From Patescibacteria group bacterium (lineage in GTDB: Bacteria; Patescibacteriota; Patescibacteriia; Patescibacteriales; UBA12465), in assembly GCA_041658665.1 (NCBI GenBank), contig JBAZZR010000001.1, forward strand, positions 192,576-256,575: a stretch of 64,000 bases of DNA, read 5' to 3'. This document shows positions 1 through 64,000 of the stretch, in pieces (position 1 is the first letter of the stretch; every line of letters starts with the position of its first letter). The notes below the pieces were generated by a model. It ran no database searches, was not told the DNA's origin, and saw only the letters and a program-made list of their open reading frames with translations. A program made the translations under genes and the position numbers.

Positions 1-386
1 ATTTTCATACTTCAATATCCGTAAACGATTTACAAGAATCACGAGAATTCTACGAATCGGTTTTTAACCTAAAATTCCGTTCTGAAGGGGAAAGGAAAGA
101 AATGAAGTCAAAGTTTTTGAATCTAGAGGATGAAAATCATAATGTCGTGGAATTATTCAAGCACGACAATCCGATTCCTTTATCCGATGACCTAATGGAT
201 ATGCAGAAAGTCGGTATTAAACATTTAGCTTTTATAGTCGATAATATTGAAGAGGTAATAGAGCATTCAAGTAAATATAAATCTAAAGTAATTTGGCCTC
301 CTCAAGAGGGCATAACCCTTAAAAGGATAGCCTTTATTTCTGACCCTAACGGTATCCCCATAGAGCTGGTCGAGCTAAAAGATTAA
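1..386 (+). CDS. VOC (glyoxalase/bleomycin-resistance/dioxygenase) family protein, 5' end cut by window edge
   Basis: The frame is open from nt 3 (FHTSISVNDLQESREFYESVFNLKF...) into listed ORF 102..386. An N-terminal 'HxSxxVxDLxxSxxFY' half and a C-terminal 'GIKHLAFIVDNIEE...DPNGIPIELVE' half are typical paired VOC modules. Confidence 0.7.
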   Translation, partial: FHTSISVNDLQESREFYESVFNLKFRSEGERKEMKSKFLNLEDENHNVVELFKHDNPIPLSDDLMDMQKVGIKHLAFIVDNIEEVIEHSSKYKSKVIWPPQEGITLKRIAFISDPNGIPIELVELKD

Positions 387-412
387 GTTAAACTTATAAT
401 AGGGTAATACTA

Positions 413-442
413 CCGTTTCCAGTGCATCCCACCCTCTCCGCA
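413..442 (+). repeat. Intergenic repeat copy E1 (left half only)
   Basis: CCGTTTCCAGTGCATCCCACCCTCTCCGCA lies 27 nt after the VOC gene stop. Confidence 0.8.
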
Positions 443-465
443 ATTGTAACTTGTCAGATTATTTT

Positions 466-960
466 ATGAAAAATAATATAAAACAAAAAAATATTAAGAT
501 CATAACTATAGATAATGTTGAGCAGATACTCAAATTATATCCGGAAGCGAATAAGGAGCGATTAGCAAAAATTAAGTTTGACGTAAGCAATGATATAGAT
601 AATGCTAGGAAAAGAGATAGAATTATTTTTGGATTGAAGAAAGGCAATGAAGTAGTGGGAACCGCACAATTAGTTTTTAAGGATAAAAAAAAATTTTATG
701 CCGATGGAAAGATAAAAGCCCATATCCATCATGTCAGGGTAATGGAAAATCTTAGGGGAAAAGGTTTGGGCTCACAGTTAATGCGGCATATTGAAGTTGA
801 AGCAATAAAAAAGGGATTTGGTGAAATAACTTTAGGCGTTGAAGAAGATAACAAAAGAGCAGTTATTTTTTATAAGAAGATAGGATTTCAAGAGTTCATG
901 AAAGAAAAGGGGGATGAAGGTGAAATTATAATTGGAATGAAAAAAATTATAGCAAATTGA
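466..960 (+). CDS. GNAT family N-acetyltransferase
   Basis: Acetyl-CoA motif A 'VRVMENLRGKGLGSQLMRHIEVEA' is followed by 'AVIFYKKIGFQEF'. The ORF-track start at 451 is TTG; the first ATG is at 466. Confidence 0.85.
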   Translation: MKNNIKQKNIKIITIDNVEQILKLYPEANKERLAKIKFDVSNDIDNARKRDRIIFGLKKGNEVVGTAQLVFKDKKKFYADGKIKAHIHHVRVMENLRGKGLGSQLMRHIEVEAIKKGFGEITLGVEEDNKRAVIFYKKIGFQEFMKEKGDEGEIIIGMKKIIAN

Positions 961-995
961 AAATAATAGTTATTTATTAGAATTTTTAAATATTA

Positions 996-1037
996 CCATT
1001 CCAAGTGCGTCCCACCCTCTCCGCTAGTATTGGAAAC
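996..1037 (+). repeat. Intergenic repeat copy E2 (hairpin form)
   Basis: CCATTCCAAGTGCGTCCCACCCTCTCCGCTAGTATTGGAAA. TTCCAA/TTGGAA forms the stem around the conserved core. An AAACAAGGTA-AAT-TACCTTGTTT+T terminator hairpin follows at about 1034..1060. Confidence 0.8.
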
Positions 1038-1097
1038 AAGGTAAATTACCTTGTTTTTTGATACTTATGGGGTTAAAATATAGATAAGTTTGAATAT

Positions 1098-2180
1098 ATG
1101 AACAACCTAAGTAAATATTTAAAGCAAGCTGGCAAAGAAGGTCTTAATTTGGCGAGCTCTCGTAAGCTCTCTCTATTGACGGCCAGCTTTATATTTTTTG
1201 CTTATACTAGTTTATTAAATAAATTCTTCGGCTATTCTTATCAGTCAATTGGCGTATATGGTCTAAAAAAACAATCTAACTATCTCATGAACGAGGAACG
1301 TATTGGACGGGTAGTAGGGAAAGTCATAAAAAAAATTGATTTAAGACAATCAATTAGAGATTTGGTAACAATCCTAAATAAACACAAGGTAATAATCTCT
1401 AAACTTGATGGTGAGAATGACCCCTTTGTGGTTCTAAAAACATTATCCGAAATTTATCCAAAAGTTCTGATGCAAGTCGGATTTTATAATTCGATAATGC
1501 GCTACATCAGTAATAATAAAAAGATAGCCGCGAGTTTCGGAGCCTCTGTTAAATTAATTGGGGAAAATAAGGATATTACCGCCGATTTCATTTATAATAA
1601 GATTGAGCCTTTGCTGGACAGGACGGTTAAAAAGATCGGGAGGAAAAACGGTTTTAATGGTGACATATTAAAATTTTTAACTTTAGCCGAATTGAATAAA
1701 TATATTAAACAAAAAAAGTTAAGTCGCAAGCAGATAGATGACCTGGTAGCGCGCCGGAAGGGTTACTTTTATATTTCTTTGGGTAATAAGGACACCATTT
1801 TTGTAGGAAAAAATATTGTTGATAGAGTTGACGCTCATTTTTCCGCAAAAGATATCAGAAAGGGAAACGTAATTTCTGGAATATCGGCCTACCCCGGGCT
1901 TGTAAAGGGGAGGGTGTATAAGACATTCCACGGTTTAAAATTAAGCAAGCCTGGCTATGTATTAGTCACTAACATCACTAAACCTTCCGATGCTCCCTAT
2001 TTGAAAAAATTTTCAGCAATCGTTACGGATGAGGGTGGTATTTTGTCCCATGTAGCAGTAATAAGTCGTGAACTCAAAATACCATGTATTATGAGCACAA
2101 AGATTGCAACAAAAGTTTTAAAAAATAATACACTTGTAGAAGTAAATGCAAATAAAGGAATAGTTAAGATATTAAAATAA
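1098..2180 (+). CDS. PEP-utilising enzyme mobile (swivel phospho-histidine) domain protein
   Basis: The C-terminal ~80 aa 'AYPGLVKGRVY...AIVTDEGGILSHVAVISRELKIPCIM' match the GGxxSHxAIxxRExxIP swivel-domain signature. The N-terminal ~270 aa were not recognised. Confidence 0.6.
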   Translation: MNNLSKYLKQAGKEGLNLASSRKLSLLTASFIFFAYTSLLNKFFGYSYQSIGVYGLKKQSNYLMNEERIGRVVGKVIKKIDLRQSIRDLVTILNKHKVIISKLDGENDPFVVLKTLSEIYPKVLMQVGFYNSIMRYISNNKKIAASFGASVKLIGENKDITADFIYNKIEPLLDRTVKKIGRKNGFNGDILKFLTLAELNKYIKQKKLSRKQIDDLVARRKGYFYISLGNKDTIFVGKNIVDRVDAHFSAKDIRKGNVISGISAYPGLVKGRVYKTFHGLKLSKPGYVLVTNITKPSDAPYLKKFSAIVTDEGGILSHVAVISRELKIPCIMSTKIATKVLKNNTLVEVNANKGIVKILK

Positions 2181-2291
2181 GTTTAACATCGTTCCAACTA
2201 CGTCCCACCCTCTCCGCAGATTAAAACAGTTCTAATATTAGAGCTATTTTTTATAAGGAGTTTATCACTTTGGAACGGTTTATGTTATAAT
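2181..2291 (+). repeat. Intergenic repeat copy E3 (complete: left half + right half)
   Basis: GTTTAACATCGTTCCAACTACGTCCCACCCTCTCCGCAG ... GAGCTATTTTTTATAAGGAGTTTATCACTTTGGAACGGTTTATGTTATAAT. The ends are imperfect inverted repeats (GTTTAACAT-CGTTCCAA vs TTGGAACG-GTTT-ATGTTATAA). Confidence 0.8.
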
Positions 2292-2308
2292 TAAATAAAT
2301 TAATATTT

Positions 2309-2905
2309 ATGACAAAGTATATTCTTAATTCTGGTGGACTAAAAAATTTCCCCGAAAAAGAAAAAAAATTTAATAAAGAAATAGTTAAAAAATTGAGTAA
2401 AACACCCAGTATTTTATTTTGCTATTTTGCGGTTCCTCGCGAACACTGGGAAGAGAAATTTGCTCGGCACGCAGAGCATTTTTTGGAATCAATGGATAAA
2501 GATATTAGGCCAGAGTTTGAGTTAGCTCTCCCGGACAAATTCATTAATCAGTTAAAAAATAATGATGCCATTATAATACACGGCGGGGACGACAAACTGC
2601 TATTGTATTGGCTAAAACAATATAATTTGCCAGAAATTTGGGAAGGCAAAGTCGTTGCTGGTAGTTCGGCGGGTTCGGATGCCTTAGTCAAACATTTTTG
2701 GACTTGTGATTGGCGCCTGATTATGGATGGCCTAGGAATATTACCAATTAAGTTTATACCTCATTATAAGTCATTATATGGGCAAAACGACCCCCGAGGC
2801 TCCATAGACTGGGAAAGTGCTTACAAAAAATTAGAGGAATATGGAAATAAATCTTTGCCAATTCATGCTTTAGAGGAGGGTAATTTTATTGTTATTGAGC
2901 AATAA
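2309..2905 (+). CDS. Peptidase S51 (dipeptidase E/cyanophycinase-like) family protein
   Basis: 'IIIHGGDDKLLL...VVAGSSAGSDAL' carries the nucleophile-elbow Ser in G-S-S-A-G, and a downstream 'FIPHY' His is present. The size of about 200 aa is typical of the family. Confidence 0.6.
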   Translation: MTKYILNSGGLKNFPEKEKKFNKEIVKKLSKTPSILFCYFAVPREHWEEKFARHAEHFLESMDKDIRPEFELALPDKFINQLKNNDAIIIHGGDDKLLLYWLKQYNLPEIWEGKVVAGSSAGSDALVKHFWTCDWRLIMDGLGILPIKFIPHYKSLYGQNDPRGSIDWESAYKKLEEYGNKSLPIHALEEGNFIVIEQ

Positions 2906-3010
2906 GCGTTTCCCAGTGTGTCCTATCCTCTTCGCAGTTTGGGAATAGCTCTAAAGATGGGCTATGCTTGGCAAGGAGAATTGAGCTTTGGAACGACTGG
3001 TGCTAATATT
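2906..3010 (+). repeat. Intergenic repeat copy E4 (divergent, complete)
   Basis: GCGTTTCCCAGTGTGTCCTATCCTCTTCGCAGTTTGGGAA has a TTCCCA/TGGGAA stem that is compensatory relative to E2. The right half is GGGCTATGCTTGGCAAGGAGAATTGAGCTTTGGAACGACTGGTGCTAATATT. Confidence 0.7.
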
Positions 3011-3069
3011 AAGATAATTATAAAAATTATTTACTCAAGACATTATAAGTTGCCCCTGGCAAAATTAAT

Positions 3070-3765
3070 ATGAACTTATCAAATAAGGTGGTAGTGATTA
3101 TCGGTGGGAGTCGTGGTTTTGGGGAACAGTTAGCCAAAAGTTTTATTAAGGAAGGGGCAAAAGTTGTAATTGCTAGTAAATCAGAGGATATGATTGTTTC
3201 CACAGCTAAAGCAATAGGGGCGATACCTTTTGTAGTTGATGTAAGAAGTGAGCCTGAAATTAGAAATTTAGCTTTAAAAGTCACTGAACAACTGGGAGCC
3301 ATTGATATATGGATTAATTGTGCTGGTGTTTTTAAAATTTTTCCTAAAGACGAATTGATTGATATGAATCGTGCTCACGAAATGTTTGATATTAATTTTT
3401 TTGGAGTTGTATTTGGTTCTCGTGCGGCCCTTTTATATATGCAAGAAAAAGGGGGAGTTATTATTAGTATTATTTCCAGCGCTGCACTCGATGCTACACG
3501 ATCTAAAAATGCGAAATTGTATGCCGCTAGTAAATGGGCTGTTCGTGGATATGTTGAGGCTCTGCGTGGCGAAAATACAAATAGTAATATTCAGATATAC
3601 TCTGTGTATCCCGGCGGTATGAAAACCCATTTGCACGACGAAGCTTTACCGGCAGATTTTGATAATTTTATGGAACCTAGTATTGTGGCTGATAAAGTTT
3701 TAGACAATTTAAAGAAAGAAGTACCGGAACAAGATCTTATTATCAAAAGACCGATTGTGCACTAA
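3070..3765 (+). CDS. Short-chain dehydrogenase/reductase (SDR) family oxidoreductase
   Basis: Contains the Rossmann motif 'VVIIGGSRGFG', 'NCAG', and the catalytic 'YAASKWAVRGY' (YxxxK). Confidence 0.9.
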   Translation: MNLSNKVVVIIGGSRGFGEQLAKSFIKEGAKVVIASKSEDMIVSTAKAIGAIPFVVDVRSEPEIRNLALKVTEQLGAIDIWINCAGVFKIFPKDELIDMNRAHEMFDINFFGVVFGSRAALLYMQEKGGVIISIISSAALDATRSKNAKLYAASKWAVRGYVEALRGENTNSNIQIYSVYPGGMKTHLHDEALPADFDNFMEPSIVADKVLDNLKKEVPEQDLIIKRPIVH

Positions 3766-3780
3766 TACTAGCTACCCATA

Positions 3781-3808
3781 TTCCAACTACGTCCCACCCT
3801 CTCCGCAG
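3781..3808 (+). repeat. Intergenic repeat copy E5 (left half)
   Basis: TTCCAACTACGTCCCACCCTCTCCGCAG is identical to the E3 core over 28 nt. Confidence 0.85.
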
Positions 3809-3841
3809 TAAGACAAAAATAGGGCGAAAGCCTTATATGTC

Positions 3842-3870
3842 TTGACAAGGCTTTTAATATTGTATATACT
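3842..3870 (+). promoter_or_regulatory. Promoter of TA operon 1 (TTGACA-17-TATACT) with downstream direct repeats
   Basis: Consensus -35, a 17-nt spacer and TATACT. AGTATGTA is repeated at 3872..3879 and 3883..3890 and is a candidate operator. Confidence 0.55.
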
Positions 3871-3912
3871 AAGTATGTACAAAGTATGTATTAATTTATA
3901 AATAATAAAAAT

Positions 3913-4188
3913 ATGGACTCAACAGTTATCAACATAAAAACAGACATTAAAGTAAAAAAGGAGGCTCAAAAAATAGCCGCTGATTTGGGTTTGAGTTTAA
4001 GCGGGGCAATTAATGGGTTTCTAAAACAACTTATTCGCAATAAAGCGGTTTTGTTTACTTTAAATGAAGATACGCCGAGCGATTATTTATTATCTTCCAT
4101 TAAAGAATCAAGGGACGAGAGAAGGGCGGGAAAGTTTTATTCTTTTAAAAATAATCAGGCCGCTGTTAGTTTTTTGGATAATAAATAA
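3913..4188 (+). CDS. Type II antitoxin, RelB/DinJ family
   Basis: The ribbon-helix-helix-like N-terminus 'INIKTDIKVKKEAQKIAADLGLSLSGAINGFLKQLI' is present. The gene is 91 aa and ends 3 nt before the toxin gene. Confidence 0.75.
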   Translation: MDSTVINIKTDIKVKKEAQKIAADLGLSLSGAINGFLKQLIRNKAVLFTLNEDTPSDYLLSSIKESRDERRAGKFYSFKNNQAAVSFLDNK

Positions 4189-4191
4189 TCT

Positions 4192-4458
4192 ATGCAGATT
4201 GAATATTCCAAAAAATTTATTAAAGAATTCAAAAAATGTCCAGCCAATGTAAAAACTAATTTTAAGGCAAGATTAGAAATCTTTGTTAATGACCAATATC
4301 ATTCTATATTAAATAATCATCCATTGATTGGCGAATTAAGGAATTATCGAAGTCTTAATATTACTGGTGATTGGCGGGCTATTTTTGAAGAAGTGGGTGG
4401 CGGCCAAATGATTTATTTTGTGGCCATTGGTACACACAGCCATTTATATTCTTCTTAA
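4192..4458 (+). CDS. Type II toxin, RelE/ParE (mRNA interferase) family
   Basis: 88 aa with 'L.G.LR.YRSLNITGDWRAIF...IYFVAIGTHSHLY', typical of RelE/StbE toxins. It lies immediately downstream of the antitoxin. Confidence 0.75.
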   Translation: MQIEYSKKFIKEFKKCPANVKTNFKARLEIFVNDQYHSILNNHPLIGELRNYRSLNITGDWRAIFEEVGGGQMIYFVAIGTHSHLYSS

Positions 4459-4465
4459 ATATAGA

Positions 4466-4560
4466 TTTCTACTACATTCCGCCCTCTCCGCAGAACGGGA
4501 CGAAGCGAGTCTAAAAGCTCACTTCGTCCTTTTGTTTACGGGGGTTTTCGCCAGTTCTAG
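4466..4560 (+). repeat. Intergenic repeat copy E6 (long form with terminator hairpin)
   Basis: TTTCTACTACATTCCGCCCTCTCCGCAGAACGGGACGAAGCGAG...CTCACTTCGTCCTTTTGTTT...CAGTTCTAGCC. The terminator is at 4497..4537. Confidence 0.75.
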
Positions 4561-4716
4561 CCTAAAGCAACACTTCTTGATGATAATACAATTTTGGAGT
4601 AAACTTTAGACATAAACTCTATCAACTTAAAAAATGAAGGATAATAATATTACAATTGTGGCTAACACGGAAACTTTGTTTCGTTTAATCCAATCAATCT
4701 CTTCCAAAAAAGCAGT

Positions 4717-5337
4717 ATGCCGCTAATTATTGGAACAAAGAATAAGGCTAAAATTGAACAGATAAAAAGTGCTTTGAATTCTTTAAACTTTGATATTCAA
4801 GAATTACCAGATCAGGAATTTCCTGAAATTAGAGAAAATGGCCAGACCGCTTTGGATAATGCGCGCTTAAAGGCCCTCGCCTATACTCAACTTATTCGGC
4901 GACCAATTCTTTCTATGGATAATGCACTTTACCTTGAAGGTCTAGCCGATGACAGGCAACCAGGTACACACGTTCGGCACATCAGTAATAGAATAGATAG
5001 ACCGAGTGATGATGAAATTATCGATTATTATTCCAAATTAATCAGCGAATTAGGCAATAAAATAACAGGCTATTGGGAGTACGGCGTTTGCGTAGCTACT
5101 CCCGACGGGAAGACGCAAGAAATAGTTTTTAGATCTCCGCGTATTTTTGTTAGTTGTCCAAGTTCTCAAGTAATAGCTGGTTATCCTTTAGAATCTTTGC
5201 AAATTGATCCAGACACTGGTAAATATTGTTCGGAGATGACTCAATCTGAAAAGGATACATTCTATCTAGAGCGGAGTATAGTCGGCCAGAAATTACGTGA
5301 ATTTATTATTAATTTACCTAATCATTTTGTGAATTAA
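4717..5337 (+). CDS. Ham1/RdgB-like non-canonical purine NTP pyrophosphatase family protein (divergent)
   Basis: The N-terminus 'IIGTKNKAKIEQIK' resembles xTxNxxKxxE, 'ENGQTALDNARLKA' resembles E.G.T...NA..KA, and 'SMDNALYLEGL...PGTHVRH' follows. The resemblance is by motif only. Confidence 0.5.
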   Translation: MPLIIGTKNKAKIEQIKSALNSLNFDIQELPDQEFPEIRENGQTALDNARLKALAYTQLIRRPILSMDNALYLEGLADDRQPGTHVRHISNRIDRPSDDEIIDYYSKLISELGNKITGYWEYGVCVATPDGKTQEIVFRSPRIFVSCPSSQVIAGYPLESLQIDPDTGKYCSEMTQSEKDTFYLERSIVGQKLREFIINLPNHFVN

Positions 5338-5371
5338 TTGGCATTTTTATCTAAAGTATTAATAATTATTT

Positions 5372-6097
5372 ATGCAAAAAGACATTTCTATTAAATCTAA
5401 AGATAAAAAATTCAGAATATATGGCACATTTGATGAGTTGGTAAAATCAGAATCGCTTATTATATTTGTACATGGATTAACTGGCAATAAGAATCACCAC
5501 CAGTTCTATAATGCTGCTAAATATTTTACTAAACATAAATATTCAACATATAGATTTAATTTATACTCAGGTGAGAAGAACGGCAGAAGCCTAGAGGACT
5601 GTACAATTAGTACGCACACGGAAGATCTAAATGAAGTAGTTAAGTACTTTAAATCTAAATTTAAAAATATTTATTTAGTTGGGCATAGTCTTGGTGGTCC
5701 CGTTATTTTAAATGCTAATTTATCAGCTATTAGTAGAATTGTTTTATGGGATCCATCCGTCAAGACAAAAACTGAAGATGACGAATTTAATTGGTATAGT
5801 TTTAACAAAAGCCTTAATGCTTATGTCGCCAGTTGGGGTATTAGTTACGTCGTAAGTAAAGGCCTATTTAAGGAATGGAATAATTTAGATTATGATAAAT
5901 GGGTTGAAAATTGCACAATGCCGCTTAAAATAGTTTGTGCTGGCGACGGGATACTTAAGGGTGAATGGAAAAACCTTATTAAAAAGTTTAAGGTTGAAAA
6001 GGAATTAATAGTTATTAAAAATGCCGGGCATTGTTTCGATGAAGGTGATACTGAAAAAGAGCTATTTATTGAAAGTTTGTCTTGGTTTAAAAAATAA
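5372..6097 (+). CDS. Alpha/beta hydrolase
   Basis: Contains 'IIFVHGLTGNKNHH' (oxyanion region), the nucleophile elbow 'LVGHSLGG' (GxSxG) and a C-terminal 'NAGHCF' His. Confidence 0.8.
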   Translation: MQKDISIKSKDKKFRIYGTFDELVKSESLIIFVHGLTGNKNHHQFYNAAKYFTKHKYSTYRFNLYSGEKNGRSLEDCTISTHTEDLNEVVKYFKSKFKNIYLVGHSLGGPVILNANLSAISRIVLWDPSVKTKTEDDEFNWYSFNKSLNAYVASWGISYVVSKGLFKEWNNLDYDKWVENCTMPLKIVCAGDGILKGEWKNLIKKFKVEKELIVIKNAGHCFDEGDTEKELFIESLSWFKK

Positions 6098-6133
6098 GAT
6101 CATTCTAACTAAAAGAATTGATAAAATAAATTT

Positions 6134-6595
6134 ATGACTTCATACAAACACACCCAAATTGGCTATCTGATGCTGGTGGTTACGCTGGCCGTGTTGGCGC
6201 TCTTCGCGTGGGCTTATATTACGGCCAGGGCTGAGCCACCTTCGTACTACTCCGGTACCAATTTTCTCGTCACTACTATAATGATTTTAATCCTGTGTAC
6301 TCTGGCCTCGTTTGTCACGTTGACAACGTCGATTGATGAAAATTATCTTCGGATTAAATTTGGTTACGGAATTTTCGCTAAGAAGTTCGCGCTTAATCAG
6401 ATAGCTTCGGTTCAAGTAGTAAAGAATCACTGGTATTACGGTTGGGGAATGCGAGTCTGGTTCTGGCCGTATATGTGGATTTATAATGTTTCCGGTTTTG
6501 GGGCGGTTGAGATAATTATGAAAAATGGGAAAGTTTATCGCCTAGGAACGGATGTTCCCGAAGAATTGGAAACTGCAGTCAAAAAAGTTTTATAA
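6134..6595 (+). CDS. Hypothetical membrane protein (2 predicted TM helices)
   Basis: Two hydrophobic stretches (LMLVVTLAVLALFAWAYI and VTTIMILILCTLASFVTL). The gene is visibly GC-richer than its neighbours. No family was recognised. Confidence 0.5.
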   Translation: MTSYKHTQIGYLMLVVTLAVLALFAWAYITARAEPPSYYSGTNFLVTTIMILILCTLASFVTLTTSIDENYLRIKFGYGIFAKKFALNQIASVQVVKNHWYYGWGMRVWFWPYMWIYNVSGFGAVEIIMKNGKVYRLGTDVPEELETAVKKVL

Positions 6596-6636
6596 TAATC
6601 CTATTAAAATAGGATTATTTTTGTTATTCTTAAAAT

Positions 6637-7602
6637 ATGTTTTACCCTTTAGAACTATTGGCCGACTGGCTAACTCACTCAGTTTTAAATATCACTCCTA
6701 ATACACTACTAGCTAGTGCTTTAAACTTTTTTATCGCTGATGTCCTTAAAATATTTATTTTGCTTTTTGTTATTATTTTTGTCGTTTCCTTCATTCGTAC
6801 TTATTTACCGCCGGAAAAAGTTCGATTGTTTCTAGCCAAGAAAAATAGATTAACTGGCCATATTTTAGCCTCGCTTTTAGGGATTGTAACGCCTTTCTGT
6901 TCTTGCTCGGCCGTACCTTTATTCTTAGGGTTTATTGAGGCGGGCGTACCGCTCGGCGTTACCTTTTCTTTTCTGGTTGCTTCACCGATGATTAATGAAG
7001 TCGCTCTGGTCTTATTAATAGGTCTCTTCGGTTGGAAAATAGCTCTAACCTATATTATCAGCGGCTTACTTATCGCCATTGTCTCAGGATTGATCATCGG
7101 CCGCTTAAAGGTTGAACATTTAGTGGCTGACTTTGTTTGGCGAAATAAGCCAAAAAATAATACAATTTCTGAAACTAAAATGAGCCAGCCTGAAAGGATG
7201 ACTTACGCCTTAAATTATGCCGTTGATATTTTTAAAAATGTTTGGCTTTATATCATAACTGGTGTTGGCATTGGCGCTTGGATTCATGGCTATGTGCCAG
7301 CTGATTTTCTGGCTCAATATGCTGGAGCGGACAAATGGTATGCCGTTCCTTTGGCCACTATAATCGGTATTCCGCTCTATTCCAATGCCGCTGGGGTTAT
7401 TCCTTTAGTTAGCGCCTTAACAGAGAAGGGGGTCGCAATGGGCACAACATTGGCTTTTATGATGGCTGTTACCGCCTTGTCTATACCAGAATTTATGATT
7501 TTAAAGAAAGTAATGAAAACTAAATTGATTTTCATTTTTGCCACGATTGTCGGTTTAGGGATAATATTCACTGGTTATTTATTTAACATTATTCTAAAAT
7601 AG
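6637..7602 (+). CDS. Permease of the DUF318/ArsP-like family
   Basis: Polytopic membrane protein carrying the signature 'GIVTPFCSCSAVPLFLGFIEAGVPLG' (CxC-x-x-x-P motif of this permease family). Confidence 0.7.
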   Translation: MFYPLELLADWLTHSVLNITPNTLLASALNFFIADVLKIFILLFVIIFVVSFIRTYLPPEKVRLFLAKKNRLTGHILASLLGIVTPFCSCSAVPLFLGFIEAGVPLGVTFSFLVASPMINEVALVLLIGLFGWKIALTYIISGLLIAIVSGLIIGRLKVEHLVADFVWRNKPKNNTISETKMSQPERMTYALNYAVDIFKNVWLYIITGVGIGAWIHGYVPADFLAQYAGADKWYAVPLATIIGIPLYSNAAGVIPLVSALTEKGVAMGTTLAFMMAVTALSIPEFMILKKVMKTKLIFIFATIVGLGIIFTGYLFNIILK

Positions 7603-7632
7603 GATTATAATTTTGCTGAAGCTAGGTTTATA

Positions 7633-7736
7633 ACCGTTCTAACTATATCCCTCACTCTCCGCAGAACGGGACGAAATAGGCTAAACAAGCTTATTTCGTC
7701 CTTTTGTTATAGGAGCATTCGTCAGTTCGAACCTGG
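7633..7736 (+). repeat. Intergenic repeat copy E7 (long form with terminator hairpin)
   Basis: CCGTTCTAACTATATCCCTCACTCTCCGCAGAACGGGACGAAATAGG...CTTATTTCGTCCTTTTGTTATAGG...CAGTTCGAACC. A CCGTTCT/AGAACGG stem encloses the core. The terminator is at 7668..7708. Confidence 0.75.
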
Positions 7737-7749
7737 CTATTTCTATGTA

Positions 7750-7778
7750 TTGACAATTTATTGAAAATGCAATACAAT
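7750..7778 (+). promoter_or_regulatory. Promoter of dinJ-yafQ operon (TTGACA-17-TACAAT)
   Basis: Consensus -35, a 17-nt spacer and TACAAT, 28 nt upstream of ATG 7806. Confidence 0.55.
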
Positions 7779-7805
7779 AAAATTATAATTATTATCTATA
7801 AAAAT

Positions 7806-8090
7806 ATGATTACTACAAATAATGAACAAATTCAAATTCGCATTGATTCTAAAACTAAAAATGAAGCGAAGAAGATTTTGGATAGCTTAGGCATGGACAT
7901 GAGCTCGGCGATTAAAATTTTTTTTCGTCAAATAATCAATACTAAAAATTTTCCTTGTGAATTGAGGGACGAGAACGGATTTACTTTACGAAATGCCGAA
8001 ATTTTACGTAAATCAATTGCTAGTGCCAGAAATAGTAATAAATCTTTTAATAAGGGATTAGCGCTTATTAAGGATGCCTTACATGATTGA
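7806..8090 (+). CDS. dinJ: Type II antitoxin, DinJ/RelB family
   Basis: Contains 'IQIRIDSKTKNEAKKILDSLGMDMSSAIKIFFRQII'. ATG 7806 is preferred over the TTG at 7761, because the TTGACA-17-TACAAT promoter at 7750..7778 would put the TSS downstream of 7761. Confidence 0.8.
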   Translation: MITTNNEQIQIRIDSKTKNEAKKILDSLGMDMSSAIKIFFRQIINTKNFPCELRDENGFTLRNAEILRKSIASARNSNKSFNKGLALIKDALHD

Positions 8091-8093
8091 TTT

Positions 8094-8366
8094 ATGTTTA
8101 TATTAAAGTATTCTAGTCGTTTTAAGAAAGATTTAAAGCTTTATAAACATAATAGAGCCTTACTTGCTGAACTTCAGAAAGTCTTAGATATTCTAGCCAA
8201 AGCCGGTAATTTATCATCCAAAAGCACCAATCATCGTTTGGTCGGAGAATTTAAAAATTGTTTTGAATGCCATATCAAGCCGAACATTCTTCTTATTTAT
8301 AAAATAGAAGAATCAGAAATAACTATTTTATTATTAAGAATTGGTTCACATTCTGAGCTTTTTTAA
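8094..8366 (+). CDS. yafQ: Type II toxin, YafQ family mRNA interferase
   Basis: 'HRLVGEFKNCFECHIKPNILLIYKIEE..ITILLLRIGSHSELF' matches the YafQ signature H.L.G....ECHI.PD.LLIY...RTGSHSDLF. Confidence 0.85.
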   Translation: MFILKYSSRFKKDLKLYKHNRALLAELQKVLDILAKAGNLSSKSTNHRLVGEFKNCFECHIKPNILLIYKIEESEITILLLRIGSHSELF

Positions 8367-8391
8367 GGATCATATAAAAAATATTTTTATT

Positions 8392-9297
8392 ATGAATAAA
8401 GTAATCATTGCTGGGAGTATTAATCAGGATATTGTTGTGTTTGCTCATCATCACCCTAAAATAGGTGAAACTGTTTTTGGTAATAATCTCAAATATTTTC
8501 CCGGTGGTAAGGGCGCCAATCAGGCTATTGCTTCGGCAAAACTTGGAGCGAGAACTGTTATGTTGGGTAGGGTGGGTAACGATACTTTTGGCGAACAACT
8601 GATAGTGTTCCTAAAACAGCAAAATGTTGAAACTCAGATTTTGGTTGAGAAGGATGGGCCAACGGGAACAGCAATTATTACGGTTGCCGGACAAAATTCT
8701 GATAACACTATAGTAGTTATTCCTGGTGCTAATTTTTTATTTACCGCTCAAGACATTAAGGATGTCAGTCTTGAAAAAGGGGATATTCTTGTATCTCAAT
8801 TTGAAATTCCCATAGAAACGGTTGAGGCTTTTTTTCGAAAGGGTAGAGTAGCAGAAACAATTAACGTCTTTAATCCAGCTCCGGCGCAAATTATTTCTCA
8901 GAGTCTCCTCGATATAGTTGATATTCTTATTCTTAATGAAACAGAGCTCAGTTTTATTTCCGGAATGTTAGTCGATGTTAGTAGTGAAGAATCAATTAAG
9001 AATGCGGTACAAAAAATAAAGAATAATAATTTAATTATTGTGGTGACATTAGGTGAACGCGGGGTAATAGCTTTTACTGATGGTAATATAATTAAAGTTC
9101 CTGGCCGAAAAGTTAAAGTCATTGATACAACTGGCGCTGGAGATTGTTTTGTTGGCGCTTTGGCTGCTAGTATGGCTAGAGGTAAAACTTTTACCGAAAG
9201 CCTTGTTTCTGCTAATATAGCTGCCTCCATTTCTGTTACCAGAGAAGGCGCGGGTTCATCCATGCCAAGCTTAGATGAGGTTGCCACTTTGATTTAA
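8392..9297 (+). CDS. rbsK: Ribokinase
   Basis: Contains 'VIIAGSINQDIV', 'GGKGANQA' and the PfkB signature 'DTTGAGDCFVGALA'. ATG 8392 is preferred over the listed 8341, which overlaps yafQ. Confidence 0.85.
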   Translation: MNKVIIAGSINQDIVVFAHHHPKIGETVFGNNLKYFPGGKGANQAIASAKLGARTVMLGRVGNDTFGEQLIVFLKQQNVETQILVEKDGPTGTAIITVAGQNSDNTIVVIPGANFLFTAQDIKDVSLEKGDILVSQFEIPIETVEAFFRKGRVAETINVFNPAPAQIISQSLLDIVDILILNETELSFISGMLVDVSSEESIKNAVQKIKNNNLIIVVTLGERGVIAFTDGNIIKVPGRKVKVIDTTGAGDCFVGALAASMARGKTFTESLVSANIAASISVTREGAGSSMPSLDEVATLI

Positions 9298-9341
9298 TAA
9301 TTTCTTATTAGTCTATAAATTTATTGGCATTTTCTTTTATT

Positions 9342-9932
9342 CTAATTTGGATATAGTTTCACCTTGCGTTCCTTTGCTAGTATTATTGAGTTAATAACGA
9401 TATTGGGGATAGTAAAAAAAGCGAGAGTAAGAATGAAATAATCTGGCTCGTATTTATATTTAAAAAATATAAAAATAGATAAAATTATCGAAATAAATAT
9501 GAATGTTAGGCTCTGGAAGTGTAATATTCTATTGAAGACGGAATCTTGATTTTTGGTTAATTTTATATATTGCAGTAGATGAGATAAAATTTGGATAGGA
9601 AGTGTGAAATATATTAGAGCTATAAGTATTCCGCCGTTTCCTCCGAACAGGAGCCCATTTAGAGCAAAACATAGTGTAGCGATAACCACCGTTACTACTC
9701 CTGAATATTTTTTTTGAGGTAGACCCTCGTTAATCGAACTAGGGCTAAGTTCTTTATAAAATAACCATAAGAGTAGGACTATCGGTATCATGAAAAATAA
9801 ACTAGCAAGTTGATCGGTGTTGTGAGTTATTATTGAGGATATAACTAAAATAACCCCAGACACTAAAAAATAGGCGGCGATAATGGTAATCAATATTTTA
9901 GTAGCCGATCTAAAAAATTCTTTAATTTGCAT
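9342..9932 (-). CDS. Hypothetical polytopic membrane protein
   Basis: 196-aa ORF, hydrophobic throughout (about 6 TM segments). No family was recognised. Confidence 0.5.
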   Translation of the reverse strand: MQIKEFFRSATKILITIIAAYFLVSGVILVISSIITHNTDQLASLFFMIPIVLLLWLFYKELSPSSINEGLPQKKYSGVVTVVIATLCFALNGLLFGGNGGILIALIYFTLPIQILSHLLQYIKLTKNQDSVFNRILHFQSLTFIFISIILSIFIFFKYKYEPDYFILTLAFFTIPNIVINSIILAKERKVKLYPN

Positions 9933-10000
9933 AGGATAGATTTATAATTATTTATATTTAAATTTTATATAATTCTATGGTTTGTGAATAGCTTTATTTT

Positions 10001-10051
10001 AGGGCTATTTTTTGGTAGGGAGTTTATCGCTTTAGAACGGTATGTTATAAT
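10001..10051 (+). repeat. Right-half repeat copy with promoter (upstream of cupin gene)
   Basis: AGGGCTATTTTTTGGTAGGGAGTTTATCGCTTTAGAACGGTATGTTATAAT aligns with E3's right half (2240..2291) with only a few substitutions and ends in an exact TGTTATAAT. Confidence 0.75.
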
Positions 10052-10070
10052 TTAAATATAACATATAAAT

Positions 10071-10418
10071 ATGAAAACCACTAAAAAAGAAGCCGAGGTA
10101 AAGTCAAAATTTGGTATTAATCTTTGGGTTTATCAAACAAACACGAAAAAAGCTGGCTTTGTTTATACCGAGGTTGCCGAAGGACATCTTGAGGAGTTTT
10201 ATAATAAAGTTAGTACGTTTATTTATTATATATTGGAAGGAGAGGGAAAATTTTTTTTAGATGGGGTTGAAACATTCGTTAAAGCGACCGATTTGGTTGT
10301 TATTCCTCCGAATACTAAAATTTATTACTTAGGTAAAATGAAGCTGAATTTAATAACTGTACCGGCTTGGGCCCCTGAAAATGAAGTGCATGTTAGAAAT
10401 ATTAATGTTATTCCATAA
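10071..10418 (+). CDS. Cupin domain protein
   Basis: 115 aa with 'YYILEGEGKFFLDGVETFVKATDLVVIPPNTKIYY', a typical cupin beta-barrel core. Confidence 0.6.
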   Translation: MKTTKKEAEVKSKFGINLWVYQTNTKKAGFVYTEVAEGHLEEFYNKVSTFIYYILEGEGKFFLDGVETFVKATDLVVIPPNTKIYYLGKMKLNLITVPAWAPENEVHVRNINVIP

Positions 10419-10472
10419 TACTCTTAGCTAATCCCCGAGATGGAATTTGTGATTAAAGAATATTAAAAAATA

Positions 10473-10883
10473 TTGGTTAAAAATTTTATGAATAAATATT
10501 GGATACGTTTAACTTTGGCGGTATTATTTATATTAGTTTCGTTGCCATTTTTTTGGGAATCTATTTGGATACTAGGAGGATGTGGCCGATTCGGAGCCGG
10601 AGGATGCGAGATGGAGGGCCTGGCTTTCATTTTTATATTTCCAGCATTTGTCCTGATGATATTTTTTAGTTTATTTTGTTATAAATCTTATAGGCGTTGG
10701 GCAATTTTAATTTTAAAAATATTATTGCCAGGGGTTAGTTTCCTATCATTAATATTTTTGATTACCAATGCTAACGATTTATTCTTTTCACGTATTTTTG
10801 ATATATCGTCTTTTTCATGTCTAATCCCAATTTTTATTTTATCATCTGTTGCGGCTATTATATGTTTTCTATCGGATAAATAA
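10473..10883 (+). CDS. Hypothetical membrane protein
   Basis: 136-aa hydrophobic ORF with a TTG start. No family was recognised. Confidence 0.4.
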   Translation: MVKNFMNKYWIRLTLAVLFILVSLPFFWESIWILGGCGRFGAGGCEMEGLAFIFIFPAFVLMIFFSLFCYKSYRRWAILILKILLPGVSFLSLIFLITNANDLFFSRIFDISSFSCLIPIFILSSVAAIICFLSDK

Positions 10884-10923
10884 GACATATCAGTTCTGAC
10901 GGCGCTCCATAAAATAAAACCAA

Positions 10924-10943
10924 GCGGTCGAGGGTGGGGAACC
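10924..10943 (-). repeat. Degenerate inverted copy of the repeat core
   Basis: The minus strand reads GGTTCCCCACCCTCGACCGC, against the core GTCCCACCCTCTCCGC. Confidence 0.35.
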
Positions 10944-11138
10944 AGGTATGTAAAGATATAGCACAATATAATAGGGATATCAGATATATAGGGTTAAAAT
11001 AGTCAATATTTTTAGACTTGATTTCTGGCGCAAAAATTGTTAGGATAAATATATCATAATAACGCCCATTAATTTTTTGGACGTTATTTATTTGTTAGTT
11101 GTTAAATTTCTTGTTCTTTCAATAATTTAGGAGATCCA

Positions 11139-11519
11139 ATGGTCCAACAGAAAGTTAAGCGAACATTAATATCAGCCAGTATTTTAACGTCAATTTTAGT
11201 TTTTTTGGCTTTATTCGCTAATAATATATATCTTTGGTTTATCACGATTTTTATTATTTTACTTGTTTATTTATTTGTTTATTTACAGGCGCACCCGTTT
11301 AATCGTTTGCGCCCGGGCAGAATTTACGAATTAACACACTGTGAATATCATGGTTCAAATATCAGTTTTGTTATTTTTCGAACCGCCAATCAGAAAAAAA
11401 CCGTGCTAATCAGTAAAAATATTCATTTTCAAGATGAACCAAAAGTCGGTCAAAATTTTTTAGCCAAAAAAAATGAACGAAGCAAAGGTTTGATATTATG
11501 TGTCGTTAAAAAAGATTAG
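11139..11519 (+). CDS. Hypothetical membrane protein
   Basis: 126 aa with two N-terminal TM helices. A GGAG RBS precedes the ATG and a terminator follows at 11535..11564. Confidence 0.45.
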   Translation: MVQQKVKRTLISASILTSILVFLALFANNIYLWFITIFIILLVYLFVYLQAHPFNRLRPGRIYELTHCEYHGSNISFVIFRTANQKKTVLISKNIHFQDEPKVGQNFLAKKNERSKGLILCVVKKD

Positions 11520-11534
11520 GGCGTCCTGTCTTTC

Positions 11535-11564
11535 AAAAAGGTTTGTTAATCAAACCTTTTTTTA
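11535..11564 (+). terminator. Rho-independent terminator at the right edge of the AT-rich island
   Basis: AAAAAGGTTTG-TTAAT-CAAACCTTTTT hairpin followed by a T-run. Confidence 0.7.
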
Positions 11565-11590
11565 TTGGTTTTGGTTGACATTGATCTTGG

Positions 11591-11619
11591 TTGACAGATG
11601 ATAATTTTTTAGGTAATAT
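11591..11619 (+). promoter_or_regulatory. Candidate promoter TTGACA-17-TAATAT
   Basis: Lies upstream of GTG 11679. TTGGTTGACA is directly repeated (at about 11569 and 11588). Confidence 0.45.
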
Positions 11620-11678
11620 TTTTAGTTAAACAGTTATTTAACAAGAGTGTAATCATCAATTAATTTAGGAGAATTATC

Positions 11679-13331
11679 GTGAATAATTTTTTGAGTTTTG
11701 TATTTTTATTTAGTATCTTGACCCTGGGTCAGGATATTAATAAATGTACTATTCGATTTTTTAAATATTCGGATAGTGTGTCTGTTGATATAAATTCTAA
11801 AGCCAAGGCCGTGGCTTGGCCGAGGTTTACGCCGGGGAATCATTCTCCCGATAGTAGTTTATCTTTTACTCTAAGTCGGAGTGATCCTATCAGTTCTTCT
11901 TGGACAGCGACTTTAGCGCCAAGGAAAAGAGGCCAAAGTTCGGGACGGGTTAGCGCGGCCGCTAGTATTTATCATATTTCGTCTGGTCCGCTACCGCCTG
12001 ATTTATTCTTGCCTTTAGAGCTAGAGCTAGAAGTTCCGACCACTAAGGATTTAGTTTTTCATGGTCGGATATTTAAGGGGGGAGATCAAGCGCCGTCTAG
12101 CTCGAGAATTATTACGGAAAAATTCAGTGATTATTTCATAGCTCGAGAATTCCCGGTGATCCTATTAGATACGGGAAAATATCTCGTTCGTTATTCTCGG
12201 CTTAATAGTTTTGATTCAATTAAGGTTGTTTATTCTTGGGCCGATAATCTCGGCCGAGCAAAATTATCTGGAGCTTTTGCGGCCGTTGATAGCGCCGCCA
12301 ACCAAATTGGCCGGCTAGCGCCAAATTTTTGGCATCGGTATATCCAAAATTTTGACGGAGTCGAATTTACTTTGACGTATATTATTGGTTCCGATTTAAT
12401 CACCGGTTTAGAAAGTTGCAGCGCTCCTTATTTAGTAACGACGCCACAATTTATTTCTGAAGAGTTGCCCTATCATGTATTACTCCATACGTTGATCGGT
12501 AAATTTTGTGCCCCGGAGGAATATCGGGCGGACGACGGGCATTATCATCCATCCGACCTCCTCGGATTTTATGAAGGTTTAACTACCTTTTTAAGTCTAA
12601 GATTTAGTCCGGGCGACTTAACGGATTTCGCTAATAAATTAGCGGGAAATTTATATCGCGCGAAATTAGCTCCCGATTATGTTGATTTACGCGAATTAGC
12701 CTATGATCAAAAATGGGAAAGTTGGTATGCTAAGGGTTATTTATCTTGGTTACCACTCCAGGCGGCGGGGCTAGACGTTCCGGCGCTTGTTAGTTGGATC
12801 TTTGAGGATGAATTAATAAATTCTGGTCGGACTTTTATTCAGTTTAGTAATATTTTAGACTGGCTGAAAAAATTTAAGCCGGCGGTTTACGAATTAGCGG
12901 CTAAAAATTATCAGGGTGATTATTTGGCGGCGGCTTGGCAGATACTAGCCGCGGCTGGTTGGAGTCCGGCGCCGTTAAAGGAAAGCCCTAGATGGCATAA
13001 ATATTATTTAGGGCCTTATCCAATAACGCCAGGCGTTCAGCTTCCGACTGATGATTATCCAGTTCTTTCCGGGTACCCTAAGTATTTAATCACTCCCGAT
13101 GGCTCTAAACTAGTCATTGAAGCGACTGATGACGACGAAGCTTTAAGGCTTTTTAAAAGTCAGCCGGATCAATTATTTTTAGTAGAATTTTCGAGCGGCG
13201 AAAAACTTGAACTTAAAGATAATTTTTGTTTTTCTGACGGGACGCCGTATTTTATGTTCGGGAAAATAAAAACTAATTTAAGCCAGGAACAAAAAGTTTT
13301 CTGGCAAAAACTAGATCACTTCACTAAATAA
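11679..13331 (+). CDS. Hypothetical secreted protein
   Basis: 550-aa ORF with a GTG start preceded by an AGGAG RBS and a hydrophobic N-terminal signal-like segment. No family was recognised. Confidence 0.55.
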   Translation: MNNFLSFVFLFSILTLGQDINKCTIRFFKYSDSVSVDINSKAKAVAWPRFTPGNHSPDSSLSFTLSRSDPISSSWTATLAPRKRGQSSGRVSAAASIYHISSGPLPPDLFLPLELELEVPTTKDLVFHGRIFKGGDQAPSSSRIITEKFSDYFIAREFPVILLDTGKYLVRYSRLNSFDSIKVVYSWADNLGRAKLSGAFAAVDSAANQIGRLAPNFWHRYIQNFDGVEFTLTYIIGSDLITGLESCSAPYLVTTPQFISEELPYHVLLHTLIGKFCAPEEYRADDGHYHPSDLLGFYEGLTTFLSLRFSPGDLTDFANKLAGNLYRAKLAPDYVDLRELAYDQKWESWYAKGYLSWLPLQAAGLDVPALVSWIFEDELINSGRTFIQFSNILDWLKKFKPAVYELAAKNYQGDYLAAAWQILAAAGWSPAPLKESPRWHKYYLGPYPITPGVQLPTDDYPVLSGYPKYLITPDGSKLVIEATDDDEALRLFKSQPDQLFLVEFSSGEKLELKDNFCFSDGTPYFMFGKIKTNLSQEQKVFWQKLDHFTK

Positions 13332-13348
13332 TAAGGAGGTGAAAATCT

Positions 13349-13382
13349 ATCTCCGTTTGGCTGGACCAGACGGAGATTTTTT
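13349..13382 (+). terminator. Rho-independent terminator
   Basis: ATCTCCGT-(13 nt loop)-ACGGAGAT followed by TTTTTT. Confidence 0.65.
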
Positions 13383-13457
13383 ATATAAAAGATTACGGCT
13401 AGGCGCGGCGAAAGTCGTTCATTTGAGTCGTGGTCGGCCTTCTGCTATGATATAAGG

Positions 13458-14195
13458 ATGAAATATGATATTGCAATTAAAGAGGCTAAAGCCGCTCAGC
13501 GGCTTGAATTAGGGTTTTTCGTTTTTTGTTTTGTTTTAGTTAGTTTTTATGGCGTGGTCTTTTTAGCGCGGCCAGCCTCGGCCGCCGCTAAAACTATTCT
13601 TTTAAAAGTCCCTTTTACTTCTCAAGCGCCTTTAGGCCAGTGGCAAGACGAACGGCAGCAAGATGGTTGCGAGGAAGCGGCGGCTTTAATGGCGCTCGCT
13701 TGGCTTAAGCCGACGAGTGCCGTTAATAAATTAGGCAGGACGCTCACTAAAAAAGAGTGGCAGGATAAAATTATTAATCTTTCTAATTGGGAGGAAAAAA
13801 AATATGGCGAGTATCGAGACGTCTCGCTCGGCGATATTCGGGATTGGATATTTAAAGATTATTTTTCTTATAGCTCGACGACGGTTAAAAAAGTCGCTAG
13901 TGCCTCCGACATAATTAAAGAATTAGAGAAGGGAAATTTAGTCTTAACGCCAATGAACGGACGCGCTTTAAAAAATCCTTATTTTACGTATCCAGGACCG
14001 GAGCGGCACATGATTTTAATTAAGGGTTATGACTATAAAACGAAACAGTTTATTACTAACGATCCCGGCACGCGGCGCGGCGAAAATTATCGTTATAGCG
14101 CGCTGACGATATTTAAAGCTATCCGACCTTATCAGACCGGGAGTAAAGTCGCTTTTGTTAAGTTGGTGAAGGAGATGCTCGTTATTAGCCGCTAA
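13458..14195 (+). CDS. Peptidase C39-like domain protein, membrane anchored
   Basis: An N-terminal TM helix is followed by 'VPFTSQAPLGQWQDERQQDGCEEAAALMA', which resembles the VP..SQ...W....C motif of C39-like cysteine peptidase domains. Confidence 0.55.
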   Translation: MKYDIAIKEAKAAQRLELGFFVFCFVLVSFYGVVFLARPASAAAKTILLKVPFTSQAPLGQWQDERQQDGCEEAAALMALAWLKPTSAVNKLGRTLTKKEWQDKIINLSNWEEKKYGEYRDVSLGDIRDWIFKDYFSYSSTTVKKVASASDIIKELEKGNLVLTPMNGRALKNPYFTYPGPERHMILIKGYDYKTKQFITNDPGTRRGENYRYSALTIFKAIRPYQTGSKVAFVKLVKEMLVISR

Positions 14196-14218
14196 AGTTA
14201 ATTTAGATTTTTTTTAAA

Positions 14219-14740
14219 CTATTCAATGCAGCAGTTAATAACTTTTTTGACTAAGGCGCCTAATCGGCCGGTTAGGCCTTTTTTTTCGGTATTAATCGCC
14301 TCATCGTCGATCTTTTTTACTTCGCCTAAATCAATTAGTTTCATATTCAAGCCCCAGAATAGGGAATAGAGATCGTAGGCTTTTTTAAACATTTCGGCGG
14401 CCTCCTCTTTACTCCCTTTGCCTTGAGCCTTAGTGCCGACTTCCATTAAGCGGTAAGAGGCGGCTAAGAGATGTTTAGAAATACACCAGACTTCGCCTTC
14501 GTATTCTTTGATAATTTTTTTGAGGAGCGATTTACGCATTTCTCGGACATCATTTAAGAGATCATAATATTTAGGGTTTTCGGTTTTCGCGCCGGTAAAG
14601 AAGAAATGTTCCTCAATACTCACTAAGTTCATAATCGCGATACTTAGATCCTGATCGGAAGAGAGGTCGAAGACATTATCTTTTTTAAGCTGGTCGACTT
14701 TGGCGACCATTTCGTTGAGGCTTAGTATTTTTTCAGACAT
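14219..14740 (-). CDS. Hypothetical protein
   Basis: 173-aa ORF with coding-like composition. No family was recognised. Confidence 0.55.
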   Translation of the reverse strand: MSEKILSLNEMVAKVDQLKKDNVFDLSSDQDLSIAIMNLVSIEEHFFFTGAKTENPKYYDLLNDVREMRKSLLKKIIKEYEGEVWCISKHLLAASYRLMEVGTKAQGKGSKEEAAEMFKKAYDLYSLFWGLNMKLIDLGEVKKIDDEAINTEKKGLTGRLGALVKKVINCCIE

Positions 14741-14766
14741 ATTTTTAGGGGTTGAAGAAATAATTT

Positions 14767-15273
14767 TTATTTAGTTAAAAAATAGAAAATAAAGCTGCTA
14801 ATAATTAAAGCGGCGACGGGCATAGCGACTTTTTGAAAAGGGAATTGAGCGTGGCCGAGCCGGGTTTTTATTTTTTTATACCAAATAACCGCGCCGAGGA
14901 AAACGAGACTGCCTAAAGCGGTTCCGAGAATTAATTTATCTACGCCCCAGAGGCGATTGGTTGGCTGGCCGATTAGGTTTTGCGCCCAGAGCGGCCAAAA
15001 AGTTAGCCCGTAATAAAGAATAACTACTAAAATATCGCGCCAATCGCTATTGCCGAAGCGGTAGCCTTTTTTATTTAACCAATCAATGGTCCAGATTATC
15101 ATCGATACTAAAAGACCGCCGATCCAGAGGCCAGCGATCGTATCATCGATTCCCAGGTATTCGCTTAAGCCTAGTCCAGCGCTGACCGCTACTACGCAGA
15201 CTGGACAAATCGCTTGCGCCGGTATCGCCGAGAGACTAAAGAGTAGGGGGAAAAAATAGAAGATTTTTTTCAT
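14767..15273 (-). CDS. Membrane protein with a single CxxC motif
   Basis: A signal peptide is followed by 'AICPVCVVA' and about 4 TM helices. It lies directly downstream of the thioredoxin-fold gene on the same strand. Confidence 0.5.
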   Translation of the reverse strand: MKKIFYFFPLLFSLSAIPAQAICPVCVVAVSAGLGLSEYLGIDDTIAGLWIGGLLVSMIIWTIDWLNKKGYRFGNSDWRDILVVILYYGLTFWPLWAQNLIGQPTNRLWGVDKLILGTALGSLVFLGAVIWYKKIKTRLGHAQFPFQKVAMPVAALIISSFIFYFLTK

Positions 15274-15277
15274 AAGT

Positions 15278-15637
15278 TTATTTCGTTTGGAAATAATTAA
15301 TGATATCTTGATCGCCTATTAAACATTTTTCTCCGTCGAAGAAGAAGGGGACGTTAATTCCTTGACTCGTATCAATTTTACATTCTTGAGCCTTTTTCGC
15401 TAGGAGTTGGGAATTCGCCTGGTTAGCGGAGACTTCTAATTCTTGGAATTTTAATTTATTTCTAATGTCATTAGCTTCAATATAACTAGCGACATTTTGG
15501 CAATGAATACAGCTCGTACTATAGAAAAGAATCATTGGCGAGGCAGTAGAAGAATATTTCGCGTAAATTATCGCGCCGATAAAGATAATAATTATTCCGA
15601 GGATAACTAGTGGCCGATATTTTTTATTGTTTGGCAT
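15278..15637 (-). CDS. Membrane-anchored thioredoxin/glutaredoxin-fold protein
   Basis: An N-terminal TM anchor is followed by 'ILFYSTSCIHCQNV' (CxxC active site at a beta1-alpha1 position) and a C-terminal 'VPFFFDGEKCLIG'. Confidence 0.6.
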   Translation of the reverse strand: MPNNKKYRPLVILGIIIIFIGAIIYAKYSSTASPMILFYSTSCIHCQNVASYIEANDIRNKLKFQELEVSANQANSQLLAKKAQECKIDTSQGINVPFFFDGEKCLIGDQDIINYFQTK

Positions 15638-15804
15638 ATTATTAATTTTAATTAGGGGCGGCTAGTCGAGCCAAGGCTAATTAAAAATTAGGATTTTTTA
15701 ATTCATTTTTATAATAGCATTTTTCTGCGGTTTCGGTCTATGTTTTAGTGCTCCCCCGTTGGGGTTTACTATAAGAAGAGTTTTTATTTCGGCGTGGCCT
15801 TTAT

Positions 15805-17586
15805 TTAAGAGTGATCTTTTATTTTAGTTAAAATTTCCGCTATAAAATCGGATCGCTTAATTTCTCGGTTCAGAGCGCTCCCGCGGTCGCGGACAGTTAA
15901 GATATCGGCATTAGCTTCTTTATCGCCAACGACGAGCATATAGGGAATTTTTTCGTTAGTCGCTTTTCTAATTTTATTGCCGACGGTTTCATTCGCGTCA
16001 TCGAGCTCGACGCGACAGCCTTTTTCTTTTAATTCCGCCGCTAATTTTTGGGCGGCCGGAATATGATTTTCGGCGACAGAAATTATTTTTACTTGAACGG
16101 GCGCCAGCCAGACGGGGAAAGCGCCGGCACATCTCTCGATTAGAAAAGCGATAGTGCGTTCAATGGCGCCGACGGAAGAACGATGGATAACGATTGGTTC
16201 TTCTTCGCGCCCGTCCGAGGCGGTATAAACTAATTTAAATCTTTTTGGCATCACGAAATCATATTGGACAGTAAAGGCGGTATCTTCTTTGCCAAGGGTG
16301 TTTTTCATTTGGATATCAATTTTCGGTCCATAGAAAGCGGCTTCGCCGCTAGCTTCATAACTTTGGACGGAGCGGTTTTTTACTACTTTTCTTAAGACTG
16401 CTTCGGCTTGGTCCCAGGCCGCGTCGTCCTTATAATATTTTTCATTGTCGTGTTTGTCGCCAAGCGAAAGACGATAGCGGTAATCTTGATTGGCCTGGAA
16501 GCCTAAGACGCTAGCAACATATTCTATTAAGTCCAGCGCTCCATTAATTTCTTGTTCCGCCTGATCGACTCGAGCGATGATATGAGCATCAGCTAGACAA
16601 AAACTGCGGACCCGGATTAGCCCCGAGAGTTCGCCGGATTGTTCATAGCGATAAAGTTTAGCGAGTTCGGCAATACGCATCGGCAGCTGCCGGTAACTAC
16701 GCGGCTGTGATTTATAGAGTTCGAAATGATGAGGGCAAGTCATTGGTCGCAGCATAAATTCGTCCTCGTCAATTTTAATCGGAGCATACATCGAGTCTTT
16801 ATAATAAGGATAATGGCCGGAAGTTTTGTAAAGGTCGATTTTAGCGATATCCGGAGTATAAACATGGTGATAACCGCGCCGCAGCTCTTCGTCGACGATA
16901 AAACGTTCTAATTCCCGGCGGATGATCGCGCCTTTTTCGGTCCAGAGCGGTAGGCCTTTACCGACTAGATCCGAGAAGACGAAGAGATCGAGTTCTTTAC
17001 CTAATTTTCGATGGTCTCTTTTTTCTGCTTCGCTTAACATTTTTAGATAGTCAGCCAGTTCTTCTTTAGTCTCGTAAGCTAAACCGTAAATTCTGGTTAA
17101 CATTTTATTTTTTTCATTTCCCCGCCAGTAAGCGCCGGCCAGTTTATGTAATTTAAAGCTACCCGGTTTAATTTGATTAGTATTAGGGACATGCGGTCCG
17201 CGGCAGAGGTCGGTAAATTTTCCCACGGTATAATAGCTGACGACAGTTTCGCCGCCCGTTTTCAAATCACGGATTAGTTCCGCTTTATAAATTTCGCCGG
17301 CGGCTGTTTCTTTTTTTAACGCTTCGTTAATACTGAGATCCGTTTTTTCAAATTTTAGATTTTGTTTAATAAGGAAATTCATCTTTTTTTCGATTTCTTT
17401 CAGGTCACTATCGCTAATTTTAATTTCGCCGTAGTCGATATCATAATAAAAGCCGTTGTCTATCGCCGGGCCGATTGATAATTTTACCGCCGGCCATAAT
17501 TCTTTGACCGCGGCCGCGAGCAAGTGCGACAAAGAGTGACGTTTAACTTCAATTTTTATTTCCTCTTTTATTTCGTTTTTTGGCAT
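15805..17586 (-). CDS. thrS: Threonyl-tRNA synthetase
   Basis: 593 aa with an editing/second-additional domain 'HSLSHLLA', class II core motifs ('FMLRPMTCPHH', 'RVRSFCLADAHI', 'HRSSVGAIERTIAFLIE') and a C-terminal anticodon-binding domain. Confidence 0.95.
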   Translation of the reverse strand: MPKNEIKEEIKIEVKRHSLSHLLAAAVKELWPAVKLSIGPAIDNGFYYDIDYGEIKISDSDLKEIEKKMNFLIKQNLKFEKTDLSINEALKKETAAGEIYKAELIRDLKTGGETVVSYYTVGKFTDLCRGPHVPNTNQIKPGSFKLHKLAGAYWRGNEKNKMLTRIYGLAYETKEELADYLKMLSEAEKRDHRKLGKELDLFVFSDLVGKGLPLWTEKGAIIRRELERFIVDEELRRGYHHVYTPDIAKIDLYKTSGHYPYYKDSMYAPIKIDEDEFMLRPMTCPHHFELYKSQPRSYRQLPMRIAELAKLYRYEQSGELSGLIRVRSFCLADAHIIARVDQAEQEINGALDLIEYVASVLGFQANQDYRYRLSLGDKHDNEKYYKDDAAWDQAEAVLRKVVKNRSVQSYEASGEAAFYGPKIDIQMKNTLGKEDTAFTVQYDFVMPKRFKLVYTASDGREEEPIVIHRSSVGAIERTIAFLIERCAGAFPVWLAPVQVKIISVAENHIPAAQKLAAELKEKGCRVELDDANETVGNKIRKATNEKIPYMLVVGDKEANADILTVRDRGSALNREIKRSDFIAEILTKIKDHS

Positions 17587-17610
17587 AGATTTAAATTTTA
17601 TTAATATTTT

Positions 17611-17793
17611 AAAAAATCCCGTCCTCGTTAAAACAGCTGATTATCTGTTTTAGCTAGGACGGGACTATTTGTCTCGCGGTTCCACCTGGCTTCTTCCGGC
17701 TTTTAACGCCGGAAACTCTTATTTTTATGCGCTTTAGGAATTCTCTTAGAGCCGAGGGCTCTAATCGCGTTTGGTCGACGCGACAATCAGCGT
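17611..17793 (-). promoter_or_regulatory. T-box riboswitch leader of thrS (antiterminator/terminator switch)
   Basis: On the minus strand, 'GCCAGGUGGAACCGCGAGAC' (plus coords 17675..17686 = CGCGGTTCCACC) matches the T-box core GGUGGnACCGCG. An alternative antiterminator (GCGAGAC/GUCCCGU plus GCCAGG/CCUAGC) overlaps the 5' arm of the terminator UCCCGUCCU...AGGACGGGA+U6 (plus 17611..17664). A candidate Thr specifier ACC lies at plus 17773..17775. Confidence 0.7.
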
Positions 17794-17799
17794 ATTAGA

Positions 17800-17828
17800 A
17801 TTATAAAGGGTTTTTTATTTTTTGTAAA
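17800..17828 (-). promoter_or_regulatory. Candidate sigma70-type promoter for the thrS leader
   Basis: The minus strand reads TTTACA-17 nt-TATAAT. Confidence 0.5.
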
Positions 17829-17857
17829 TATAGACCGGGTTTTTAGTTTTTGTTTCT

Positions 17858-18562
17858 TTAACCTTTAGCTAAGACTAAGCCATAAATTTCTGTGGCGCCC
17901 GCTACTTGTAGAGCGGCCGCCGCCGCGTTTAAAGTTGCCCCCGTCGTCGTTATATCATCAATCAAGATAATAATTTTATCGTTTAAACTAATTATTGGTG
18001 TTTTAGTCTTTTCATAATAAAATACTCCTGACCAATTGGCACGCCGCGTTTTCTCGTCTAAAGTCGCTTGAGCGGGGCGGTCTTTAATTCTTTGTAAATT
18101 TAAATTAAGGCCGTAGCCTAATTTCGTACTTAAAGCCCGAGCCAGAATTTCCGCTTGGTTAAAACCGCGCCAGCGCTCACGTCGTTTTGTTAGCGGGATA
18201 GGAATTAAAATTATTTTTTCGGCCGGAGAGGTTTTCAGGGTTTTTAAAAGCGGATATATTTTTTCCGTATTTTCATTAAGCCAAAATCGAGTTAAAAATT
18301 GGGCTAAAATTTCTCCGAGACGACTTAGGAAATGATATTTATATTTTTTAATTAATTCTGCTAAAAGTTCGTCCTGATAGTCGCCGGCGATAAAAATTTC
18401 TCGAAGCTTATTTTTTTCTAAAGTCGCTCCTCGCTCTTCGGTATTGAATTTTAGTTGCGCTAAACAAATCGGACAGAGCAGCCCGCCCGCCCGACGGCAA
18501 GCCAGGCATTCTTCAGGAAAAATAAGTTCCAGTAGGAAGTTTTTGAGTCGGCCCGTCTTCAT
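17858..18562 (-). CDS. comFC: ComF family protein (phosphoribosyltransferase-like, ComFC)
   Basis: An N-terminal 4-Cys cluster 'CLACRR...CPIC' and the C-terminal PRTase motif 'IILIDDITTTGATL'. Confidence 0.85.
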   Translation of the reverse strand: MKTGRLKNFLLELIFPEECLACRRAGGLLCPICLAQLKFNTEERGATLEKNKLREIFIAGDYQDELLAELIKKYKYHFLSRLGEILAQFLTRFWLNENTEKIYPLLKTLKTSPAEKIILIPIPLTKRRERWRGFNQAEILARALSTKLGYGLNLNLQRIKDRPAQATLDEKTRRANWSGVFYYEKTKTPIISLNDKIIILIDDITTTGATLNAAAAALQVAGATEIYGLVLAKG

Positions 18563-18575
18563 ATTAACGCGGCGC

Positions 18576-19814
18576 TTATTTTAACCGCACTTGATATATT
18601 TGGCCGGTTTTTTTATCGGTAAAATAGAGATAGTCGCCGCTGGGGGCGATAATTTGTGAGATATTAAAAGTTCCGTCGGGCACAGCGATTAATTCTTTAG
18701 TGCCGTTGTCTAAATTTACTTTATATAAATTATCTTTAGTCTTATCGGCTAATTCCGGGAATAGTCCCGCCCCCTCCGGTAAATTTTCTGGAACGGCGCA
18801 ATAAACTTCGGTGTTGGAGGCGAAAGTACATTTATCGGCCCAAGTATTTAAGTTAATGCGGCGACGGTTTTGATTAATTGTATCGCCGGCCGCGTCGACG
18901 ACCCAAAGACTAGGGTTCATATTATTAGAACTGCTATAAACGCTATAAAGTAAACGGTCGCCGCTCGTTGACCACTGCGATCTTAAACCACGTCCTTCAA
19001 TTAGGGTTGATTTAAAATTTTCTCCGTTTAAGCCAACAAAAAATATTTCTTGCCGATCGAAATCGACTCCTTGAGTATATAAAGCGATAATTTGTTTATT
19101 GGGCGACCAAGCCGGATAGACGGTTTTATCATTACTACCGATATTTTCAATTGTTTTAGCTTTCGAACCGTCGTCGCCAGAAACGATTAGCCAGTTATTT
19201 TCCGGGTCTAGGCCTAAACTTTTAGCGACAATTTGTTGGCTGTCGGGCGAAAAAGAAAAATTTTGCCAATGGGAGGGCAGAGTCACCTGCTCCTTAGTTT
19301 GGAAATTATAGACGATTTTATGGCCGTCCGGGTATTCTAAAATCGCCTTGTCTCGGCTATTAGCCCAGACGACATTTTCGACATTATAAAAAACTTTATC
19401 GCTTAGTAAACTGACTTGGCCGTTTTTATCAATTTTATAAAAGCGATTGTCGTCCTGGTTATAGTATTGTAATCCGCCGTCTTTGGCCGTGGTCGGATTC
19501 AACGAGCGAGAGTCCACTAAGGAGTTAGTTTTAGTTAAGCCACCAACGGCTAAATTACTTGGTTCGTTAGGATTAGGCGGGCCGGACGGCGTGACGCCTC
19601 CGGGTAGTAGTCCCGTCCCAGTCGCCTGATTATTGGTGCTAGTTCCTAAACCGGCTTGTGGCAGGCCATTAATATTTTCCGCGTCGGGGTTTACCGGCAC
19701 CAGCGGCGCGGCGGGGCGGAAAAAAACTTGCCAAAGAAGGTAGCCGATAAGACCGACTAAAATTAAAAAGCCGAGAGCGAGAAAAAGTTTTTTATAACGG
19801 CTAAAAAAATTCAT
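18576..19814 (-). CDS. Membrane-anchored TolB-like beta-propeller (PD40 repeat) protein
   Basis: An N-terminal TM helix and a Pro/Gly-rich linker are followed by repeated 'FSFSPDSQQIV', 'YPAWSPNKQII' and 'QWSTSGDRLLY' PD40-like blades. Confidence 0.6.
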   Translation of the reverse strand: MNFFSRYKKLFLALGFLILVGLIGYLLWQVFFRPAAPLVPVNPDAENINGLPQAGLGTSTNNQATGTGLLPGGVTPSGPPNPNEPSNLAVGGLTKTNSLVDSRSLNPTTAKDGGLQYYNQDDNRFYKIDKNGQVSLLSDKVFYNVENVVWANSRDKAILEYPDGHKIVYNFQTKEQVTLPSHWQNFSFSPDSQQIVAKSLGLDPENNWLIVSGDDGSKAKTIENIGSNDKTVYPAWSPNKQIIALYTQGVDFDRQEIFFVGLNGENFKSTLIEGRGLRSQWSTSGDRLLYSVYSSSNNMNPSLWVVDAAGDTINQNRRRINLNTWADKCTFASNTEVYCAVPENLPEGAGLFPELADKTKDNLYKVNLDNGTKELIAVPDGTFNISQIIAPSGDYLYFTDKKTGQIYQVRLK

Positions 19815-19894
19815 ATTCTACTTGTTTATTGTTTCTAAATATTATATAATTTAAGCACATCACCATTATATACTAAGCGCAGGGATAATTCAAT

Positions 19895-20986
19895 TTGAAT
19901 CAGAATTTTTTATTTACGTTTATGAGTTTGTTTTCTTTCGGTGGGGACAATCTTTTTTTAGGCATTGATATTGGAGACTCGTCTTTGAAAATGGTTGAGC
20001 TAGAGAAAAGGAATCGTCAGATTTATTTGACTAATTACGCTTTTAGCGAAACGGTGAGCGAGGTCAATTTCATGAAAGTTGACGATATTAATTATTTGGC
20101 GCAGGCGATTAATAAAGTTAGATTAGAAGCGGGAATTAAAGCGACGCGCGTGACAGCGTCTTTACCGACTTTTGCGGTTTTTTCTTCGATTATTAATATT
20201 AATAGTTCGGACAAGAAAAAATTGGCCGGGATAATTAATGAGGAGGCTAAAAAAGTAATCCCGCTACCCTTAGAGGAGATGACTTTAGATTGGAAAATCG
20301 TCACGGACGAAGGCGCTAAATCCGCCAAACGCGATAGCGCCCGCGATGGTCTCCGGGTATTTTTAACCGGCAGTCCTAAAAAATTAGTTCGTAAATACAT
20401 TGATATTTTTCGGGCCGCTAAATTAAATTTATTAAGTCTAGAAACGGAGACTTTTTCTTTAGTTAGGTCGCTAGTCGGCGACGATAAATCGACGGTTATG
20501 ATCGTGGAAATTGGCGCTAATAGCACGGATCTTTCGATCGTTAAAGAAAGTATCCCGGTTCTTAACCGAAGTTTAGCCGTTTGCGGGGCAACAGTGACTA
20601 AAGCCTTATCGGAAAAATTAGGTTTAAGTTTTACGCAAGCGGAACAATTTAAATTAGACTTAAGCGGGGCGCTGAGCGCTGATAGTCGCGAGGAATTGCC
20701 GCAGCTAGTGGCTAAAACTCTCGATCCGGTCGTCGTCGAAATTCAGTATATGTTAGATTTTTTTCATTCGCAAAATAGTGGTCCGGTAGAAAAAATAATC
20801 TTGTCCGGCGGCGGCGCCTTACTTTTAAATTTAGCCGATTATTTAGCCAAGCGCCTTAATCTCCAAGTTATTATCGGTGATCCTTGGAGCCGGATTCGCT
20901 ACGCCGAAGAATTGCGACCGGTTTTAAGCGAAGTCGGACCGCGCTTAGCCGTGGCGATTGGTTTAGCGATGCGCGAAATAGAATAA
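19895..20986 (+). CDS. pilM: Type IV pilus assembly protein PilM (actin-like ATPase fold)
   Basis: Contains 'LGIDIGDSSLKMVEL', 'VEIGANSTDLSIV' and 'IILSGGGALL'. The listed start is TTG; an alternative ATG is at 19922. Confidence 0.8.
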   Translation: MNQNFLFTFMSLFSFGGDNLFLGIDIGDSSLKMVELEKRNRQIYLTNYAFSETVSEVNFMKVDDINYLAQAINKVRLEAGIKATRVTASLPTFAVFSSIININSSDKKKLAGIINEEAKKVIPLPLEEMTLDWKIVTDEGAKSAKRDSARDGLRVFLTGSPKKLVRKYIDIFRAAKLNLLSLETETFSLVRSLVGDDKSTVMIVEIGANSTDLSIVKESIPVLNRSLAVCGATVTKALSEKLGLSFTQAEQFKLDLSGALSADSREELPQLVAKTLDPVVVEIQYMLDFFHSQNSGPVEKIILSGGGALLLNLADYLAKRLNLQVIIGDPWSRIRYAEELRPVLSEVGPRLAVAIGLAMREIE

Positions 20987-21086
20987 GGATAGAATAAGTT
21001 TAGTTAGATCAAGAGAAAAAATAAATTTAGTCTAGTTCAGAAAAAATAAATTAGCGTCTGCTTACGCAGGCCATAAAATAACTTTC

Positions 21087-21740
21087 ATGTTTTTTGGGAA
21101 GCTAAAAAATAAAATTTTTAAAAACGGCGGCTCCTTAAAGAATCCGAAGATTTTAGAGGTTAACCTAGTTAAAGATAATATCGCGGTTTCTTTTGATTGG
21201 GGCACTAATATTTTAGTCTTAGTTTTGACGCTGGCTTTAGCGAGTGTCTTAGTCGCCGAAATTTATTTCGGTTTGAACTGGTGGAATAAACAGGAGTCGC
21301 TTAAAATCGTAGCGTTAAAAACGGAAGCGGATAAAATTAACCAAACGGCGAACCAAATTAAACAGCAAGCGGCCGTGGCGCTAGACTATAAAGATCGTTC
21401 CGTAGTCTTTATTAATCTGATGGACAATCATGTTCATTGGACTAATTTTTTTAGTTGGCTGGAGAAGCGGACGCTCAGTAACGTAAAATATGATGGTTTT
21501 GGCGGAGACTTAAGCGGCACTTATTTACTCGCGGCGACGACCCCGACTCTCGCCGACGTTTCTTGGCAGGTTAATTCTTTTTTAAAGGATAGTTTAGTCG
21601 AGACGGTCGAAGTCGGCGGAGCGGCGTTTGGGAAAGGGGAGGATAAGACGAAGCGCGGCCAGGTTAGTTTTTCTTTATCTTTAACCGTTAAACCGGAGTT
21701 GTTTAAGAATAAATATGACGAGCCGAAATCAAAAAAATAA
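21087..21740 (+). CDS. PilN-like pilus assembly protein
   Basis: A short cytoplasmic N-terminus with 'LEVNLV' (resembling the PilM-binding INLLP motif), a single TM helix and a periplasmic-type domain. The call rests partly on its position after pilM. Confidence 0.5.
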   Translation: MFFGKLKNKIFKNGGSLKNPKILEVNLVKDNIAVSFDWGTNILVLVLTLALASVLVAEIYFGLNWWNKQESLKIVALKTEADKINQTANQIKQQAAVALDYKDRSVVFINLMDNHVHWTNFFSWLEKRTLSNVKYDGFGGDLSGTYLLAATTPTLADVSWQVNSFLKDSLVETVEVGGAAFGKGEDKTKRGQVSFSLSLTVKPELFKNKYDEPKSKK

Positions 21741-22329
21741 TAGCCAACTTAATCAATTTTTGAATGATTATTCTAACGCGCTTATCGCGGTAATTTTAAT
21801 TTTATTTCTGGCGGCCGCTTATTGGTTTCTTTTATATCCGAAATTTTTAACTATTCAGTCATCTTTAAAAACCGCCGGGGAAGAAACGCAGAATCTTTAT
21901 AATATTTATTGGCAGAAATTAGTTAATTTAAAGTCGGTTAATGAGAGTTATAAAAAAATCAGCGCGGTTGATTTGCAAAAATTTAATAGTGTTTTGCCAG
22001 ATGAATACGTTCCGGAGCGGTTATTCGGCGAATTAGAAGAAATTGTTAGTCGGGGGGGCTGGCTTATCGGTAATATTAGCCTTAAACCCGTGAAAATAGC
22101 CGCGCCGGCTTTATTTTCTAGCAGTACGCCGATTACTTTTTCTAATAAAAAATTAAACGCGATTAGCGTCAGCCTTTCTATCTCGGCTATTGATTATCAG
22201 GGTTTGAAAAATTTATTAAAAATTTTAGAAAATAATTTACGTTTGTTCGATGTGACGAGCGTTAGTTTTTCGCCGTCCAGTAATAGTGTTAATTTAGTCC
22301 TCACGACTTATTATTACGCCGCTAAATAA
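21715..22329 (+). CDS. PilO-like pilus assembly protein
   Basis: Single TM helix, then a coiled-coil-like segment and an alpha/beta domain. It overlaps the preceding gene by 26 nt. The call is positional. Confidence 0.45.
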   Translation: MTSRNQKNNSQLNQFLNDYSNALIAVILILFLAAAYWFLLYPKFLTIQSSLKTAGEETQNLYNIYWQKLVNLKSVNESYKKISAVDLQKFNSVLPDEYVPERLFGELEEIVSRGGWLIGNISLKPVKIAAPALFSSSTPITFSNKKLNAISVSLSISAIDYQGLKNLLKILENNLRLFDVTSVSFSPSSNSVNLVLTTYYYAAK

Positions 22330-22338
22330 TCCGCCCTT

Positions 22339-22737
22339 ATGAGAACTAGTTTTAAATTTATTTTATATTTTCTGCTCCTACTCCTAGTTTTAGGAACGGT
22401 CGGCCTTTTTTTAGGTAAAGATCCGGTCGCGGATAATTTATATAAATCGGCCGGTTTAGATCTCACGGTCAGTACGTCGACCGTCGTCGCGACCGATAAA
22501 CTTAATTTTGATTATTTAAAATCTCCCGCCTTAACACCTTTAGTCAACCAGGTAATTAATTTTAATTTTGATAATATCTGTTGGCGGCCGGACGGTTTTA
22601 AGCCCGCCGTCTTTGTCAGCAGCCCGGCGGACAATGCGGATCCGGCGGCGAGCAGTACGGAGGGGAATATAGAGAGCCCCATTGATATTTGTCGGCTCGG
22701 TAATGGCGCACCTTTTATTGTTAAGAAAGCTAAATAA
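22339..22737 (+). CDS. Small membrane-anchored protein of the pilus cluster
   Basis: 132 aa with an N-terminal TM helix, sitting between the pilO-like gene and pilB. No family was recognised. Confidence 0.4.
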   Translation: MRTSFKFILYFLLLLLVLGTVGLFLGKDPVADNLYKSAGLDLTVSTSTVVATDKLNFDYLKSPALTPLVNQVINFNFDNICWRPDGFKPAVFVSSPADNADPAASSTEGNIESPIDICRLGNGAPFIVKKAK

Positions 22738-22739
22738 TT

Positions 22740-24503
22740 ATGGAAAGAACCGAACAGCTTTTAGCTTTATTGCAAGAGCAAAAAATTATTGACTCGGCTA
22801 AAGCCGGCGAAATTCGGCAAGCGATTTTAAAAGACAAGAAAGACTTGAGCTCTTTTTTAATTAGTAACCAAATTATTAGCGAAGAAAAATTAACGGCGCT
22901 TAAAGCAATTTTATATAATCTTCCTTATATTGATCTCACTAACACCGAGGTAGCGGAAAAGACTTTGAATTTTTTACCAGAGGATATCGCGAATACTTAT
23001 AAAGTTGTTTGTTTTAGCCGGGAAAATCAAGTTTTGCAGGTCGGCTTAGTCGAGCCTAATTTACGGGCGATGGAGGCGATTAATTTTTTAGCGACTGACG
23101 AAAAACTACAGGTTCAGTATTTTTTAATTTCTAATACCAATTGGCAGAAAATTTTTAAGCAGTACCAGAAGATGGAGGAGGAAGTGTCGAGCGCTCTTGA
23201 AGTTAAGGCGAAAGAGGACGGCGAGGAGCTAGTGGCAATTAAATCAGAGAGTGATAGCGAAGACTTAAATAGCGCGGATATAAATAGCGCTCCGGTTTCG
23301 CGGATTGTTTCGGTTATTATTCGTCACGCTGTCGAAGCGCGCGCCTCTGATATCCACGTGGAGCCTTATGCTCAAGAAAGCCGTATCCGCTACCGTATTG
23401 ATGGTATTTTGCATACTTCTTTAGCGCTACCGAAAAGTATTCATAACTCGATAATCGCCCGTATTAAAGTTATGGCTAAATTAAAACTCGATGAAACGCG
23501 CGTGCCGCAAGACGGCCGAATTCGTTTAATTGTTAACGGGAAGGAAATCGATTTTCGTGTTTCAACGCTCCCTCTAGCTAGTTCGGAAAAAATTGTTATG
23601 AGAATTTTAGATGTTTCTAAGGGGGCGCCGGATCTTGAGGCGCTAGGTTTTAATAAATTAGCCTTGCGGCGAATCGCTGACGGGATTACTAAGACGAGCG
23701 GAATTTTATTAGTCACCGGGCCGACCGGTAGCGGTAAATCAACGACGCTTTACGCTTTACTGAATATTTTAAATAAAGAGGGGGTGAATATTTCGACGCT
23801 AGAAGATCCGATTGAGTACGAACTTAAGGGGATTAATCAGTCGCAAGTGCGGCCGAAAATAGGTTTTTCTTTTGCTAACGGGCTCAGATCTTTACTGCGT
23901 CAAGATCCGAATATTATCATGGTCGGAGAAGTCCGCGACGAAGAAACCGCGGAGTTATCAATTAATGCGGCCTTGACCGGACATTTAGTTCTTTCGACTT
24001 TACATACTAATGATGCGCTCGGGGCGATTTTTCGTCTTTTAGATATGAAGATCGAACGTTTTTTACTGTCTTCCACCCTGCGGACTTTAGTCGCGCAACG
24101 TCTCGCCCGCCGACTTTGTGAAAATTGTAAGCAGGCGGTCGCGCCGACGCCGGAGGTTAAACAAATGGTTATTGCGGAACTGCAAAAAGCGCCTTTTAAT
24201 ATCGTTAAGGAGGAGCTGCCGGAACTTGTTACTTTAGACGATCCGACGGCACAATATAAGATTTATAAAGCCGTCGGCTGTCCGCGTTGTGAAAATACCG
24301 GCTATCTCGGGCGGGTCGCTCTTTCCGAAGTAATTGAGATAAGCGAACAAGTCCGGGAATTAATTGATAATGGCGAAAAGAGTTTCGGGATTGAGACAAT
24401 TAAAAAAATTCAAGATTTTTTAGCGATTAAACAGGACGGGATTATCAAGGTTTTACAAGGAAAAACTACGATGGAAGAAATTATGCGCGTTATTGAAACT
24501 TAA
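22740..24503 (+). CDS. pilB: Type IV pilus extension ATPase PilB (GspE/T2SS-E family)
   Basis: Walker A 'GPTGSGKSTT', Asp box/Walker B 'PNIIMVGEVRDEETA', His box 'TGHLVLSTLHTND', a tetracysteine 'CENCK...CPRCENTGY', and an N-terminal T2SSE_N-like domain. Confidence 0.9.
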   Translation: MERTEQLLALLQEQKIIDSAKAGEIRQAILKDKKDLSSFLISNQIISEEKLTALKAILYNLPYIDLTNTEVAEKTLNFLPEDIANTYKVVCFSRENQVLQVGLVEPNLRAMEAINFLATDEKLQVQYFLISNTNWQKIFKQYQKMEEEVSSALEVKAKEDGEELVAIKSESDSEDLNSADINSAPVSRIVSVIIRHAVEARASDIHVEPYAQESRIRYRIDGILHTSLALPKSIHNSIIARIKVMAKLKLDETRVPQDGRIRLIVNGKEIDFRVSTLPLASSEKIVMRILDVSKGAPDLEALGFNKLALRRIADGITKTSGILLVTGPTGSGKSTTLYALLNILNKEGVNISTLEDPIEYELKGINQSQVRPKIGFSFANGLRSLLRQDPNIIMVGEVRDEETAELSINAALTGHLVLSTLHTNDALGAIFRLLDMKIERFLLSSTLRTLVAQRLARRLCENCKQAVAPTPEVKQMVIAELQKAPFNIVKEELPELVTLDDPTAQYKIYKAVGCPRCENTGYLGRVALSEVIEISEQVRELIDNGEKSFGIETIKKIQDFLAIKQDGIIKVLQGKTTMEEIMRVIET

Positions 24504-24510
24504 TTTATAT

Positions 24511-25716
24511 ATGCCCATTTTTAAATATAAAGCGGAGAATTCAAGCGGTCAGGTGAAGAGGGGAAAGATCGTCGGTTTATCGGAAAACGAAGTTAGCCTT
24601 AAATTGCGCCAGAAAGATTTAAGTATTCTTGATTTAGTCGATATTACTGACACTTTTGAGAGTAAATTTTTGCAACTTATCGCGCCGATTAAGAGCAAGG
24701 ATTTAGTAATTTTTTCCCGTCAGTTTTCGGTCATGGTTTCTGCTAACGTCCCTATCGTTGAGTCGCTGCTTATTCTTATTGACCAAACGGATAATATCTC
24801 TTTAAAGAATTTAGTTTCGAGCGTTGCCGGCGAGGTCAACGGCGGAGCTTTTTTATCCGACGCTTTAGCGCGTTATCCTAAAGTTTTTTCGGATTTTTTT
24901 GTGAACATTATCCGCTCGGGAGAAACCTCCGGTAAATTAGACGAAGTTTTAAATTATTTAGCCGATGAGACAGAAAAGAGCTATAATATGAGCTCAAAAG
25001 TCAAAGGGGCGATGATTTATCCGGCCTTTATTATTACGGCTTTAATCGGCGTCGGCATTGTTCTTTTAGTTTATGTTATTCCTAATTTAACCGCCGTGCT
25101 CGAGGAAACCGGCGCTAAATTACCGCTCTCGACCCAAATAGTTATCGCCGCTTCGGATTTTCTTAAAAATTATCTTTTTTTCATTTTTATTTTTGTCGTT
25201 ATTTTTATTGTTCTCTTGCGGCTTTATCTTAAAACTTATAATGGCCAGAGGCAAATGGATATTTTAAAATTACGTTTGCCCGTCTTTGGTCAGTTATTTA
25301 AATATATTTATTTAATTCGTTTTTCTCGTTCTCTTTCGACGTTACTTAAAGGCGGCGTAACTATTACGCGAAGTCTAGAGATAGTCGCGGCGGTAGTCGG
25401 CAACACGATTTATCGGGAATTAATCTTAGATACTTTAGAGTCGATTAACGACGGCAATCCCTTGTCCACCGTTTTCGAAAATAGTGATTATATTCCGAAA
25501 ATGGTGCCGCAGATGATGGCGGTCGGAGAAAAAACCGGTAAAGTCGACGCAATTCTCGAGCGGATTACTATTTTTTATGAGCGAGAGAGCGACGCGATGC
25601 TCGATAATTTAAGCAAATTGATGGAACCCTTTATCATGGTCGTCATGGGAGTCGGCGTCGGAGTCATGATTGCGGCGGTTCTTATGCCGATGTATAATTT
25701 AGCTAGTCAGATGTAG
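24511..25716 (+). CDS. pilC: Type IV pilus platform protein PilC (GspF family)
   Basis: Two T2SS-F repeats ('FSRQFSVMVSANVPIVESL' and 'FSRSLSTLLKGGVTITRSL') and 3 TM helices. ATG 24511 is preferred over the TTG at 24493. Confidence 0.9.
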   Translation: MPIFKYKAENSSGQVKRGKIVGLSENEVSLKLRQKDLSILDLVDITDTFESKFLQLIAPIKSKDLVIFSRQFSVMVSANVPIVESLLILIDQTDNISLKNLVSSVAGEVNGGAFLSDALARYPKVFSDFFVNIIRSGETSGKLDEVLNYLADETEKSYNMSSKVKGAMIYPAFIITALIGVGIVLLVYVIPNLTAVLEETGAKLPLSTQIVIAASDFLKNYLFFIFIFVVIFIVLLRLYLKTYNGQRQMDILKLRLPVFGQLFKYIYLIRFSRSLSTLLKGGVTITRSLEIVAAVVGNTIYRELILDTLESINDGNPLSTVFENSDYIPKMVPQMMAVGEKTGKVDAILERITIFYERESDAMLDNLSKLMEPFIMVVMGVGVGVMIAAVLMPMYNLASQM

Positions 25717-25755
25717 GCGCTAAGCGGATTTATTGTTGTGTAAAAATACGAGAAA

Positions 25756-25764
25756 TGTTATACT
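25756..25764 (+). promoter_or_regulatory. Candidate extended -10 promoter (TGTTATACT) upstream of the pilin gene
   Basis: A TGn-TATACT sequence lies about 130 nt upstream of the pilin ATG. Confidence 0.35.
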
Positions 25765-25895
25765 ATAGATAATTCTTAGCCTGTGGATAATTCATATATT
25801 ATTTTAAAATTTAAGTAAATATAATTTAATTTTTCAATTTGCGATCGACTGTTTTTAAAGACAATCGTCATCGTCAATTTTGGAAGGAGGTGACT

Positions 25896-26324
25896 ATGAA
25901 AAAAAATAAACAAGGCTTTACCCTAGTTGAGTTGCTCGTGGTCATAGCCATTATCGGTTTATTATCGACTCTAACGGTCTTATCCTTAAACACGGCGCGG
26001 GCACGGGCGCGCGACGCTAAGCGTATTGCCGATATTAAACAGATTCAGACGGCGTTAGAAATGTATTTTAATGACGCGAGCGATTACCCTTCGACAGTAG
26101 TATCAAGCACGGCCATGACTTATAGCGGCAGCACCTATTTAGCTTCTATTCCGGGAGCACCGATACCTCAAGACGGAACCTGTACGCTTATTAATAATCA
26201 GTATCTTTATACTAGAGATTCCAGCGGTCCGGCTGGTTCCTATCACATGACGTATTGTTTAGGATCGGCGACGGGCGGTGTTTCGGCTGGTCTTAATACT
26301 TCTACCCCGGCTGGTATTAAATAA
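25896..26324 (+). CDS. Major type IV pilin (prepilin with class III signal peptide)
   Basis: 'MKKNKQG/FTLVELLVVIAIIGLLSTL' is the canonical G-FTLxE prepilin cleavage/methylation motif. A strong RBS GGAAGGAGG precedes ATG 25896, and a terminator follows directly. Confidence 0.85.
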   Translation: MKKNKQGFTLVELLVVIAIIGLLSTLTVLSLNTARARARDAKRIADIKQIQTALEMYFNDASDYPSTVVSSTAMTYSGSTYLASIPGAPIPQDGTCTLINNQYLYTRDSSGPAGSYHMTYCLGSATGGVSAGLNTSTPAGIK

Positions 26325-26346
26325 ATATTTTTATTGGAGTATTTTC

Positions 26347-26372
26347 AAAAAGAGCTTGATAGCTCTTTTTTG
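26347..26372 (+). terminator. Rho-independent terminator after the pilin gene
   Basis: AAAAGAGCT-TGAT-AGCTCTTTT hairpin followed by a T-run. Confidence 0.7.
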
Positions 26373-26493
26373 ATATTAGACTTTAGTATTCTAGTGGTTG
26401 AGGTTTAAGACTCAATATCGCTTAAGTTTTCTCCGGCCTTATGTTATTATTTAAAAAGACGATAAGACACGATATTTGTTAAATATTTAAGGT

Positions 26494-27546
26494 ATGGAAT
26501 TATTTTATTTTAAAGCGGCGGCTGCGCTAGATAATTTTGTTAAAGAGTTTGCCGGGTCTCGGCCGGCGGGCGGCGCGGAGTTTTTGCAGTCCTGGGCTTG
26601 GGGCGAAATTTTACGCTCCGAGGGGCAAGAGATTAAACGCCTTGGGGTATTTGATAATAAAAACGTCGCCGCGGAAGTTAAGATAGAGGAGATATTAGCG
26701 GCGGCAACTTTAGTTAAGAAAAAATTATTCGGTCCGTATTTTTATTGGTACGCGCCGCGCGGTCCGCTATTCAAACGGGAGAGTCTAGGGAGCGGAGAAA
26801 ATATTAAAGCGCGCGACAGCGCGGAATTTTTAGCGGCGGCGATTAAAAAACTTAATTCGCGGGCGCTTTTTTTAAGACTAGAGCCGGCCGATGATTCGAT
26901 TTTTAAGAATTCGACTCTTAAAAAAACTTCAGATTTAGAGCCAGCGAAAACTTTAATTCTAGATTTATCTAAAAATACCGATGAATTACTACTCGCGATG
27001 CACCAGAAGACGCGCTATAATTTACGGTTAGCGCAGAAGAAGGGAATAAAGATTGTTGAAGGGGGAGCGGCTGATTTTCCGGAGTTCTGGCGTTTATTAA
27101 AATTAACGAGCGGTCGCGATTCTTTCCGTTTACACGCGGCTCGCCATTATCAGAATTTATTAGGCGCGCCGTCAGAATTTATTAAATTATTTTTTGCTGA
27201 ATACGAAGGGCGAAAAATCGCGGCTGGTCTATTTTCTTTTTGGGGCGATCGAGTTACTTATTTACACGGCGCCTCGGATAATCAGTATCGCCAGCTAATG
27301 GCGCCTTATTTATTACAGTGGTCGCTTATTAAATTAGCTCAAAATAAGGCTTATAAATACTATGATTTCTACGGTATTGCTGAAGCGAAATGGCCGGGCG
27401 TCACGCGTTTTAAATTAGGTTTTGGCGGCCAGGTTATAGATTATCCGGGGACTTTTGATTTAATTTTCTGTCCGAAAATATACGCTGTTTATTTTTATGT
27501 TCGGCGTCTAAAAAGAAAGTTCGCTCGCTTATTTTATTTTTTATGA
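26494..27546 (+). CDS. FemAB-family peptidoglycan interpeptide-bridge aminoacyltransferase
   Basis: 350 aa with 'FLQSWAWGE', 'MHQKTRYNLRLAQKKGIKI' and 'YLHGASDNQYRQLMAPYLLQW', all characteristic of the FemAB / lipid II aminoacyl-transferase family. Confidence 0.7.
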   Translation: MELFYFKAAAALDNFVKEFAGSRPAGGAEFLQSWAWGEILRSEGQEIKRLGVFDNKNVAAEVKIEEILAAATLVKKKLFGPYFYWYAPRGPLFKRESLGSGENIKARDSAEFLAAAIKKLNSRALFLRLEPADDSIFKNSTLKKTSDLEPAKTLILDLSKNTDELLLAMHQKTRYNLRLAQKKGIKIVEGGAADFPEFWRLLKLTSGRDSFRLHAARHYQNLLGAPSEFIKLFFAEYEGRKIAAGLFSFWGDRVTYLHGASDNQYRQLMAPYLLQWSLIKLAQNKAYKYYDFYGIAEAKWPGVTRFKLGFGGQVIDYPGTFDLIFCPKIYAVYFYVRRLKRKFARLFYFL

Positions 27547-28007
27547 TTGAAATAAATAGGACGACTAATTATCCAGTCGATAGGAAAAAAATTACTCTGC
27601 TCGCCGCTCGGTTTTTACGGCTTTATAAGAGAAGCCGATTTTCTGTTTCGCTAGCGCTAGTCGGCGCGGCGCGAATAAAGACTTTAAATTATCGTTATCG
27701 CCGCACCCCCCGCGCGACGGATGTTTTATCTTTTCCGGCGGCCGGGAGCGCGCTAATTAAAAACTATCTCGGCGAAATTATTATTAACACTAATGAATTA
27801 AAAAAACCTTATAAATACCAAGCGATGTTTAAGGAAATCGGCCTGGATTTTTCGTCTCTAAAAAAACAGAAAAAATATCGGGATTATCTTTTATATTTTT
27901 TGTTAGTCCACGGCTTATTACATCTCGTCGGCTATGACGATAAAACTGAGCCGGAGCGCTTAAGGATGCTTCAGCGCGGTCGGGATTTTTTACGCCGAGT
28001 GGTCTAA
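27543..28007 (+). CDS. ybeY: rRNA maturation endoribonuclease YbeY
   Basis: Zinc motif 'HGLLHLVGYDD' (HGxLHLxGYDH) and 'TDVLSFP'. The start overlaps the femAB-like stop (ATGA). Confidence 0.9.
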   Translation: MIEINRTTNYPVDRKKITLLAARFLRLYKRSRFSVSLALVGAARIKTLNYRYRRTPRATDVLSFPAAGSALIKNYLGEIIINTNELKKPYKYQAMFKEIGLDFSSLKKQKKYRDYLLYFLLVHGLLHLVGYDDKTEPERLRMLQRGRDFLRRVV

Positions 28008-28046
28008 CTTTATTTTTAAATTTTGTTTTTAAAGCGGCGAAAAAAG

Positions 28047-28055
28047 TGTTATAAT
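28047..28055 (+). promoter_or_regulatory. Extended -10 promoter TGTTATAAT
   Basis: An exact TGTTATAAT lies 24 nt upstream of ATG 28079. Confidence 0.5.
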
Positions 28056-28078
28056 TTAGAGGTAATTATTTAGCTAGC

Positions 28079-29476
28079 ATGGGAAAAGCCCTAAAAAAAA
28101 TCTTTTTTATTCTCAGCCTGACCAGCCTCAGTTTTTTTGTTTTAAGTACTCAGCGCGCCACAGCGACTTCGACTTTGCGCGGCGCGGCCTGGTGGGGCGA
28201 TCAGTATGAGTTTTTATATTTTAATTGTTTAGACGACGTTATGGGGGATCATTTAGACGTGACGGGTAATTTATATGCTTTACCCGAACCACGGGGTTTC
28301 CATTTTTATTCTTCGCCTTGTAGCGGTTTAGCGCACGGGGTTTTAATTAGCGATAATGGCAATTTTTCCGGCGCGGCTTGGAATTATTCTTTAGGTTTAG
28401 TATCGTTTGGCGGTACGAGTACGCCCCCTAGTTATACTTTTAATACTAATTGTCCGAGTACTTGTAACGCTACTAATAACTGTTGGGCTTGTTACCGGGA
28501 GGCTAACCAAAGAGTTTATGGTTGGGCGAAAGTAGATAACGGGAATACCTGGTTGGAGCTTGATAGTACGGCGACTTTGCCGACGATGATTCAATCTTGG
28601 AATCCGGCTTCTTCTAGTTTACCGGGGCATGATATTCCGCCCGGCGATTTCGTCGGTTACGCTTCGAGTCCGCTCGGCGATTTAAGTTTTAATTGCGAGA
28701 ACACCAATCCGGGACCGGGCAGTTGTTATAATTATAAAGTTCGTATTGATAATCTTCAGGTGGGCTATATGTCCGCGCCGAACTGGAGTTATAGCGAAGC
28801 CTGTTTATACGGGGCTTTAAACGCGGATTTGCGCTGGAAAATAAAAAGCGGCGAGCAAGCTAAATACGAAGTAGTTGTTAATACGGGCGCTAGCTTCAAT
28901 ACGAGTACGCATGATTATATTTGTTGGAGCGGTGTTCAGGATTCGACGCTCGTTGATCATTTTCGAGTTCCTAGTAGTTTGCCAGGAACGGATTGTCCGA
29001 GTTTAGCTTATGATACGGCTTATTATTGGTGGATTAGATTATACGACACGAGCGGGCGAATAACTCCTTGGTATCAATATGGTTCGGTTACCGGTTCCGA
29101 CGGCCAGACGACTTTTCGAACTTATAAGCACGAATTTCCTAGCCCGTATTTTTCTTGGGCGCCTTTTAGTGCGACGTCTTCCGCTTTAGTTAGTACGACG
29201 ACGGATTTTACCAGTAATTCTAATTATTATCCGATTGGTAATAATGCGCAAAGTTGTTGGCCAAGCAGTAACTGCAATTATCTTTGGACAACGAGTGACG
29301 AGGGAGCAATTATTGATAATCCTAGCAACGTGACGACTTCGATTGTGTTTATGCACGCGACTAATACGAGCGTGAGCTTAGCGGTGACGGATAGTGATAG
29401 TTATGTTTGCAGTACTTCGACGACTTTTACTATTTATTACGGCCTGCCTCTCTGGCAAGAAGTTAAGGCTAATTAA
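28079..29476 (+). CDS. Secreted Cys/Trp-rich protein with fourfold N-terminal repeat
   Basis: A signal peptide ends in ...RATA. Four spaced motifs (GAAWWGD..FLYFNC, GAAWNYSLGLVSFGG, GWAKVDNGNTWLELD, GYASSPLGDLSFNCE) follow, then a Ser/Thr-rich C-terminal half. No family was recognised. Confidence 0.55.
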   Translation: MGKALKKIFFILSLTSLSFFVLSTQRATATSTLRGAAWWGDQYEFLYFNCLDDVMGDHLDVTGNLYALPEPRGFHFYSSPCSGLAHGVLISDNGNFSGAAWNYSLGLVSFGGTSTPPSYTFNTNCPSTCNATNNCWACYREANQRVYGWAKVDNGNTWLELDSTATLPTMIQSWNPASSSLPGHDIPPGDFVGYASSPLGDLSFNCENTNPGPGSCYNYKVRIDNLQVGYMSAPNWSYSEACLYGALNADLRWKIKSGEQAKYEVVVNTGASFNTSTHDYICWSGVQDSTLVDHFRVPSSLPGTDCPSLAYDTAYYWWIRLYDTSGRITPWYQYGSVTGSDGQTTFRTYKHEFPSPYFSWAPFSATSSALVSTTTDFTSNSNYYPIGNNAQSCWPSSNCNYLWTTSDEGAIIDNPSNVTTSIVFMHATNTSVSLAVTDSDSYVCSTSTTFTIYYGLPLWQEVKAN

Positions 29477-29497
29477 TTATATATTTATTATATATTT

Positions 29498-30124
29498 ATG
29501 CTTAAAAAATTTTTATTTATTAAAAAATCATCTGGCTCGGCGGCGGCTTTTACGCTTTTAGAAATGGTTGTGAGTATTTCGATTATTGCTATTGTCGCTT
29601 CCTTATTTATCGCTAATTACCGAACGGGCAATAAGCGGGCCGATATTACTATGGCCGCGCAGGGCATCGTCGCGGATTTTCATTTAGCGCAGAATAAGAC
29701 TTTAGGCCTGGTTAAGTATAGCGGAGCGGTCCCCTTAGGCGGTTGGGGCTTAAGTTTTAATACCGCTCAGAATAGCTATACTCTTTTCGCCGATTCGCAG
29801 GGACCGGAGACCGGTGGTTATGGTTATATGACTTATGACTCTTCTCATATTGAAGGGCAAGTATTTTACGGAGCGAGAACAACGATTTTTCCGGCCGGTA
29901 TTAGAATAGAGAGTTTAAAGATGGGCGAAAATTTTGCGAATTTAGCGGACGCAGGGTCAAGAGTCGATGTTACTTTTTTACCGCCGGATCCGAAAACTAA
30001 TATTTATCGCGTCGATACCGGGGCAACCTCTTCTTTACTCGAAATTACTCTGCGCGAGTCGCTTAATAATACGGCGAAAACTATTCGCCTTAGCTTTCTT
30101 GGTTTAGCGGAAGTGGTTGATTAA
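29498..30124 (+). CDS. Minor pilin (prepilin-type N-terminal cleavage/methylation domain)
   Basis: Contains 'SAAAFTLLEMVVSISIIAIVA' (FTLxE with a hydrophobic helix). Confidence 0.7.
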   Translation: MLKKFLFIKKSSGSAAAFTLLEMVVSISIIAIVASLFIANYRTGNKRADITMAAQGIVADFHLAQNKTLGLVKYSGAVPLGGWGLSFNTAQNSYTLFADSQGPETGGYGYMTYDSSHIEGQVFYGARTTIFPAGIRIESLKMGENFANLADAGSRVDVTFLPPDPKTNIYRVDTGATSSLLEITLRESLNNTAKTIRLSFLGLAEVVD

Positions 30125-30130
30125 TAGTGG

Positions 30131-30700
30131 TTGATTAATTTATTAAAAATGTTTAGTCAGAAGCGAGACGACAAAATAATTGCGCGCGCGCCGCGCCAGG
30201 GGACGGATTTTTTTCGCGACCGGTCGGCTTTTTCAATTATTGAAATAATAACGGTTTTATTTATTGTTTCTTTCGGGCTGATTAGTATTTTATCGCTCAT
30301 TGTTCAAAATATTAAAAGTCAGGATTACAATAAAAAAACGCTCATGGCTTATCAACTGGCGCAAGAGGGGGTCGAACTTATTAGAAAAGTTCGGGATTCT
30401 AATTGGCGGGCACAGCGGAGTTTTAATTATAACTTAGCGTCGGGAACTTATTACATGGATTATCGGGACGACGCTCCACATCTTTTGCCGTCCGAACAGC
30501 TTTCGCTTAGAAATTTAGGGATAGATAGTAATGGTTTCTATATTCATGAGCCTCTGACAACGGCGAGCGATTTTTCGCGCTCGATCATTATTTCTAATAT
30601 TGATACTTATATTCTACAAATTTACTCCGATGTTTTTTGGACGGAAAATGGTCGGCTGAATAGTTATCGGATAACTACTTCTTTATATGATTGGTATTAA
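30131..30700 (+). CDS. Minor pilin-like protein
   Basis: Contains 'RSAFSIIEIITVLFIVSFGLI'. The listed start is TTG; an alternative ATG is at 30149. Confidence 0.6.
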   Translation: MINLLKMFSQKRDDKIIARAPRQGTDFFRDRSAFSIIEIITVLFIVSFGLISILSLIVQNIKSQDYNKKTLMAYQLAQEGVELIRKVRDSNWRAQRSFNYNLASGTYYMDYRDDAPHLLPSEQLSLRNLGIDSNGFYIHEPLTTASDFSRSIIISNIDTYILQIYSDVFWTENGRLNSYRITTSLYDWY

Positions 30701-31259
30701 GGGGCGCGAGCGCCAATTTAAAAAGCGGGGCGGATTCTCTTTAATCGAGATAGTCGTTTCGGTTACTTTATTTTCCGTGATTATTTTGTCGGTCACTAGT
30801 ATTTTTAAGCTCGTTATCGACAGCCAGCGGAGCGCTCTCGCGGCCCAAAACGTTCAGGAGAATATTAAATATTTCTTAGAAGTTATTGGCAAGGAGATGC
30901 GCATGGCCCAAAAAAATAAAGGGAATTGCGCGATTATTCCGGACGAAGATATTTTTGCAATTACCAGCGTCAACAGCGACGATAGTTTATTTTTTAGAAA
31001 TTATGACGGCGAATGCGTTAGCTATTCTTTAGCCGATGATGGCGGTAATACGCGTTTTTTAGTCAGTCGCGGAGTTAAAAGCGGTTTTATTTCGCCGGCG
31101 AAAATCGCCATTGACGGGCTCCATTTTTCTATTAGTGGCGGCACGACTACCCAGGCGATCGTCACGATAAATTTAAGAGCGCATGCCGTAGGGAGCGTCC
31201 AGTTTAAATCAGACATGATTATTCAGACCAGTATTAGCTCGCGGTATTATAAGGAATAA
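30687..31259 (+). CDS. Minor pilin-like protein (PilW-like position)
   Basis: Contains 'RGGFSLIEIVVSVTLFSVII' (G-FSLIE motif). It overlaps the upstream gene by 14 nt. Confidence 0.65.
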   Translation: MIGIKGRERQFKKRGGFSLIEIVVSVTLFSVIILSVTSIFKLVIDSQRSALAAQNVQENIKYFLEVIGKEMRMAQKNKGNCAIIPDEDIFAITSVNSDDSLFFRNYDGECVSYSLADDGGNTRFLVSRGVKSGFISPAKIAIDGLHFSISGGTTTQAIVTINLRAHAVGSVQFKSDMIIQTSISSRYYKE

Positions 31260-31269
31260 TTTAAGATTT

Positions 31270-31686
31270 ATGTTTATAGGAAAATTAAAAAATTATTATA
31301 AGTCCGGGCGCCAGTTACGCGGCAGCGCGCTTATTTTAACGCTATTTATCATGTCGGGCATGATGATTATCGCGCTCGGCGACGCTTATGTCGTCTTACT
31401 CGGTATTAAGGCGGCGGGGCTCCAAGCGAAGTCGACGAAGTCTTATTATATGGCCGAGGCCGGCGCGGAAAGACTTCTTTGGGAGCTAAGGAAAAACGCT
31501 TATTCTTATACTTATCCCTCGCTGAGCACGCCGATTTTTACCAATACTAATTCCGAGATTGTGCCGGATTATTTAGGCGGGACATATCAAGTTTATTTCA
31601 CGGATTTTGCTACTTCGCGCGTCTTAACTTTTAAATCAATCGGCTCTTTTCAGGATGCTAATCGCAGCGTCGAGATTAAATTTTAA
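31270..31686 (+). CDS. PilX-like pilus-associated protein
   Basis: The N-terminus 'RGSALILTLFIMSGMMIIALG' has a hydrophobic helix without Glu5, as in PilX N-terminal domains. It is the last small gene of the pilin block. Confidence 0.5.
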   Translation: MFIGKLKNYYKSGRQLRGSALILTLFIMSGMMIIALGDAYVVLLGIKAAGLQAKSTKSYYMAEAGAERLLWELRKNAYSYTYPSLSTPIFTNTNSEIVPDYLGGTYQVYFTDFATSRVLTFKSIGSFQDANRSVEIKF

Positions 31687-31711
31687 AAAGAGTTTTAGGG
31701 CGGTTTTTTTT

Positions 31712-31741
31712 CTTGGCAAGTATCCTAGAAAATGATATAAT
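31712..31741 (+). promoter_or_regulatory. Candidate promoter of giant gene 1 (TTGGCA-18-TGATATAAT)
   Basis: A -35-like TTGGCA and an extended -10 TGATATAAT lie 36 nt upstream of ATG 31777. Confidence 0.45.
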
Positions 31742-31776
31742 TTAATCTGTAAATAATTGAAGAAGATAAATTTTTA

Positions 31777-34700
31777 ATGCCTTTATCTTTCGGGCGGAAA
31801 TTAACCTTTTTACTGGCCGTTTTTATATTAAGCGGTGGTTTTTTATTAGTGTTTCCGGCGCAAAATGCTTTAGCTTATCATTCGCCTTCAAGTTATCAAA
31901 AACTTTATAACGATACCCTTACTTCCGATAACTGGAATGAACTACTTTTTTCTACTTCGACTCAGCCGGCCGGCACCGGCGATTTCGTTAATACTTGGCT
32001 GCCGGCTTTTATGAACGGACCGCTCGGCGTCGGCATGAGTACTTTTTCAAACGCCGGAGTTAGTTTAGACGTAGTTGGAAAAATTAAGACTGATGATTTA
32101 TTTTCGACCGGTAATATCGGAATCGGTACGACCATTCCATCGGCGCGACTCGAGGTCGCGGCTTTATCCGGCTATTCTATTTTAGGAGGTAGCCAGAAAA
32201 TCGGTAACGTCGCTAGTCCGACAGCGAGTTCCGACGTCGCGACTTTAGGCTGGGTTAATTCCGCTATTTCTTCAGCGACTGGCAGTATTACTCTTTGGGG
32301 CGGAACAACGGGCGGAAATATTTGGAATTTAAATTCGGGAAATATCGGAATCGGGACAACCGCGCCGGGTAGCTATAAATTAAATGTTCAAGGCGGGGAT
32401 GTTAATTTCGGCGGCGCTATTTTAGTAGCGGGAGCCTATGCTTATTTTGGTAATCCGGCTTCCGGCGCTTATTCGAACTTTGTCGGTAACAACGCGCCGG
32501 GGAAGACTTCTTTCGCGATCCGCGGGGCGACGAGTCAAACAGCTAATATTTTTAAAATCACTGACGCGACCGGAACGGCGGCGTATTTAGACGTTAACGC
32601 TTCGGGAAATGTCGGAATTGGGACGGCGAGTCCGCAAAGTAAATTACATGTTAGTGAGGACAGCGGGACTGGTGGATCTATTCAGGTTACCAGAGTTGGT
32701 CAGTATTCCTCTATTTTATATGGGAGCGATCTTAATTTCGACAGAGCGTCGACTGCATATATTACTGCTTCAAATGCGGCGGGTGCATTAAGTCTAAGAA
32801 CAGGTGGGTATAATAATCGATTGACAATATTATCAGGTGGAAATATTGGAATCGGGACGGCTAATCCAGCTAAGTTATTAAATTTATATGCTAGCTCTAC
32901 TTCGCCAACCGAATTATTAATTGAAAACAGTGGTTCAAATGGTTTTACTTCAGCTAGCATTATATTAAAAGGGAACGGTCCAAGCATATCATCTGAGGGT
33001 ATTTATAATTGGTCTCCTACTTACAGTAGCGGTAGCGGTTGGTATTTTGGTAGACCTTATGGTGGTGACGGTTTTTCGGTAAATTATCAAACAGGAGTGT
33101 TTAATGCTAATACCGCAAATGTTTCTAGGTCATTATTTTATATAACAAGTGCCGGTAACGTCGGAGTTGGTACGACTACTCCCGCCGCTAAATTAGAAGT
33201 TGCAGCTATTACTGGCTACTCTATTTTAGGCGGCAGTCAGAAAATAGGTAACGTCGCTAGTCCAACAGCTAACTCAGACGTCGCGACTTTAGGCTGGGTT
33301 AATTCGGCTATCTCTTCAGCCACTGGTAGTATTACTCTTTGGGGCGGAACGACGGGCGGAAATATTTGGAGTTTGAATTCGGGGAATGTGGGGATTGGAA
33401 TTACTAATCCTACGGCTAAATTAGAATTAGAAGTTAATGTGGGAAATGGAAATAGTTATGATATTTTAAAATTCAGTGGAAATTCAGGTGACTATGGGGG
33501 GTTGTGGCTTAAAAGTGAATGGAATTCTGGTCAGCAAAGTCGAATTGGATTCTATGGAACGAGCAGTACTTATAGAGGTATTGGATTTGCGACTAATGGA
33601 GCGACTACTCCCAATGTCTACATTAACGAAAGCGGCAACGTCGGTATCGGCACTACTACTCCCGCGTATAAATTAGAAGTTTTAGGTACATTAAATTTAC
33701 CAACTAATAATGCTATAAGATTCGATAGTACTAATAATAATGCTCCTTGGTATATTAGGAATTCTGGTACGGGCATGTCGACTTTATCTTTCGGTATCGG
33801 CGCTATTCAAAATTCTAATGATAAAATTGTCTTTAGTAGCTCCGGTTATTTAGGGGTTGGGACAAGTACGCCAGTCGCTAAATTAAATGTTGATAATGGA
33901 GATATTAGTGTAACTAATTCAGCGGCAGCAGGAGCGACGCGTGAAATAAGTGTTAGCCAGGTTAACGCCGGAGGAGGATGGGCAACGGCAATTGGTGCTG
34001 CGCCAGGCGTTTCTTATTTACGATCAATTCAAGGTGATCCGTTACAATTAAGAAGTGGAACGACGACGCTTATGTACTTAATGGGAAACGGTAATATTGG
34101 TATCGGTACTACCGCTCCCGCCGCTAAGTTAGAAGTCGCGGCCTCATCCGGCTATTCTATTTTAGGCGGCAATCAGAAAATTGGTAACGTTGCTAGTCCG
34201 ACGGCGAATTCCGACGTCGCGACTTTAGGCTGGGTTAATTCGGCGATCTCTTCAGCGACCGGCAGTATTACTCTTTGGGGCGGAACAACGGGCGGAAATA
34301 TTTGGAGTTTGAATTCTGGGAATGTGGGGATTGGGACAAGCGCGCCGGGCTATAAATTGGACATGCAGAATGTAGCAATTAATGGACAAACCTTGTTAAA
34401 TCTTGAAACTGTTGGTGAAAATAGTGCAAGACTTTTACGGCTAGCCGGTACTGCTCAAGCGGGTATTAATTTTACCAATACCGAAGTTAACCGAGATGAT
34501 TATGAGTTATACAATAATTATGGCACTTTTCAATTATATAATACTACTGACTCAAGGGTAGATATTCAGGTTACTTCTGGTGGCAATGTTTTATTGTCTC
34601 AGTCGGCTGGCAACGTCGGGATTGGAACAACTACGCCGGCTACAAATCTTCATGTTCAAGGTAGGGGGAATGTAGAGGGTAATGGAGTTGGAATATTGAA

Positions 34701-37700
34701 TCGCGCTGATATCCCAGGGTTGATGCTCTTAGATGATAGCACGGAATATGGAGCGTTACTGAATTACTATTCGGGTGATTTGAGAATTTTTAATAAAAAT
34801 AGTGCTAATAATTTTGCCATCTCCGACATGGCCATGATTATTAAGGGATCGGGCAACATTGGAATTGGAACGACTGCGCCAGAAGCCAAAATACATATCG
34901 CCGCTAATGATTTTACTACCAGTCTAATGGATTCGGCCGGAGGTACTTGGTGGTATGGTAATTATGATTATTACAGAAGATCAAGGGGAACTTTGTCGGC
35001 CAGGACTGCAGTCCAAGATGGAGATTTAATTGTAAATCATAATTATCAAGGGTATGACGGTAGTACTTGGCAGACAGGAGCGGGATTTCAGGTAAAAGTA
35101 GATGGCGCGGTTACGAGCGGTATAGTACCGATGCAATATTATTTAGAGAATCGTGGAGCAGATGGAATTTGGCGACAGAATTTAGTGATTAGATCGACCG
35201 GCAACGTCGGCATCGGGACGACTTCTCCTGTTGCTAAACTCGAGGTTGCGGCTTCATCCGGCTATTCTATTTTAGGCGGCAGTCAGAAAATAGGTAACGT
35301 CGCTAGTCCGACCGCGAATTCCGACGTCGCGACTTTAGGATGGGTTAATTCCGCTATTTCTTCGGCTACCGGCAGTATTACTCTTTGGGGCGGAACAACG
35401 GGTGGAAATATTTGGAGTTTGAACTCGGGGAATGTGGGGATTGGGACAAGCGCGCCGACTGCGAAACTTGATGTGAATGGAGATTTTAATCAGGGGCATA
35501 TCCTAACGAGCTATTCATCTTATGTCACTACTGGAGTACCTGAATATAAAACTGTTACTTTAAACGCAGTAGATGGTACAACATTGGATTGGTCGGCTAT
35601 GTATAGAATAAGAGTAGCTGTCAGCGGAGATACCTCAACTCAAACGGGGGCGACCTATCTAGTTTGGGATTCTTCTAGTTATGTCGGTGATGCGCGAGTT
35701 TGGAATATTAGAATGGTTAATAGAGCAGGAAGTACTTCTAATCATGTTCAAGCGAGATTAAACGGAAATACTGTCGAGGTATATCATACTCTCAATCCTA
35801 ATAGTTATGAGATAGCTGTTTTTGTAGAAAAGCTCGAAACTAATAATCAGAGCAGCCTTAGTTTATTTGGGGCGGATTATACTTGGCAAAGAGATATTAA
35901 TAGTCTTTATTACACAGACGGCAACGTCGGTATCGGCACAACTACGCCCAGTACAAAATTAGATGTATTTGGTAGCATACGTCTCGGTGACGGTGGAACT
36001 AATTCTGCTTTAACATTCAATTCTACTTTAAATGGATATTTAGTTTTAGGTGGTACGGCTAATTTATCAGTTTATCAAAATAGCGTGTATCCAATTACTA
36101 GTGAAGGGGCTGGCGCCGTTGGCAATACTCTATATTTAAAACAAGGTAATATTGGTATTAAGACGGCAAATCCTAGAGGAAACTTAGATGTAACCGGAGC
36201 GGACGCAGCCGCTACCACAGGAGCGACCGCTAATGGCGGACTTATTATTAGTGGATCTGGAACTGGAGTTATTAATTCAATGGGTGTTTATTCTGCCGGA
36301 ACTCCTTACGCTTGGATTCAGCCAAGATATGCAACAAGCGCTACATATTATAATTTAATTTTGAATCCTAACGGCGGCAACGTCGGCATCACTACCGCTA
36401 CTCCGACCGCTGAATTAGAAATGGGATTAGGCGCTGGCTATTCTATCCTCGCCGGCAGTCAGAAAGTAGGTAACATTGCTCTGCCGACTATTGCTTCAGA
36501 CGCGGCGACTAAAGGATATGTTGATTCATCTATTGGTAGCGGGATAAACGGTTCGACTAATTATATTCCTAAATTTACTGGGGCAAATTCTATCGGCGAC
36601 AGTGTTATAAGACAACAAACTTCTGGTGGTACCGGAGTCGATGTCGGCGCATATGTTTCTTTAGGTTTTTCTGGTTCTAATTATGGTTCAGTGGGTTATA
36701 ATTTAGCTTTTTTAGCCACGAGCAGCCAATTTAATTATCGTCATACAGACACCGCCTCTAAATTAGAGTTTGCTTCTGGCGGATTTCAATTCGAAACAGC
36801 GCCTTCAGGAACGGGTGGAACAGCTATTTCATTTTCTCGCGCTTTGACTATTTTGCAGAATGGTAATATTGGAATTGGGACACCATCGCCAAGTTCGAAA
36901 TTAGAAGTAAGCTCCGTCACTGGAACAGTTGATTCTGGTTCAGGATTGGAAATAACTGGTACTGGAACAGGGGCACAGAGCTGGTATATAACTCCTACAG
37001 CATCTCAAACACTTCTTATCGGTCGCCCGGCTTTAAGATTAATAGCTATCGGTAATGATGGTAGTCTTGGAGGAGGAGGTTTGGGTTCTGACGCGGCGGC
37101 AAGCACTGACGCGGCATATTATTTCAATGGTAGTGCGGGTAATTCTTGGATTAATGCCGGGAATGTGGGAATTGGGACGACGGGGCCGGGTAAATTGTTG
37201 GAATTGTCTTCGACATCAGCACCTTCTTTAAGAATTAGAAATACAAATTATACCCCAAATAGAACCTTTGATATTGTAGCTCAAGATTCTGGCGGTCTCT
37301 ATATTGTTGATAAAGACAGCCATTATTTAATGAATATTAATGACACCACCAATGGCATTATAATAGGCACATCTTATGCTACTGGTGCTTATAGTCCGCC
37401 ATCAGATGGATTATTAGTACAAGGTAACGTCGGTATCGGTACCACTTCTCCCGTCGCTAAACTCGAGGTCGCGGCTTTATCCGGCTACTCTATCCTCGCC
37501 GGCAGTCAGAAAATAGGGAACGTCGCTCTACCGACTGCTGTTTCGGACGCGGCGACTAAAGGATATGTTGATAGTTCTTTTGCTCCGGGCGGGAGTAATT
37601 CTCTTTGGAACGGTACTTCGACGGGAAATATCTGGAATATGAATTCTGCTAACGTCGGTATCGGAACGACTAATCCGACTGATAAATTATATGTATCCTA

Positions 37701-38295
37701 TGCGGGGACTAATTACGAAATGGCCGCTACTTTTAGAAATACGGCGACAACAGGAAGTGTCTACAATGGATTAAAATTTATTCAGGGTTCAACTGAAAGT
37801 TTTCATCTTCTAACTACTAATGGCGCTACATACCTTAGAGGTATCGCAAATATTCCGATGATATTTTATACCAACAATGCGGAGCAGGTAAGGATATCAG
37901 AAACCGGCAACGTCGGGATAGGCACGACTAATCCGGTTACTAAGTTACACGTCGCGAGTACGACTAGCTTTAATATTTTAATTGCTAATGATGGTGGTAG
38001 CGCTGTTGGTTCATATGCGGGCGTATATTTTAAACCATCAGGTACATATTCAGCAGCGGGCGCGGGCGGCATAACTTTTGAACAGAGAGAAACATCGGGG
38101 AATTATAAGACCAGGATGAATTTTAGTAATTACGACGGCGGGGCTGGGACGAAGATGGTTATTGATGGTAGCAACATCGGCGTCGGCACGACTAGCCCTT
38201 CCTACAAACTTGATATTAATGGAACTTTTAAAGCTAGCGCGAGTTCAAGTTCAATTATTTTAGATCTAAACGGTGATGTCATGATTGGGATATGA
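31777..38295 (+). CDS. Giant secreted tail-fibre-like repeat protein 1 (2172 aa)
   Basis: Uninterrupted 6.5-kb ORF with an N-terminal signal peptide (...FPAQNALA). It carries more than 20 copies of the G-N-[VI]-G-I-G-T-x-x-P-x-x-K-L-x-V motif and 6 'AKLEVAA.SGYSILGG.QKIGNVA.PT..SD.AT.G[WY]V' anchor modules. Confidence 0.85.
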   Translation: MPLSFGRKLTFLLAVFILSGGFLLVFPAQNALAYHSPSSYQKLYNDTLTSDNWNELLFSTSTQPAGTGDFVNTWLPAFMNGPLGVGMSTFSNAGVSLDVVGKIKTDDLFSTGNIGIGTTIPSARLEVAALSGYSILGGSQKIGNVASPTASSDVATLGWVNSAISSATGSITLWGGTTGGNIWNLNSGNIGIGTTAPGSYKLNVQGGDVNFGGAILVAGAYAYFGNPASGAYSNFVGNNAPGKTSFAIRGATSQTANIFKITDATGTAAYLDVNASGNVGIGTASPQSKLHVSEDSGTGGSIQVTRVGQYSSILYGSDLNFDRASTAYITASNAAGALSLRTGGYNNRLTILSGGNIGIGTANPAKLLNLYASSTSPTELLIENSGSNGFTSASIILKGNGPSISSEGIYNWSPTYSSGSGWYFGRPYGGDGFSVNYQTGVFNANTANVSRSLFYITSAGNVGVGTTTPAAKLEVAAITGYSILGGSQKIGNVASPTANSDVATLGWVNSAISSATGSITLWGGTTGGNIWSLNSGNVGIGITNPTAKLELEVNVGNGNSYDILKFSGNSGDYGGLWLKSEWNSGQQSRIGFYGTSSTYRGIGFATNGATTPNVYINESGNVGIGTTTPAYKLEVLGTLNLPTNNAIRFDSTNNNAPWYIRNSGTGMSTLSFGIGAIQNSNDKIVFSSSGYLGVGTSTPVAKLNVDNGDISVTNSAAAGATREISVSQVNAGGGWATAIGAAPGVSYLRSIQGDPLQLRSGTTTLMYLMGNGNIGIGTTAPAAKLEVAASSGYSILGGNQKIGNVASPTANSDVATLGWVNSAISSATGSITLWGGTTGGNIWSLNSGNVGIGTSAPGYKLDMQNVAINGQTLLNLETVGENSARLLRLAGTAQAGINFTNTEVNRDDYELYNNYGTFQLYNTTDSRVDIQVTSGGNVLLSQSAGNVGIGTTTPATNLHVQGRGNVEGNGVGILNRADIPGLMLLDDSTEYGALLNYYSGDLRIFNKNSANNFAISDMAMIIKGSGNIGIGTTAPEAKIHIAANDFTTSLMDSAGGTWWYGNYDYYRRSRGTLSARTAVQDGDLIVNHNYQGYDGSTWQTGAGFQVKVDGAVTSGIVPMQYYLENRGADGIWRQNLVIRSTGNVGIGTTSPVAKLEVAASSGYSILGGSQKIGNVASPTANSDVATLGWVNSAISSATGSITLWGGTTGGNIWSLNSGNVGIGTSAPTAKLDVNGDFNQGHILTSYSSYVTTGVPEYKTVTLNAVDGTTLDWSAMYRIRVAVSGDTSTQTGATYLVWDSSSYVGDARVWNIRMVNRAGSTSNHVQARLNGNTVEVYHTLNPNSYEIAVFVEKLETNNQSSLSLFGADYTWQRDINSLYYTDGNVGIGTTTPSTKLDVFGSIRLGDGGTNSALTFNSTLNGYLVLGGTANLSVYQNSVYPITSEGAGAVGNTLYLKQGNIGIKTANPRGNLDVTGADAAATTGATANGGLIISGSGTGVINSMGVYSAGTPYAWIQPRYATSATYYNLILNPNGGNVGITTATPTAELEMGLGAGYSILAGSQKVGNIALPTIASDAATKGYVDSSIGSGINGSTNYIPKFTGANSIGDSVIRQQTSGGTGVDVGAYVSLGFSGSNYGSVGYNLAFLATSSQFNYRHTDTASKLEFASGGFQFETAPSGTGGTAISFSRALTILQNGNIGIGTPSPSSKLEVSSVTGTVDSGSGLEITGTGTGAQSWYITPTASQTLLIGRPALRLIAIGNDGSLGGGGLGSDAAASTDAAYYFNGSAGNSWINAGNVGIGTTGPGKLLELSSTSAPSLRIRNTNYTPNRTFDIVAQDSGGLYIVDKDSHYLMNINDTTNGIIIGTSYATGAYSPPSDGLLVQGNVGIGTTSPVAKLEVAALSGYSILAGSQKIGNVALPTAVSDAATKGYVDSSFAPGGSNSLWNGTSTGNIWNMNSANVGIGTTNPTDKLYVSYAGTNYEMAATFRNTATTGSVYNGLKFIQGSTESFHLLTTNGATYLRGIANIPMIFYTNNAEQVRISETGNVGIGTTNPVTKLHVASTTSFNILIANDGGSAVGSYAGVYFKPSGTYSAAGAGGITFEQRETSGNYKTRMNFSNYDGGAGTKMVIDGSNIGVGTTSPSYKLDINGTFKASASSSSIILDLNGDVMIGI
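32111..37680 (+). repeat. In-frame ~1.1-kb super-repeat, gene 1 (6 anchor modules)
   Basis: Anchor-module starts lie at approximately 32111, 33154, 34091, 35200, 36375 and 37424 (spacing 0.94-1.18 kb). The first four are highly similar at DNA level, for example 32161-32340 vs 34141-34320. Confidence 0.85.
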
Positions 38296-38312
38296 TGAAT
38301 TGGGATATGATG
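38283..38312 (+). repeat. Perfect 15-bp tandem duplication (ATTGGGATATGATGA x2)
   Basis: The copies are at 38283..38297 and 38298..38312. The first copy contains the TGA stop of giant gene 1. Confidence 0.9.
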
Positions 38313-38321
38313 AATAAAAAA

Positions 38322-38330
38322 TGTTATAAT
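38322..38330 (+). promoter_or_regulatory. Extended -10 promoter TGTTATAAT
   Basis: An exact TGTTATAAT lies 12 nt upstream of ATG 38342, so the leader is very short or the transcript is near-leaderless. Confidence 0.45.
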
Positions 38331-38341
38331 TAGCAGACGGT

Positions 38342-41300
38342 ATGAGACACAGAAATAAAAATATAATATGGCTAGTTGTTCTCGGCTCATTGCTGTCTTT
38401 TTCGGTTGCTTCGGCGAAGAATTTTACGATTTATAATGCGCTTAATATTAATCAGCCATATTTTTCAGTTAACGGCACGACTGGCAACGTCGGCATCGCT
38501 ACCACTACTCCAGCCGCTAAATTAGAAGTAGCCGCTCTATCAGGTTATTCTATTTTAGGCGGTAATCAGAAAATCGGAAACGTTGCTAATCCGACGGCGA
38601 GTTCTGATGTCGCGACTTTAGGCTGGGTTAATTCAGCTATTTCTTCAGCAACTGGTAGTATCACTCTCTGGGGCGGAACAACGGGCGGAAATATTTGGAG
38701 TTTGAATTCGGGGAATGTGGGAATTGGGACGAGTAATCCAGCTAATAAATTACATATTTATACAAACACAGCAAGGACAGATCAATTAGTTCTTCAAAAT
38801 CCATCAGGTTCCGCTACCACTCGCACTCACTTTGGAAGCTGGTACGATGCTACTGTATTAGCTCAAAATGCTTATTTCAATAATGGTTGGACCGCAGATG
38901 ATGTCACTAAGGGCTCAACTCAAATATCAATGGGTGTTAGTGATATTGTTTTTCAAACAGCTCCAGCAGCGGCAACTCCAAGTTTTGCTACAAGGATGAC
39001 AATAACAAACAATGGCTCCGTCGGCATCGGTACAACTAATCCGGGAGTTAATAAAGTCTCTATAAGTGGAGCGTTCACTAGTGCAGCCAGTAATTCAAGT
39101 TTATTTGTTTCACAAACCGGCGGCACGGCTATTAATGATGCGACTGGTATTTATCCGGCCATATATGGTTATTCGAATTTGCCAGGCTGGTATGCCAATA
39201 ACCTCGCAATCGGAGTAAAAGGGGAAGCTAGGAACGAAAGCAGAATAGGGTCTACACACAGAATAGGTGTCTGGGGGCATGCGGAATATAATGAGAATAG
39301 TGCTTATACTACTTATGCTTACGAAGGAGGAAGTTTGCGGGCAGGATATTTTGATAATATAGTAACCTGGACATCGGGACAGAAACCTCTTACTACTGCC
39401 TATGGGTTATATGTAAAGGCAGTAAATTTAGGAACTGGTAGTAGAGTTAATAATGTATATGGTTTATACCTTGATAATAATACGATAAATGGAACAGTTG
39501 AGGGCGGACAGTACGGCGTATATCAATTAGGTAGCGGAGTAAATAATTATTTTGCGGGAAATGTCGGCATCGCTACCACTACTCCCGCCGCTAAATTAGA
39601 AGTGGCGGCTTTATCGGGTTATTCTATCCTGGCCGGCAGTCAGAAAATTGGTAACGTGGCTAATCCAACCGCGAATTCTGATGTTGTTACTTTAGGTTGG
39701 CTTAATTCGGCGATTGCCCCTCTTAACCCCGGAGGTTCTAATTCTCTTTGGAACGGAACTTCGACGGGAAATATTTGGAGTGTTAATTCCGGAAATGTGG
39801 GGATTGGGACGACGAATCCGGCGGCTAAAGCGGACATTAACGTCGGTGGCTGGGGAACTGGAGCGCATGTCGCTTTTGATGATATTGTTGATAGTTATCC
39901 TGCTATAAAGCTTTACGCTCATACTGGTGATGGTACTACTTTCAAAAGTTATCAGCAGGCTGTTAATAGCGCTGGCACTTTAAAATTTTATTCAGGGAGT
40001 TCTGCTGTGTTAGGCGCTGAGACTTTGACTGAAAGAATGGCAATAACAACCGGCGGCTACGTCGGCATAGGCACAACTACGCCGCGAGCTCTATTGGATG
40101 TTTATGGTAATGCAACAATCGGAGGTTCTTTAATTGTTAACGATAATGCTACCGGTTACGGAACGGCCGCCAGTCTTAAACTTCAATATGATCAAGATAA
40201 TAATTTTTATGAGTTAGGGACGAGATTCCCAGATTTTTTCATTAAACAAAATACAACAGAATTTTTGACAATTAAAAGTGGTACGGGCAACGTAGGCATC
40301 GGGACGACAAACCCGGGGCAGAAATTAGATGTTTATCCTTCATCGGGTGACTCGGCTATCAGAATAAGATCGGCTGACGGTAACGCACAATTATATATTG
40401 ACGCAGGTGGGACAAATAAAAATTCGGGCGTCTCTTATAATCTGTCAGGAGCACAAAAATGGTTTGCCGGCTTGAAATATGGTAGTACTAATAATTTTGC
40501 AATTTATGAAGCGGATGGCTCTGATACTTCAAGATTAACAATAATCCCGGGAGGAAATACCTATCTCGCCCAGAATGGCGGCAACGTCGGCATCGCTACC
40601 ACTACTCCCGCCGCTAAATTAGAAGTAGCTGCTTTATCTGGCTATTCTATATTAGCTGGTAATCAAAAAATTGGTAACGTGGCCGCTCCTTTGATCACTG
40701 GAGATGTTGTTACTCTCGGTTATTTACAGAGCTATGTTAACGCTTCTTCTTCTGACTTATGGAGCGGGACTAAGGACGGAACTATTTGGAACGGCGCGGC
40801 TGGATCGGGTAAAGTCGGGATTGGGACAGTTAACCCGACAGCGAAACTTTCTATTAACGCTACGGGGACGCCGTCAACGGTTCAGGCCTTATCAGTAGTT
40901 GGTAATGGAGCTTGGGGTTCAGGATACTTAGCCTCCCTTGGTAATTATACTTCGATATCTCAAACTAGTAGCGGACAAGGATTTATGTCTTGGGGCGCTT
41001 ATAATAATGGTTCAAGTTGGGTACGAACTTATGACGGCGGAATGGGTCTAGCTAATTTAGTTTTTGGCACTGGTCCATATTTTAGTATTCAAACCGATAC
41101 GGCCACGTCGGGAGTCCCGAATTTTGTCGACCGTTTAACGGTTGGTACTAGTGGAAATGTTGGGATTGGGATAAACCCATCACACAAACTTGATGTAAAC
41201 GGAACTATAAATATTGCAAGAGGTTCAAATTTGTTTTTTGGAAGTGGAGATGCCGGTCTTTCAAGTAATTTCGGAACTACTGGATACCTAGCCTTCAATA

Positions 41301-44300
41301 CTTGGGGTCCTGCTTCTTATACAGAAAAAATGAGAATCGATGGTGCTGGCAACGTCGGTATCGGCACCACTACTCCGTCAAAGAAATTAACTATTATTAC
41401 TCCCGATAGCGATATTGGTTTACGTTTCGTGGGTCCCGGTGGAGAGACTTATGATATTGGCGAAGAGACGGGTAATGAAATGAAAATATCATCGCAAACA
41501 TATTTAAATTTACATGCCTATCATCGAGCTACTTCTGACATACAAATAAGAAACGCTGATATTTTAATGAGACAGCCAACATTTTTTACTGTTGGCAACG
41601 TCGGCATCGCGACGACTACTCCTGCCGCTAAATTAGAAGTCGCTGCCGCTTCCGGCTATTCTATTCTTGCCGGCAGTCAGAAAATCGGTAACGTCGCTCT
41701 TCCAACCGCTAATTCCGACGCAGCAACCAAAGGTTATGTTGATAGTGCCTTTGCTCCGGGCGGTAGTAATTCTCTTTGGAACGGTACTTCGACCGGTAAT
41801 ATTTGGAATATGAATTCGGGGAATGTGGGGATTGGGACAACAGCACCGGGAGCAACAATAGTACCCGATCTCGCAACCCCGGGTAATGTATTGGAAATAA
41901 AATCACCAAATAATGTGAATGCGTTATACATGAGACGTAGTGACGGATTGGCAGGTTTAAATATTACAAATGAAGGGCAAAATACTGGAATCGTTTATTT
42001 AGACAGTATTTATAACAACACTGGGGCCAGTTATTCTGGATTTCAGTTCAGAGTTAGGACAAGTGGAACTCCGGTTAACGCAATGCGAATTGATGGTAAC
42101 GGCAACGTCGGGATTGGAATTATGAATCCGACTAGCAAGTTAGATGTTGCGGGTAGCTTTGAGGCTGATAATGGCTATAAGATAGTTAGGTTGCCACGTG
42201 GTGATGGAGCGACTAATTCTGTAAGATGGTACTTGCTCGCAGCGCTTCCTACAAATAGTTATCGGACACTTTCTTTTAACGTTCTGTCTTCTAATTATTT
42301 TGATTCATCAACCGGGCAAGACGATGTTCATTTTCAAATTACTAATTGGCTGACTAGTACTCCAGTAATTTCCTATTGGGTAAATAAGGGAAGCTTATCA
42401 ACGAATATTCCTGGAAGAATTATTGTTACTAATGAGGGGGATGGATATCTTCGAGTTTATTGTACGGTAGCTAGATATGGAGACGCGACATTAATTACTC
42501 AAGAGTATACTGGAATAAATGGCGACTCTTACTCTTTAAACCCAGCCGAATTTGCTCAGGGTTCAGCGATTCCGTCTGGTATTTCAGCTAGCGTTATATA
42601 TGATACTAGTACAGCTGCGCCAAATCATTATTTTGCATTAGGAAACACTGGTATTGGATATTCTAGTCCAGGAACGGCAGCCTTGGCAGTAAATGGCAAC
42701 GTCGGTATCGGGACGACGAATCCGACTGAAAATTTACAGGTCGGTAACGGCGCCGGTTATGCTCATCTAATGCTCCAATCCAATGGCGGCGGCGGATATA
42801 TTAAATTTAATGATGCTGTTAATGCGACTACTCAATATATCGGTCATCTTAATACGACTGGAGCTATTCAGTTTGCTGCTGGAACGACAACCCCACAAAT
42901 GACCTTTAATACGGCTGGTAATTTAGGAATTGGTACTACTGTTCCCGCCGCTAAATTAGAAGTGGCCGCTCTATCAGGTTATTCTATTCTTGCCGGCAGT
43001 CAAAAAATTGGTAACGTCGCTCTACCGACTGCTGTTTCGGACGCAGCGACTAAGGGTTATGTTGATAGTGCCTTTGCTCCGGGCGGAAGTAATTCTCTCT
43101 GGAACGGTACTTCGACGGGAAATATTTGGAATATGAATTCGGGGAATGTGGGGGTTGGTACTAGCAGCCCAGCGCTTAGATTGCATGTCGTCGGTTATAC
43201 GGACGGAGGCTCGGCCTGGACTCCACAAGCTGTTTTTCAAAATGGTTACAGCTCGATTGGACAAAGCGGTGTAAGATTTAGAAGTAATAACCAGAATATA
43301 AATTATGACTTATTTGGTTATGATCATGCGACAGCCGGTGATGAATATTTAGGTTTGGATGTTTGGAGCGGGGGGGCAACTAATGCTCAGTTTAGAAATA
43401 CGCCCGCTTTTGCTTTAACTGTCGCCGGTAACGTCGGCATTGGGACGACAAGCCCGTTGGCGAAGTTGGATGTTCAAGGGACAGACGTTGGCGCCACTAA
43501 AGCAATTATAGTTCGTAATTCCGCTGGAACTGATAATTTTTCAGTATCTAATAACGGACAAGTAAATATACAAGGTTCAACTAATATAGTTCCAATGTCT
43601 GGCGGTTCGGCCTATATACAGATTCGTAATAATGCAACGGGTTATATGACTGTTCAGGGAGATACGAGTTATGGTTTATTATTGAATCCTAATGGCGGCA
43701 ACGTCGGAATCGGAACATCAACGCCGGGATATAAACTAGATGTTTACAGCGGCTATGCTAACGCCACCAGGTATTATGCAAGAGGAGTTGGTGGCGCAGC
43801 CAGCTCAGCTTATATGTATGCCGATTCTGGTGGTTTGGCCGTAACTGGAGGATATATATATGCTGCTGGAGCAGGAAATGGTTTCTACGTGGCTAACACG
43901 GCGACCTTCCGCGGAAATATTGTTAACGACAGCGGAGCCCTTACCTTAAATCAGGCTGGCCAATCAAATACTAATATCGTACTAAATCCTACATCCGGCA
44001 ACGTCGGTATCGGTACCACTTCTCCCGTCGCTAAATTAGAAGTCGCTGCCGCTTCCGGTTATTCTATCTTGGCCGGCAGTCAAAAAATCGGGAACGTCGC
44101 TCTACCGACTGCTGTTTCGGACGCCGCGACTAAAGGATATGTTGATAGTTCTTTTGCTCCGGGCGGTAGTAATTCTCTTTGGAACGGTACTTCGACCGGT
44201 AATATTTGGAATATGAATTCGGGGAATGTGGGGATAGGAACGACGAATCCGGGGAGTTTATTAGAATTACGTAAAGATGTTACTGGGACGGTTGGCCCGA

Positions 44301-47300
44301 CGTTAACACTTAGCAATATTTATCACACAGCCGGGACTATTAATGAAATACAATTCCGTAATAATAATTCGATAGATTCGGGATTAGTTCCTAATGCGTA
44401 TATTAGATCAGTCCACACAGGAGCAGGAAATCAAGTAGGTCTGCAATTTGGAACTAGAGGGACCTCTGATTCATTGACTACTAAGATGACAATAGATAAA
44501 GATGGCAACGTCGGCGTAGGCATAACGAATCCGAACTCCCGTTTACATAGTTATAACTCTACGGCCGATGGTACAGCGCCGGGAAGAACAAGTGTTATAG
44601 ATGTCCTTACTTTAGAAACAGCGAATTCCACCATCGCGCCTTATCGAGGGTTTGGCCAGGGTTTGGAATTTAGAGGCAGAACATATTCTAATTCAACAGT
44701 TAGAACCTTAGGAAGAATAGCTACAGTTTTAACTGATGACTCAGGAACTGATACGGGAACGTCTATCGTTTTTCAAAATGTGCCAAGCTCCTCTACGGCG
44801 GTCGCTCCGGTTGAGAGGATGAGAATTGATTATAATGGAAATGTGGGTATCGGAACATCCGCGCCGGGAACTAAACTCGAAGTAATCGGCAGCGGCAGTA
44901 CATTCGCTACGACCAATTTTAGATTAGCTAACTCTAACAATACTACGATATTTGCAGTTCAAGATCATTCAGTTGGTAGGTTCACCGGACAATTTCAAAT
45001 TATAGGGGCTGGCGCCAGTCGATTATATGTTGAAGATACTGCTTCTATATTGGGGAATGTCGGAATCGGGACGACTACTCTCGCTAATGCTAGATTAACT
45101 ATTCTTCCTAGTGGTCAGAATTATGCAATTGATGCTGGTAGTTATCGTATCGGTAACGTCGCTCTACCGACTGCTGTTTCGGACGCCGCGACTAAAGGAT
45201 ATGTTGATAGTTCTTTTGCTCCGGGCGGTAGTAATTCTCTTTGGAACGGTACTTCGACGGGAAATATCTGGAATATGAATTCGGGGAATGTGGGGATTGG
45301 GACGACGAATCCAGCGGGTAAATTGACAATCCAAGAAGGAGAGTTATTAATTAACAATAATGCTTATTCTGGTTCGAGTAATGGCCTTTCTTTAAAAATG
45401 GATAGCGGAGATAATAATATTTATATTGTTAGTAAGAATGGAAACAATTTAAATTTAGGTACTGATAATTCAGTGGACTTAACTATAAAGCAGGGCGGCT
45501 ATGTAGGTATTGGGACAACAGCACCTTTAAAATTACTTAGTATGTCTAAGCTTGCTGGGGATGCGGTTTTAAGAATTGAAAATACTGGTAATGGAAATTC
45601 TTCTGGTATTGATTTTATAAGAGAACGTCAGACCGGGACGGGACAAGATGGTGGTTCAATATTTATGGATAGCGACACAGCTACCAATAACGCCTTACTT
45701 TATATTCAGGCGCAAAGTGCGAGTGTGTCTTCGGGGGTAACAGGTGCGTTATCTGCTAGTAATGGTGTTCGCTTATTACTTAGGGGTGGTACCGGTATTT
45801 TTTCTATAGAGAACGGTGCAACGGAAAGTATGCGTATTGTGGCCAACGGTAACGTCGGAATCGGAACGTCAGCGCCGGGACAGAAATTATCAGTAGTTGG
45901 AACTGGCTCTTTCCATTCAAACGCTACTTCAACAAATTATCAGTCGCAGATAAGAGTCGGTTGGTCAGATAGTTGGTATGGAGGAAATATTTTTGCAAAA
46001 TCTAACATCAACCTTAATTTAGCCACTGGATTTTATCAATACTATAGTTCATCTGCTGGCGGAGATAGATATCGTTCGGTAAATAATGATGGCACTGATC
46101 GATCAGGCGCATCTATCCAGTTATCAGGATATGGTGAAGTCCCGACAAGTAATAGAATAATTTTCTATAAATCAGCCCCTATTGCTAATAACACTGATTT
46201 TACTTCTTTAATTGAGATGGGCGCTTGGCAAGAAAATGGTCTTTATGTCGCCAATAATGTCGGAATCGGGACGACTACTCCGACCGCTGAATTAGAATTT
46301 GGTTCAGGTTCGGGTTATTCTATCCTCGCCGGCAGTCAGAAAATAGGTAACGTGGCTCTGCCGACTATTGCTTCAGACGCGGCGACTAAAGGATATGTTG
46401 ACGGCGCTTCTACTGCGTTTTGGAACTTGAATGGTTCTAATCTTTTCGCTTCATCGACGACTTGGAATGTGGGAATTGGGACGACTAATCCGGGCTATAA
46501 GTTAGAGTTATCGGGGGGTGATTTGCAAATTAATAATAATCAAATTTTAGCCACTCAAAATTCAGTAGCCGGTGGAGCAGTTTATACTTTTAATAATGTC
46601 GCTGCTTATTATGATTCATCCGCCAACGCTCAAGGATATCTAGTAATTGATACGACAATTCCTCAGGATAGTAATGTTATGTATGACTTTGATTTAATTG
46701 GCCATGTTTATATCTCTTCTAAAATTTTAGATTTACATATCGGCGCTTATTCTACTTCAGAAGGTAATGGTGGTTTCAGGGCTTTCTCCGTTTCTTCTAT
46801 GAGCAGTAATATGCCTAATGTACAAATCGCTCGTAATACTAATGGTAAAACCTCATTTATAATTGGAGCTGTTGGGACTGATTGGCGTTATACTAATTTA
46901 TCTGTTCCACGTTTTTCCGTGGGTTATAGCCGTAGCTTTGATTACGCTAACGGTTGGGATATGAGATTCACAACTGATATTTCTGCTTATACTAATATTG
47001 ATACTATCCCATATAGTTTGGCAGGTGTTACTGGATCGGGAACCGGTAATTATTTGACTAAATGGCAATCATCAGGCACTGGCTTAACCAATTCCACGGT
47101 TTTCGATAATGGAACTAACGTTGGGATAGGGACGACGGGGCCACACAGTTCACTCGAAGTTAGTAGTGCGACAACAGCGGAGTTAACATTGAATCGTCAA
47201 GGAGGATGGGCTACTGGTCCGGCAGGAATTAAATTTGCTACAGATAATAATGTAGCTGTTAATTGGACATTTGGTATGTTGCCAGACTCAACTAACAACA

Positions 47301-50300
47301 TGCATTTGAAATATAGTACTACCGAGCCGTTGACAATCTTGACGGGCGGCAACGTCGGCATCGGCACCACTTCTCCCGCTGCTAGATTAGAAGTAGTTGA
47401 TAATGCAGTAGTCAATTATAGTATATTAGCTGGTAATAAGAGAATTGGTAATGTCGCTTTACCTTCTTTAGCTTCCGATGCGGCGACTAAAGGATATGTT
47501 GACGGCGCTTTCGCTCCGGGCGGGAGTAATTCTCTTTGGAACGGAACTTCGACGGGGAATATTTGGAATTTAAATTCGGGGAATGTGGGGGTTGGGACGA
47601 CAAGTCCGGTCGCTAAACTTGAAGTTGTCGGCGATTTAAAGGCGACAACATTTGGTTGGTTTAGAGGTAACAGCAATGGGACTAACGCGATCTCCTTGAA
47701 ATTAGGAAGACAAATAGATTCAGAGGCGTCTCTGGCCGATATTTATACCGACGATAGCACGGGCGATATCTTAAAATTTAAGATTAATAGATATACGTCG
47801 AAATATAGTTTTGATTATGCTGGCCCTACTTATTCTAAAGGGGTAGAATTTAATTCTCATTACACGGCCGGTACCCAAGTAAGTTTGTATAATGAAGCGG
47901 AAGCCACAAAAGTTTATTTAAATACTAACGGTGGTTCATATTTTATGGGCGGCAACGTCGGAGTTGGGACGACTAATCCTGGGGTTAAGCTTGGTATTGA
48001 TGCAGCAGATGCGGGGACGACTCTTGGCAGTTCTGGCGTGACGCTGAATGTTTCCAATTCGAATGCAACCGCGAATAATATTGCCGCAATCTCTTTTGGT
48101 AATGCCGCCGGAGGAGCAGGTTGGTCACAGATTGGTGCTATTTATGCTGATCATACGGGGAACAGTGAAGATCAACACATTTTTTTTAGAACGATTGAGG
48201 CTGGAGCAGCTACGGAAAAAATGAGAATTACAAATAACGGCAACGTCGGGATCGGGACGACGAATCCGGGCGCACAATTAGAAATCACTGTAGGCAGTAC
48301 AGACAAGCCGGCGGCGATTATTAATGTTACGACTGCCCAGAGTTCCAATAAGAATGTTTATATTAAAAATAGTGGTCAAGCAGCCGTTGGTTTTTCTAGT
48401 TATCCTGGTGCATATACCCCGTCTTTAGTAATCCAAAATAATAATAATAGTAGGTTGTTATGGATATCTCCCCTGGATGGTTCTTCTGGCGCGAATGCTA
48501 GATTAAGGGTCGGTGCTACGGGATTGGATATATATACCGGAGGGACGACTTCTGATACTGGTAATTTAGGTTTTTCTCAAAATATTTCTGGTCTCGTTTC
48601 AATCGGCACAACTACTCCCGCTAACGCTAAATTAACTATTGTTCCTAACGGTCAGACCTACGCGATTGATGCCGGGAATTATAAGATTGGTAACGTCGCC
48701 GCTCCTTCTGCTAGTGCCGATGTTGTGACTCTCGCCTATTTACAAAGTTATGGGAACGCCTCTTCTTCTGAATTATGGAGCGGGACTAAGGACGGGGCTA
48801 TTTGGAATGGCGCGGCCGGAGCGGGGAATGTGGGCATCGGGACGACAAATCCGGGCAGTAAACTTAGTATAGCTGGGATCGGCGTTGCTAATACGCCTCT
48901 GACATTGACGCAGATTTTTAATACTATTCCCTATGTTGCTGGTAATGGCATGGGCGCGGCCCGCATAGAGTTAGGGCATGGTCAAATGCATGGCTATATA
49001 GAAGCGGGTGCGACCAGCGAGACTGATAGTTCTAAAGGTTATTTAGCCTTTGGTAATCTTCAGCCAACAAATGTTGTGGCAGAAGTAATGAGAATAAATC
49101 AGTCCGGCAACGTCGGCATCGGCACAACAAACCCTACTTATAAGTTATATGTTAACGGAACTATAGCCGCTAGTTCGACAAACTCTATTTTCGTACCGGC
49201 GGGGGCGGGGTATCGTTCTCTATTTTCTGATAATTTTAATTATTATACCCCCGCTTCTCATAGTAACCATTCTTGGTTTAGAAACAGTAGCAACCTTTGG
49301 AGTTTTCAAGGTGGGGTCGGCGGCGAAGATTGGACCCAGACGGCTCAGCTATATCTTGCTCCTGTAGGAACAGCGGGCGCTGACGATAAATTAATTGAAA
49401 TCGGTCAGAGAGTATCTAATGCTGCGGCTGGTGATTATAAGGGGTTAAGAGTAGTCCATTTTACTGGTAGCGCTATAGCCGATGGTTATCTACAAGCCGG
49501 TAATGTTTATTTTTCTGGTAATCTTGGAATTGGGACAACTACTCCGGCATATAAACTTCATTCTTATGCTGCTAGCGCCAACCTGATTACTTCAGAAGGT
49601 AATGGCGGTTCAGATTATTATGAGGGATCATTTTTAGCTAAATCAAATAATTCCGGTCGAGGCGCTGGTTTATTTACTACGAGTTTTGGTAATAATTCTT
49701 GGTTTATTGGTAACCCGTATAATTCAAATGGTAGCTTTATGGTTGGTTATCGATCAGGCGCATTTAGCTCGGCTACCGCTGATTATACTAACGCTAAACT
49801 TTTCATTAATTCCTCTGGCAATATGGGTATCGCGACCACTACTCTTGCTAACGCTAAATTAACTATTGTTCCTAATGGTCAGACTTACGCGATTGATGCT
49901 GGAAATTATAAGATTGGTAATGTGGCCGCTCCTTTAGTCGACGGAGATGTTGTTACCCGAGCCTATTTAGAAACTTATGTTGGTACTTCTACTGGTTATC
50001 TCCCTCTCGCCGGCGGGACTATGAATAGCGGCGCGGCTGTTAATATGAATAATGGCGGTATTTCTAGTCTTTCTAGCTTATCCATGAATGCTACGGGTAC
50101 AGCGACTATCTATAAATTAAATGTGACGACTATCGATCCTCTTTATAAGATTAAGGGTATTAATTACGCGACCTATGCGGCTTCGATTTCTGGCGGCGTT
50201 AAAGAAGAATACGTCGGTAAGATTAAATTGAAAGCGAAAAATAATAAAGAGTCGGAAGCCGTCGTTGACTTTGCTAAATTGCCGGTTGGGGATGATCTCT

Positions 50301-50527
50301 GGGTTTGGCGCCAAGTCGTTGATTTTAATAAGGATAACGTTGATATCGCGATTACGCCTTATGGCCATTTCGCTCAGGTTTATTATTTAATTGAAGGTAA
50401 TAAGCTTATTTTTAGAGCGGACAAGCCGGTCGAAATTTCTTATCGTTTGATCGGTCGCCGCTTTGACTGGCGAGACTGGCCGACTAAGCCGTTTGATCAG
50501 TCAGTTAATGGGATAGAAATTAAATAA
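38342..50527 (+). CDS. Giant secreted tail-fibre-like repeat protein 2 (4061 aa)
   Basis: Uninterrupted 12.2-kb ORF with its own signal peptide (...SFSVASA). It has 11 anchor modules and dozens of GNVGIGTTxP motifs. The C-terminus carries 'YLPLAGGTM' (a tail-fibre-type motif) followed by a unique ~170-aa terminal domain. Confidence 0.85.
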   Translation: MRHRNKNIIWLVVLGSLLSFSVASAKNFTIYNALNINQPYFSVNGTTGNVGIATTTPAAKLEVAALSGYSILGGNQKIGNVANPTASSDVATLGWVNSAISSATGSITLWGGTTGGNIWSLNSGNVGIGTSNPANKLHIYTNTARTDQLVLQNPSGSATTRTHFGSWYDATVLAQNAYFNNGWTADDVTKGSTQISMGVSDIVFQTAPAAATPSFATRMTITNNGSVGIGTTNPGVNKVSISGAFTSAASNSSLFVSQTGGTAINDATGIYPAIYGYSNLPGWYANNLAIGVKGEARNESRIGSTHRIGVWGHAEYNENSAYTTYAYEGGSLRAGYFDNIVTWTSGQKPLTTAYGLYVKAVNLGTGSRVNNVYGLYLDNNTINGTVEGGQYGVYQLGSGVNNYFAGNVGIATTTPAAKLEVAALSGYSILAGSQKIGNVANPTANSDVVTLGWLNSAIAPLNPGGSNSLWNGTSTGNIWSVNSGNVGIGTTNPAAKADINVGGWGTGAHVAFDDIVDSYPAIKLYAHTGDGTTFKSYQQAVNSAGTLKFYSGSSAVLGAETLTERMAITTGGYVGIGTTTPRALLDVYGNATIGGSLIVNDNATGYGTAASLKLQYDQDNNFYELGTRFPDFFIKQNTTEFLTIKSGTGNVGIGTTNPGQKLDVYPSSGDSAIRIRSADGNAQLYIDAGGTNKNSGVSYNLSGAQKWFAGLKYGSTNNFAIYEADGSDTSRLTIIPGGNTYLAQNGGNVGIATTTPAAKLEVAALSGYSILAGNQKIGNVAAPLITGDVVTLGYLQSYVNASSSDLWSGTKDGTIWNGAAGSGKVGIGTVNPTAKLSINATGTPSTVQALSVVGNGAWGSGYLASLGNYTSISQTSSGQGFMSWGAYNNGSSWVRTYDGGMGLANLVFGTGPYFSIQTDTATSGVPNFVDRLTVGTSGNVGIGINPSHKLDVNGTINIARGSNLFFGSGDAGLSSNFGTTGYLAFNTWGPASYTEKMRIDGAGNVGIGTTTPSKKLTIITPDSDIGLRFVGPGGETYDIGEETGNEMKISSQTYLNLHAYHRATSDIQIRNADILMRQPTFFTVGNVGIATTTPAAKLEVAAASGYSILAGSQKIGNVALPTANSDAATKGYVDSAFAPGGSNSLWNGTSTGNIWNMNSGNVGIGTTAPGATIVPDLATPGNVLEIKSPNNVNALYMRRSDGLAGLNITNEGQNTGIVYLDSIYNNTGASYSGFQFRVRTSGTPVNAMRIDGNGNVGIGIMNPTSKLDVAGSFEADNGYKIVRLPRGDGATNSVRWYLLAALPTNSYRTLSFNVLSSNYFDSSTGQDDVHFQITNWLTSTPVISYWVNKGSLSTNIPGRIIVTNEGDGYLRVYCTVARYGDATLITQEYTGINGDSYSLNPAEFAQGSAIPSGISASVIYDTSTAAPNHYFALGNTGIGYSSPGTAALAVNGNVGIGTTNPTENLQVGNGAGYAHLMLQSNGGGGYIKFNDAVNATTQYIGHLNTTGAIQFAAGTTTPQMTFNTAGNLGIGTTVPAAKLEVAALSGYSILAGSQKIGNVALPTAVSDAATKGYVDSAFAPGGSNSLWNGTSTGNIWNMNSGNVGVGTSSPALRLHVVGYTDGGSAWTPQAVFQNGYSSIGQSGVRFRSNNQNINYDLFGYDHATAGDEYLGLDVWSGGATNAQFRNTPAFALTVAGNVGIGTTSPLAKLDVQGTDVGATKAIIVRNSAGTDNFSVSNNGQVNIQGSTNIVPMSGGSAYIQIRNNATGYMTVQGDTSYGLLLNPNGGNVGIGTSTPGYKLDVYSGYANATRYYARGVGGAASSAYMYADSGGLAVTGGYIYAAGAGNGFYVANTATFRGNIVNDSGALTLNQAGQSNTNIVLNPTSGNVGIGTTSPVAKLEVAAASGYSILAGSQKIGNVALPTAVSDAATKGYVDSSFAPGGSNSLWNGTSTGNIWNMNSGNVGIGTTNPGSLLELRKDVTGTVGPTLTLSNIYHTAGTINEIQFRNNNSIDSGLVPNAYIRSVHTGAGNQVGLQFGTRGTSDSLTTKMTIDKDGNVGVGITNPNSRLHSYNSTADGTAPGRTSVIDVLTLETANSTIAPYRGFGQGLEFRGRTYSNSTVRTLGRIATVLTDDSGTDTGTSIVFQNVPSSSTAVAPVERMRIDYNGNVGIGTSAPGTKLEVIGSGSTFATTNFRLANSNNTTIFAVQDHSVGRFTGQFQIIGAGASRLYVEDTASILGNVGIGTTTLANARLTILPSGQNYAIDAGSYRIGNVALPTAVSDAATKGYVDSSFAPGGSNSLWNGTSTGNIWNMNSGNVGIGTTNPAGKLTIQEGELLINNNAYSGSSNGLSLKMDSGDNNIYIVSKNGNNLNLGTDNSVDLTIKQGGYVGIGTTAPLKLLSMSKLAGDAVLRIENTGNGNSSGIDFIRERQTGTGQDGGSIFMDSDTATNNALLYIQAQSASVSSGVTGALSASNGVRLLLRGGTGIFSIENGATESMRIVANGNVGIGTSAPGQKLSVVGTGSFHSNATSTNYQSQIRVGWSDSWYGGNIFAKSNINLNLATGFYQYYSSSAGGDRYRSVNNDGTDRSGASIQLSGYGEVPTSNRIIFYKSAPIANNTDFTSLIEMGAWQENGLYVANNVGIGTTTPTAELEFGSGSGYSILAGSQKIGNVALPTIASDAATKGYVDGASTAFWNLNGSNLFASSTTWNVGIGTTNPGYKLELSGGDLQINNNQILATQNSVAGGAVYTFNNVAAYYDSSANAQGYLVIDTTIPQDSNVMYDFDLIGHVYISSKILDLHIGAYSTSEGNGGFRAFSVSSMSSNMPNVQIARNTNGKTSFIIGAVGTDWRYTNLSVPRFSVGYSRSFDYANGWDMRFTTDISAYTNIDTIPYSLAGVTGSGTGNYLTKWQSSGTGLTNSTVFDNGTNVGIGTTGPHSSLEVSSATTAELTLNRQGGWATGPAGIKFATDNNVAVNWTFGMLPDSTNNMHLKYSTTEPLTILTGGNVGIGTTSPAARLEVVDNAVVNYSILAGNKRIGNVALPSLASDAATKGYVDGAFAPGGSNSLWNGTSTGNIWNLNSGNVGVGTTSPVAKLEVVGDLKATTFGWFRGNSNGTNAISLKLGRQIDSEASLADIYTDDSTGDILKFKINRYTSKYSFDYAGPTYSKGVEFNSHYTAGTQVSLYNEAEATKVYLNTNGGSYFMGGNVGVGTTNPGVKLGIDAADAGTTLGSSGVTLNVSNSNATANNIAAISFGNAAGGAGWSQIGAIYADHTGNSEDQHIFFRTIEAGAATEKMRITNNGNVGIGTTNPGAQLEITVGSTDKPAAIINVTTAQSSNKNVYIKNSGQAAVGFSSYPGAYTPSLVIQNNNNSRLLWISPLDGSSGANARLRVGATGLDIYTGGTTSDTGNLGFSQNISGLVSIGTTTPANAKLTIVPNGQTYAIDAGNYKIGNVAAPSASADVVTLAYLQSYGNASSSELWSGTKDGAIWNGAAGAGNVGIGTTNPGSKLSIAGIGVANTPLTLTQIFNTIPYVAGNGMGAARIELGHGQMHGYIEAGATSETDSSKGYLAFGNLQPTNVVAEVMRINQSGNVGIGTTNPTYKLYVNGTIAASSTNSIFVPAGAGYRSLFSDNFNYYTPASHSNHSWFRNSSNLWSFQGGVGGEDWTQTAQLYLAPVGTAGADDKLIEIGQRVSNAAAGDYKGLRVVHFTGSAIADGYLQAGNVYFSGNLGIGTTTPAYKLHSYAASANLITSEGNGGSDYYEGSFLAKSNNSGRGAGLFTTSFGNNSWFIGNPYNSNGSFMVGYRSGAFSSATADYTNAKLFINSSGNMGIATTTLANAKLTIVPNGQTYAIDAGNYKIGNVAAPLVDGDVVTRAYLETYVGTSTGYLPLAGGTMNSGAAVNMNNGGISSLSSLSMNATGTATIYKLNVTTIDPLYKIKGINYATYAASISGGVKEEYVGKIKLKAKNNKESEAVVDFAKLPVGDDLWVWRQVVDFNKDNVDIAITPYGHFAQVYYLIEGNKLIFRADKPVEISYRLIGRRFDWRDWPTKPFDQSVNGIEIK
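38482..49990 (+). repeat. In-frame ~1.1-kb super-repeat, gene 2 (11 anchor modules)
   Basis: Anchor-module starts lie at approximately 38482, 39557, 40580, 41594, 42917, 43997, 45054, 46253, 47348, 48591 and 49817 (spacing 1.01-1.32 kb). Confidence 0.85.
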
Positions 50528-50573
50528 TAGTTTCTGAAAAATAGCTGAAAAAATAGCGGAGATAATTTATTTA

Positions 50574-50582
50574 TGTTATAAT
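50574..50582 (+). promoter_or_regulatory. Extended -10 promoter TGTTATAAT
   Basis: An exact match upstream of the cupredoxin-like gene. Confidence 0.45.
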
Positions 50583-50644
50583 AAAGATAATTTATAAAAT
50601 AGTGCATCCTCGTTTTTTAGCGCGGGCACTTCTAAATTAAAAAT

Positions 50645-51286
50645 ATGGAAAACAAAAGCAAAAAACTATGGATCCTTTTAGGGGTCGCCGTGGTCATCGT
50701 AATTATTATTATTGTGGCTGCTACCCAAGGAACTAAAAAAACTCAGCCGGCCGGCGAGTCTAACGAGACCGGTCAGCCTACTGGCCAAACGCCTAGCGAT
50801 AATGCCGGTACCTCGACTACTCCTGCCCCGGCCGTTAATAATGTTCTAAAGGATACGCGCGTCGAAGCGCCTAACGCTAATCCGATTACTAAGGACAATG
50901 TCGTTGTGAACCAAGAAGGGAAAGCGACTGTAAATAGCGTTGCTCCGACCTCGCCTTTAGCCCCGGCACAAACCGGTCCGGTTAAAAAGGAAAATTTAGC
51001 GCCGAGCGTTATTAAAATAGACGTTAATTCTTCCGGTTATACTCCGAAAGAATTTACCGTTAAACCAGGCGCTCCAGTTACTATTTCCTTAACTTCTGTC
51101 GACGAATTCGTGCATAGCCTAGTATTTGACGACGCTTCTTTATCCGCTTTAGGTCTCGGCGTCTATTCTAAAGAAACTCGAGCGATTAGTTTTAACGCTC
51201 CGACTAAAGCTGGCGAATATGCCTTCTTCTGTAACGTCGGGAACCACCGCAGTCGTGGCGAAGCCGGTAAGATGATTGTAAAATAA
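50645..51286 (+). CDS. Membrane-anchored cupredoxin-domain protein
   Basis: An N-terminal TM helix and a low-complexity Pro/Thr/Gly linker are followed by a C-terminal ~100 aa with a type-1-copper-like ligand pattern: 'FVHSLVF' (His), 'FFCNVGNH' (Cys..His) and 'GKMIV' (Met). Confidence 0.6.
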   Translation: MENKSKKLWILLGVAVVIVIIIIVAATQGTKKTQPAGESNETGQPTGQTPSDNAGTSTTPAPAVNNVLKDTRVEAPNANPITKDNVVVNQEGKATVNSVAPTSPLAPAQTGPVKKENLAPSVIKIDVNSSGYTPKEFTVKPGAPVTISLTSVDEFVHSLVFDDASLSALGLGVYSKETRAISFNAPTKAGEYAFFCNVGNHRSRGEAGKMIVK

Positions 51287-51305
51287 GATATTTATTCTCG
51301 TAAGA

Positions 51306-51333
51306 ACACCCGCTAATTCGGCGGGTGTTTTTA
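51306..51333 (+). terminator. Rho-independent terminator
   Basis: CACCCGC-TAATTCG-GCGGGTG hairpin followed by TTTTT. Confidence 0.7.
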
Positions 51334-51342
51334 GTTAGCCTA

Positions 51343-51351
51343 TGTTATAAT
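51343..51351 (+). promoter_or_regulatory. Extended -10 promoter TGTTATAAT
   Basis: An exact match 49 nt upstream of ATG 51400. Confidence 0.45.
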
Positions 51352-51399
51352 AAATTAAGATAATGAGTTAAGAGTTATCTATTTTTCAGCTTATTATTT

Positions 51400-52881
51400 A
51401 TGAGTATAGCCGGTCGAAAAAAGCGGATGAAGAAAATTATTAATATCGTTCCGCTCTTGGTTGTTTTTGTTTTAATTTATTTTGCTACTTATTATTTAGC
51501 CGCGCGCGGTCTGATTATTTTTGGTCGAAAAAACTTGTGGGCTTGGACTAGCCAAAGCCCGACGTCTGGCCAAATCGAAAATAAAGATCAAAGCCCGGAT
51601 AAAAGTCAGAGTCAGGGTCAAGACAATCGGGAAACTATAATTTCCGAATCTCTGGCGACTCGCGTTGGAGTTGGCGCCGCGCCTTTAGCGACTCCTCAGG
51701 CTAGTTTAACTTTCGGCTCTTTTTCGGAATATTTTATCGGGACGGATCAAGTCGATTGGTCGCGGACGACTTTATATCGCGACCATAAAGCCGTGGCGAT
51801 ATTTTTTGCGCCCGATTTTAGCTGGTCTAAGGCTGATCAAGCGCTAGTTGATAAGTTTCAAGATTCTTATCAAGATAGTCATTTAAATAGTGCCGAAGGA
51901 AATTATTATGATAAGCGTTGTTTAAAAAAAGATTGTTTAGAAGTAAAAAATTTAGATTTATTTTATAAGGGGCAAACTTTAGTTAGACCTCCGGAATTAG
52001 CTAAAAGGGAAGTCGTCGCTGTTTCTTTAGGGACGATTGGAGAAAATTGGTTAGTTGGTTTTACCCTAAAAAAGGATAATAAGTATCAAGGCCTGGTTTT
52101 TTATTTTGACGGGCATAAATTTTCTCGCTTAAATATCCCGGAGTTTAATTCGGATTATTCCGGGCTATTTGGTTTCGGCGGGGTAAAGAATGATTTTTTA
52201 GTAGTTTATGGCGCTTATAAAGGCGAGGCTTACCGAGTCCGGCCGAATCAGACTAAAGACATTAGTCGTTTCTTTGAAATAAAAGTAATGACTAAAGGTT
52301 TTAAGCCAGAAATTATCCGCGCCTTTAACGGGAAAGATATCCATTGGTATGTTTATAGCGCGACCCTTTCGCGTCCCTGGCTCATAAAACTTTGGCAGAA
52401 CGGAACCCCGGAAATAGTCGGCGAAGCGGTTTTCGATAATTTTTTTAGTTTTACCTCCGAGTCGGCTATTTTTAAGTTAGTCGAGAGTAATCTGAGCGAG
52501 ACTATTTTATTAGCTAAGGTTAAAGAAAATAATCAAGAAATTTGGCAAGTTTTTAGAGATAGGGGATTTAAAAATGAAAATCCGGCCGAATTAATTTCGG
52601 CGCCGATAGCGAGGTTTGACGCGGCGCCATTTATAATTGAAAAAATTGCTCGTAGTAGTCTAAGTATAGATAGCCCCAGTAGCGCGCTCGTAAAATTATG
52701 GTTTTCGTCTGATGGCGACGTCTGGCGTCAATTATCGTCGACTGATAACCTAAATTTTATAACGCCGGTGACTAGAAAATTTTTTCTTCAAGTAACTTTT
52801 CCAAAATTTAAAGATAAATTTTACTCTCCTTTTTTAGAGGCAGTTTTATTTGATTATTACTATAAAATTAAGGTCGATTAA
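51400..52881 (+). CDS. Hypothetical membrane-anchored protein
   Basis: 493-aa ORF with an N-terminal TM helix and a Gln/Ser/Asp-rich linker. No family was recognised. Confidence 0.55.
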   Translation: MSIAGRKKRMKKIINIVPLLVVFVLIYFATYYLAARGLIIFGRKNLWAWTSQSPTSGQIENKDQSPDKSQSQGQDNRETIISESLATRVGVGAAPLATPQASLTFGSFSEYFIGTDQVDWSRTTLYRDHKAVAIFFAPDFSWSKADQALVDKFQDSYQDSHLNSAEGNYYDKRCLKKDCLEVKNLDLFYKGQTLVRPPELAKREVVAVSLGTIGENWLVGFTLKKDNKYQGLVFYFDGHKFSRLNIPEFNSDYSGLFGFGGVKNDFLVVYGAYKGEAYRVRPNQTKDISRFFEIKVMTKGFKPEIIRAFNGKDIHWYVYSATLSRPWLIKLWQNGTPEIVGEAVFDNFFSFTSESAIFKLVESNLSETILLAKVKENNQEIWQVFRDRGFKNENPAELISAPIARFDAAPFIIEKIARSSLSIDSPSSALVKLWFSSDGDVWRQLSSTDNLNFITPVTRKFFLQVTFPKFKDKFYSPFLEAVLFDYYYKIKVD

Positions 52882-52883
52882 TT

Positions 52884-52912
52884 TTGACCTCCGGAGCGCG
52901 AAATGTTATAAT
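52884..52912 (+). promoter_or_regulatory. Near-consensus promoter of giant gene 3 (TTGACC-17-TATAAT with TG extension)
   Basis: TTGACC at 52884..52889, a 17-nt spacer, and TGTTATAAT at 52904..52912. Confidence 0.6.
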
Positions 52913-52945
52913 TATCCTATAATGATTATTTTAAAAAATATTGCT

Positions 52946-55900
52946 ATGTCCAAAAAAATTCAAGTTTTTTTGGTTTTTACCTTACTCCTTTTTTTTACTT
53001 TTAATACCGCTCAAGCTTCGACCGTGACGGCCACTACAACCTTCTCAACTACTACGGTTTTTGCCGGTAATGTTGGAATTGGGGTGACGAATCCGACTTC
53101 GCCTCTTCATGTTGTAGGTAACATGTATTTAACTGGCACTATCGAATCGGCGGCTACTAATTTTTCTTTATATGCCGCCTGGAGTAACGCCGGTAGTATT
53201 CGATTTTTAGCGGGTAATAATGGAACGACTTGGTACGAAAGAATGAAAATAATGTCTTCTGGCAACGTCGGAATTGGAACGAGTGCGCCGGGAGCCTTAC
53301 TTCATCTTAGTTCTTCTACGCCGACTTTATTAATTCGTCCGACAGATCCTCTTAATGATGCGATGATTGATCTTAACTGGGCAGGCATTGTTAGCAGCCT
53401 GCGCCTTCGTTATAACCCGAATAGTGCGATGTCTTATATAGAAACGACTTATACGCCGACTGTCGGAACGGTCTATGGCGATATTGCGTTTAGAACTAAT
53501 GCTCTTGGTACTCCTAAGAATTTATTATATCTAGCTAACTATAGCGCTAACGTCGGAATAGGAACGACTAATCCGTTAGGCAAATTAGATATCATAGAAA
53601 GCGGTAATCAGATCAGAATAGATGCGGACGGGAGCGGAACAAATTACGGCGGGTATCCGTTAACATTAAATCGTACCGGGAGTAGTGCTGATGGCATCTT
53701 GATGCATGGCGCTTATGTTGATAATGCTACTTATTACTGGGGGCAAACGCACGGGTCATTCGGCGCCAGAGGAATCAATCTCAGTTATGGCGCGGGAATT
53801 AGTTTTTATGCCGATAATGTGGCTACGACCCTGAATACATCATTTACTCCGACAGAAAGGATGAGAATCACTAATGCCGGCAACGTCGGCATCGGGACGA
53901 CAACGCCGACTGCCGAATTAGAAATGGGTTCAGGCTCCGGTTATTCTATAAAGGCTGGTAATCAGAAGATTGGCGATGTCGCTAATCCAGGTGCTGATTC
54001 TGACGTTGTGACTCTTGGTTGGCTTAATTCGGCTATTGCTCCCCTTAACCCCGGAGGCTCTAATTCTCTTTGGAGCGGAACCTCGACTGGAAATATTTGG
54101 AATACTAATTCGGGTAACGTCGGGATTGGGACGACTAATCCGACGGCTAAATTAAGTATAGGAGACGGAATAAATTCCTTACCTGCAAGTACAACTTTGT
54201 GGATTAAGGGGGTTAGCGGAACTGGGAGGACAAATAGAATTTCTTTAGGGTTGAATAATAATCAAGATTATGGAATATATATTGCTGAAAATAATGTTGA
54301 TTATTCTTCTGGGCAAATTGCAGAATTTGGGACCAGATATGGAGGTACTGATTATCCAGCCTTGTATTTACGTTCTGGAAACGTCGGAATTGGAACAAGT
54401 AGCCCATCTTATCTTTTAACTGTTGGTAATAATAACCAGTTTACAGTTGGCAGTACTGGTTCTGTGCAGGCAAGCGGTTATCAATGTAATGGCGGATCCT
54501 GTTCATATTCTTGGGGTGGAGATACTAATATTTATCGTGACGCGGCTGCTTATATTCTTGGTTTAAGATATGGCACTAATCCGATGACTTTTAGAATTTA
54601 TAATACTTATACCGATGCTTCGAATTATGAAAGATTAGCTATCGCTGGAGCGGCTGCTGGCGCCTATACTATTACTAGCCAAGCGGCGGGGACGGGAGTA
54701 GTTAGAAATATAGCTTTAATGGGCGGGAATGTGGGGGTTGGGACGACGACGCCACAACGAACACTCCAGGTTAATGCAGCAGATATTCCTCTTGGAGGTG
54801 GAGCGGCGATGCAGTATGGAGGCAATTTACTTATTATGTCCAATGATTCCGCTGCCATTGATAAAGGTGGCAGCATAGGCTTTGGCGGAAATTATAGTGG
54901 AACGTCGCCATGGACATTTGCTTCGATTAAAGGTGCACGAGAAAATGTTACTTCAGGAACAGGATATTTAGCATTTTTTACAGAATTAAATGGTTTTCAT
55001 AATGAGCAAATGCGTATAAATAGCTCTGGCAATATTGGAATTGGGACGACTACCCCTGCCGCTAGATTAGAAGTAGTTGATAACGCAGTAGTGAGTTATA
55101 GTATATTAGCCGATGATAAGAGAATCGGTAATGTTTCTTTACCTTCTTTAGCTTCAGATGCAGCGACTAAAGGTTATGTCGATAGTGCCATACCTCTGAC
55201 CGCTTCTTTATGGAACGGAACTACAACTGGAAATATCTGGAATGCTAATTCGGGAAATGTGGGAATTGGGAAAACAAATCCAGCTAAAAAATTAGAAGTT
55301 TTTGGAGATATTGCTTTGTCTAATGGAGGTAAAATTGGTCAAGGTAATGGCTGGGGTACGGATGGTAATTCATATAATGCTACTCTCGAATTATATAATG
55401 GCGCTACTGGTTATACTACCTTACAATCAGCTACGTCGTATGGGTTATTGTTAAACCCCGCTGGTGGCAATGTCGGAATTGGGACAACAACACCAGCGAA
55501 TAAATTACAAGTTATGGGTGACATAGATATAAGGAGCGGCGGATTAAAAATGTTTAATGGAAGCTATGGACTTTCTGCTGTTGATGGCACTTTGTTAAAA
55601 ATAAATCAAGGTGGTTTTAATAATACTGCTTTTATAACCGGCAACGTCGGAATTGGAACGACCACTCCGTTAAATAAATTACATATATCTGGTGGCGTTT
55701 CCGGCGGAACTCCTTATGAAGCTACTGGGGGCCTAACTATTGAACGAAGTGCGAGAGTTTCAATGCAGTTTTTATCGCCCAACACTACCGATCAATATAT
55801 TTTCTTTGGCGATCCGCAAGCGGCTAATCGGGCTTGGGTTGGTTATAATCATGCTACTGATCAATTATTATTACATACCGGCGGGACCACTTATATGGAC

Positions 55901-58900
55901 GGCAACGTCGGCATCGGAACATCGACTCCGGGGTACAAGTTAGACGTGACGGGCAGTATTAATTCCGGTGGCATCGGTGTTAATGGTTCTCTTTATCTTA
56001 ATAGTGCCGCCGATGGATTAGGCGGTGGGAGTTTGGTATATAGTAATGTGAGTAATACTTTAACGCTCGGTCAAAATAGAGGTGTCGCCTCAAAATTATT
56101 ATTAAGTGCAGCCGGTATTGAACTTCAAACTGAGGATAGTAGCTCCCCTTATAATAAGGTTACTAGAATTATAGTTAAGCATGGCGACTCCGGCCTCGTC
56201 GGAATTGGGACGACTACTCTTGCTAACGCTAAATTAACTATTGTTCCTAACGGTCAGACCTACGCAATTGATGCTGGGAATTATAAGATTGGTAATGTGG
56301 CCGCTCCTTCTGCTAGTGCCGATGTTGTGACTCTCGCCTATTTACAAAGTTATGGGAACGCCTCTTCTTCTGAATTATGGAGCGGGACTAAGGACGGGGC
56401 TATTTGGAATGGCGCGGCCGGTGCAGGGAATGTGGGGATTGGAACGACGAATCCTTTAGCAAAGTTACATATTTATGGTGCATCAAATATAGAAGAGCGC
56501 ATTCAAGCGACTAGTAGTCCTTATGGCGCAAAATTGAATTTATATTATTCAGATAATTCTGGCGGTTCTATGCTCTATACTGCCGCCGATGCTCATCTTT
56601 GGATAGACAACTATTACCAAGCTTCTAACGAAGCGGCTGGTTATGGCGATATTCAGTTTAGAACAAAGACTCTAGGAGGTACAACCTTAACCAATAATAT
56701 GGTTATCAAGGGATATAGCGGCAATATAGGAATTGGGACATCTACTCCCAGCGATGTCTTACATATTTATAAAAGTGGTGTTGCTACTGATTATGTGGCG
56801 AATTCAATAGCTGAGGGAGTAAATTTACGTATATCAAATCCCGGAAATAATTGGGGCGGTGTGGCTGGTTTAATCTTTGAAAATTCTGGCGCCGTTGCCG
56901 GCACTGGATACGCGAAGATTGGCGCTACAATAAATGACACCTCTGATTCTGATTTATTTTTTCAGATTTCCAATGCTGGAACAATCGCCGAAGGGATGAG
57001 AGTTGCAAGCACTGGCAACGTCGGGATTGGGACGACGGCACCGGGAAGTATTCTTTCTATTCTAAAGTCCTCTACTTATAATAACGAGAATTCAGGCGGA
57101 ATTGAAATAGCAACAGGAGTTGCAAATACAAATGCTAAATTAATTTTAGGAGCAGTTGCAGATTCGTATAGTTACATTCAATCAATGCAACAGGATTGGG
57201 ATTGGACTTCCAGGCCTCTTGTGTTGATGCCAAATGGCGGTAACGTCGGGATTGGGACGACAACGCCGACTCAGAATTTGACAGTCGGCAGCGCTGGGAG
57301 CGCCGGTAATGCTACTTATAATATCGGGGCTAATCGTATGGCAGTAAATAGTAGTTTTTACTCTTATGATTATATTTGTGCCGGTAATGACAGCGGAGCT
57401 TGCGATACTACCAATGGTGTAGTTATTCGTGGTGGGAATACGCCGAATACGTCCGCTAACGTAAGTTTAAGTCGTGGGATTTCGTTTTTTAATGGTGGCA
57501 ACGTCGGAATCGGAACGACGAACCCGACACAGAAGTTAGAAGTAGTCGGCTCCGGTTATTCTATCCTCGCCGGCAATCAGAAAATAGGGAACGTCGCTGT
57601 TCCTTCCGTCGCCGCTGATGTCGTCACTCTCGGTTATTTACAGAGTTATGTTAACGCTTCTTCTTCTGATCTGTGGAGCGGAACTAAAGACGGTAATATT
57701 TGGAACGGCACGGCTGGAGCGGGTAAAGTCGGAGTTGGGATTACTTCTCCTTCCGCTAATTTTCATGTCGCTTCCCCAATGGTTACTGACTCCGCTAACA
57801 ACGTCGTGGAGATTGGTGAAAATTATACAAACATGAATCACTCCATATTGCGTTTGCAGGGAAGCGCGATGACCAGCAACGGCTACTTTTTAGCTGCTCA
57901 GGACGGCAATTCTGGGTTATATAAATTTGTGGTTAGAGGCGATGGTAACGTGGCGATTGGAACATCAAGCCCGTCGGCTTTACTTGATGTTTTCGGTGCT
58001 CCTGGTAAAGCCGTGCTTTCGAGTGCGGCGGGCTTGACGCCGGCGGCCGGAACAATTCTTGGTACCCTTGGATTTAGGAATACTCAGTATAGTACTGATA
58101 GCGCCTATATTCATGCGATTACTGAAAACGTTTGGGCTGGTGCAGATTATCCTACCGCTCTCGCATTTTTTACCACCACTGATGGCGCTATTTCCTCTAG
58201 CGAGAAAGTAAGGATTAATAACGCCGGTAGTGTCGGGATTGGGACGACTAATCCGGGAACAAATTTACATGTTGTAGGAACTGGACGTTTTTCTGATTAT
58301 TTATATTTTGGAAGTTCTTCTGTTCAAAGTTACATGTATCATAATAATAGTGATTTAACTTTAAGAATTGGCGGAGATGATGATATCGCATTTTTTGTTG
58401 ATGGACAAACTACGCCTAAGGCCATTATTAAATCTAGCGGCAACGTTGGAATCGGAACGACGAGCCCAGCTTTTAAATTAGATGTTAATGGTCTGGCAAG
58501 ATTTAATGGTAATTATTTAAGAATACAAAATTCTAGTGCGTCAAACAGTGGATATATAGACTTTGGTAATGCTGACGCTTATGTAGGATATCAGACGGCA
58601 GGAACATTTAATATAAAACATTGGGATGGCACAGACTATTATGAATCACTTAGAATTAATGGGCCAAGCCATTTTACTTTATTATCGCCGATTGAAGGAA
58701 ATGTTGGTATCGGAATAACGAGTCCCGCCGCTAAATTAGAAGTAGTCGGTACCGGTTACTCTATTTTAGCCGGCAGTCAGAAAATCGGTAATGTCGCCGT
58801 TCCTTCGGCCGCCGCCGATGTCGTCACTCTCGGCTATTTACAGAGCTATGTTAATGCTTCCTCCTCTGATTTATGGAGCGGGACTAAAGACGGTAATATT

Positions 58901-60559
58901 TGGAACGGCGCGGCCGGTGCGGGTAAAGTCGGAATTGGGATTACTTCTCCTTCCGCTAATTTTCATGTCGCTTCCCCAATGGTTACTGATTCCGCTAACA
59001 ACGTCGTGGAGATTGGTGAAAATTATACAAACATGAATCACTCCATATTGCGTTTGCAGGGAAGCGCGATGACCAGCAACGGCTACTTTTTAGCTGCTCA
59101 GGACGGTAATTCCGGATTATATAGATTCGTAGTTAGAGGTGATGGTGCTGTTGGGGTCGGAACATCGACTCCCGCCACAGAGTTAGTCGTAGTCGGTACG
59201 GGGACTCTTACTGGTTCATTAATCGCCGGCGGCGGTTCTAGCTCAAACTGGGCGACATTAAATGCCGGTGGGACGCAGAGTATTAATGCTAATGGCTCAA
59301 TTTATAGTTATAACTCTGTTTGTGTCGGTAATGCCTCGGGTTTATGTAATGGTGCCGGCGGCGTAGTTATTGGTCTAACTAATGCTACAGCCTCTACTAA
59401 TATACCGTCCTCTGGTAATACTATTTTTAATAATGGTGGCAACGTCGGAATTGGGACAACGGCGCCGTCCTATTTTCTTGATGTCTCTAAATCTCAAAAT
59501 GCCGGAACGTCTTTCCGAGTCGCTAACGCAAATACCGGTACAGGGTCATTTTCTAATTTCATGTTGACTAATAATGGCGCTAACGCTCTTTATACCTTTA
59601 TGTTCGGAACGAATTATTCATCAGCTACAACTAGATATATGGCTGACTCTGGGGTGGTTGATTCTCAAGGATCTAATGGTTTGAATTTAGCCGCTTCTAA
59701 TGCCGCTGGTGTTATTAGATTTTATACCAATGCCAATAACGAGCGGATGAGAATTGCCGCTAATGGAAATATCGGTATCGGAACGACGAATCCGAATTTT
59801 GATAGTGAAAATTTGGCTTTAGATGCAAAAGCTTACATAAGTTATATAGGAACATCTGAGACATCTACAAGTATAGCTCCGGGGGTCGTTATACATAATA
59901 GCGGAAATGTATCTGGACCAACCACATTAGTATTAGCAAAAAGTCGTTCAACGGCAGAGGGCTTGATAAACGCCAACGATGAAATTGGTGGTATTGCTTT
60001 TGCTAGCGCTGATGGTGGTGAGTTCTTAGGAGGAGCCTCAATAGTTGCCGTAAATGATGGGACCGCTGCAAATGATGATGCAGGGGCGCATTTAGATTTT
60101 AGGACAAGTGTAAGTTATAATGCAATGGCTGCAGCCAACACAAAAATGAGAATAACATCAGGCGGCAACGTCGGAATAGGGACGACGAATCCCGTCTATA
60201 AATTAGAAGTTATCGGATCTATTGGCGCTAGTACCGGAGTTTATACTAATACTTTTGGCGGTTATTCTGATAGAAGTCTGAAAAAGAATATTACTAGCCT
60301 CAATAATTCTTTAGCTAAAATTTTAAAACTTCGTGGGGTATCTTTTAATTGGAAGAGCGATAATAAAGACGGAATTGGTTTGATTGCGCAGGAGGTAGAA
60401 AAAGTTTATCCGGAGTTAGTCGCTACTGCCCCCAATGGCTTAAAAGCTATTCAGTATAGCAATTTAGTCGCCCCTTTAATTGAAGCGGTTAAAGCTCAGC
60501 AAGAAAAAATTAATCAGTTAGAAGTTAAAATTAATATTCTGGAGCATAGGCTTAAATAA
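52946..60559 (+). CDS. Giant secreted tail-fibre-like repeat protein 3 with C-terminal S74 intramolecular-chaperone domain
   Basis: The listed ORF starts at 52850, but the promoter at 52884..52912 and the signal peptide 'MSKKIQVFLVFTLLLFFTFNTAQA' favour ATG 52946 (ATG 52922 is also possible). It has 5 anchor modules and many GNVGIGTTxP motifs, and it ends in an S74-type domain. Confidence 0.85.
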   Translation: MSKKIQVFLVFTLLLFFTFNTAQASTVTATTTFSTTTVFAGNVGIGVTNPTSPLHVVGNMYLTGTIESAATNFSLYAAWSNAGSIRFLAGNNGTTWYERMKIMSSGNVGIGTSAPGALLHLSSSTPTLLIRPTDPLNDAMIDLNWAGIVSSLRLRYNPNSAMSYIETTYTPTVGTVYGDIAFRTNALGTPKNLLYLANYSANVGIGTTNPLGKLDIIESGNQIRIDADGSGTNYGGYPLTLNRTGSSADGILMHGAYVDNATYYWGQTHGSFGARGINLSYGAGISFYADNVATTLNTSFTPTERMRITNAGNVGIGTTTPTAELEMGSGSGYSIKAGNQKIGDVANPGADSDVVTLGWLNSAIAPLNPGGSNSLWSGTSTGNIWNTNSGNVGIGTTNPTAKLSIGDGINSLPASTTLWIKGVSGTGRTNRISLGLNNNQDYGIYIAENNVDYSSGQIAEFGTRYGGTDYPALYLRSGNVGIGTSSPSYLLTVGNNNQFTVGSTGSVQASGYQCNGGSCSYSWGGDTNIYRDAAAYILGLRYGTNPMTFRIYNTYTDASNYERLAIAGAAAGAYTITSQAAGTGVVRNIALMGGNVGVGTTTPQRTLQVNAADIPLGGGAAMQYGGNLLIMSNDSAAIDKGGSIGFGGNYSGTSPWTFASIKGARENVTSGTGYLAFFTELNGFHNEQMRINSSGNIGIGTTTPAARLEVVDNAVVSYSILADDKRIGNVSLPSLASDAATKGYVDSAIPLTASLWNGTTTGNIWNANSGNVGIGKTNPAKKLEVFGDIALSNGGKIGQGNGWGTDGNSYNATLELYNGATGYTTLQSATSYGLLLNPAGGNVGIGTTTPANKLQVMGDIDIRSGGLKMFNGSYGLSAVDGTLLKINQGGFNNTAFITGNVGIGTTTPLNKLHISGGVSGGTPYEATGGLTIERSARVSMQFLSPNTTDQYIFFGDPQAANRAWVGYNHATDQLLLHTGGTTYMDGNVGIGTSTPGYKLDVTGSINSGGIGVNGSLYLNSAADGLGGGSLVYSNVSNTLTLGQNRGVASKLLLSAAGIELQTEDSSSPYNKVTRIIVKHGDSGLVGIGTTTLANAKLTIVPNGQTYAIDAGNYKIGNVAAPSASADVVTLAYLQSYGNASSSELWSGTKDGAIWNGAAGAGNVGIGTTNPLAKLHIYGASNIEERIQATSSPYGAKLNLYYSDNSGGSMLYTAADAHLWIDNYYQASNEAAGYGDIQFRTKTLGGTTLTNNMVIKGYSGNIGIGTSTPSDVLHIYKSGVATDYVANSIAEGVNLRISNPGNNWGGVAGLIFENSGAVAGTGYAKIGATINDTSDSDLFFQISNAGTIAEGMRVASTGNVGIGTTAPGSILSILKSSTYNNENSGGIEIATGVANTNAKLILGAVADSYSYIQSMQQDWDWTSRPLVLMPNGGNVGIGTTTPTQNLTVGSAGSAGNATYNIGANRMAVNSSFYSYDYICAGNDSGACDTTNGVVIRGGNTPNTSANVSLSRGISFFNGGNVGIGTTNPTQKLEVVGSGYSILAGNQKIGNVAVPSVAADVVTLGYLQSYVNASSSDLWSGTKDGNIWNGTAGAGKVGVGITSPSANFHVASPMVTDSANNVVEIGENYTNMNHSILRLQGSAMTSNGYFLAAQDGNSGLYKFVVRGDGNVAIGTSSPSALLDVFGAPGKAVLSSAAGLTPAAGTILGTLGFRNTQYSTDSAYIHAITENVWAGADYPTALAFFTTTDGAISSSEKVRINNAGSVGIGTTNPGTNLHVVGTGRFSDYLYFGSSSVQSYMYHNNSDLTLRIGGDDDIAFFVDGQTTPKAIIKSSGNVGIGTTSPAFKLDVNGLARFNGNYLRIQNSSASNSGYIDFGNADAYVGYQTAGTFNIKHWDGTDYYESLRINGPSHFTLLSPIEGNVGIGITSPAAKLEVVGTGYSILAGSQKIGNVAVPSAAADVVTLGYLQSYVNASSSDLWSGTKDGNIWNGAAGAGKVGIGITSPSANFHVASPMVTDSANNVVEIGENYTNMNHSILRLQGSAMTSNGYFLAAQDGNSGLYRFVVRGDGAVGVGTSTPATELVVVGTGTLTGSLIAGGGSSSNWATLNAGGTQSINANGSIYSYNSVCVGNASGLCNGAGGVVIGLTNATASTNIPSSGNTIFNNGGNVGIGTTAPSYFLDVSKSQNAGTSFRVANANTGTGSFSNFMLTNNGANALYTFMFGTNYSSATTRYMADSGVVDSQGSNGLNLAASNAAGVIRFYTNANNERMRIAANGNIGIGTTNPNFDSENLALDAKAYISYIGTSETSTSIAPGVVIHNSGNVSGPTTLVLAKSRSTAEGLINANDEIGGIAFASADGGEFLGGASIVAVNDGTAANDDAGAHLDFRTSVSYNAMAAANTKMRITSGGNVGIGTTNPVYKLEVIGSIGASTGVYTNTFGGYSDRSLKKNITSLNNSLAKILKLRGVSFNWKSDNKDGIGLIAQEVEKVYPELVATAPNGLKAIQYSNLVAPLIEAVKAQQEKINQLEVKINILEHRLK
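53879..58950 (+). repeat. In-frame ~1.2-kb super-repeat, gene 3 (5 anchor modules)
   Basis: Anchor-module starts lie at approximately 53879, 55028, 56192, 57496 and 58697. The last two are offset by exactly 1200 bp. Confidence 0.85.
60266..60556 (+). other. Peptidase S74 / intramolecular chaperone auto-processing domain (tail-fibre/endosialidase type)
   Basis: 'YSDRSLKKNITSL...LRGVSFNWKSDNKDGIGLIAQEVEKVYPELV...AIQYSNLVAPLIEAVKAQQEKINQLE'. The Ser and Lys are 5 residues apart (S-D-R-S-L-K), as in the Ser-Lys dyad of this family. A C-terminal coiled-coil-like helix follows. Confidence 0.8.
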
Positions 60560-60623
60560 GTTTTTGAGGAATTAGCTGGTGTGAGCCGACTAATCTAACC
60601 TATTCCGCTCTACTCTACTCTTT

Positions 60624-60648
60624 ACAGCGCCCTTAACTAGGGCGCTGT
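60624..60648 (+). terminator. Hairpin terminator candidate after giant gene 3
   Basis: ACAGCGCCCT-(loop)-AGGGCGCTGT is a 10-bp GC-rich stem. The following T tract is weak (TGGCTT). Confidence 0.5.
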
Positions 60649-60736
60649 TGGCTTATTATAAGTAATATTTATTTAATATTAGCTATTTTATACCAAAAAA
60701 TAATATTTATATTCGTTTCGTGTTTCGTTTCGTGTA

Positions 60737-60765
60737 TTGACTTAGTGACTCAAATGGTATATATT
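60737..60765 (+). promoter_or_regulatory. Candidate promoter TTGACT-17-TATATT
   Basis: Lies upstream of the AAA ATPase gene and is preceded by a short tandem CGTTTCGTGT repeat. Confidence 0.45.
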
Positions 60766-60791
60766 TTAGTTAATATAATAACCTAAATAAT

Positions 60792-61916
60792 ATGATAATT
60801 GTAAGACGAATTCAAAAAGACTTAGAAAAGGCTCTATTTAAAGGAAAAATAGTAGTTCTTTACGGTGCTCGTCAAGTTGGTAAAACGACTCTTGTAAAAA
60901 AGATTATTGAAAAATATGGGAATGATTCCTTATATTTAAATTGCGATGAGATTGATATTCGAGAAGCTTTAACAGATAAAACTTCAACAGAACTTAAATC
61001 ATTTATTGGTTCGCGTCGGTTAGTGGTTATAGACGAAGCTCAGCGAGTTAAGAATATTGGTTTAACTTTAAAGCTTATTTCTGATAATTTCCCGAAAATT
61101 CAAATGATCGCTACTGGATCGTCGTCTTTCGAGTTGTCGGGAAAAATTGCCGAACCACTGACTGGTCGAAAAATAGAATTTTTTCTTTATCCCTTTGCTG
61201 TTGAGGAGCTGGCGCAATTATATTCTCCTTTGGAAATAAATAGACTATTGGAAGAAAGATTGGTTTTCGGTATGTACCCGGGAGTAGTTTTCGCTGGGCC
61301 GGATAGAGAAAAAAGAGTGCGTGAACTAGCGACCAGCTACTCATATAAGGATGTGTTGGCTTATCAAGATATTCGTAATCCAGAACTTTTGGAAAAACTT
61401 TTGCAAGCTTTGGCTTTACAAATAGGCAGTGAAGTTTCTTATGCCGAGTTGGCTCAACTACTTGGTGTTAATAAAGTGACAGTCGAAAATTATATTCGTA
61501 TCTTAGAACAAGCCTATATAATTTGTCGAGTCGGGCCTTTTTCCCGCAATATCCGAAATGAACTAAAGAAGAAAAGAAAAATTTATTTTTATGATCTCGG
61601 CCTGCGCAACGCCTTGATTAATAACCTCAACCCCGTTTCTCTGCGTCAAGATGTCGGCAGTTTATGGGAAAATTTTATGGTTATTGAAAGAGTCAAGCGT
61701 AATAATAATTTAGGTATCTTCGCTAATATTTATTTTTGGCGGACAACGAGCGGTAAAGAAATCGATTATCTCGAAGATTCTGGCGGCGTATTATCTGGTT
61801 ATGAATTTAAATGGCAAAAAAATAATTTTTCTGTACCAAAAGAATTTTTAAATGCCTACTCAGGAAGTACAGTAAAACTTATTAATCGAAATAATTATTT
61901 AGAATTTTTGGTTTGA
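60792..61916 (+). CDS. AAA-family ATPase with C-terminal DUF4143-like domain
   Basis: Walker A 'GARQVGKTTL' and Walker B 'LVVIDEAQRV'. The C-terminal 'FWRTTSGKEIDYLE' is typical of the AAA_14+DUF4143 architecture. Confidence 0.75.
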   Translation: MIIVRRIQKDLEKALFKGKIVVLYGARQVGKTTLVKKIIEKYGNDSLYLNCDEIDIREALTDKTSTELKSFIGSRRLVVIDEAQRVKNIGLTLKLISDNFPKIQMIATGSSSFELSGKIAEPLTGRKIEFFLYPFAVEELAQLYSPLEINRLLEERLVFGMYPGVVFAGPDREKRVRELATSYSYKDVLAYQDIRNPELLEKLLQALALQIGSEVSYAELAQLLGVNKVTVENYIRILEQAYIICRVGPFSRNIRNELKKKRKIYFYDLGLRNALINNLNPVSLRQDVGSLWENFMVIERVKRNNNLGIFANIYFWRTTSGKEIDYLEDSGGVLSGYEFKWQKNNFSVPKEFLNAYSGSTVKLINRNNYLEFLV

Positions 61917-61997
61917 CTCCATTATATTCTCGTTAGGGAAAGAGGGGAAGTGATCGGCTGGGTTTTTAATTGACGAAAGTTGGCAGCCTTAATTTAA

Positions 61998-62444
61998 AAT
62001 CATATCAACAAAATAAATTTAGAAATTTTTGATAAAAAATATCTTGCCGTTTTATTGGGCTGGTTTTCTAATCCTAGTAATAGGAAGTATATGCTGACTC
62101 AGGCTACAACCGAAGCCGATGCTCTAAAAATGATTAGAAATGAAGAAGATAGGAAGTGTTATAGTATTAAGTTCGGCGATCTTCCGATTGGATATATTGT
62201 TCTGATGAACATTAAATCTAAAATTGGGAGAGTCGTTATTATGATCGATGAACCCTTTACTAATAAAGGGTATGGATTTCAAGCACTTCTTCTTTTAGAG
62301 GAAGAAGCTATAAAATTAGGGGTAGAAAAATTAACCTTAGAAGTCCGTACCGATAATGCTTCCGCCATTTCACTCTATAAAAAATTAGGTTTCAATTTAA
62401 AATATACTGAAGCGGTAATGGACAAAAATATTATTGGCAAATAG
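61998..62444 (+). pseudogene. GNAT acetyltransferase lacking a canonical start (5'-truncated or non-canonical start)
   Basis: GNAT core 'FTNKGYGFQALLLLEEEAIKLGVEKLTLEVRTDNASAISLYKKLGFN'. The frame is open back to a TAA at 61995..61997 and reads INKINLEIFDKKYLAVLLGWF (GNAT-like beta1/alpha1), but it contains no ATG or GTG. The first listed start is the TTG at 62055. Confidence 0.45.
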
Positions 62445-62633
62445 AATCTAAATTATTCTCGCTACGCTTTATATGGAATATCGTGTCCGAATTTCGGGGG
62501 TCATGCCATATATATAGCTAATATCCGTAAAAAGATATAAAATGTTAATATAATTAAAATTTATGTTAGTAATAACATGGATAGTAAAATGAATAATATG
62601 AGTGAGGACACTAATAAGAATAGGGGGTATGAT

Positions 62634-63860
62634 ATGAATATATATGAAGATTTGAAATGGAGAGGGTTGATTCAAGATATTTCTAGTCTTGAATTAATTG
62701 ATAAACTAAACCGTGGAGGTTTGACATTCTATATTGGTACAGATCCAAATTCAGATGGCTTGCACCTTGGTCATTATTCTTCTTTTTTGATTACAAGAAG
62801 GTTGGCTCAGGCTGGTCATCATCCTATATTATTAGTCGGAGTGGCTACTGCCCTAATTGGAGATCCTCGCGGTACGGTTGAAAGAAGTTTATCGAGTCGG
62901 AAGGAAGTTCTAGAAAATTTTGAAACAATGAAAAATCAGTTGCAGAAAATTTTTCCATACGAGGTCGTTAATAATTATGATTGGATCAAGGATGTAAATG
63001 TTATAGATTTTTTAAGGAATTATGGCAAATATATCAATATTGGGTATATGCTAGGCAAAGATTTGGTGAGAAGACAGATGGAGTCTGGCATTTCATTTGC
63101 TGAATTTTCTTATATGTTAATTCAGGGTCTTGATTTTAAATATTTACATGAACATAAAGGTGTCGATTTGCAAGTTGCAGGATCTGATCAATGGGGAAAT
63201 ATGACAACCGGTATCGAGCTGGTAAAAAAAATTTCTGGCGATGAAGTGTTCGCATTTACTATGCCTTTAATTACAGACTCTCAGGGGCGTAAATTTGGAA
63301 AGAGTGAGGGTAATGCGGTATGGATTGATAAAAATAAAACCAGTTCTTATGAGCTTTATCAATTCCTCATAAATGTTGAAGATATCATGATTATTGAATA
63401 TCTAAAGAGATTAACTTTCCTTAGTAAAGAAGAAATTGAAGACATTGAGAGACGGCATAACGAAGAACCTCATAAGAGGTTGGCTCAGAAGATATTATCA
63501 AAAGAAATTATCACTGACTTGCATGGCGAAAGTTCTTACGAAGAGGCAGTATATATTAGCGAACAACTGTTTAGCGGTAATATTAAAGAAATTCCCGTAA
63601 AAGATTTACTGATTGGTTTGAAGAGTGTGCCTCACTTCGTAACATATGGCGGGAAATTAATTGATATACTCGTTGAAAATAAAATTTGTTCTTCTAAGAG
63701 GGAGGCAAGTGAGTTTCTCAATAGTGGCGCGATTTCAATCAATGGAAATATTGTGAACGATGTAAATTATAGTATTAGTTTTGATAATGCGCTAGGAACC
63801 GACATCGTCGTGATTAGGAAGGGCAAGAAAAAATATTATGTTGCTACTCTTTATAAATAA
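62634..63860 (+). CDS. tyrS: Tyrosyl-tRNA synthetase
   Basis: HIGH-type motif 'GLHLGH', 'GSDQWGN', KMSKS-type 'KFGKS' and a C-terminal S4-like domain. ATG 62634 (RBS AGGGGG 8 nt upstream; protein starts MNIYEDLKWRGL) is preferred over the listed 62577. Confidence 0.9.
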   Translation: MNIYEDLKWRGLIQDISSLELIDKLNRGGLTFYIGTDPNSDGLHLGHYSSFLITRRLAQAGHHPILLVGVATALIGDPRGTVERSLSSRKEVLENFETMKNQLQKIFPYEVVNNYDWIKDVNVIDFLRNYGKYINIGYMLGKDLVRRQMESGISFAEFSYMLIQGLDFKYLHEHKGVDLQVAGSDQWGNMTTGIELVKKISGDEVFAFTMPLITDSQGRKFGKSEGNAVWIDKNKTSSYELYQFLINVEDIMIIEYLKRLTFLSKEEIEDIERRHNEEPHKRLAQKILSKEIITDLHGESSYEEAVYISEQLFSGNIKEIPVKDLLIGLKSVPHFVTYGGKLIDILVENKICSSKREASEFLNSGAISINGNIVNDVNYSISFDNALGTDIVVIRKGKKKYYVATLYK

Positions 63861-64000
63861 TAAATAAGTAGAAAATATATCCTAAACTTATTTATATGAT
63901 GTATATAAAAGGTAATTATTTTATTAGGAGAGAAAAAAATGGAATAACAATTTTGCATAAAAGCAAGCATTTGTATAGATTTTATCAAAATGTATCATTG

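What the first reader, a model, noticed from the sequence alone, without database searches (positions are those of the whole stretch)
1..8366. Co-oriented cassette-like gene array punctuated by a conserved structured repeat: integron-like (attC-like) array or novel MITE family
Seen in sequence:
- All 14 genes from the left edge to rbsK are on the + strand.
- At least seven intergenic sites carry the core (C)GT(T)CCAAnTRCGTCCCACCCTCTCCGCAG: 413-442, 996-1037, 2181-2291, 2906-3010, 3781-3808, 4466-4560 and 7633-7736. Each begins at or within about 40 nt after a stop codon.
- In several copies the core sits in the loop of a short stem whose sequence covaries: TTCCAA/TTGGAA in E2, TTCCCA/TGGGAA in E4, CCGTTCT/AGAACGG in E7.
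- In the complete copy E3 the outer ends form a second inverted pair, GTTTAAC...GTTATAA. The first fits the attC R'' consensus RYYYAAC. The second has the conserved GTT of R', with unpaired extra bases between the inner and outer pairs.

Established knowledge: the gene content is what sedentary chromosomal integrons typically carry. It includes VOC/glyoxalase, GNAT, two RelE/YafQ-type TA pairs and small enzymes of mixed G+C (for example, 6134-6595 is visibly GC-richer).

Inference: this may be an integron-like cassette array whose recombinase lies left of the window. If so, it has unusual sites, with a conserved loop and a promoter in the right arm. Alternatively it is a terminator/promoter-carrying MITE family.
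Basis: partly seen in the sequence, partly recalled or inferred. Interest (0 to 1): 0.75.

Follow-up and report, generated by a model that had tools for sequence, protein, structure and literature searches.

The report
Serine-recombinase gene-cassette array at tRNA-Ser
The repeat marks the joints between small gene cassettes inserted one after another at the end of a serine tRNA gene in a Falkowbacteria (CPR) genome, apparently by a large serine recombinase, so the array looks like an integron but is built by different machinery.

Summary
The seven repeats are real: all on the + strand, all in the first 8 kb, none in the other 56 kb. They are neither attC sites nor MITEs.

- **Anchor.** A tRNA-Ser(UGA) gene ends 53 nt left of the window. 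Each repeat is a 33-nt arm that copies the tRNA's T-loop and 3' acceptor strand with 5 extra bases in between. That 5-bp offset is what distinguishes attP from attB half-sites of large serine recombinases (LSRs).
- **Family.** The same arm occurs in about 50 Falkowbacteria/Patescibacteria loci. Where a tRNA-Ser gene is in view (12 loci), the arm lies downstream of it on the same strand.
- **Recombinase.** In 30 of 148 related loci an LSR gene lies nearby; where mapped it abuts the tRNA or an arm, often with a rolling-circle Rep gene.
- **Mobility.** Cassette homology begins and ends exactly at ..CTCTCCGC. Two contigs 99.7% identical differ by one 855-bp recombinase-less cassette inserted exactly at the tRNA end.
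- **Gaps.** No cognate LSR was found in the 82 kb examined here, so mobilisation in trans is inferred. No tyrosine integrase and no RYYYAAC/GTTRRRY pairing (0 of 90 joints).

Verdict: a new LSR-based variant of tRNA-anchored island accretion, comparable to tycheposons and SCC composite islands.

The parts
1..441 (+). Cassette 1, truncated by the window edge. It starts at the tRNA-Ser(UGA) 3' end, 52 nt left of window position 1. Contains a VOC/glyoxalase gene (ATG 7 nt left of the window, stop at 386) and left arm E1 (409-441).
   Evidence: tRNA at L001 9395-9482, where window position 1 = L001 9536. Pfam Glyoxalase. Arm.
442..1024 (+). Cassette 2: a short right arm, GNAT acetyltransferase (466-960), and left arm E2 (992-1024).
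   Evidence: Pfam Acetyltransf_1, E = 1.7e-20. nhmmer E = 7.6e-11 for the arm.
1025..2217 (+). Cassette 3: right arm with a hairpin (1036-1054) plus T-run, a PEP-utilizers-domain protein (1098-2180), and left arm E3 (2185-2217, a perfect core).
2218..2935 (+). Cassette 4. Type-1 right arm: hairpin 2228-2245 plus T-run, an inverted GTTCCAA motif (TTTGGAACGG, 2268-2277), and promoter-like TTATCA-18-TG-TATAAT (2262-2291). Then peptidase S51 (2309-2905) and left arm E4 (2903-2935; the stop codon lies inside the arm).
   Evidence: An 87%-identical homologue in L034 shares exactly this unit. Homology starts at AGA(T/C)TAAAA and ends after CTCTYCGCA. Promoter scan.
2936..3806 (+). Cassette 5: a type-1-like right arm, short-chain dehydrogenase (3070-3765), and left arm E5 (3774-3806, a perfect core).
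3807..4491 (+). Cassette 6: right arm with promoter-like TTGACA-17-TATACT (3842-3870), RelB antitoxin (3913-4188), YafQ/ParE toxin (4192-4458), and left arm E6 (4459-4491, degenerate).
4492..7662 (+). Cassette 7, probably several fused cassettes. Type-3 right arm (hairpin 4497-4529), Ham1-like (4717-5337), alpha/beta hydrolase (5372-6097), unknown 153-aa protein (6134-6595, 42.9% GC), ArsP-family permease (6637-7602), and left arm E7 (7630-7662, degenerate).
   Evidence: Homologues of the 153-aa gene and of ArsP sit next to other genes in other arrays.
7663..8366 (+). Terminal unit: type-3 right arm (terminator-like 7668-7702), promoter-like TTGACA-17-TACAAT (7750-7778), RelB (7806-8090) and YafQ (8094-8366). 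There is no distal arm; rbsK follows 25 nt later.
   Evidence: Homologous promoter-RelB-YafQ modules in L022 and L039 share only the stretch from the promoter to the stop codon.

Best explanation
The repeats are recombination joints of a cassette array grown at the 3' end of a tRNA-Ser(UGA) gene that ends 53 nt left of the window.

**Cassette layout**
- Right arm: a few A-rich bases, usually a terminator hairpin, often a promoter.
- One or a few genes.
- A 33-nt left arm, (T)AAAACCGTTCCAAcTaCGTCCCACCCTCTCCGC.

**Site logic**
- The left arm imitates the tRNA-Ser T-loop and 3' acceptor strand (GGTTCGAA-TCCCnnCCTCTCCGC), with 5 extra bases between GTTCSAA and TCCC.
- That makes it the attP-type (P) half-site of a large serine recombinase (LSR). 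The tRNA end is the attB-type (B) half-site.
- Strand exchange occurs within CCGC(AA), at the very end of the tRNA. The tRNA stays intact and each insertion leaves one more arm downstream.

**Recombinase and mobilisation**
- Autonomous relatives (about 5.5-7 kb) carry the LSR, whose reading frame runs across the att site, plus a rolling-circle Rep.
- The small cassettes, including all eight units here, carry no recombinase and are presumably moved in trans.

**Shown:** the anchor tRNA, the arm family, the cassette boundaries, the LSR linkage in relatives, and strain polymorphism including one clean single-cassette insertion.

**Inferred:**
- that the LSR acts on these sites;
- that recognition rests mainly on the left half-sites, so that tRNA x arm recombination can both insert and excise;
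- that the cassettes in this window are or were mobilised in trans.
For: 1. **Anchor tRNA.** tRNA-Ser(UGA) lies at L001 9395-9482. Its last 15 nt, plus the AG that follows, are identical to the repeat core.
2. **Association with tRNA-Ser.** A genome scan found 49 loci, nearly all Falkowbacteria/Patescibacteria. In 12 of them a tRNA-Ser gene (anticodons tga, gct, cga or gga) lies upstream on the same strand as the arm, never the reverse.
3. **Shared right arms.** The sequence after genuine tRNA-Ser genes is of the same types as the sequence after the repeats. The tRNAs keep their own T-stems, while the arms keep CCCAC.
4. **LSR linkage.**
   - An LSR (Resolvase + Recombinase + Zn_ribbon_recom) lies convergent on the tRNA, followed by an RCR Rep, with a canonical arm at the far end in L012, L011, L015 and L025.
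   - LSRs occur in 30 of 148 loci. The one tyrosine recombinase used as query matches in only 2, neither at a joint.
5. **Cassette boundaries.** The S51 cassette here and its 87%-identical homologue in L034 align from just after ..CCGC to just after the next ..CGCA.
6. **Variation at the tRNA end (98 metagenome loci with the same tRNA).**
   - There are 48 different downstream starts, all diverging exactly after CTCTCCGC.
   - 13 pairs have near-identical upstream sequence (at least 86% identity over 250 nt) but unrelated downstream sequence.
   - 18 contigs break just after the tRNA.
7. **A clean insertion.** L085 equals L099 plus an 855-bp one-gene cassette, with flanks 99.7-99.8% identical. 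The cassette ends in an arm variant, GTTCGAA-CAAAG-TCCCTCACTCCCCGC. A T/C difference 5 nt from the end places the crossover within CCGCAA.
8. **The 5-bp offset.**
   - The arm has (G/A)TTCCAA at nt 21-27 from the end in nearly all of 90 joints. The tRNA has GTTCGAA at nt 16-22.
9. **Family statistics.**
   - 41 bounded cassettes have a median length of 921 bp, and 29 contain one ORF.
   - 49 of 54 ORFs are co-oriented with the joints.
   - No recombinase appeared among the most-matched Pfam families of the cargo.
Against: - **No cognate LSR here.**
  - None was found in the window or in 18.5 kb to its left.
  - The only LSR nearby (L053 440-1723) is 36% identical, lies in a prophage-like block and has no tRNA beside it.
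  - None of the top 120 LSR homologue clusters has a longest contig of 821,845 bp, the length of this contig.
- **Right half-sites are poorly conserved and not symmetric with the left**. Canonical LSR attP sites are quasi-palindromic.
- **Canonical LSRs do not recombine attP with attL.** Growth of tandem arrays therefore needs a relaxed requirement for the right half-site, which is untested.
- **Some arms are degenerate.** E4 and E6 have 10-11 mismatches over 33 nt and E7 has 6. Part of the array may be fossil.
- **The terminal unit has no distal arm.**
- **Only one clean single-cassette insertion pair was found.**
Confidence: 0.72

Rival explanations
1. Fossil scars. The array is the decayed remains of successive self-sufficient integrative elements, each of which once had its own recombinase. 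The small cassettes were never mobile units, and the repeats are inert leftovers.
For: - Decay is visible in relatives. The LSR is split into two ORFs in L004 and reduced to its last 41 codons in L036.
- Arms E4, E6 and E7 are degenerate.
- No cognate LSR lies near the array.
- Tycheposon islands show the same kind of remnants (10.1101/2020.12.28.424599).
Against: - The L085/L099 pair differs by a single 855-bp recombinase-less cassette in a background 99.7% identical.
- The 33-nt arm is conserved at 90-100% per position across genomes, while the adjacent sequence is not.
- Cassettes are compact: median 921 bp, with the stop codon often inside the arm.
- Random decay of 5-7 kb elements would not leave this pattern.
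Confidence: 0.15
2. Integron or CALIN. The repeats are unusual attC sites recombined as folded single strands by an IntI-type tyrosine recombinase encoded elsewhere in the genome.
For: - Cassettes are co-oriented, mostly single-gene, and carry typical cargo: toxin-antitoxin pairs, GNAT, VOC and small enzymes.
- Some units have an inverted pair, CCGTTCCAA...TTGGAACGG, about 85 nt apart (18 of 90 joints).
Against: - No tyrosine recombinase within about 90 kb. The one tyrosine recombinase used as query matched in only 2 of 148 loci, neither at a joint.
- RYYYAAC/GTTRRRY pairing is found in 0 of 90 joints.
- Inner stems are at chance level.
- The cassette boundary lies at the end of the tRNA-like core, so the two 'arms of the hairpin' belong to different cassettes.
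- The array is anchored on tRNA-Ser, and an LSR sits at the joint in relatives.
Confidence: 0.03
3. MITE-like or REP-like intergenic element carrying a terminator and promoter, which spreads by transposition into intergenic spacers.
For: - The family has many copies per genome and occurs on several contigs of one MAG.
- Terminator-like hairpins occur in 50 of 90 right arms, and promoter-like sites in several arms of the window.
Against: - Orientation is strictly that of the upstream tRNA-Ser and of the cassette genes.
- The element is never seen inserted on its own. What is gained or lost is gene plus arms.
- Left and right parts segregate with different genes.
- No terminal inverted repeats bound the unit.
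- None of the copies lies in the 56 kb of core genes in the window.
Confidence: 0.04
4. RNA-level signal. The tRNA-like 3' piece at the end of each mRNA acts as a processing or stability element, in the manner of tRNA punctuation or an RNase P/Z or CCA-adding target. It is conserved for that reason rather than as a DNA site.
For: The arm lies in the 3' UTR of each cassette gene, just before a terminator hairpin. It copies the tRNA's 3' strand.
Against: - There is no partner for the acceptor or T-stem strand, so no tRNA-like fold.
- Rfam and ARAGORN find nothing.
- Stems are at chance level.
- The 5-nt insertion disrupts any T-arm.
- This reading does not explain the tRNA anchoring, the LSR linkage or the insertion polymorphism. 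A secondary RNA role is not excluded.
Confidence: 0.04

Closest known systems
Large serine recombinase (serine integrase) attP x attB integration, as in phages A118/LI, phiC31 and Bxb1
   Same: - Relatives carry a recombinase with Resolvase + Recombinase + Zn-ribbon domains next to the att site.
- The junction is precise, with only a few shared bases at the crossover.
- The element-side half-site carries the same outer motif as the host-side half-site, but 5 bp further from the crossover (PMC3783163).
   Different: - Only the left half-sites are conserved; the right halves vary freely.
- Insertions pile up in tandem at the same tRNA end, which strict attP x attB selectivity would forbid.
- Most units are single genes without a recombinase.
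- The target is the shared 3' end of four tRNA-Ser isoacceptor genes.
SCC / SCCmec composite islands of staphylococci (CcrAB/CcrC large serine recombinases at the 3' end of rlmH)
   Same: - Serine-recombinase cassettes inserted in tandem at the 3' end of a housekeeping gene.
- The att sequence is repeated at every joint.
- Recombinase-less cassettes (ACME, COMER) are mobilised by the Ccr enzymes of a neighbour (PMC11470126).
   Different: - The target is a tRNA gene, not rlmH.
- Cassettes are about 0.2-3.4 kb, usually one gene, against 24-68 kb.
- The host is a CPR bacterium.
- Relatedness of this LSR to Ccr was not tested.
Tycheposons and tRNA-flanked genomic islands of Prochlorococcus
   Same: - tRNA-targeted elements, including tRNA-Ser(TGA).
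[quoted passage not shown] - Partial tRNAs scattered through the islands (10.1101/2020.12.28.424599).
   Different: - Tycheposons are defined mainly by a lineage-specific tyrosine recombinase (910 of 937 elements).
- Here the recombinase is an LSR.
- The repeat is not a plain partial tRNA but a conserved arm with a 5-nt insertion.
- The units are mostly single-gene cassettes.
Sedentary chromosomal integrons / CALINs
   Same: - An array of co-oriented, mostly single-ORF cassettes with accessory cargo, including toxin-antitoxin pairs.
- A family-specific conserved repeat at each joint.
- Insertion next to a fixed acceptor site.
- Content varies between strains.
   Different: - No IntI and no attC signature or fold.
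- Cassettes appear to carry their own promoter and terminator.
- The acceptor is a tRNA gene end.

Membership tests
Integron (including CALIN) | IntI-type tyrosine recombinase next to the array (absent by definition in a CALIN) | tested here: not met
   Pfam-annotated gene calls from 18.5 kb left of the window to 8 kb beyond its right end show no PF00589 protein. In 148 related loci, the one tyrosine recombinase used as query matched in only 2, neither at a joint.
Integron (including CALIN) | attC sites: R'' (RYYYAAC) and R' (GTTRRRY) inverted cores bounding an imperfect palindrome | tested here: not met
   0 of 90 distinct joints have RYYYAAC on the left and GTTRRRY within 140 nt on the right. 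The E3 'R'' overlaps the -10 hexamer. Inner stems are at chance level.
Integron (including CALIN) | Match to the IntegronFinder attC covariance model | not testable with these tools
   The model is not in Rfam. An Rfam search at gathering thresholds gave no hit in the window.
Integron (including CALIN) | Compact, co-oriented, mostly single-ORF cassettes | tested here: met
   All window genes are on the + strand. In the family, the median cassette is 921 bp, 29 of 41 have one ORF, and 49 of 54 ORFs are co-oriented.
Large-serine-recombinase integrative element | Gene for a recombinase with Resolvase, Recombinase and zinc-ribbon domains at the att site | tested here: inconclusive
   Met in relatives: L012, L011, L015, L025, L004 and others, 30 of 148 loci in all. 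Not met in this window or within 18.5 kb to its left. The only LSR nearby is 36% identical and not beside a tRNA.
Large-serine-recombinase integrative element | Element-side half-site with the outer (zinc-ribbon-domain) motif 5 bp further from the crossover than in the host-side half-site | tested here: met
   For the left half-sites: the arm has (G/A)TTCCAA at nt 21-27 and the tRNA has GTTCGAA at nt 16-22 from ..CCGC. The L085 arm has GTTCGAA at the same offset. The rule is from PMC3783163. Right half-sites show no such motif at the expected place.
Large-serine-recombinase integrative element | Precise junctions with a short crossover shared by the two sites | tested here: met
   The L085/L099 junctions share only CCGCAA. 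The tRNA and the arm keep their own base 5 nt from the end. Divergence occurs exactly after CTCTCCGC in 98 loci.
Large-serine-recombinase integrative element | Recombination activity of the enzyme on these sites | not testable with these tools
   Needs an in vivo or in vitro assay.
Tycheposon | tRNA gene at one end and partial tRNA copies at the joints, with tandem insertion | tested here: met
Tycheposon | Lineage-specific tyrosine recombinase and shared hallmark genes | tested here: not met
   The recombinase in relatives is an LSR and the replication gene is an RCR Rep. The tycheposon definition is from 10.1101/2020.12.28.424599.
SCC-type cassette chromosome | Ccr-family recombinase and integration at the 3' end of rlmH | tested here: not met
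   The target is tRNA-Ser. Ccr orthology was not examined.
MITE | A short non-coding unit with terminal inverted repeats and target-site duplication, inserted as a unit | tested here: not met
   The left and right parts belong to different cassettes. The polymorphic insertion is gene plus arms. Orientation is fixed relative to the tRNA and the genes.

The most novel reading that the evidence does not exclude
A working analogue of the integron built on a serine recombinase.
- The 3' end of tRNA-Ser plays the part of attI, and the 33-nt arm plays the part of attC.
- The enzyme reads mainly the left half-sites. Every tRNA x arm exchange therefore regenerates one tRNA-type and one arm-type site.
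- Insertion at the tRNA and excision of tRNA-proximal cassettes would then be the same reaction, with no directionality factor needed.
- Each cassette brings its own terminator and promoter.
- This would give streamlined CPR genomes a dedicated gene-capture platform.
Probability: 0.3. Interest if true: 0.8.

Novelty: new variant of a known kind. Interest (0 to 1): 0.62.

Why it matters
- **A possible dedicated route for gene flux in CPR.** CPR/Patescibacteria have tiny genomes, and the routes by which they gain and lose genes are poorly described. This finding points to a hotspot used across many Falkowbacteria and other Patescibacteria: the shared 3' end of the tRNA-Ser genes. Single accessory genes, each with its own expression signals, are stacked there.
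- **Convergence with integrons.** If the serine recombinase really handles recombinase-less cassettes through one-sided site recognition, this is a second, independent solution to the integron problem.
- **A natural test case for recombinase engineering.** The arm and the tRNA end differ by a 5-bp offset, which is how attP and attB identity is encoded. That is of practical interest for engineering serine integrases.
- **Annotation and assembly.**
  - Contigs break at this tRNA in 18 of 98 cases.
  - Gene callers extend the recombinase ORF into the antisense of the tRNA.

Tried and rejected
- **Known RNA families and tRNAs.** An Rfam search of the window at gathering thresholds and ARAGORN found nothing. 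An Rfam E-value search of the GC-rich element left of the array returned only spurious hairpin matches.
- **Viral contigs.** A scan for the arm motif gave 0 hits, so no free phage or plasmid form was found there.
- **Walking left.** This was solved through a homologue search.
- **Upstream copies.**
  - A second tRNA-Ser upstream would have explained the two copies left of the tRNA, but none was found within 18.5 kb.
  - Instead a tRNA-like 3' end without the 5-nt insert, at L053 9893-9914, precedes them.
- **Folding the GC-rich element.** Neither strand folds better than shuffles (z about -1.1 to -1.4).
- **RelB/YafQ module.** It was not informative about boundaries. Homology runs only from the promoter to the stop codon, and the arm types differ.
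- **Identical-protein look-ups.** Searches with the GNAT and RbsK sequences returned only this genome and one near-identical Logan contig, so strain variation of this exact array could not be seen.
- **Symmetry of the site.** The expected inverted outer motif is not at +21..27 in the right arm. It occurs, direct or inverted, mostly at +40..70 in 25 of 90 joints, against 2 expected. This is unexplained.

Full report
**1. What is in the window**

The core ..TCCCACCCTCTCCGC(AG) occurs seven times, always on the + strand. The copies end at window positions 441, 1024, 2217, 2935, 3806, 4491 and 7662.
- Five copies match within 3 mismatches, against 0.01 expected in shuffles. Two are more diverged.
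- A profile built from the family finds no further copy in window 8.4-64 kb.
- Gene calls put every gene from the left edge to rbsK on the + strand.
- In order, the genes are: VOC/glyoxalase, GNAT, a PEP-utilizers-domain protein, peptidase S51, a short-chain dehydrogenase, RelB/YafQ, Ham1-like, an alpha/beta hydrolase, an unknown 153-aa protein, an ArsP permease, and a second RelB/YafQ pair.
- Each repeat begins 0-31 nt after a stop codon, or contains it.
- The array is AT-richer than the rest of the window (34.6% against 41.1% GC). The 153-aa gene stands out at 42.9%.

**2. The anchor lies just outside the window**

Fetching the parent contig (822 kb, ENA ERZ27247322) showed that window position 1 is L001 position 9536. 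A tRNA-Ser(UGA) gene occupies L001 9395-9482, ending 53 nt to the left. Its 3' end, GGTTCGAATCCCACCCTCTCCGC followed by AG, carries the repeat core. The repeats are therefore copies of the tRNA's 3' end, preceded by a conserved non-tRNA stretch, CCGTTCCAAcTaCG.

**3. The family**

A scan of one genome per species with a degenerate 24-mer returned 49 loci.
- Nearly all are Candidatus Falkowbacteria or unclassified Patescibacteria. Some bins carry titles from other phyla (Gammaproteobacteria, Bacillota).
- Several genomes have copies on many contigs, and some loci hold arrays of up to five copies in 8 kb.
- In 12 loci a tRNA-Ser gene lies upstream of the repeat on the same strand, 0.6-6 kb away. 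The anticodons are UGA, GCU, CGA or GGA. No locus shows the opposite arrangement.
- All these tRNAs share GGTTCGAATCCCnn(C/T)(C/T)TCTCCGC.
- The sequence that follows genuine tRNA-Ser genes is of the same types as the sequence that follows the repeats. The tRNAs keep their own T-stem sequences, while the repeats keep CCCAC.
- The exchange point must therefore lie at the very end of the tRNA.

**4. The recombinase in relatives**

In L012 the DNA between tRNA-Ser(UGA) and the first repeat holds the following:
- a 519-aa large serine recombinase (Resolvase, Recombinase and Zn_ribbon_recom domains), convergent on the tRNA;
- a rolling-circle replication initiator;
- a 313-aa protein of unknown function and a glycosyltransferase;
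- a canonical repeat at the far end.

The same layout recurs in L011, L015, L004 (where the recombinase is split) and L025. L025 is a 6.9-kb contig bounded by a partial tRNA-Ser and a repeat.
- PHROGs calls the two key proteins an integrase and an RCR initiator, and finds no virion genes.
- The recombinase frame runs through the att site, so in the integrated state its last ~26 codons are antisense tRNA.
- Across 148 related loci (977 kb), LSR homologues occur in 30. The one tyrosine recombinase used as a query matches in 2, neither next to a joint.
- The LSR family is large: 1,935 database clusters at E <= 1e-20. The named members among the top 120 are mostly from Patescibacteria.

**5. Cassette boundaries**

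The S51 peptidase gene of the window has an 87%-identical homologue in L034.
- The DNA alignment starts at AGA(T/C)TAAAA, the first bases after ..CTCCGC. It runs through the terminator tail, the promoter region, the gene and the next left arm, and stops right after CTCTYCGCA.
- A cassette is therefore: right arm, gene(s), then the 33-nt left arm.
- The terminator-promoter belongs to the downstream gene and the conserved arm to the upstream gene.
- This rules out reading the roughly 100-nt intergenic unit as one mobile element or one folded site.

Over 90 distinct joints the pattern is as follows.
- The left arm is conserved at about 90-100% at most positions from nt 30 to nt 1. The right side is conserved only as an A-rich start.
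- A hairpin plus T-run follows in 50 of the 90 joints.
- Promoter-like sites with 10-11 of 12 consensus matches sit in the right arms at 2262-2291, 3842-3870 and 7750-7778. A terminator-like site lies at 7668-7702.

**6. Evidence of movement**

A metagenome scan with the first 46 nt of this tRNA-Ser(UGA) gave 98 loci.
- The flanks diverge exactly after CTCTCCGC, into 48 different classes among the 90 loci that extend at least 40 nt downstream.
- In about 15 loci an LSR gene abuts the tRNA end or lies within about 170 nt of it.
- 18 contigs stop within 150 nt after the tRNA.
- 13 pairs have 86-100% identical upstream sequence (250 nt) but unrelated downstream sequence.

One pair is a clean single-cassette insertion.
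- L085 equals L099 plus 855 bp (L085 6125-6979) inserted exactly at the tRNA end. The flanks are 99.7-99.8% identical.
- The insert has a hairpin right arm, one 201-aa membrane-protein gene and no recombinase.
- It ends with CAGTTCGAACAAAGTCCCTCACTCCCCGC, followed by the old flank.
- The tRNA keeps T and the arm keeps C at the fifth base from the end. The exchange therefore took place within the shared CCGCAA.

**7. Why a serine recombinase fits the site**

Counting from the last C of ..CCGC, the tRNA has GTTCGAA at nt 16-22. The arm has (G/A)TTCCAA at nt 21-27 in nearly all 90 joints, and GTTCGAA at that position in L085. Five extra bases (CTACG or CAAAG) precede TCCC.

Rutherford et al. showed for a Listeria phage integrase that the attP half-site spans 25 bp. 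[quoted passage not shown] The left arm and the tRNA end therefore look like matched P and B half-sites.

This is an argument from pattern, not a demonstration.

**8. How the array would grow (inference)**

- Right half-sites vary freely, both after tRNAs and after arms.
- The same element family uses four isoacceptor genes with unrelated downstream DNA.
- Recognition therefore probably rests on the left half-sites.
- If so, a tRNA end followed by an older cassette's right arm is still a usable target, and new cassettes enter next to the tRNA, as in L085 against L099.
- A tRNA x arm exchange within one molecule would excise the tRNA-proximal cassettes as a circle.
- Canonical serine integrases do not do this, so this step needs an experiment.

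**9. State of the array in this genome**

- No L012-type LSR is found in the window or in the 18.5 kb to its left.
- The only LSR nearby (L053 440-1723) is 36% identical to the L012 enzyme. It sits at the end of a prophage-like block with no tRNA beside it.
- E3 and E5 have perfect cores. E4 and E6 have 10-11 mismatches over the 33-nt arm, and E7 has 6.
- The 3.2-kb unit between E6 and E7 holds four genes whose homologues have other neighbours elsewhere, so internal joints have probably been lost.
- The last unit has no distal arm.
- The array is thus partly old. Whether any cassette still moves is unknown.

**10. The two copies left of the tRNA**

Arms also occur at L001 1600-1637 and L001 6037-6073, upstream of the tRNA.
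- They follow a tRNA-like 3' end without the 5-nt insert, GACCGAATCCCTTCCTCTCCGC, at L053 9893-9914.
- That end closes a GC-rich element of about 135 nt, made of an inverted and a direct partial copy of a tRNA-Ser 3' half. Upstream of the element lies a strong terminator hairpin.
- In L005, L060, L062 and L151 the same kind of element sits just after a tRNA-Ser gene. In L005 and L012 it is followed by cassette right arms.
- It looks like a second acceptor site, though its origin and role are open.

**11. Comparison with known systems**

*Integron.* The architecture and the cargo resemble one. The defining features fail: no IntI, no R''/R' pairing in 0 of 90 joints, inner stems at chance, and the two sides of each joint belonging to different cassettes.

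*MITE.* Orientation, anchoring and the nature of the polymorphic insert all argue against it.

*Closest known relatives in kind:*
- serine-integrase elements, which share the site logic;
- SCC composite islands, where Ccr serine recombinases mobilise recombinase-less cassettes stacked at the end of rlmH (PMC11470126);
- tycheposons, which insert repeatedly at tRNA genes and leave partial tRNAs but mostly use a tyrosine recombinase (10.1101/2020.12.28.424599).

Full-text searches found no description of such cassette arrays in CPR bacteria.

**12. Verdict**

- The integron and MITE labels are wrong.
- The idea of a recombination-built cassette array with its anchor left of the window is right.
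- I rate it a new variant of a known kind: tRNA-anchored, serine-recombinase-type cassette accretion in Patescibacteria.
- Open questions are trans-mobilisation and one-sided site recognition.

Noticed in passing
L053 9780-9914 (about 8.7 kb left of the window); also L005 3826-3692 (- strand), L012 6047-6124, L060, L062, L008, L150 and L151: A GC-rich non-coding element of about 80-135 nt. In most loci where its upstream flank is in view, it sits after a tRNA-Ser gene and a strong hairpin terminator. It begins with an inverted partial copy of the tRNA-Ser 3' half (GGCAGGGATTCGAA..) and ends with a direct copy (..CGAATCCCTGCCTCTCCGC) that lacks the 5-nt insert. In L005, L012 and L053, cassette right arms follow it. 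There is no Rfam match and its fold is not better than shuffles. It may be a second acceptor site or a scar of inversion.
   Followed up: partly
L012 370-1929 (- strand), with the tRNA at 361-448; the same in L011, L015, L025 and about 12 metagenome loci: The serine recombinase reading frame runs across the att site. Its last ~26 codons in the integrated state are antisense tRNA-Ser, and they would be replaced by about 12 other codons in the arm-joined form. One database entry (P0011, 568 aa) is annotated as a GNAT acetyltransferase yet carries both GNAT and LSR domains. This may be read-through into a neighbouring gene.
   Followed up: partly
L053 440-9560 (9-18 kb left of the window): A prophage-like block: a 427-aa large serine recombinase, a terminase-like protein, an N6/N4 methyltransferase, an S24 repressor and RusA. 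It ends near a degenerate arm-like sequence, AACGGTTCCAGCCCGAGGTAGCCCGC (L053 about 9708-9733). No tRNA lies beside the recombinase.
   Followed up: partly
Right arms of 25 of 90 family joints, mostly +40..+70 from the joint; in the window 2268-2277, 4551-4557 and 7724-7731: A second copy of the GTTC(C/G)AA motif, inverted in 18 joints and direct in 11, recurs in the right arms. About 2 such joints are expected by chance. It lies too far from the crossover for a normal half-site, inside or next to the promoter spacer. Its function is unknown.
   Followed up: partly
L001 1638-6073 (left of the window): One arm-bounded unit carries a five-gene set: 2-oxoacid:ferredoxin oxidoreductase alpha and beta subunits, a flavodoxin, an unknown protein and a NUDIX protein. 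Whole small operons can therefore sit between joints.
   Followed up: no
Metagenome loci L055-L152: 18 of 98 contigs end within 150 nt after this tRNA-Ser gene, against 10 that start within 150 nt before it. The hypervariable flank appears to break assemblies.
   Followed up: partly
Window 31777-60559: Three giant ORFs on the + strand (2172, 4061 and 2569 aa), with faint Ig-like and Peptidase_S74 hits. They follow a type IV pilus gene cluster (PilM, T2SSE, T2SSF and prepilin genes) at about 19.9-31.7 kb.
   Followed up: no
L044 1235-6490: Two LSR-Rep elements in tandem inside a chromosomal array. The tRNA-proximal one retains only the first 59 codons of its recombinase. The distal one is intact and abuts a canonical arm, in an attP-like configuration.
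   Followed up: no

What the first reader, a model, noticed from the sequence alone, without database searches (positions are those of the whole stretch)
32111..58950. About 22 fibre super-modules with a conserved ~250-bp anchor and variable ~0.8-1 kb body, assembled from interchangeable head and tail subtypes
A conserved anchor module recurs every 0.94-1.32 kb: 6 copies in gene 1, 11 in gene 2 and 5 in gene 3.

Reading the protein shows two head types:
- '..AKLEV(A/V)..SGYSILAG.QKIGNVA'
- 'TTLANAKLTIVPNGQTYAIDAGNYKIGNVA'

There are at least three tail types:
- A: 'SDVATLGWVNSAISSATGSITLWGGTTGGNIWSLNSGNVGIGT'
- B: 'SDAATKGYVDS.FAPGGSNSLWNGTSTGNIWNMNSGNVGIGT'
- C: 'DVVTLGYLQSYVNASSSDLWSGTKDG.IWNGAAG.GKVGIGT'

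Heads and tails occur in different combinations. There are also obvious hybrids, such as 'SDVVTLGWLNSAIAPLNPGGSNSLWNGTSTGNIW' at about 39660 and about 53990. The stretches between anchors are mutually divergent.

Each unit is about the size of a small tail-fibre gene (about 340-440 aa). The pattern therefore looks like many fibre units fused head to tail, with the conserved anchors acting as recombination handles for shuffling variable bodies.
Basis: seen in the sequence. Interest (0 to 1): 0.75.

Follow-up and report, generated by a model that had tools for sequence, protein, structure and literature searches.

The report
Giant bacterial fibres with periodic necks
Three huge secreted fibre proteins of an ultra-small (Patescibacteria) bacterium are chains of about 90 short beta-helix units. 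Every fourth unit is a highly conserved "neck" like the one at the base of phage tail fibres, and these necks swap short DNA patches with each other, so the repeat pattern is real but is best read as a structural element that also recombines.

Summary
There are exactly 22 anchors (6, 11 and 5), spaced 936-1323 nt apart, with the stated head types, tail types and hybrids.

What it is:
- Three Sec-signal fibre proteins (2172, 4061 and 2537 aa) lie in a Patescibacteria chromosome, directly downstream of a type IV pilus cluster.
- They are built from 90 units, each delimited by a "GNVGIGT..P..KL" capping loop and homologous to Bdellovibrio MAT trimeric beta-helix fibres. One protein ends in a Peptidase_S74 chaperone.
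- Each anchor is one special unit, usually every fourth. Its core resembles the end of the N-terminal domain of T7-like phage fibres and the necks of trimeric autotransporter adhesins.

How it evolves:
- Same-type anchor tails show pN 0-0.03 against pS 0.1-0.5, while the variable units between anchors are saturated (about 30% aa identity).
- Sharply bounded identical DNA patches of 83-122 nt, a PHI test (z = -14) and four-gamete head/tail combinations show short-tract gene conversion.
- Other Patescibacteria have the same architecture. One related genome has a different unit order, joined inside a capping loop.

Recombination is real, but conservation acts on the protein, and the junctions are capping loops and sub-anchor motifs. 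I class this as a new variant of a known kind.

The parts
31777..38295 (+). Fibre gene g1 (2172 aa): Sec-type signal peptide, 23 capping-loop units of which 6 are anchors, and no distinct tip domain.
   Evidence: (NCBI MFA5886350.1 / WC863_01065)
38342..50527 (+). Fibre gene g2 (4061 aa): signal peptide, 39 units of which 11 are anchors, and a non-S74 C-terminal tip.
52946..60559 (+). Fibre gene g3 (2537 aa as called; the open frame runs from 52850): signal peptide, 28 units of which 5 are anchors, and a C-terminal S74 chaperone.
60266..60421 (+). Peptidase_S74 intramolecular chaperone/protease domain of g3, with the 'SDRSLK' motif.
   Evidence: E 1.4e-16; 6F45, phage long tail fibre
49994..50524 (+). 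C-terminal tip region of g2, after 'YLPLAGGTM'. It has no recognisable relatives.
32110..32337 (+). Anchor g1_1 (head H1, tail A).
33154..33381 (+). Anchor g1_2 (head H1, tail A).
34090..34317 (+). Anchor g1_3 (head H1, tail A).
35200..35427 (+). Anchor g1_4 (head H1, tail A).
36376..36561 (+). Anchor g1_5 ('AELEMG' head with an 'NYIPKF..NS' type connector). Its core is 98% nt identical to that of g2_8.
37423..37647 (+). Anchor g1_6 (head H1, tail B).
38483..38710 (+). Anchor g2_1 (head H1, tail A).
39557..39790 (+). Anchor g2_2 (head H1, A/B hybrid tail).
40580..40807 (+). Anchor g2_3 (head H1, tail C). Its head is 96% nt identical to that of g2_1; the tails are unrelated.
41594..41818 (+). 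Anchor g2_4 (head H1, tail B). It shares an 83-nt exact run with g2_6.
42917..43141 (+). Anchor g2_5 (head H1, tail B).
43997..44221 (+). Anchor g2_6 (head H1, tail B). It shares a 104-nt exact run with g2_7.
45053..45283 (+). Anchor g2_7 (head H2, tail B). It is a clear recombinant, with the breakpoint at the KIGNVA core.
46253..46462 (+). Anchor g2_8 ('AELEFG' head, 'FWNLNGSNLFASS' tail).
47348..47578 (+). Anchor g2_9 ('ARLEVVDNAVV' head, tail B).
48590..48823 (+). Anchor g2_10 (head H2, tail C). It shares a 122-nt exact run with g3_3.
49817..50041 (+). Anchor g2_11 (head H2). This terminal anchor leads into 'YLPLAGGTM' and the tip.
53879..54112 (+). Anchor g3_1 ('AELEMG' head, A/B hybrid tail).
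55028..55252 (+). Anchor g3_2 ('ARLEVVDNAVV' head, shortened B tail).
56192..56425 (+). Anchor g3_3 (head H2, tail C).
57497..57721 (+). Anchor g3_4 ('KLEVVGSGYS' head, tail C). It forms the first half of a 450-nt duplication together with the next unit.
58697..58921 (+). Anchor g3_5 ('KLEVVGTGYS' head, tail C). It is 98.6% aa identical to the anchor of related contig L009.
50645..51286 (+). gA: a membrane-anchored cupredoxin-like protein between g2 and g3. It is syntenic with the fibre genes in other Patescibacteria.
51400..52881 (+). gB: a 493-aa protein of unknown family with an N-terminal transmembrane segment. It is syntenic with the fibre genes in other Patescibacteria.
19895..31259 (+). 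Upstream context: a type IV pilus cluster (PilM, PilB, PilC; FemAB and YbeY interposed; orf28079; three N_methyl pilin-like genes at 29498-31259). It lies in conserved order with the fibre genes.

Best explanation
The region encodes three giant, secreted, probably trimeric surface fibres of a Patescibacteria (CPR) bacterium.

**Architecture**
- Each protein is a chain of beta-helix units of about 94 aa, bounded by 'GNVGIGT..P..KL.V' capping loops. There are 90 units in all, homologous to the shaft units of Bdellovibrio MAT fibres and of S74-type phage fibres.
- The 22 'anchors' are one special class of unit, normally every fourth unit.
- An anchor consists of a capping loop, two or three short strands, then the motif 'KIGNVA.P....DAATKGYVDS' (a strand, a turn and a short helix), and finally one of several connectors ('tails') that lead back into the next capping loop.
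- The same motif closes the N-terminal domain of T7-like phage fibres and tailspikes, and it resembles the neck of trimeric autotransporter adhesins.

**Inferred role**
- I infer that the anchors are periodic necks. They would re-register and clamp the three chains, and perhaps act as hinges, along a shaft of the order of 0.1-0.3 micrometres.
- That role would explain why their protein sequence is held almost constant.

**Recombination**
- Because the necks stay similar, they also undergo short-tract gene conversion with each other, within and between the three genes.
- Breakpoints fall at the most conserved motifs: the capping loops, the KIGNVA core and the end of DAATKGYVDS.
- This conversion produces the head/tail mosaics and hybrids.
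- Over longer times, whole units are re-assorted at capping loops.

**Likely function**
The fibres most likely mediate attachment to host cells, together with the adjacent type IV pilus system.

**Shown versus inferred**
- Shown: the unit and anchor anatomy, the homologies, the purifying selection, the conversion patches, the conserved synteny, and the same architecture in other genomes.
- Inferred: the trimeric state, the neck/hinge role, the fibre length and the attachment function.
For: **Anatomy**
- There are 90 capping loops and 22 anchors, all in the three genes.
- 14 of 19 inter-anchor intervals hold 3 variable units.

**Homology of the units**
- PDB 8OND Bd2133 matches at E 5.9e-9, and 8OML also matches.
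- Caulton 2024 (PMC10769870) describes these as trimeric beta-helix domains bounded by capping loops with a V-G-..-P-...-L motif.
- PHROG tail-fibre families match at up to 4.9e-94.
- Peptidase_S74 matches at 1.4e-16.

**Homology of the anchor**
- The anchor profile hits residues 115-180 of phage tailspikes and fibres: 9M4C/9M4D (5e-6), 8I4M gp28 (1e-3) and gp9.
- Phage_T7_tail matches 9 of 42 anchors and YadA_stalk matches 3 of 42 (best 1.6e-5).
- AF2 models of the anchor give short strands plus a helix at TKGYVDSS, with the best pLDDT (84-87) on IGNVA..DAATKGYVD.

**Selection**
- Same-type tails show pN 0.00-0.03 against pS 0.07-0.48.
- The pS expected at saturation is 0.77 +/- 0.09.
- The variable units show pS 0.70 and pN 0.52.

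**Conversion**
- Exact runs of 104, 83 and 122 nt sit in pairs whose flanks are at random-level identity, with sharp patch edges.
- The PHI test gives z = -14.

**Generality**
- 11 proteins show anchors 62-100% identical within a protein, against 19-25% for the following unit.
- 3605 cluster representatives carry the motif.
- In L003-L005 anchor pS is 0.41-0.80, so conservation there is by selection alone.

**Context**
- The contig is 821,845 bp from a Patescibacteria MAG.
- The order PilB-PilC-...-pilins-fibres-gA-gB is conserved in at least 9 other loci.
Against: - No trimer model or experiment was possible. The monomer AF2 model of unit-anchor-unit is poor (pLDDT 48.7).
- Foldseek matches of the anchor model to TAA necks and T7-like fibre N-termini are not significant (E > 3).
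- The neck/hinge role is an analogy, not a test.
- pS below saturation within anchor types could partly reflect selection on synonymous sites rather than conversion.
- Surface location and host binding are inferred from signal peptides read by eye and from synteny only.
- Only one related genome fragment (a contig at 3.6x coverage) documents reordering.
Confidence: 0.62

Rival explanations
1. The anchors are kept as recombination handles, and their function is to promote in-frame crossovers that shuffle, add or delete variable bodies. That would diversify host-binding fibres within the population.
For: - Mosaicism and conversion are real.
- 39 of 231 anchor pairs share at least 25 nt of exact identity, and 15 pairs share at least 35 nt.
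- The anchors are in frame and regularly spaced.
- Recombination between g2_10 and g3_3 (122-nt identity) would fuse g2 to the S74 end of g3.
- A related genome has a different unit order.
- Single units recur in other species in different neighbourhoods.
Against: - Synonymous sites in anchors diverge freely while amino acids are fixed. Here pN/pS is about 0.03-0.1. In L003-L005 pS is 0.41-0.80, approaching but mostly below the 0.77 expected at saturation, yet the heads and cores are nearly identical.
- The median longest exact match between two anchors is 16 nt.
- Within this genome the only variable unit found at a second position is the one copied together with its anchor in the g3 duplication. 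Otherwise the copied segments are the anchors themselves.
- The one documented rearrangement junction lies in a generic capping loop with about 11 nt of shared sequence.
- There is no recombinase, reverse transcriptase, silent cassette or inverted copy in the window.
Confidence: 0.2
2. The anchors are docking sites. As in T7-like phages, where this region belongs to the domain that docks the fibre on the tail, each anchor would bind another component, such as side fibres, the pilus, or the cell wall/S-layer. The fibre would then be a branched or tethered assembly.
For: - The anchor is homologous to the end of the particle-binding N-terminal domain of phage fibres and tailspikes.
- Purifying selection is very strong.
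- Synteny with pilin-like genes and with gA/gB is conserved.
Against: - Only the last strands and the helix of the phage domain are present. The jelly-roll that makes the contacts in P-SCSP1u is absent.
- No candidate partner carrying a matching dock was identified.
Confidence: 0.1
3. The pattern reflects simple recent tandem duplication of super-modules, or an assembly artefact that collapsed or chimerised repeats.
For: - One true segmental duplication exists: 57497-57946 against 58697-59146, at 89.6% nt.
- A k=31 Logan assembly breaks inside anchors.
Against: - The bodies are saturated (pS 0.70, 30% aa identity) while the anchors are not. Identity patches stop exactly at anchor edges.
- The longest exact repeat (122 nt) is shorter than the 141-mer implied by the contig's name, k141_157777.
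- The Logan contig is 100% identical over 6.3 kb.
- The same architecture occurs in many independent assemblies.
Confidence: 0.04
4. These are tail-fibre genes of a prophage or other mobile element.
For: - PHROG tail-fibre hits, the S74 domain and the T7-tail motif.
- G+C is higher than in the flanks.
Against: - There are no capsid, portal, terminase, tail or integrase genes in the 64 kb.
- The neighbours are PilB/PilC/pilins, FemAB, YbeY, ThrRS and TyrRS.
- All three proteins have Sec-type signal peptides.
- The locus is syntenic across many Patescibacteria chromosomes.
Confidence: 0.02

Closest known systems
Bdellovibrio bacteriovorus MAT (mosaic adhesive trimer) fibres (Caulton et al. 2024, PMC10769870; PDB 8OND, 8OML)
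   Same: - Secreted fibres of a bacterium that attaches to other bacteria.
- A shaft made of beta-helix units bounded by a capping-loop motif (sequence match E 5.9e-9).
- Both S74-terminated and non-S74 members in one genome.
- Chimeric evolution of parts.
   Different: - These proteins are 2-4 times longer (2172-4061 aa, against about 920-1150 aa for the MATs whose lengths are given).
- The periodic neck unit every fourth unit is not described in the parts of that paper I read.
- g2 has only about 22 residues between the signal peptide and the first capping loop, so there is no room for the roughly 130-aa N-terminal domain common to all 21 MATs.
- The locus is tied to a type IV pilus cluster in a Patescibacteria genome.
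N-terminal domain of T7-like phage tail fibres and tailspikes (T7 gp17 / Pfam Phage_T7_tail; P-SCSP1u gp28, 8I4M; Acinetobacter phage tailspikes 9M4C/9M4D)
   Same: The anchor head plus core ('..LTI.P......DA....I.NV..P....DAATKGYVD') aligns with residues about 115-180 of these proteins, that is the last strands plus the start of the trimer-forming helix.
   Different: - A phage protein has one copy, following a jelly-roll that docks on the tail.
- Here there are 22 internal copies without the jelly-roll, in cellular genes with signal peptides.
Neck/stalk repeats of trimeric autotransporter adhesins (YadA, BadA, SadA, AtaA)
   Same: - Very long trimeric adhesins with a periodically repeated beta-to-alpha 'neck' carrying an 'I.NVA.G...DAVNV.QL'-like motif.
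- Three of 42 anchors reach YadA_stalk (best 1.6e-5).
- There are local, non-significant structural matches.
- From my own knowledge: BadA neck/stalk repeats vary in number between strains by recombination.
   Different: - There is no YadA_anchor beta-barrel.
- The similarity is confined to about 30 residues.
- The intervening domains are MAT-type beta-helices rather than coiled-coil stalks.
Conserved-motif recombination in T-even phage distal tail-fibre genes (Tetart, Desplats and Krisch 1998; cited from memory, not read here)
   Same: Short conserved motifs separate variable segments of a fibre gene and serve as crossover points that swap adhesin segments.
   Different: - There the exchanges were documented between phage genomes.
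- Here exchange of variable units rests on one related contig and on unit 'islands' in distant species.
- Here the junction motif is the capping loop.

Membership tests
MAT-type trimeric beta-helix fibre (Caulton 2024) | Shaft of beta-helix units bounded by capping loops (V-G-..-P-...-L motif). | tested here: met
   90 motif copies. phmmer matches 8OND at 5.9e-9 and 8OML at 3.3e-5, aligned over whole units.
MAT-type trimeric beta-helix fibre (Caulton 2024) | C-terminus is either an S74 chaperone/protease with SDxxxK or an alternative tip domain. | tested here: met
   g3 has Peptidase_S74 (1.4e-16) with 'SDRSLK'. g2 has an unrelated 180-aa tip and g1 has none.
MAT-type trimeric beta-helix fibre (Caulton 2024) | Conserved beta-rich domain of about 130 aa directly after the signal peptide. 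| tested here: not met
   In g2 the first capping loop starts at residue 48, and in g1 at residue 112. The N-terminal sequence of the Bdellovibrio proteins was not available for direct comparison.
MAT-type trimeric beta-helix fibre (Caulton 2024) | Homotrimeric fibre displayed on the cell surface. | not testable with these tools
   Only monomer AF2 was available. The signal peptides were read by eye.
Phage tail fibre / tailspike with a T7 gp17-type N-terminal domain | Encoded in a phage structural module and part of a virion. | tested here: not met
   The neighbours are cellular. The locus is syntenic in Patescibacteria chromosomes.
Phage tail fibre / tailspike with a T7 gp17-type N-terminal domain | A single N-terminal jelly-roll plus helix that docks on the adaptor/nozzle. 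| tested here: not met
   Only the C-terminal 30-50 residues of the domain match, and they do so 22 times internally.
Trimeric autotransporter adhesin | C-terminal YadA_anchor beta-barrel translocator. | tested here: not met
   No such Pfam hit in g1-g3.
Trimeric autotransporter adhesin | Neck / YadA_stalk motif. | tested here: inconclusive
   3 of 42 anchors from the wider family match PF05662 (best 1.6e-5), but the window anchor scanned first matches none. BadA head matches at E 1.5. Foldseek gives E > 3.
Programmed variation systems (shufflon or Min/Gin-type inversion, silent-cassette conversion such as pilE/pilS, diversity-generating retroelement) | A nearby recombinase or reverse transcriptase, together with inverted repeats, silent promoterless copies or a template repeat. 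| tested here: not met
   No such Pfam families were found among the ORFs of at least 150 aa that were scanned (34 of 36). There are no anchor or capping-loop copies outside the three genes or on the - strand. There are no inverted repeats of 30 nt or more. This holds for the 64-kb window only.

The most novel reading that the evidence does not exclude
In many Patescibacteria a conserved host-attachment locus couples type IV pilus minor pilins to arrays of modular fibres. Periodic neck units and about 90 capping loops would make the shaft a combinatorial scaffold. Units and necks would be re-assorted within and between genes, and possibly between species, to retune fibre length and binding surfaces. 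On this reading the necks are both structural clamps and the preferred crossover points of a fibre-diversification system in episymbionts.
Probability: 0.2. Interest if true: 0.75.

Novelty: new variant of a known kind. Interest (0 to 1): 0.5.

Why it matters
- Patescibacteria are thought to live attached to other microbes, yet apart from type IV pili their attachment machinery is largely unknown.
- This locus, and its syntenic relatives in Falkowbacteria, Paceibacterota and other Parcubacteria, suggests that fibres as long as the cell itself are a standard partner of the pilus genes. The fibre length is an extrapolation from MAT fibre dimensions.
- The periodic neck unit is a design element not described in the parts of the MAT paper I read. 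It links three families of trimeric fibres: MAT fibres, T7-like phage fibres and TAA necks.
- It gives a concrete handle for structure prediction, for annotation (thousands of 'hypothetical' giant proteins) and for testing how very long trimeric beta-helices stay in register.
- The contrast between frozen necks and saturated shaft units, together with visible conversion tracts, makes this a clean natural case for studying concerted evolution inside single genes.

Tried and rejected
- NCBIfam gave no family for any of the three proteins.
- Rfam and tRNA scans of the window found nothing.
- I looked for close strains to compare module order:
  - Two searches of the 5.8-billion-protein collection, with g1 and g3, found no homologue from any other assembly above 48% identity, and that only over short stretches.
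  - The 90% clusters hold only this assembly.
  - A scan of JGI metagenome contigs with one whole body found only 35-46% relatives.
  - The only close relative came from the GTDB scan: two short contigs of MAG WB02no5_39_7.
- AF2 of unit-anchor-unit as a monomer was too poor to use (pLDDT 48.7).
- The anchor-only model (pLDDT 73) gave no significant Foldseek match.
- The g2 tip and gB have no PDB, Pfam or PHROG relatives.
- I tested whether variable units at the same position within a super-module are more alike, which would indicate duplication of whole super-modules. No signal was found (p 0.27-0.71).
- I considered the unit 'islands' in L019 and L020 as evidence of recent horizontal transfer. 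I rejected this as unproven, because their pS is 0.54 and 0.71. They show unit-wise conservation in different neighbourhoods, not recent transfer.
- Literature searches for the motif, and for S74 proteins in Patescibacteria, found nothing.
- The Gracilibacteria 'hypervariable repeat' paper concerns an unrelated PTD repeat.
Full report
**Observation**

The window holds three very large + strand ORFs: g1 at 31777-38295 (2172 aa), g2 at 38342-50527 (4061 aa) and g3 at 52850-60559 (called as 52946-60559, 2537 aa). A profile built from the anchor finds exactly 22 copies in the six-frame translation of the whole window. All lie on the + strand inside these genes: 6, 11 and 5. Start-to-start spacing within genes is 936-1323 nt, with mean 1126 and SD 99.

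There are three minor head variants in addition, and three anchors have other tails. The stretches between anchors are indeed divergent from each other.

**A lower level of repetition**

The motif 'GNVGIGT(T/S).P..KL.V' that bounds every anchor is not special to anchors. A profile of it finds 90 copies (23, 39 and 28), again only in these genes. The proteins are therefore chains of 90 units.

- 22 units are anchors of 70-78 aa. In two of them (g1_5 and g2_11) the next capping loop lies much further on or is absent.
- 68 units are variable, with a median of 94 aa.
- The number of variable units between successive anchors is 3,3,3,3,2 in g1, 2,3,3,3,3,3,3,2,3,3 in g2 and 3,4,4,4 in g3.

A 'super-module' is thus one anchor unit plus about three variable units. 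The variable units are homologous to each other along their full length, but only at a median of 30% identity. The one close pair is g3 1625-1698 against 2025-2098 (97%), which is part of a 450-nt duplication that includes the preceding anchor.

**What the units are**

- g3 matches the solved Bdellovibrio MAT fibres 8OND (Bd2133, E 5.9e-9) and 8OML over whole units, and it matches a phage long-tail-fibre S74 chaperone at its C-terminus.
- Caulton et al. 2024 (PMC10769870) show that these units are intertwined trimeric beta-helix domains about 60 Å high, bounded by 'capping loops' with a V-G-..-P-...-L consensus. MAT fibres come with or without a C-terminal S74 chaperone/protease.
- g3 has Peptidase_S74 (1.4e-16) with an 'SDRSLK' motif, while g1 and g2 do not.
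- All three proteins hit PHROG tail-fibre families at 1e-50 to 1e-94, with 5-11 matched stretches each.
- NCBIfam has no model for them.

**What the anchor is**

- A profile of the 22 anchors matches residues about 115-180 of podophage tailspikes and fibres: 9M4C/9M4D at 5e-6, P-SCSP1u gp28 (8I4M) at 1e-3, and a gp9 fibre at 1.4e-3. The alignment covers both the 'head' and the core 'IGNVA.P....DAATKGYVD'.
- Pfam gives weak Phage_T7_tail hits at profile positions 126-152 of 157.
- Among 42 anchors from this and related proteins, 9 reach Phage_T7_tail and 3 reach YadA_stalk, best 1.6e-5.
- AF2 monomer models are weak, but they agree on short strands followed by a helix at TKGYVDSS, with the highest confidence on IGNVA..DAATKGYVD.
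- Foldseek finds only non-significant local matches. Notably, these are to the necks of trimeric autotransporter adhesins and to T7-like fibre N-termini.

I therefore read the anchor as a neck-type beta-to-alpha connector followed by a connector back into the next beta-helix. This is an inference from homology, not a demonstrated structure.

**Context**

- The sequence is part of an 821,845-bp contig of a Patescibacteria MAG, with NCBI locus tags WC863_01065/01070.
- The neighbours are cellular: ThrRS, TyrRS, YbeY, FemAB and others. No phage genes were found.
- Directly upstream lies a type IV pilus cluster of PilM, PilB and PilC, followed by orf28079 and three N_methyl pilin-like genes that end 518 nt before g1.
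- Between g2 and g3 lie a cupredoxin-like membrane protein (gA) and an unknown 493-aa protein (gB).
- The order PilB-PilC-orf25839-FemAB-YbeY-orf28079-pilins-[anchor-bearing fibre genes]-gA-gB recurs in many other Patescibacteria loci fetched with the anchor as query.
- In the closest of these (L003-L005) the fibres are three or four smaller tandem genes of 550-1420 aa, each with 2-5 anchors.

**Evolution of the anchors**

- Within a tail type, non-synonymous differences are almost absent (pN 0.00-0.03) while synonymous ones are plentiful (pS 0.07-0.48).
- If synonymous sites were fully randomised under the genes' own codon usage, pS would be 0.77 +/- 0.09. The variable units show pS 0.70 and pN 0.52.
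- The anchors are therefore under very strong purifying selection on the protein, and same-type anchors share more recent ancestry than the units that flank them.

That ancestry is patchy:

| Pair | Shared segment |
|---|---|
| g2_6 / g2_7 | Identical for 104 nt, from the KIGNVA core to the second capping loop; the heads belong to different types |
| g2_4 / g2_6 | 83 identical nt in the distal tail |
| g2_10 / g3_3 (different genes) | A 262-nt patch with a 122-nt exact run that starts and stops at the anchor's two capping loops; the flanks are at random-level identity |
| g1_5 / g2_8 | Only the head and core |
| g2_1 / g2_3 | Only the head |

A PHI test on 138 informative sites gives z = -14, with 0 of 2000 permutations as low. 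The combinations H1/B, H1/C, H2/B and H2/C all exist.

This is the signature of short-tract gene conversion among anchors. Across all pairs, however, the median longest exact match is 16 nt.

**Other genomes**

- The anchor profile finds 3605 cluster representatives among 1.84 billion proteins at E <= 1e-3. They fall into two classes.
  - Giant GNVGIGT proteins with full anchors every 250-370 aa.
  - Proteins without GNVGIGT, in which only the core motif, often followed by 'LSLSGGTMTG', repeats every 45-160 aa.
- In 11 proteins of the first class, anchors within a protein are 56-100% identical (median per protein) while the unit that follows is 19-25% identical. In several proteins, anchors are clearly closer within a protein than between proteins.
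- The tail types seen here (A, B-like, C-like, 'FWNLSGSNLFASS', 'LP.GT.GQTLRH', and the terminal 'YLPLAGGTMTG') recur in other organisms in other combinations.
- In L003-L005, anchor heads and cores are nearly identical in protein although pS is 0.41-0.80. There, conservation owes little to recent conversion.

**Re-assortment of units**

- A related MAG, WB02no5_39_7 (gA 98% aa identical, pS 0.27), supplies contig L009. It reads as follows: a unit 78% identical to g3 1699-1792; then a unit 95% identical to g3 1291-1388; then a 186-aa unit with no counterpart in the window; then an anchor 98.6% identical to g3_5; then a unit like g3 2025-2098.
- This order differs from the window's. The first junction lies inside the GIGT codons of a capping loop, where the two window loci share only about 11 nt. 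A k-mer chimera is therefore unlikely, though the contig has only 3.6x coverage.
- Two g3 units also have close counterparts in otherwise about 27%-identical fibres of other species, next to unrelated units. They are 57014-57238 (95% aa to L019) and 57239-57496 (81% aa to L020). Their pS is 0.54 and 0.71, so this shows unit-wise conservation in different neighbourhoods rather than recent transfer.

'Fibre' and 'interchangeable heads and tails' hold, and recombination among the anchors is demonstrated. Three points change.

1. Super-modules are not complete small fibre genes fused together. They lack a docking domain and a tip, and they consist of a neck plus shaft units.
2. What selection preserves is the amino-acid sequence, not DNA identity. 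A structural or binding role is therefore the primary explanation, and recombination is at least partly a consequence.
3. Within this genome, what is copied is anchor pieces rather than bodies. The one inter-genome junction is at a generic capping loop, so the 90 capping loops are at least as good candidates for 'handles' as the 22 anchors.

There is no recombinase, reverse transcriptase, silent cassette or inverted copy in the window.

**Mechanism proposed (inferred)**

The three proteins are exported by Sec, trimerise (g3 with the help of its S74 chaperone) and form fibres. Scaling from MAT dimensions (60 Å per 135-aa unit; about 550 Å for Bd3182) gives roughly 0.1-0.3 micrometres.

The necks would act as periodic clamps or hinges that keep three intertwined chains in register over 23-39 units. 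The variable units would present diverse surfaces. The fibres would act with the neighbouring type IV pilus in attachment to host cells.

Because the necks stay similar, they exchange short tracts. Crossovers at necks or capping loops are automatically in frame, so they can change unit order and number over evolutionary time.

**Comparison and novelty**

The proteins work like MAT fibres, and share their shaft unit and S74 option, but they fail one MAT feature (the 130-aa N-terminal domain). They are much longer, and they carry a periodic neck unit that is not mentioned in the passages of the MAT paper I read.

They are not phage fibres, because the context is cellular. They are not trimeric autotransporters, because they have no anchor barrel. 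Even so, the neck motif links all three groups.

I found no paper describing these Patescibacteria proteins. I class the finding as a new variant of a known kind, of moderate interest.

Noticed in passing
window 19895-31259 and 50645-52881; loci L003-L017: The gene order PilB-PilC-orf25839-FemAB-YbeY-orf28079-three pilin-like genes-[fibre genes]-cupredoxin gA-gB is conserved in many Patescibacteria genomes. This suggests a functional link between the fibres, the minor pilins and gA/gB.
   Followed up: partly
window 3913-4458; L020 4172-4800: A small gene pair (91 aa and 88 aa) looks like a RelB/RelE-type toxin-antitoxin pair by its sequence. It is 90.8% nt identical to a stretch of a contig from a different organism, so it is probably a mobile TA module.
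   Followed up: partly
L018 1497-3028, against window 51340/51321: In the related MAG WB02no5_39_7, a 1.5-kb segment encoding a DUF4143-type ATPase is inserted between gA and gB. The window has its own DUF4143 ATPase at 60792-61916, after g3.
   Followed up: no
window 37423-38483: The anchor period is kept across the g1/g2 gene boundary. The last anchor of g1 and the first anchor of g2 are 1060 nt apart, with the stop codon, a 46-nt spacer and the g2 signal peptide taking the place of the third variable unit. The g1 end and the g2 start are both conserved in L019, so the boundary is old.
   Followed up: partly
window 57014-57496; L019 10793-11025; L020 1429-1720: Two adjacent variable units of g3 have 95% and 81% aa-identical counterparts in otherwise about 27%-identical fibres of other species, each next to unrelated units. 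Some shaft units are therefore strongly conserved and occur in different neighbourhoods.
   Followed up: partly
window 57497-57946 and 58697-59146: A 450-nt segmental duplication covers an anchor plus the next unit, at 89.6% nt identity. There is an identity gradient from 74% in the head to 99% in the following unit.
   Followed up: yes
window 49905 and 56242 (the ends of Logan contig L002): An independent k=31 assembly of run SRR8449812 is 100% identical to the window over 6.3 kb. It stops inside anchors g2_11 and g3_3, which share a 38-nt exact run. The anchors are what fragment short-k assemblies of such loci.
   Followed up: yes
window 1-12000 and 60000-64000, against 12000-60000: G+C is 0.33-0.37 in the outer parts and 0.40-0.45 over 12-60 kb, including the pilus and fibre genes. 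GC skew is positive throughout. I did not analyse whether this reflects amino-acid composition or an island.
   Followed up: no
proteins P0123, P0131, P0135, P0147 and others (one search hits): A separate class of long proteins lacks the GNVGIGT motif and repeats only the core 'I.N...P....DAATK.YVD....LSLSGGTMTG' every 45-90 aa. The neck motif therefore also exists as a tandem repeat in its own right.
   Followed up: partly
window 25839-26324; L012 833-2338: orf25839 (161 aa), just after PilC, has three tandem copies in L012. It may be the major pilin. It was not scanned against Pfam.
   Followed up: no
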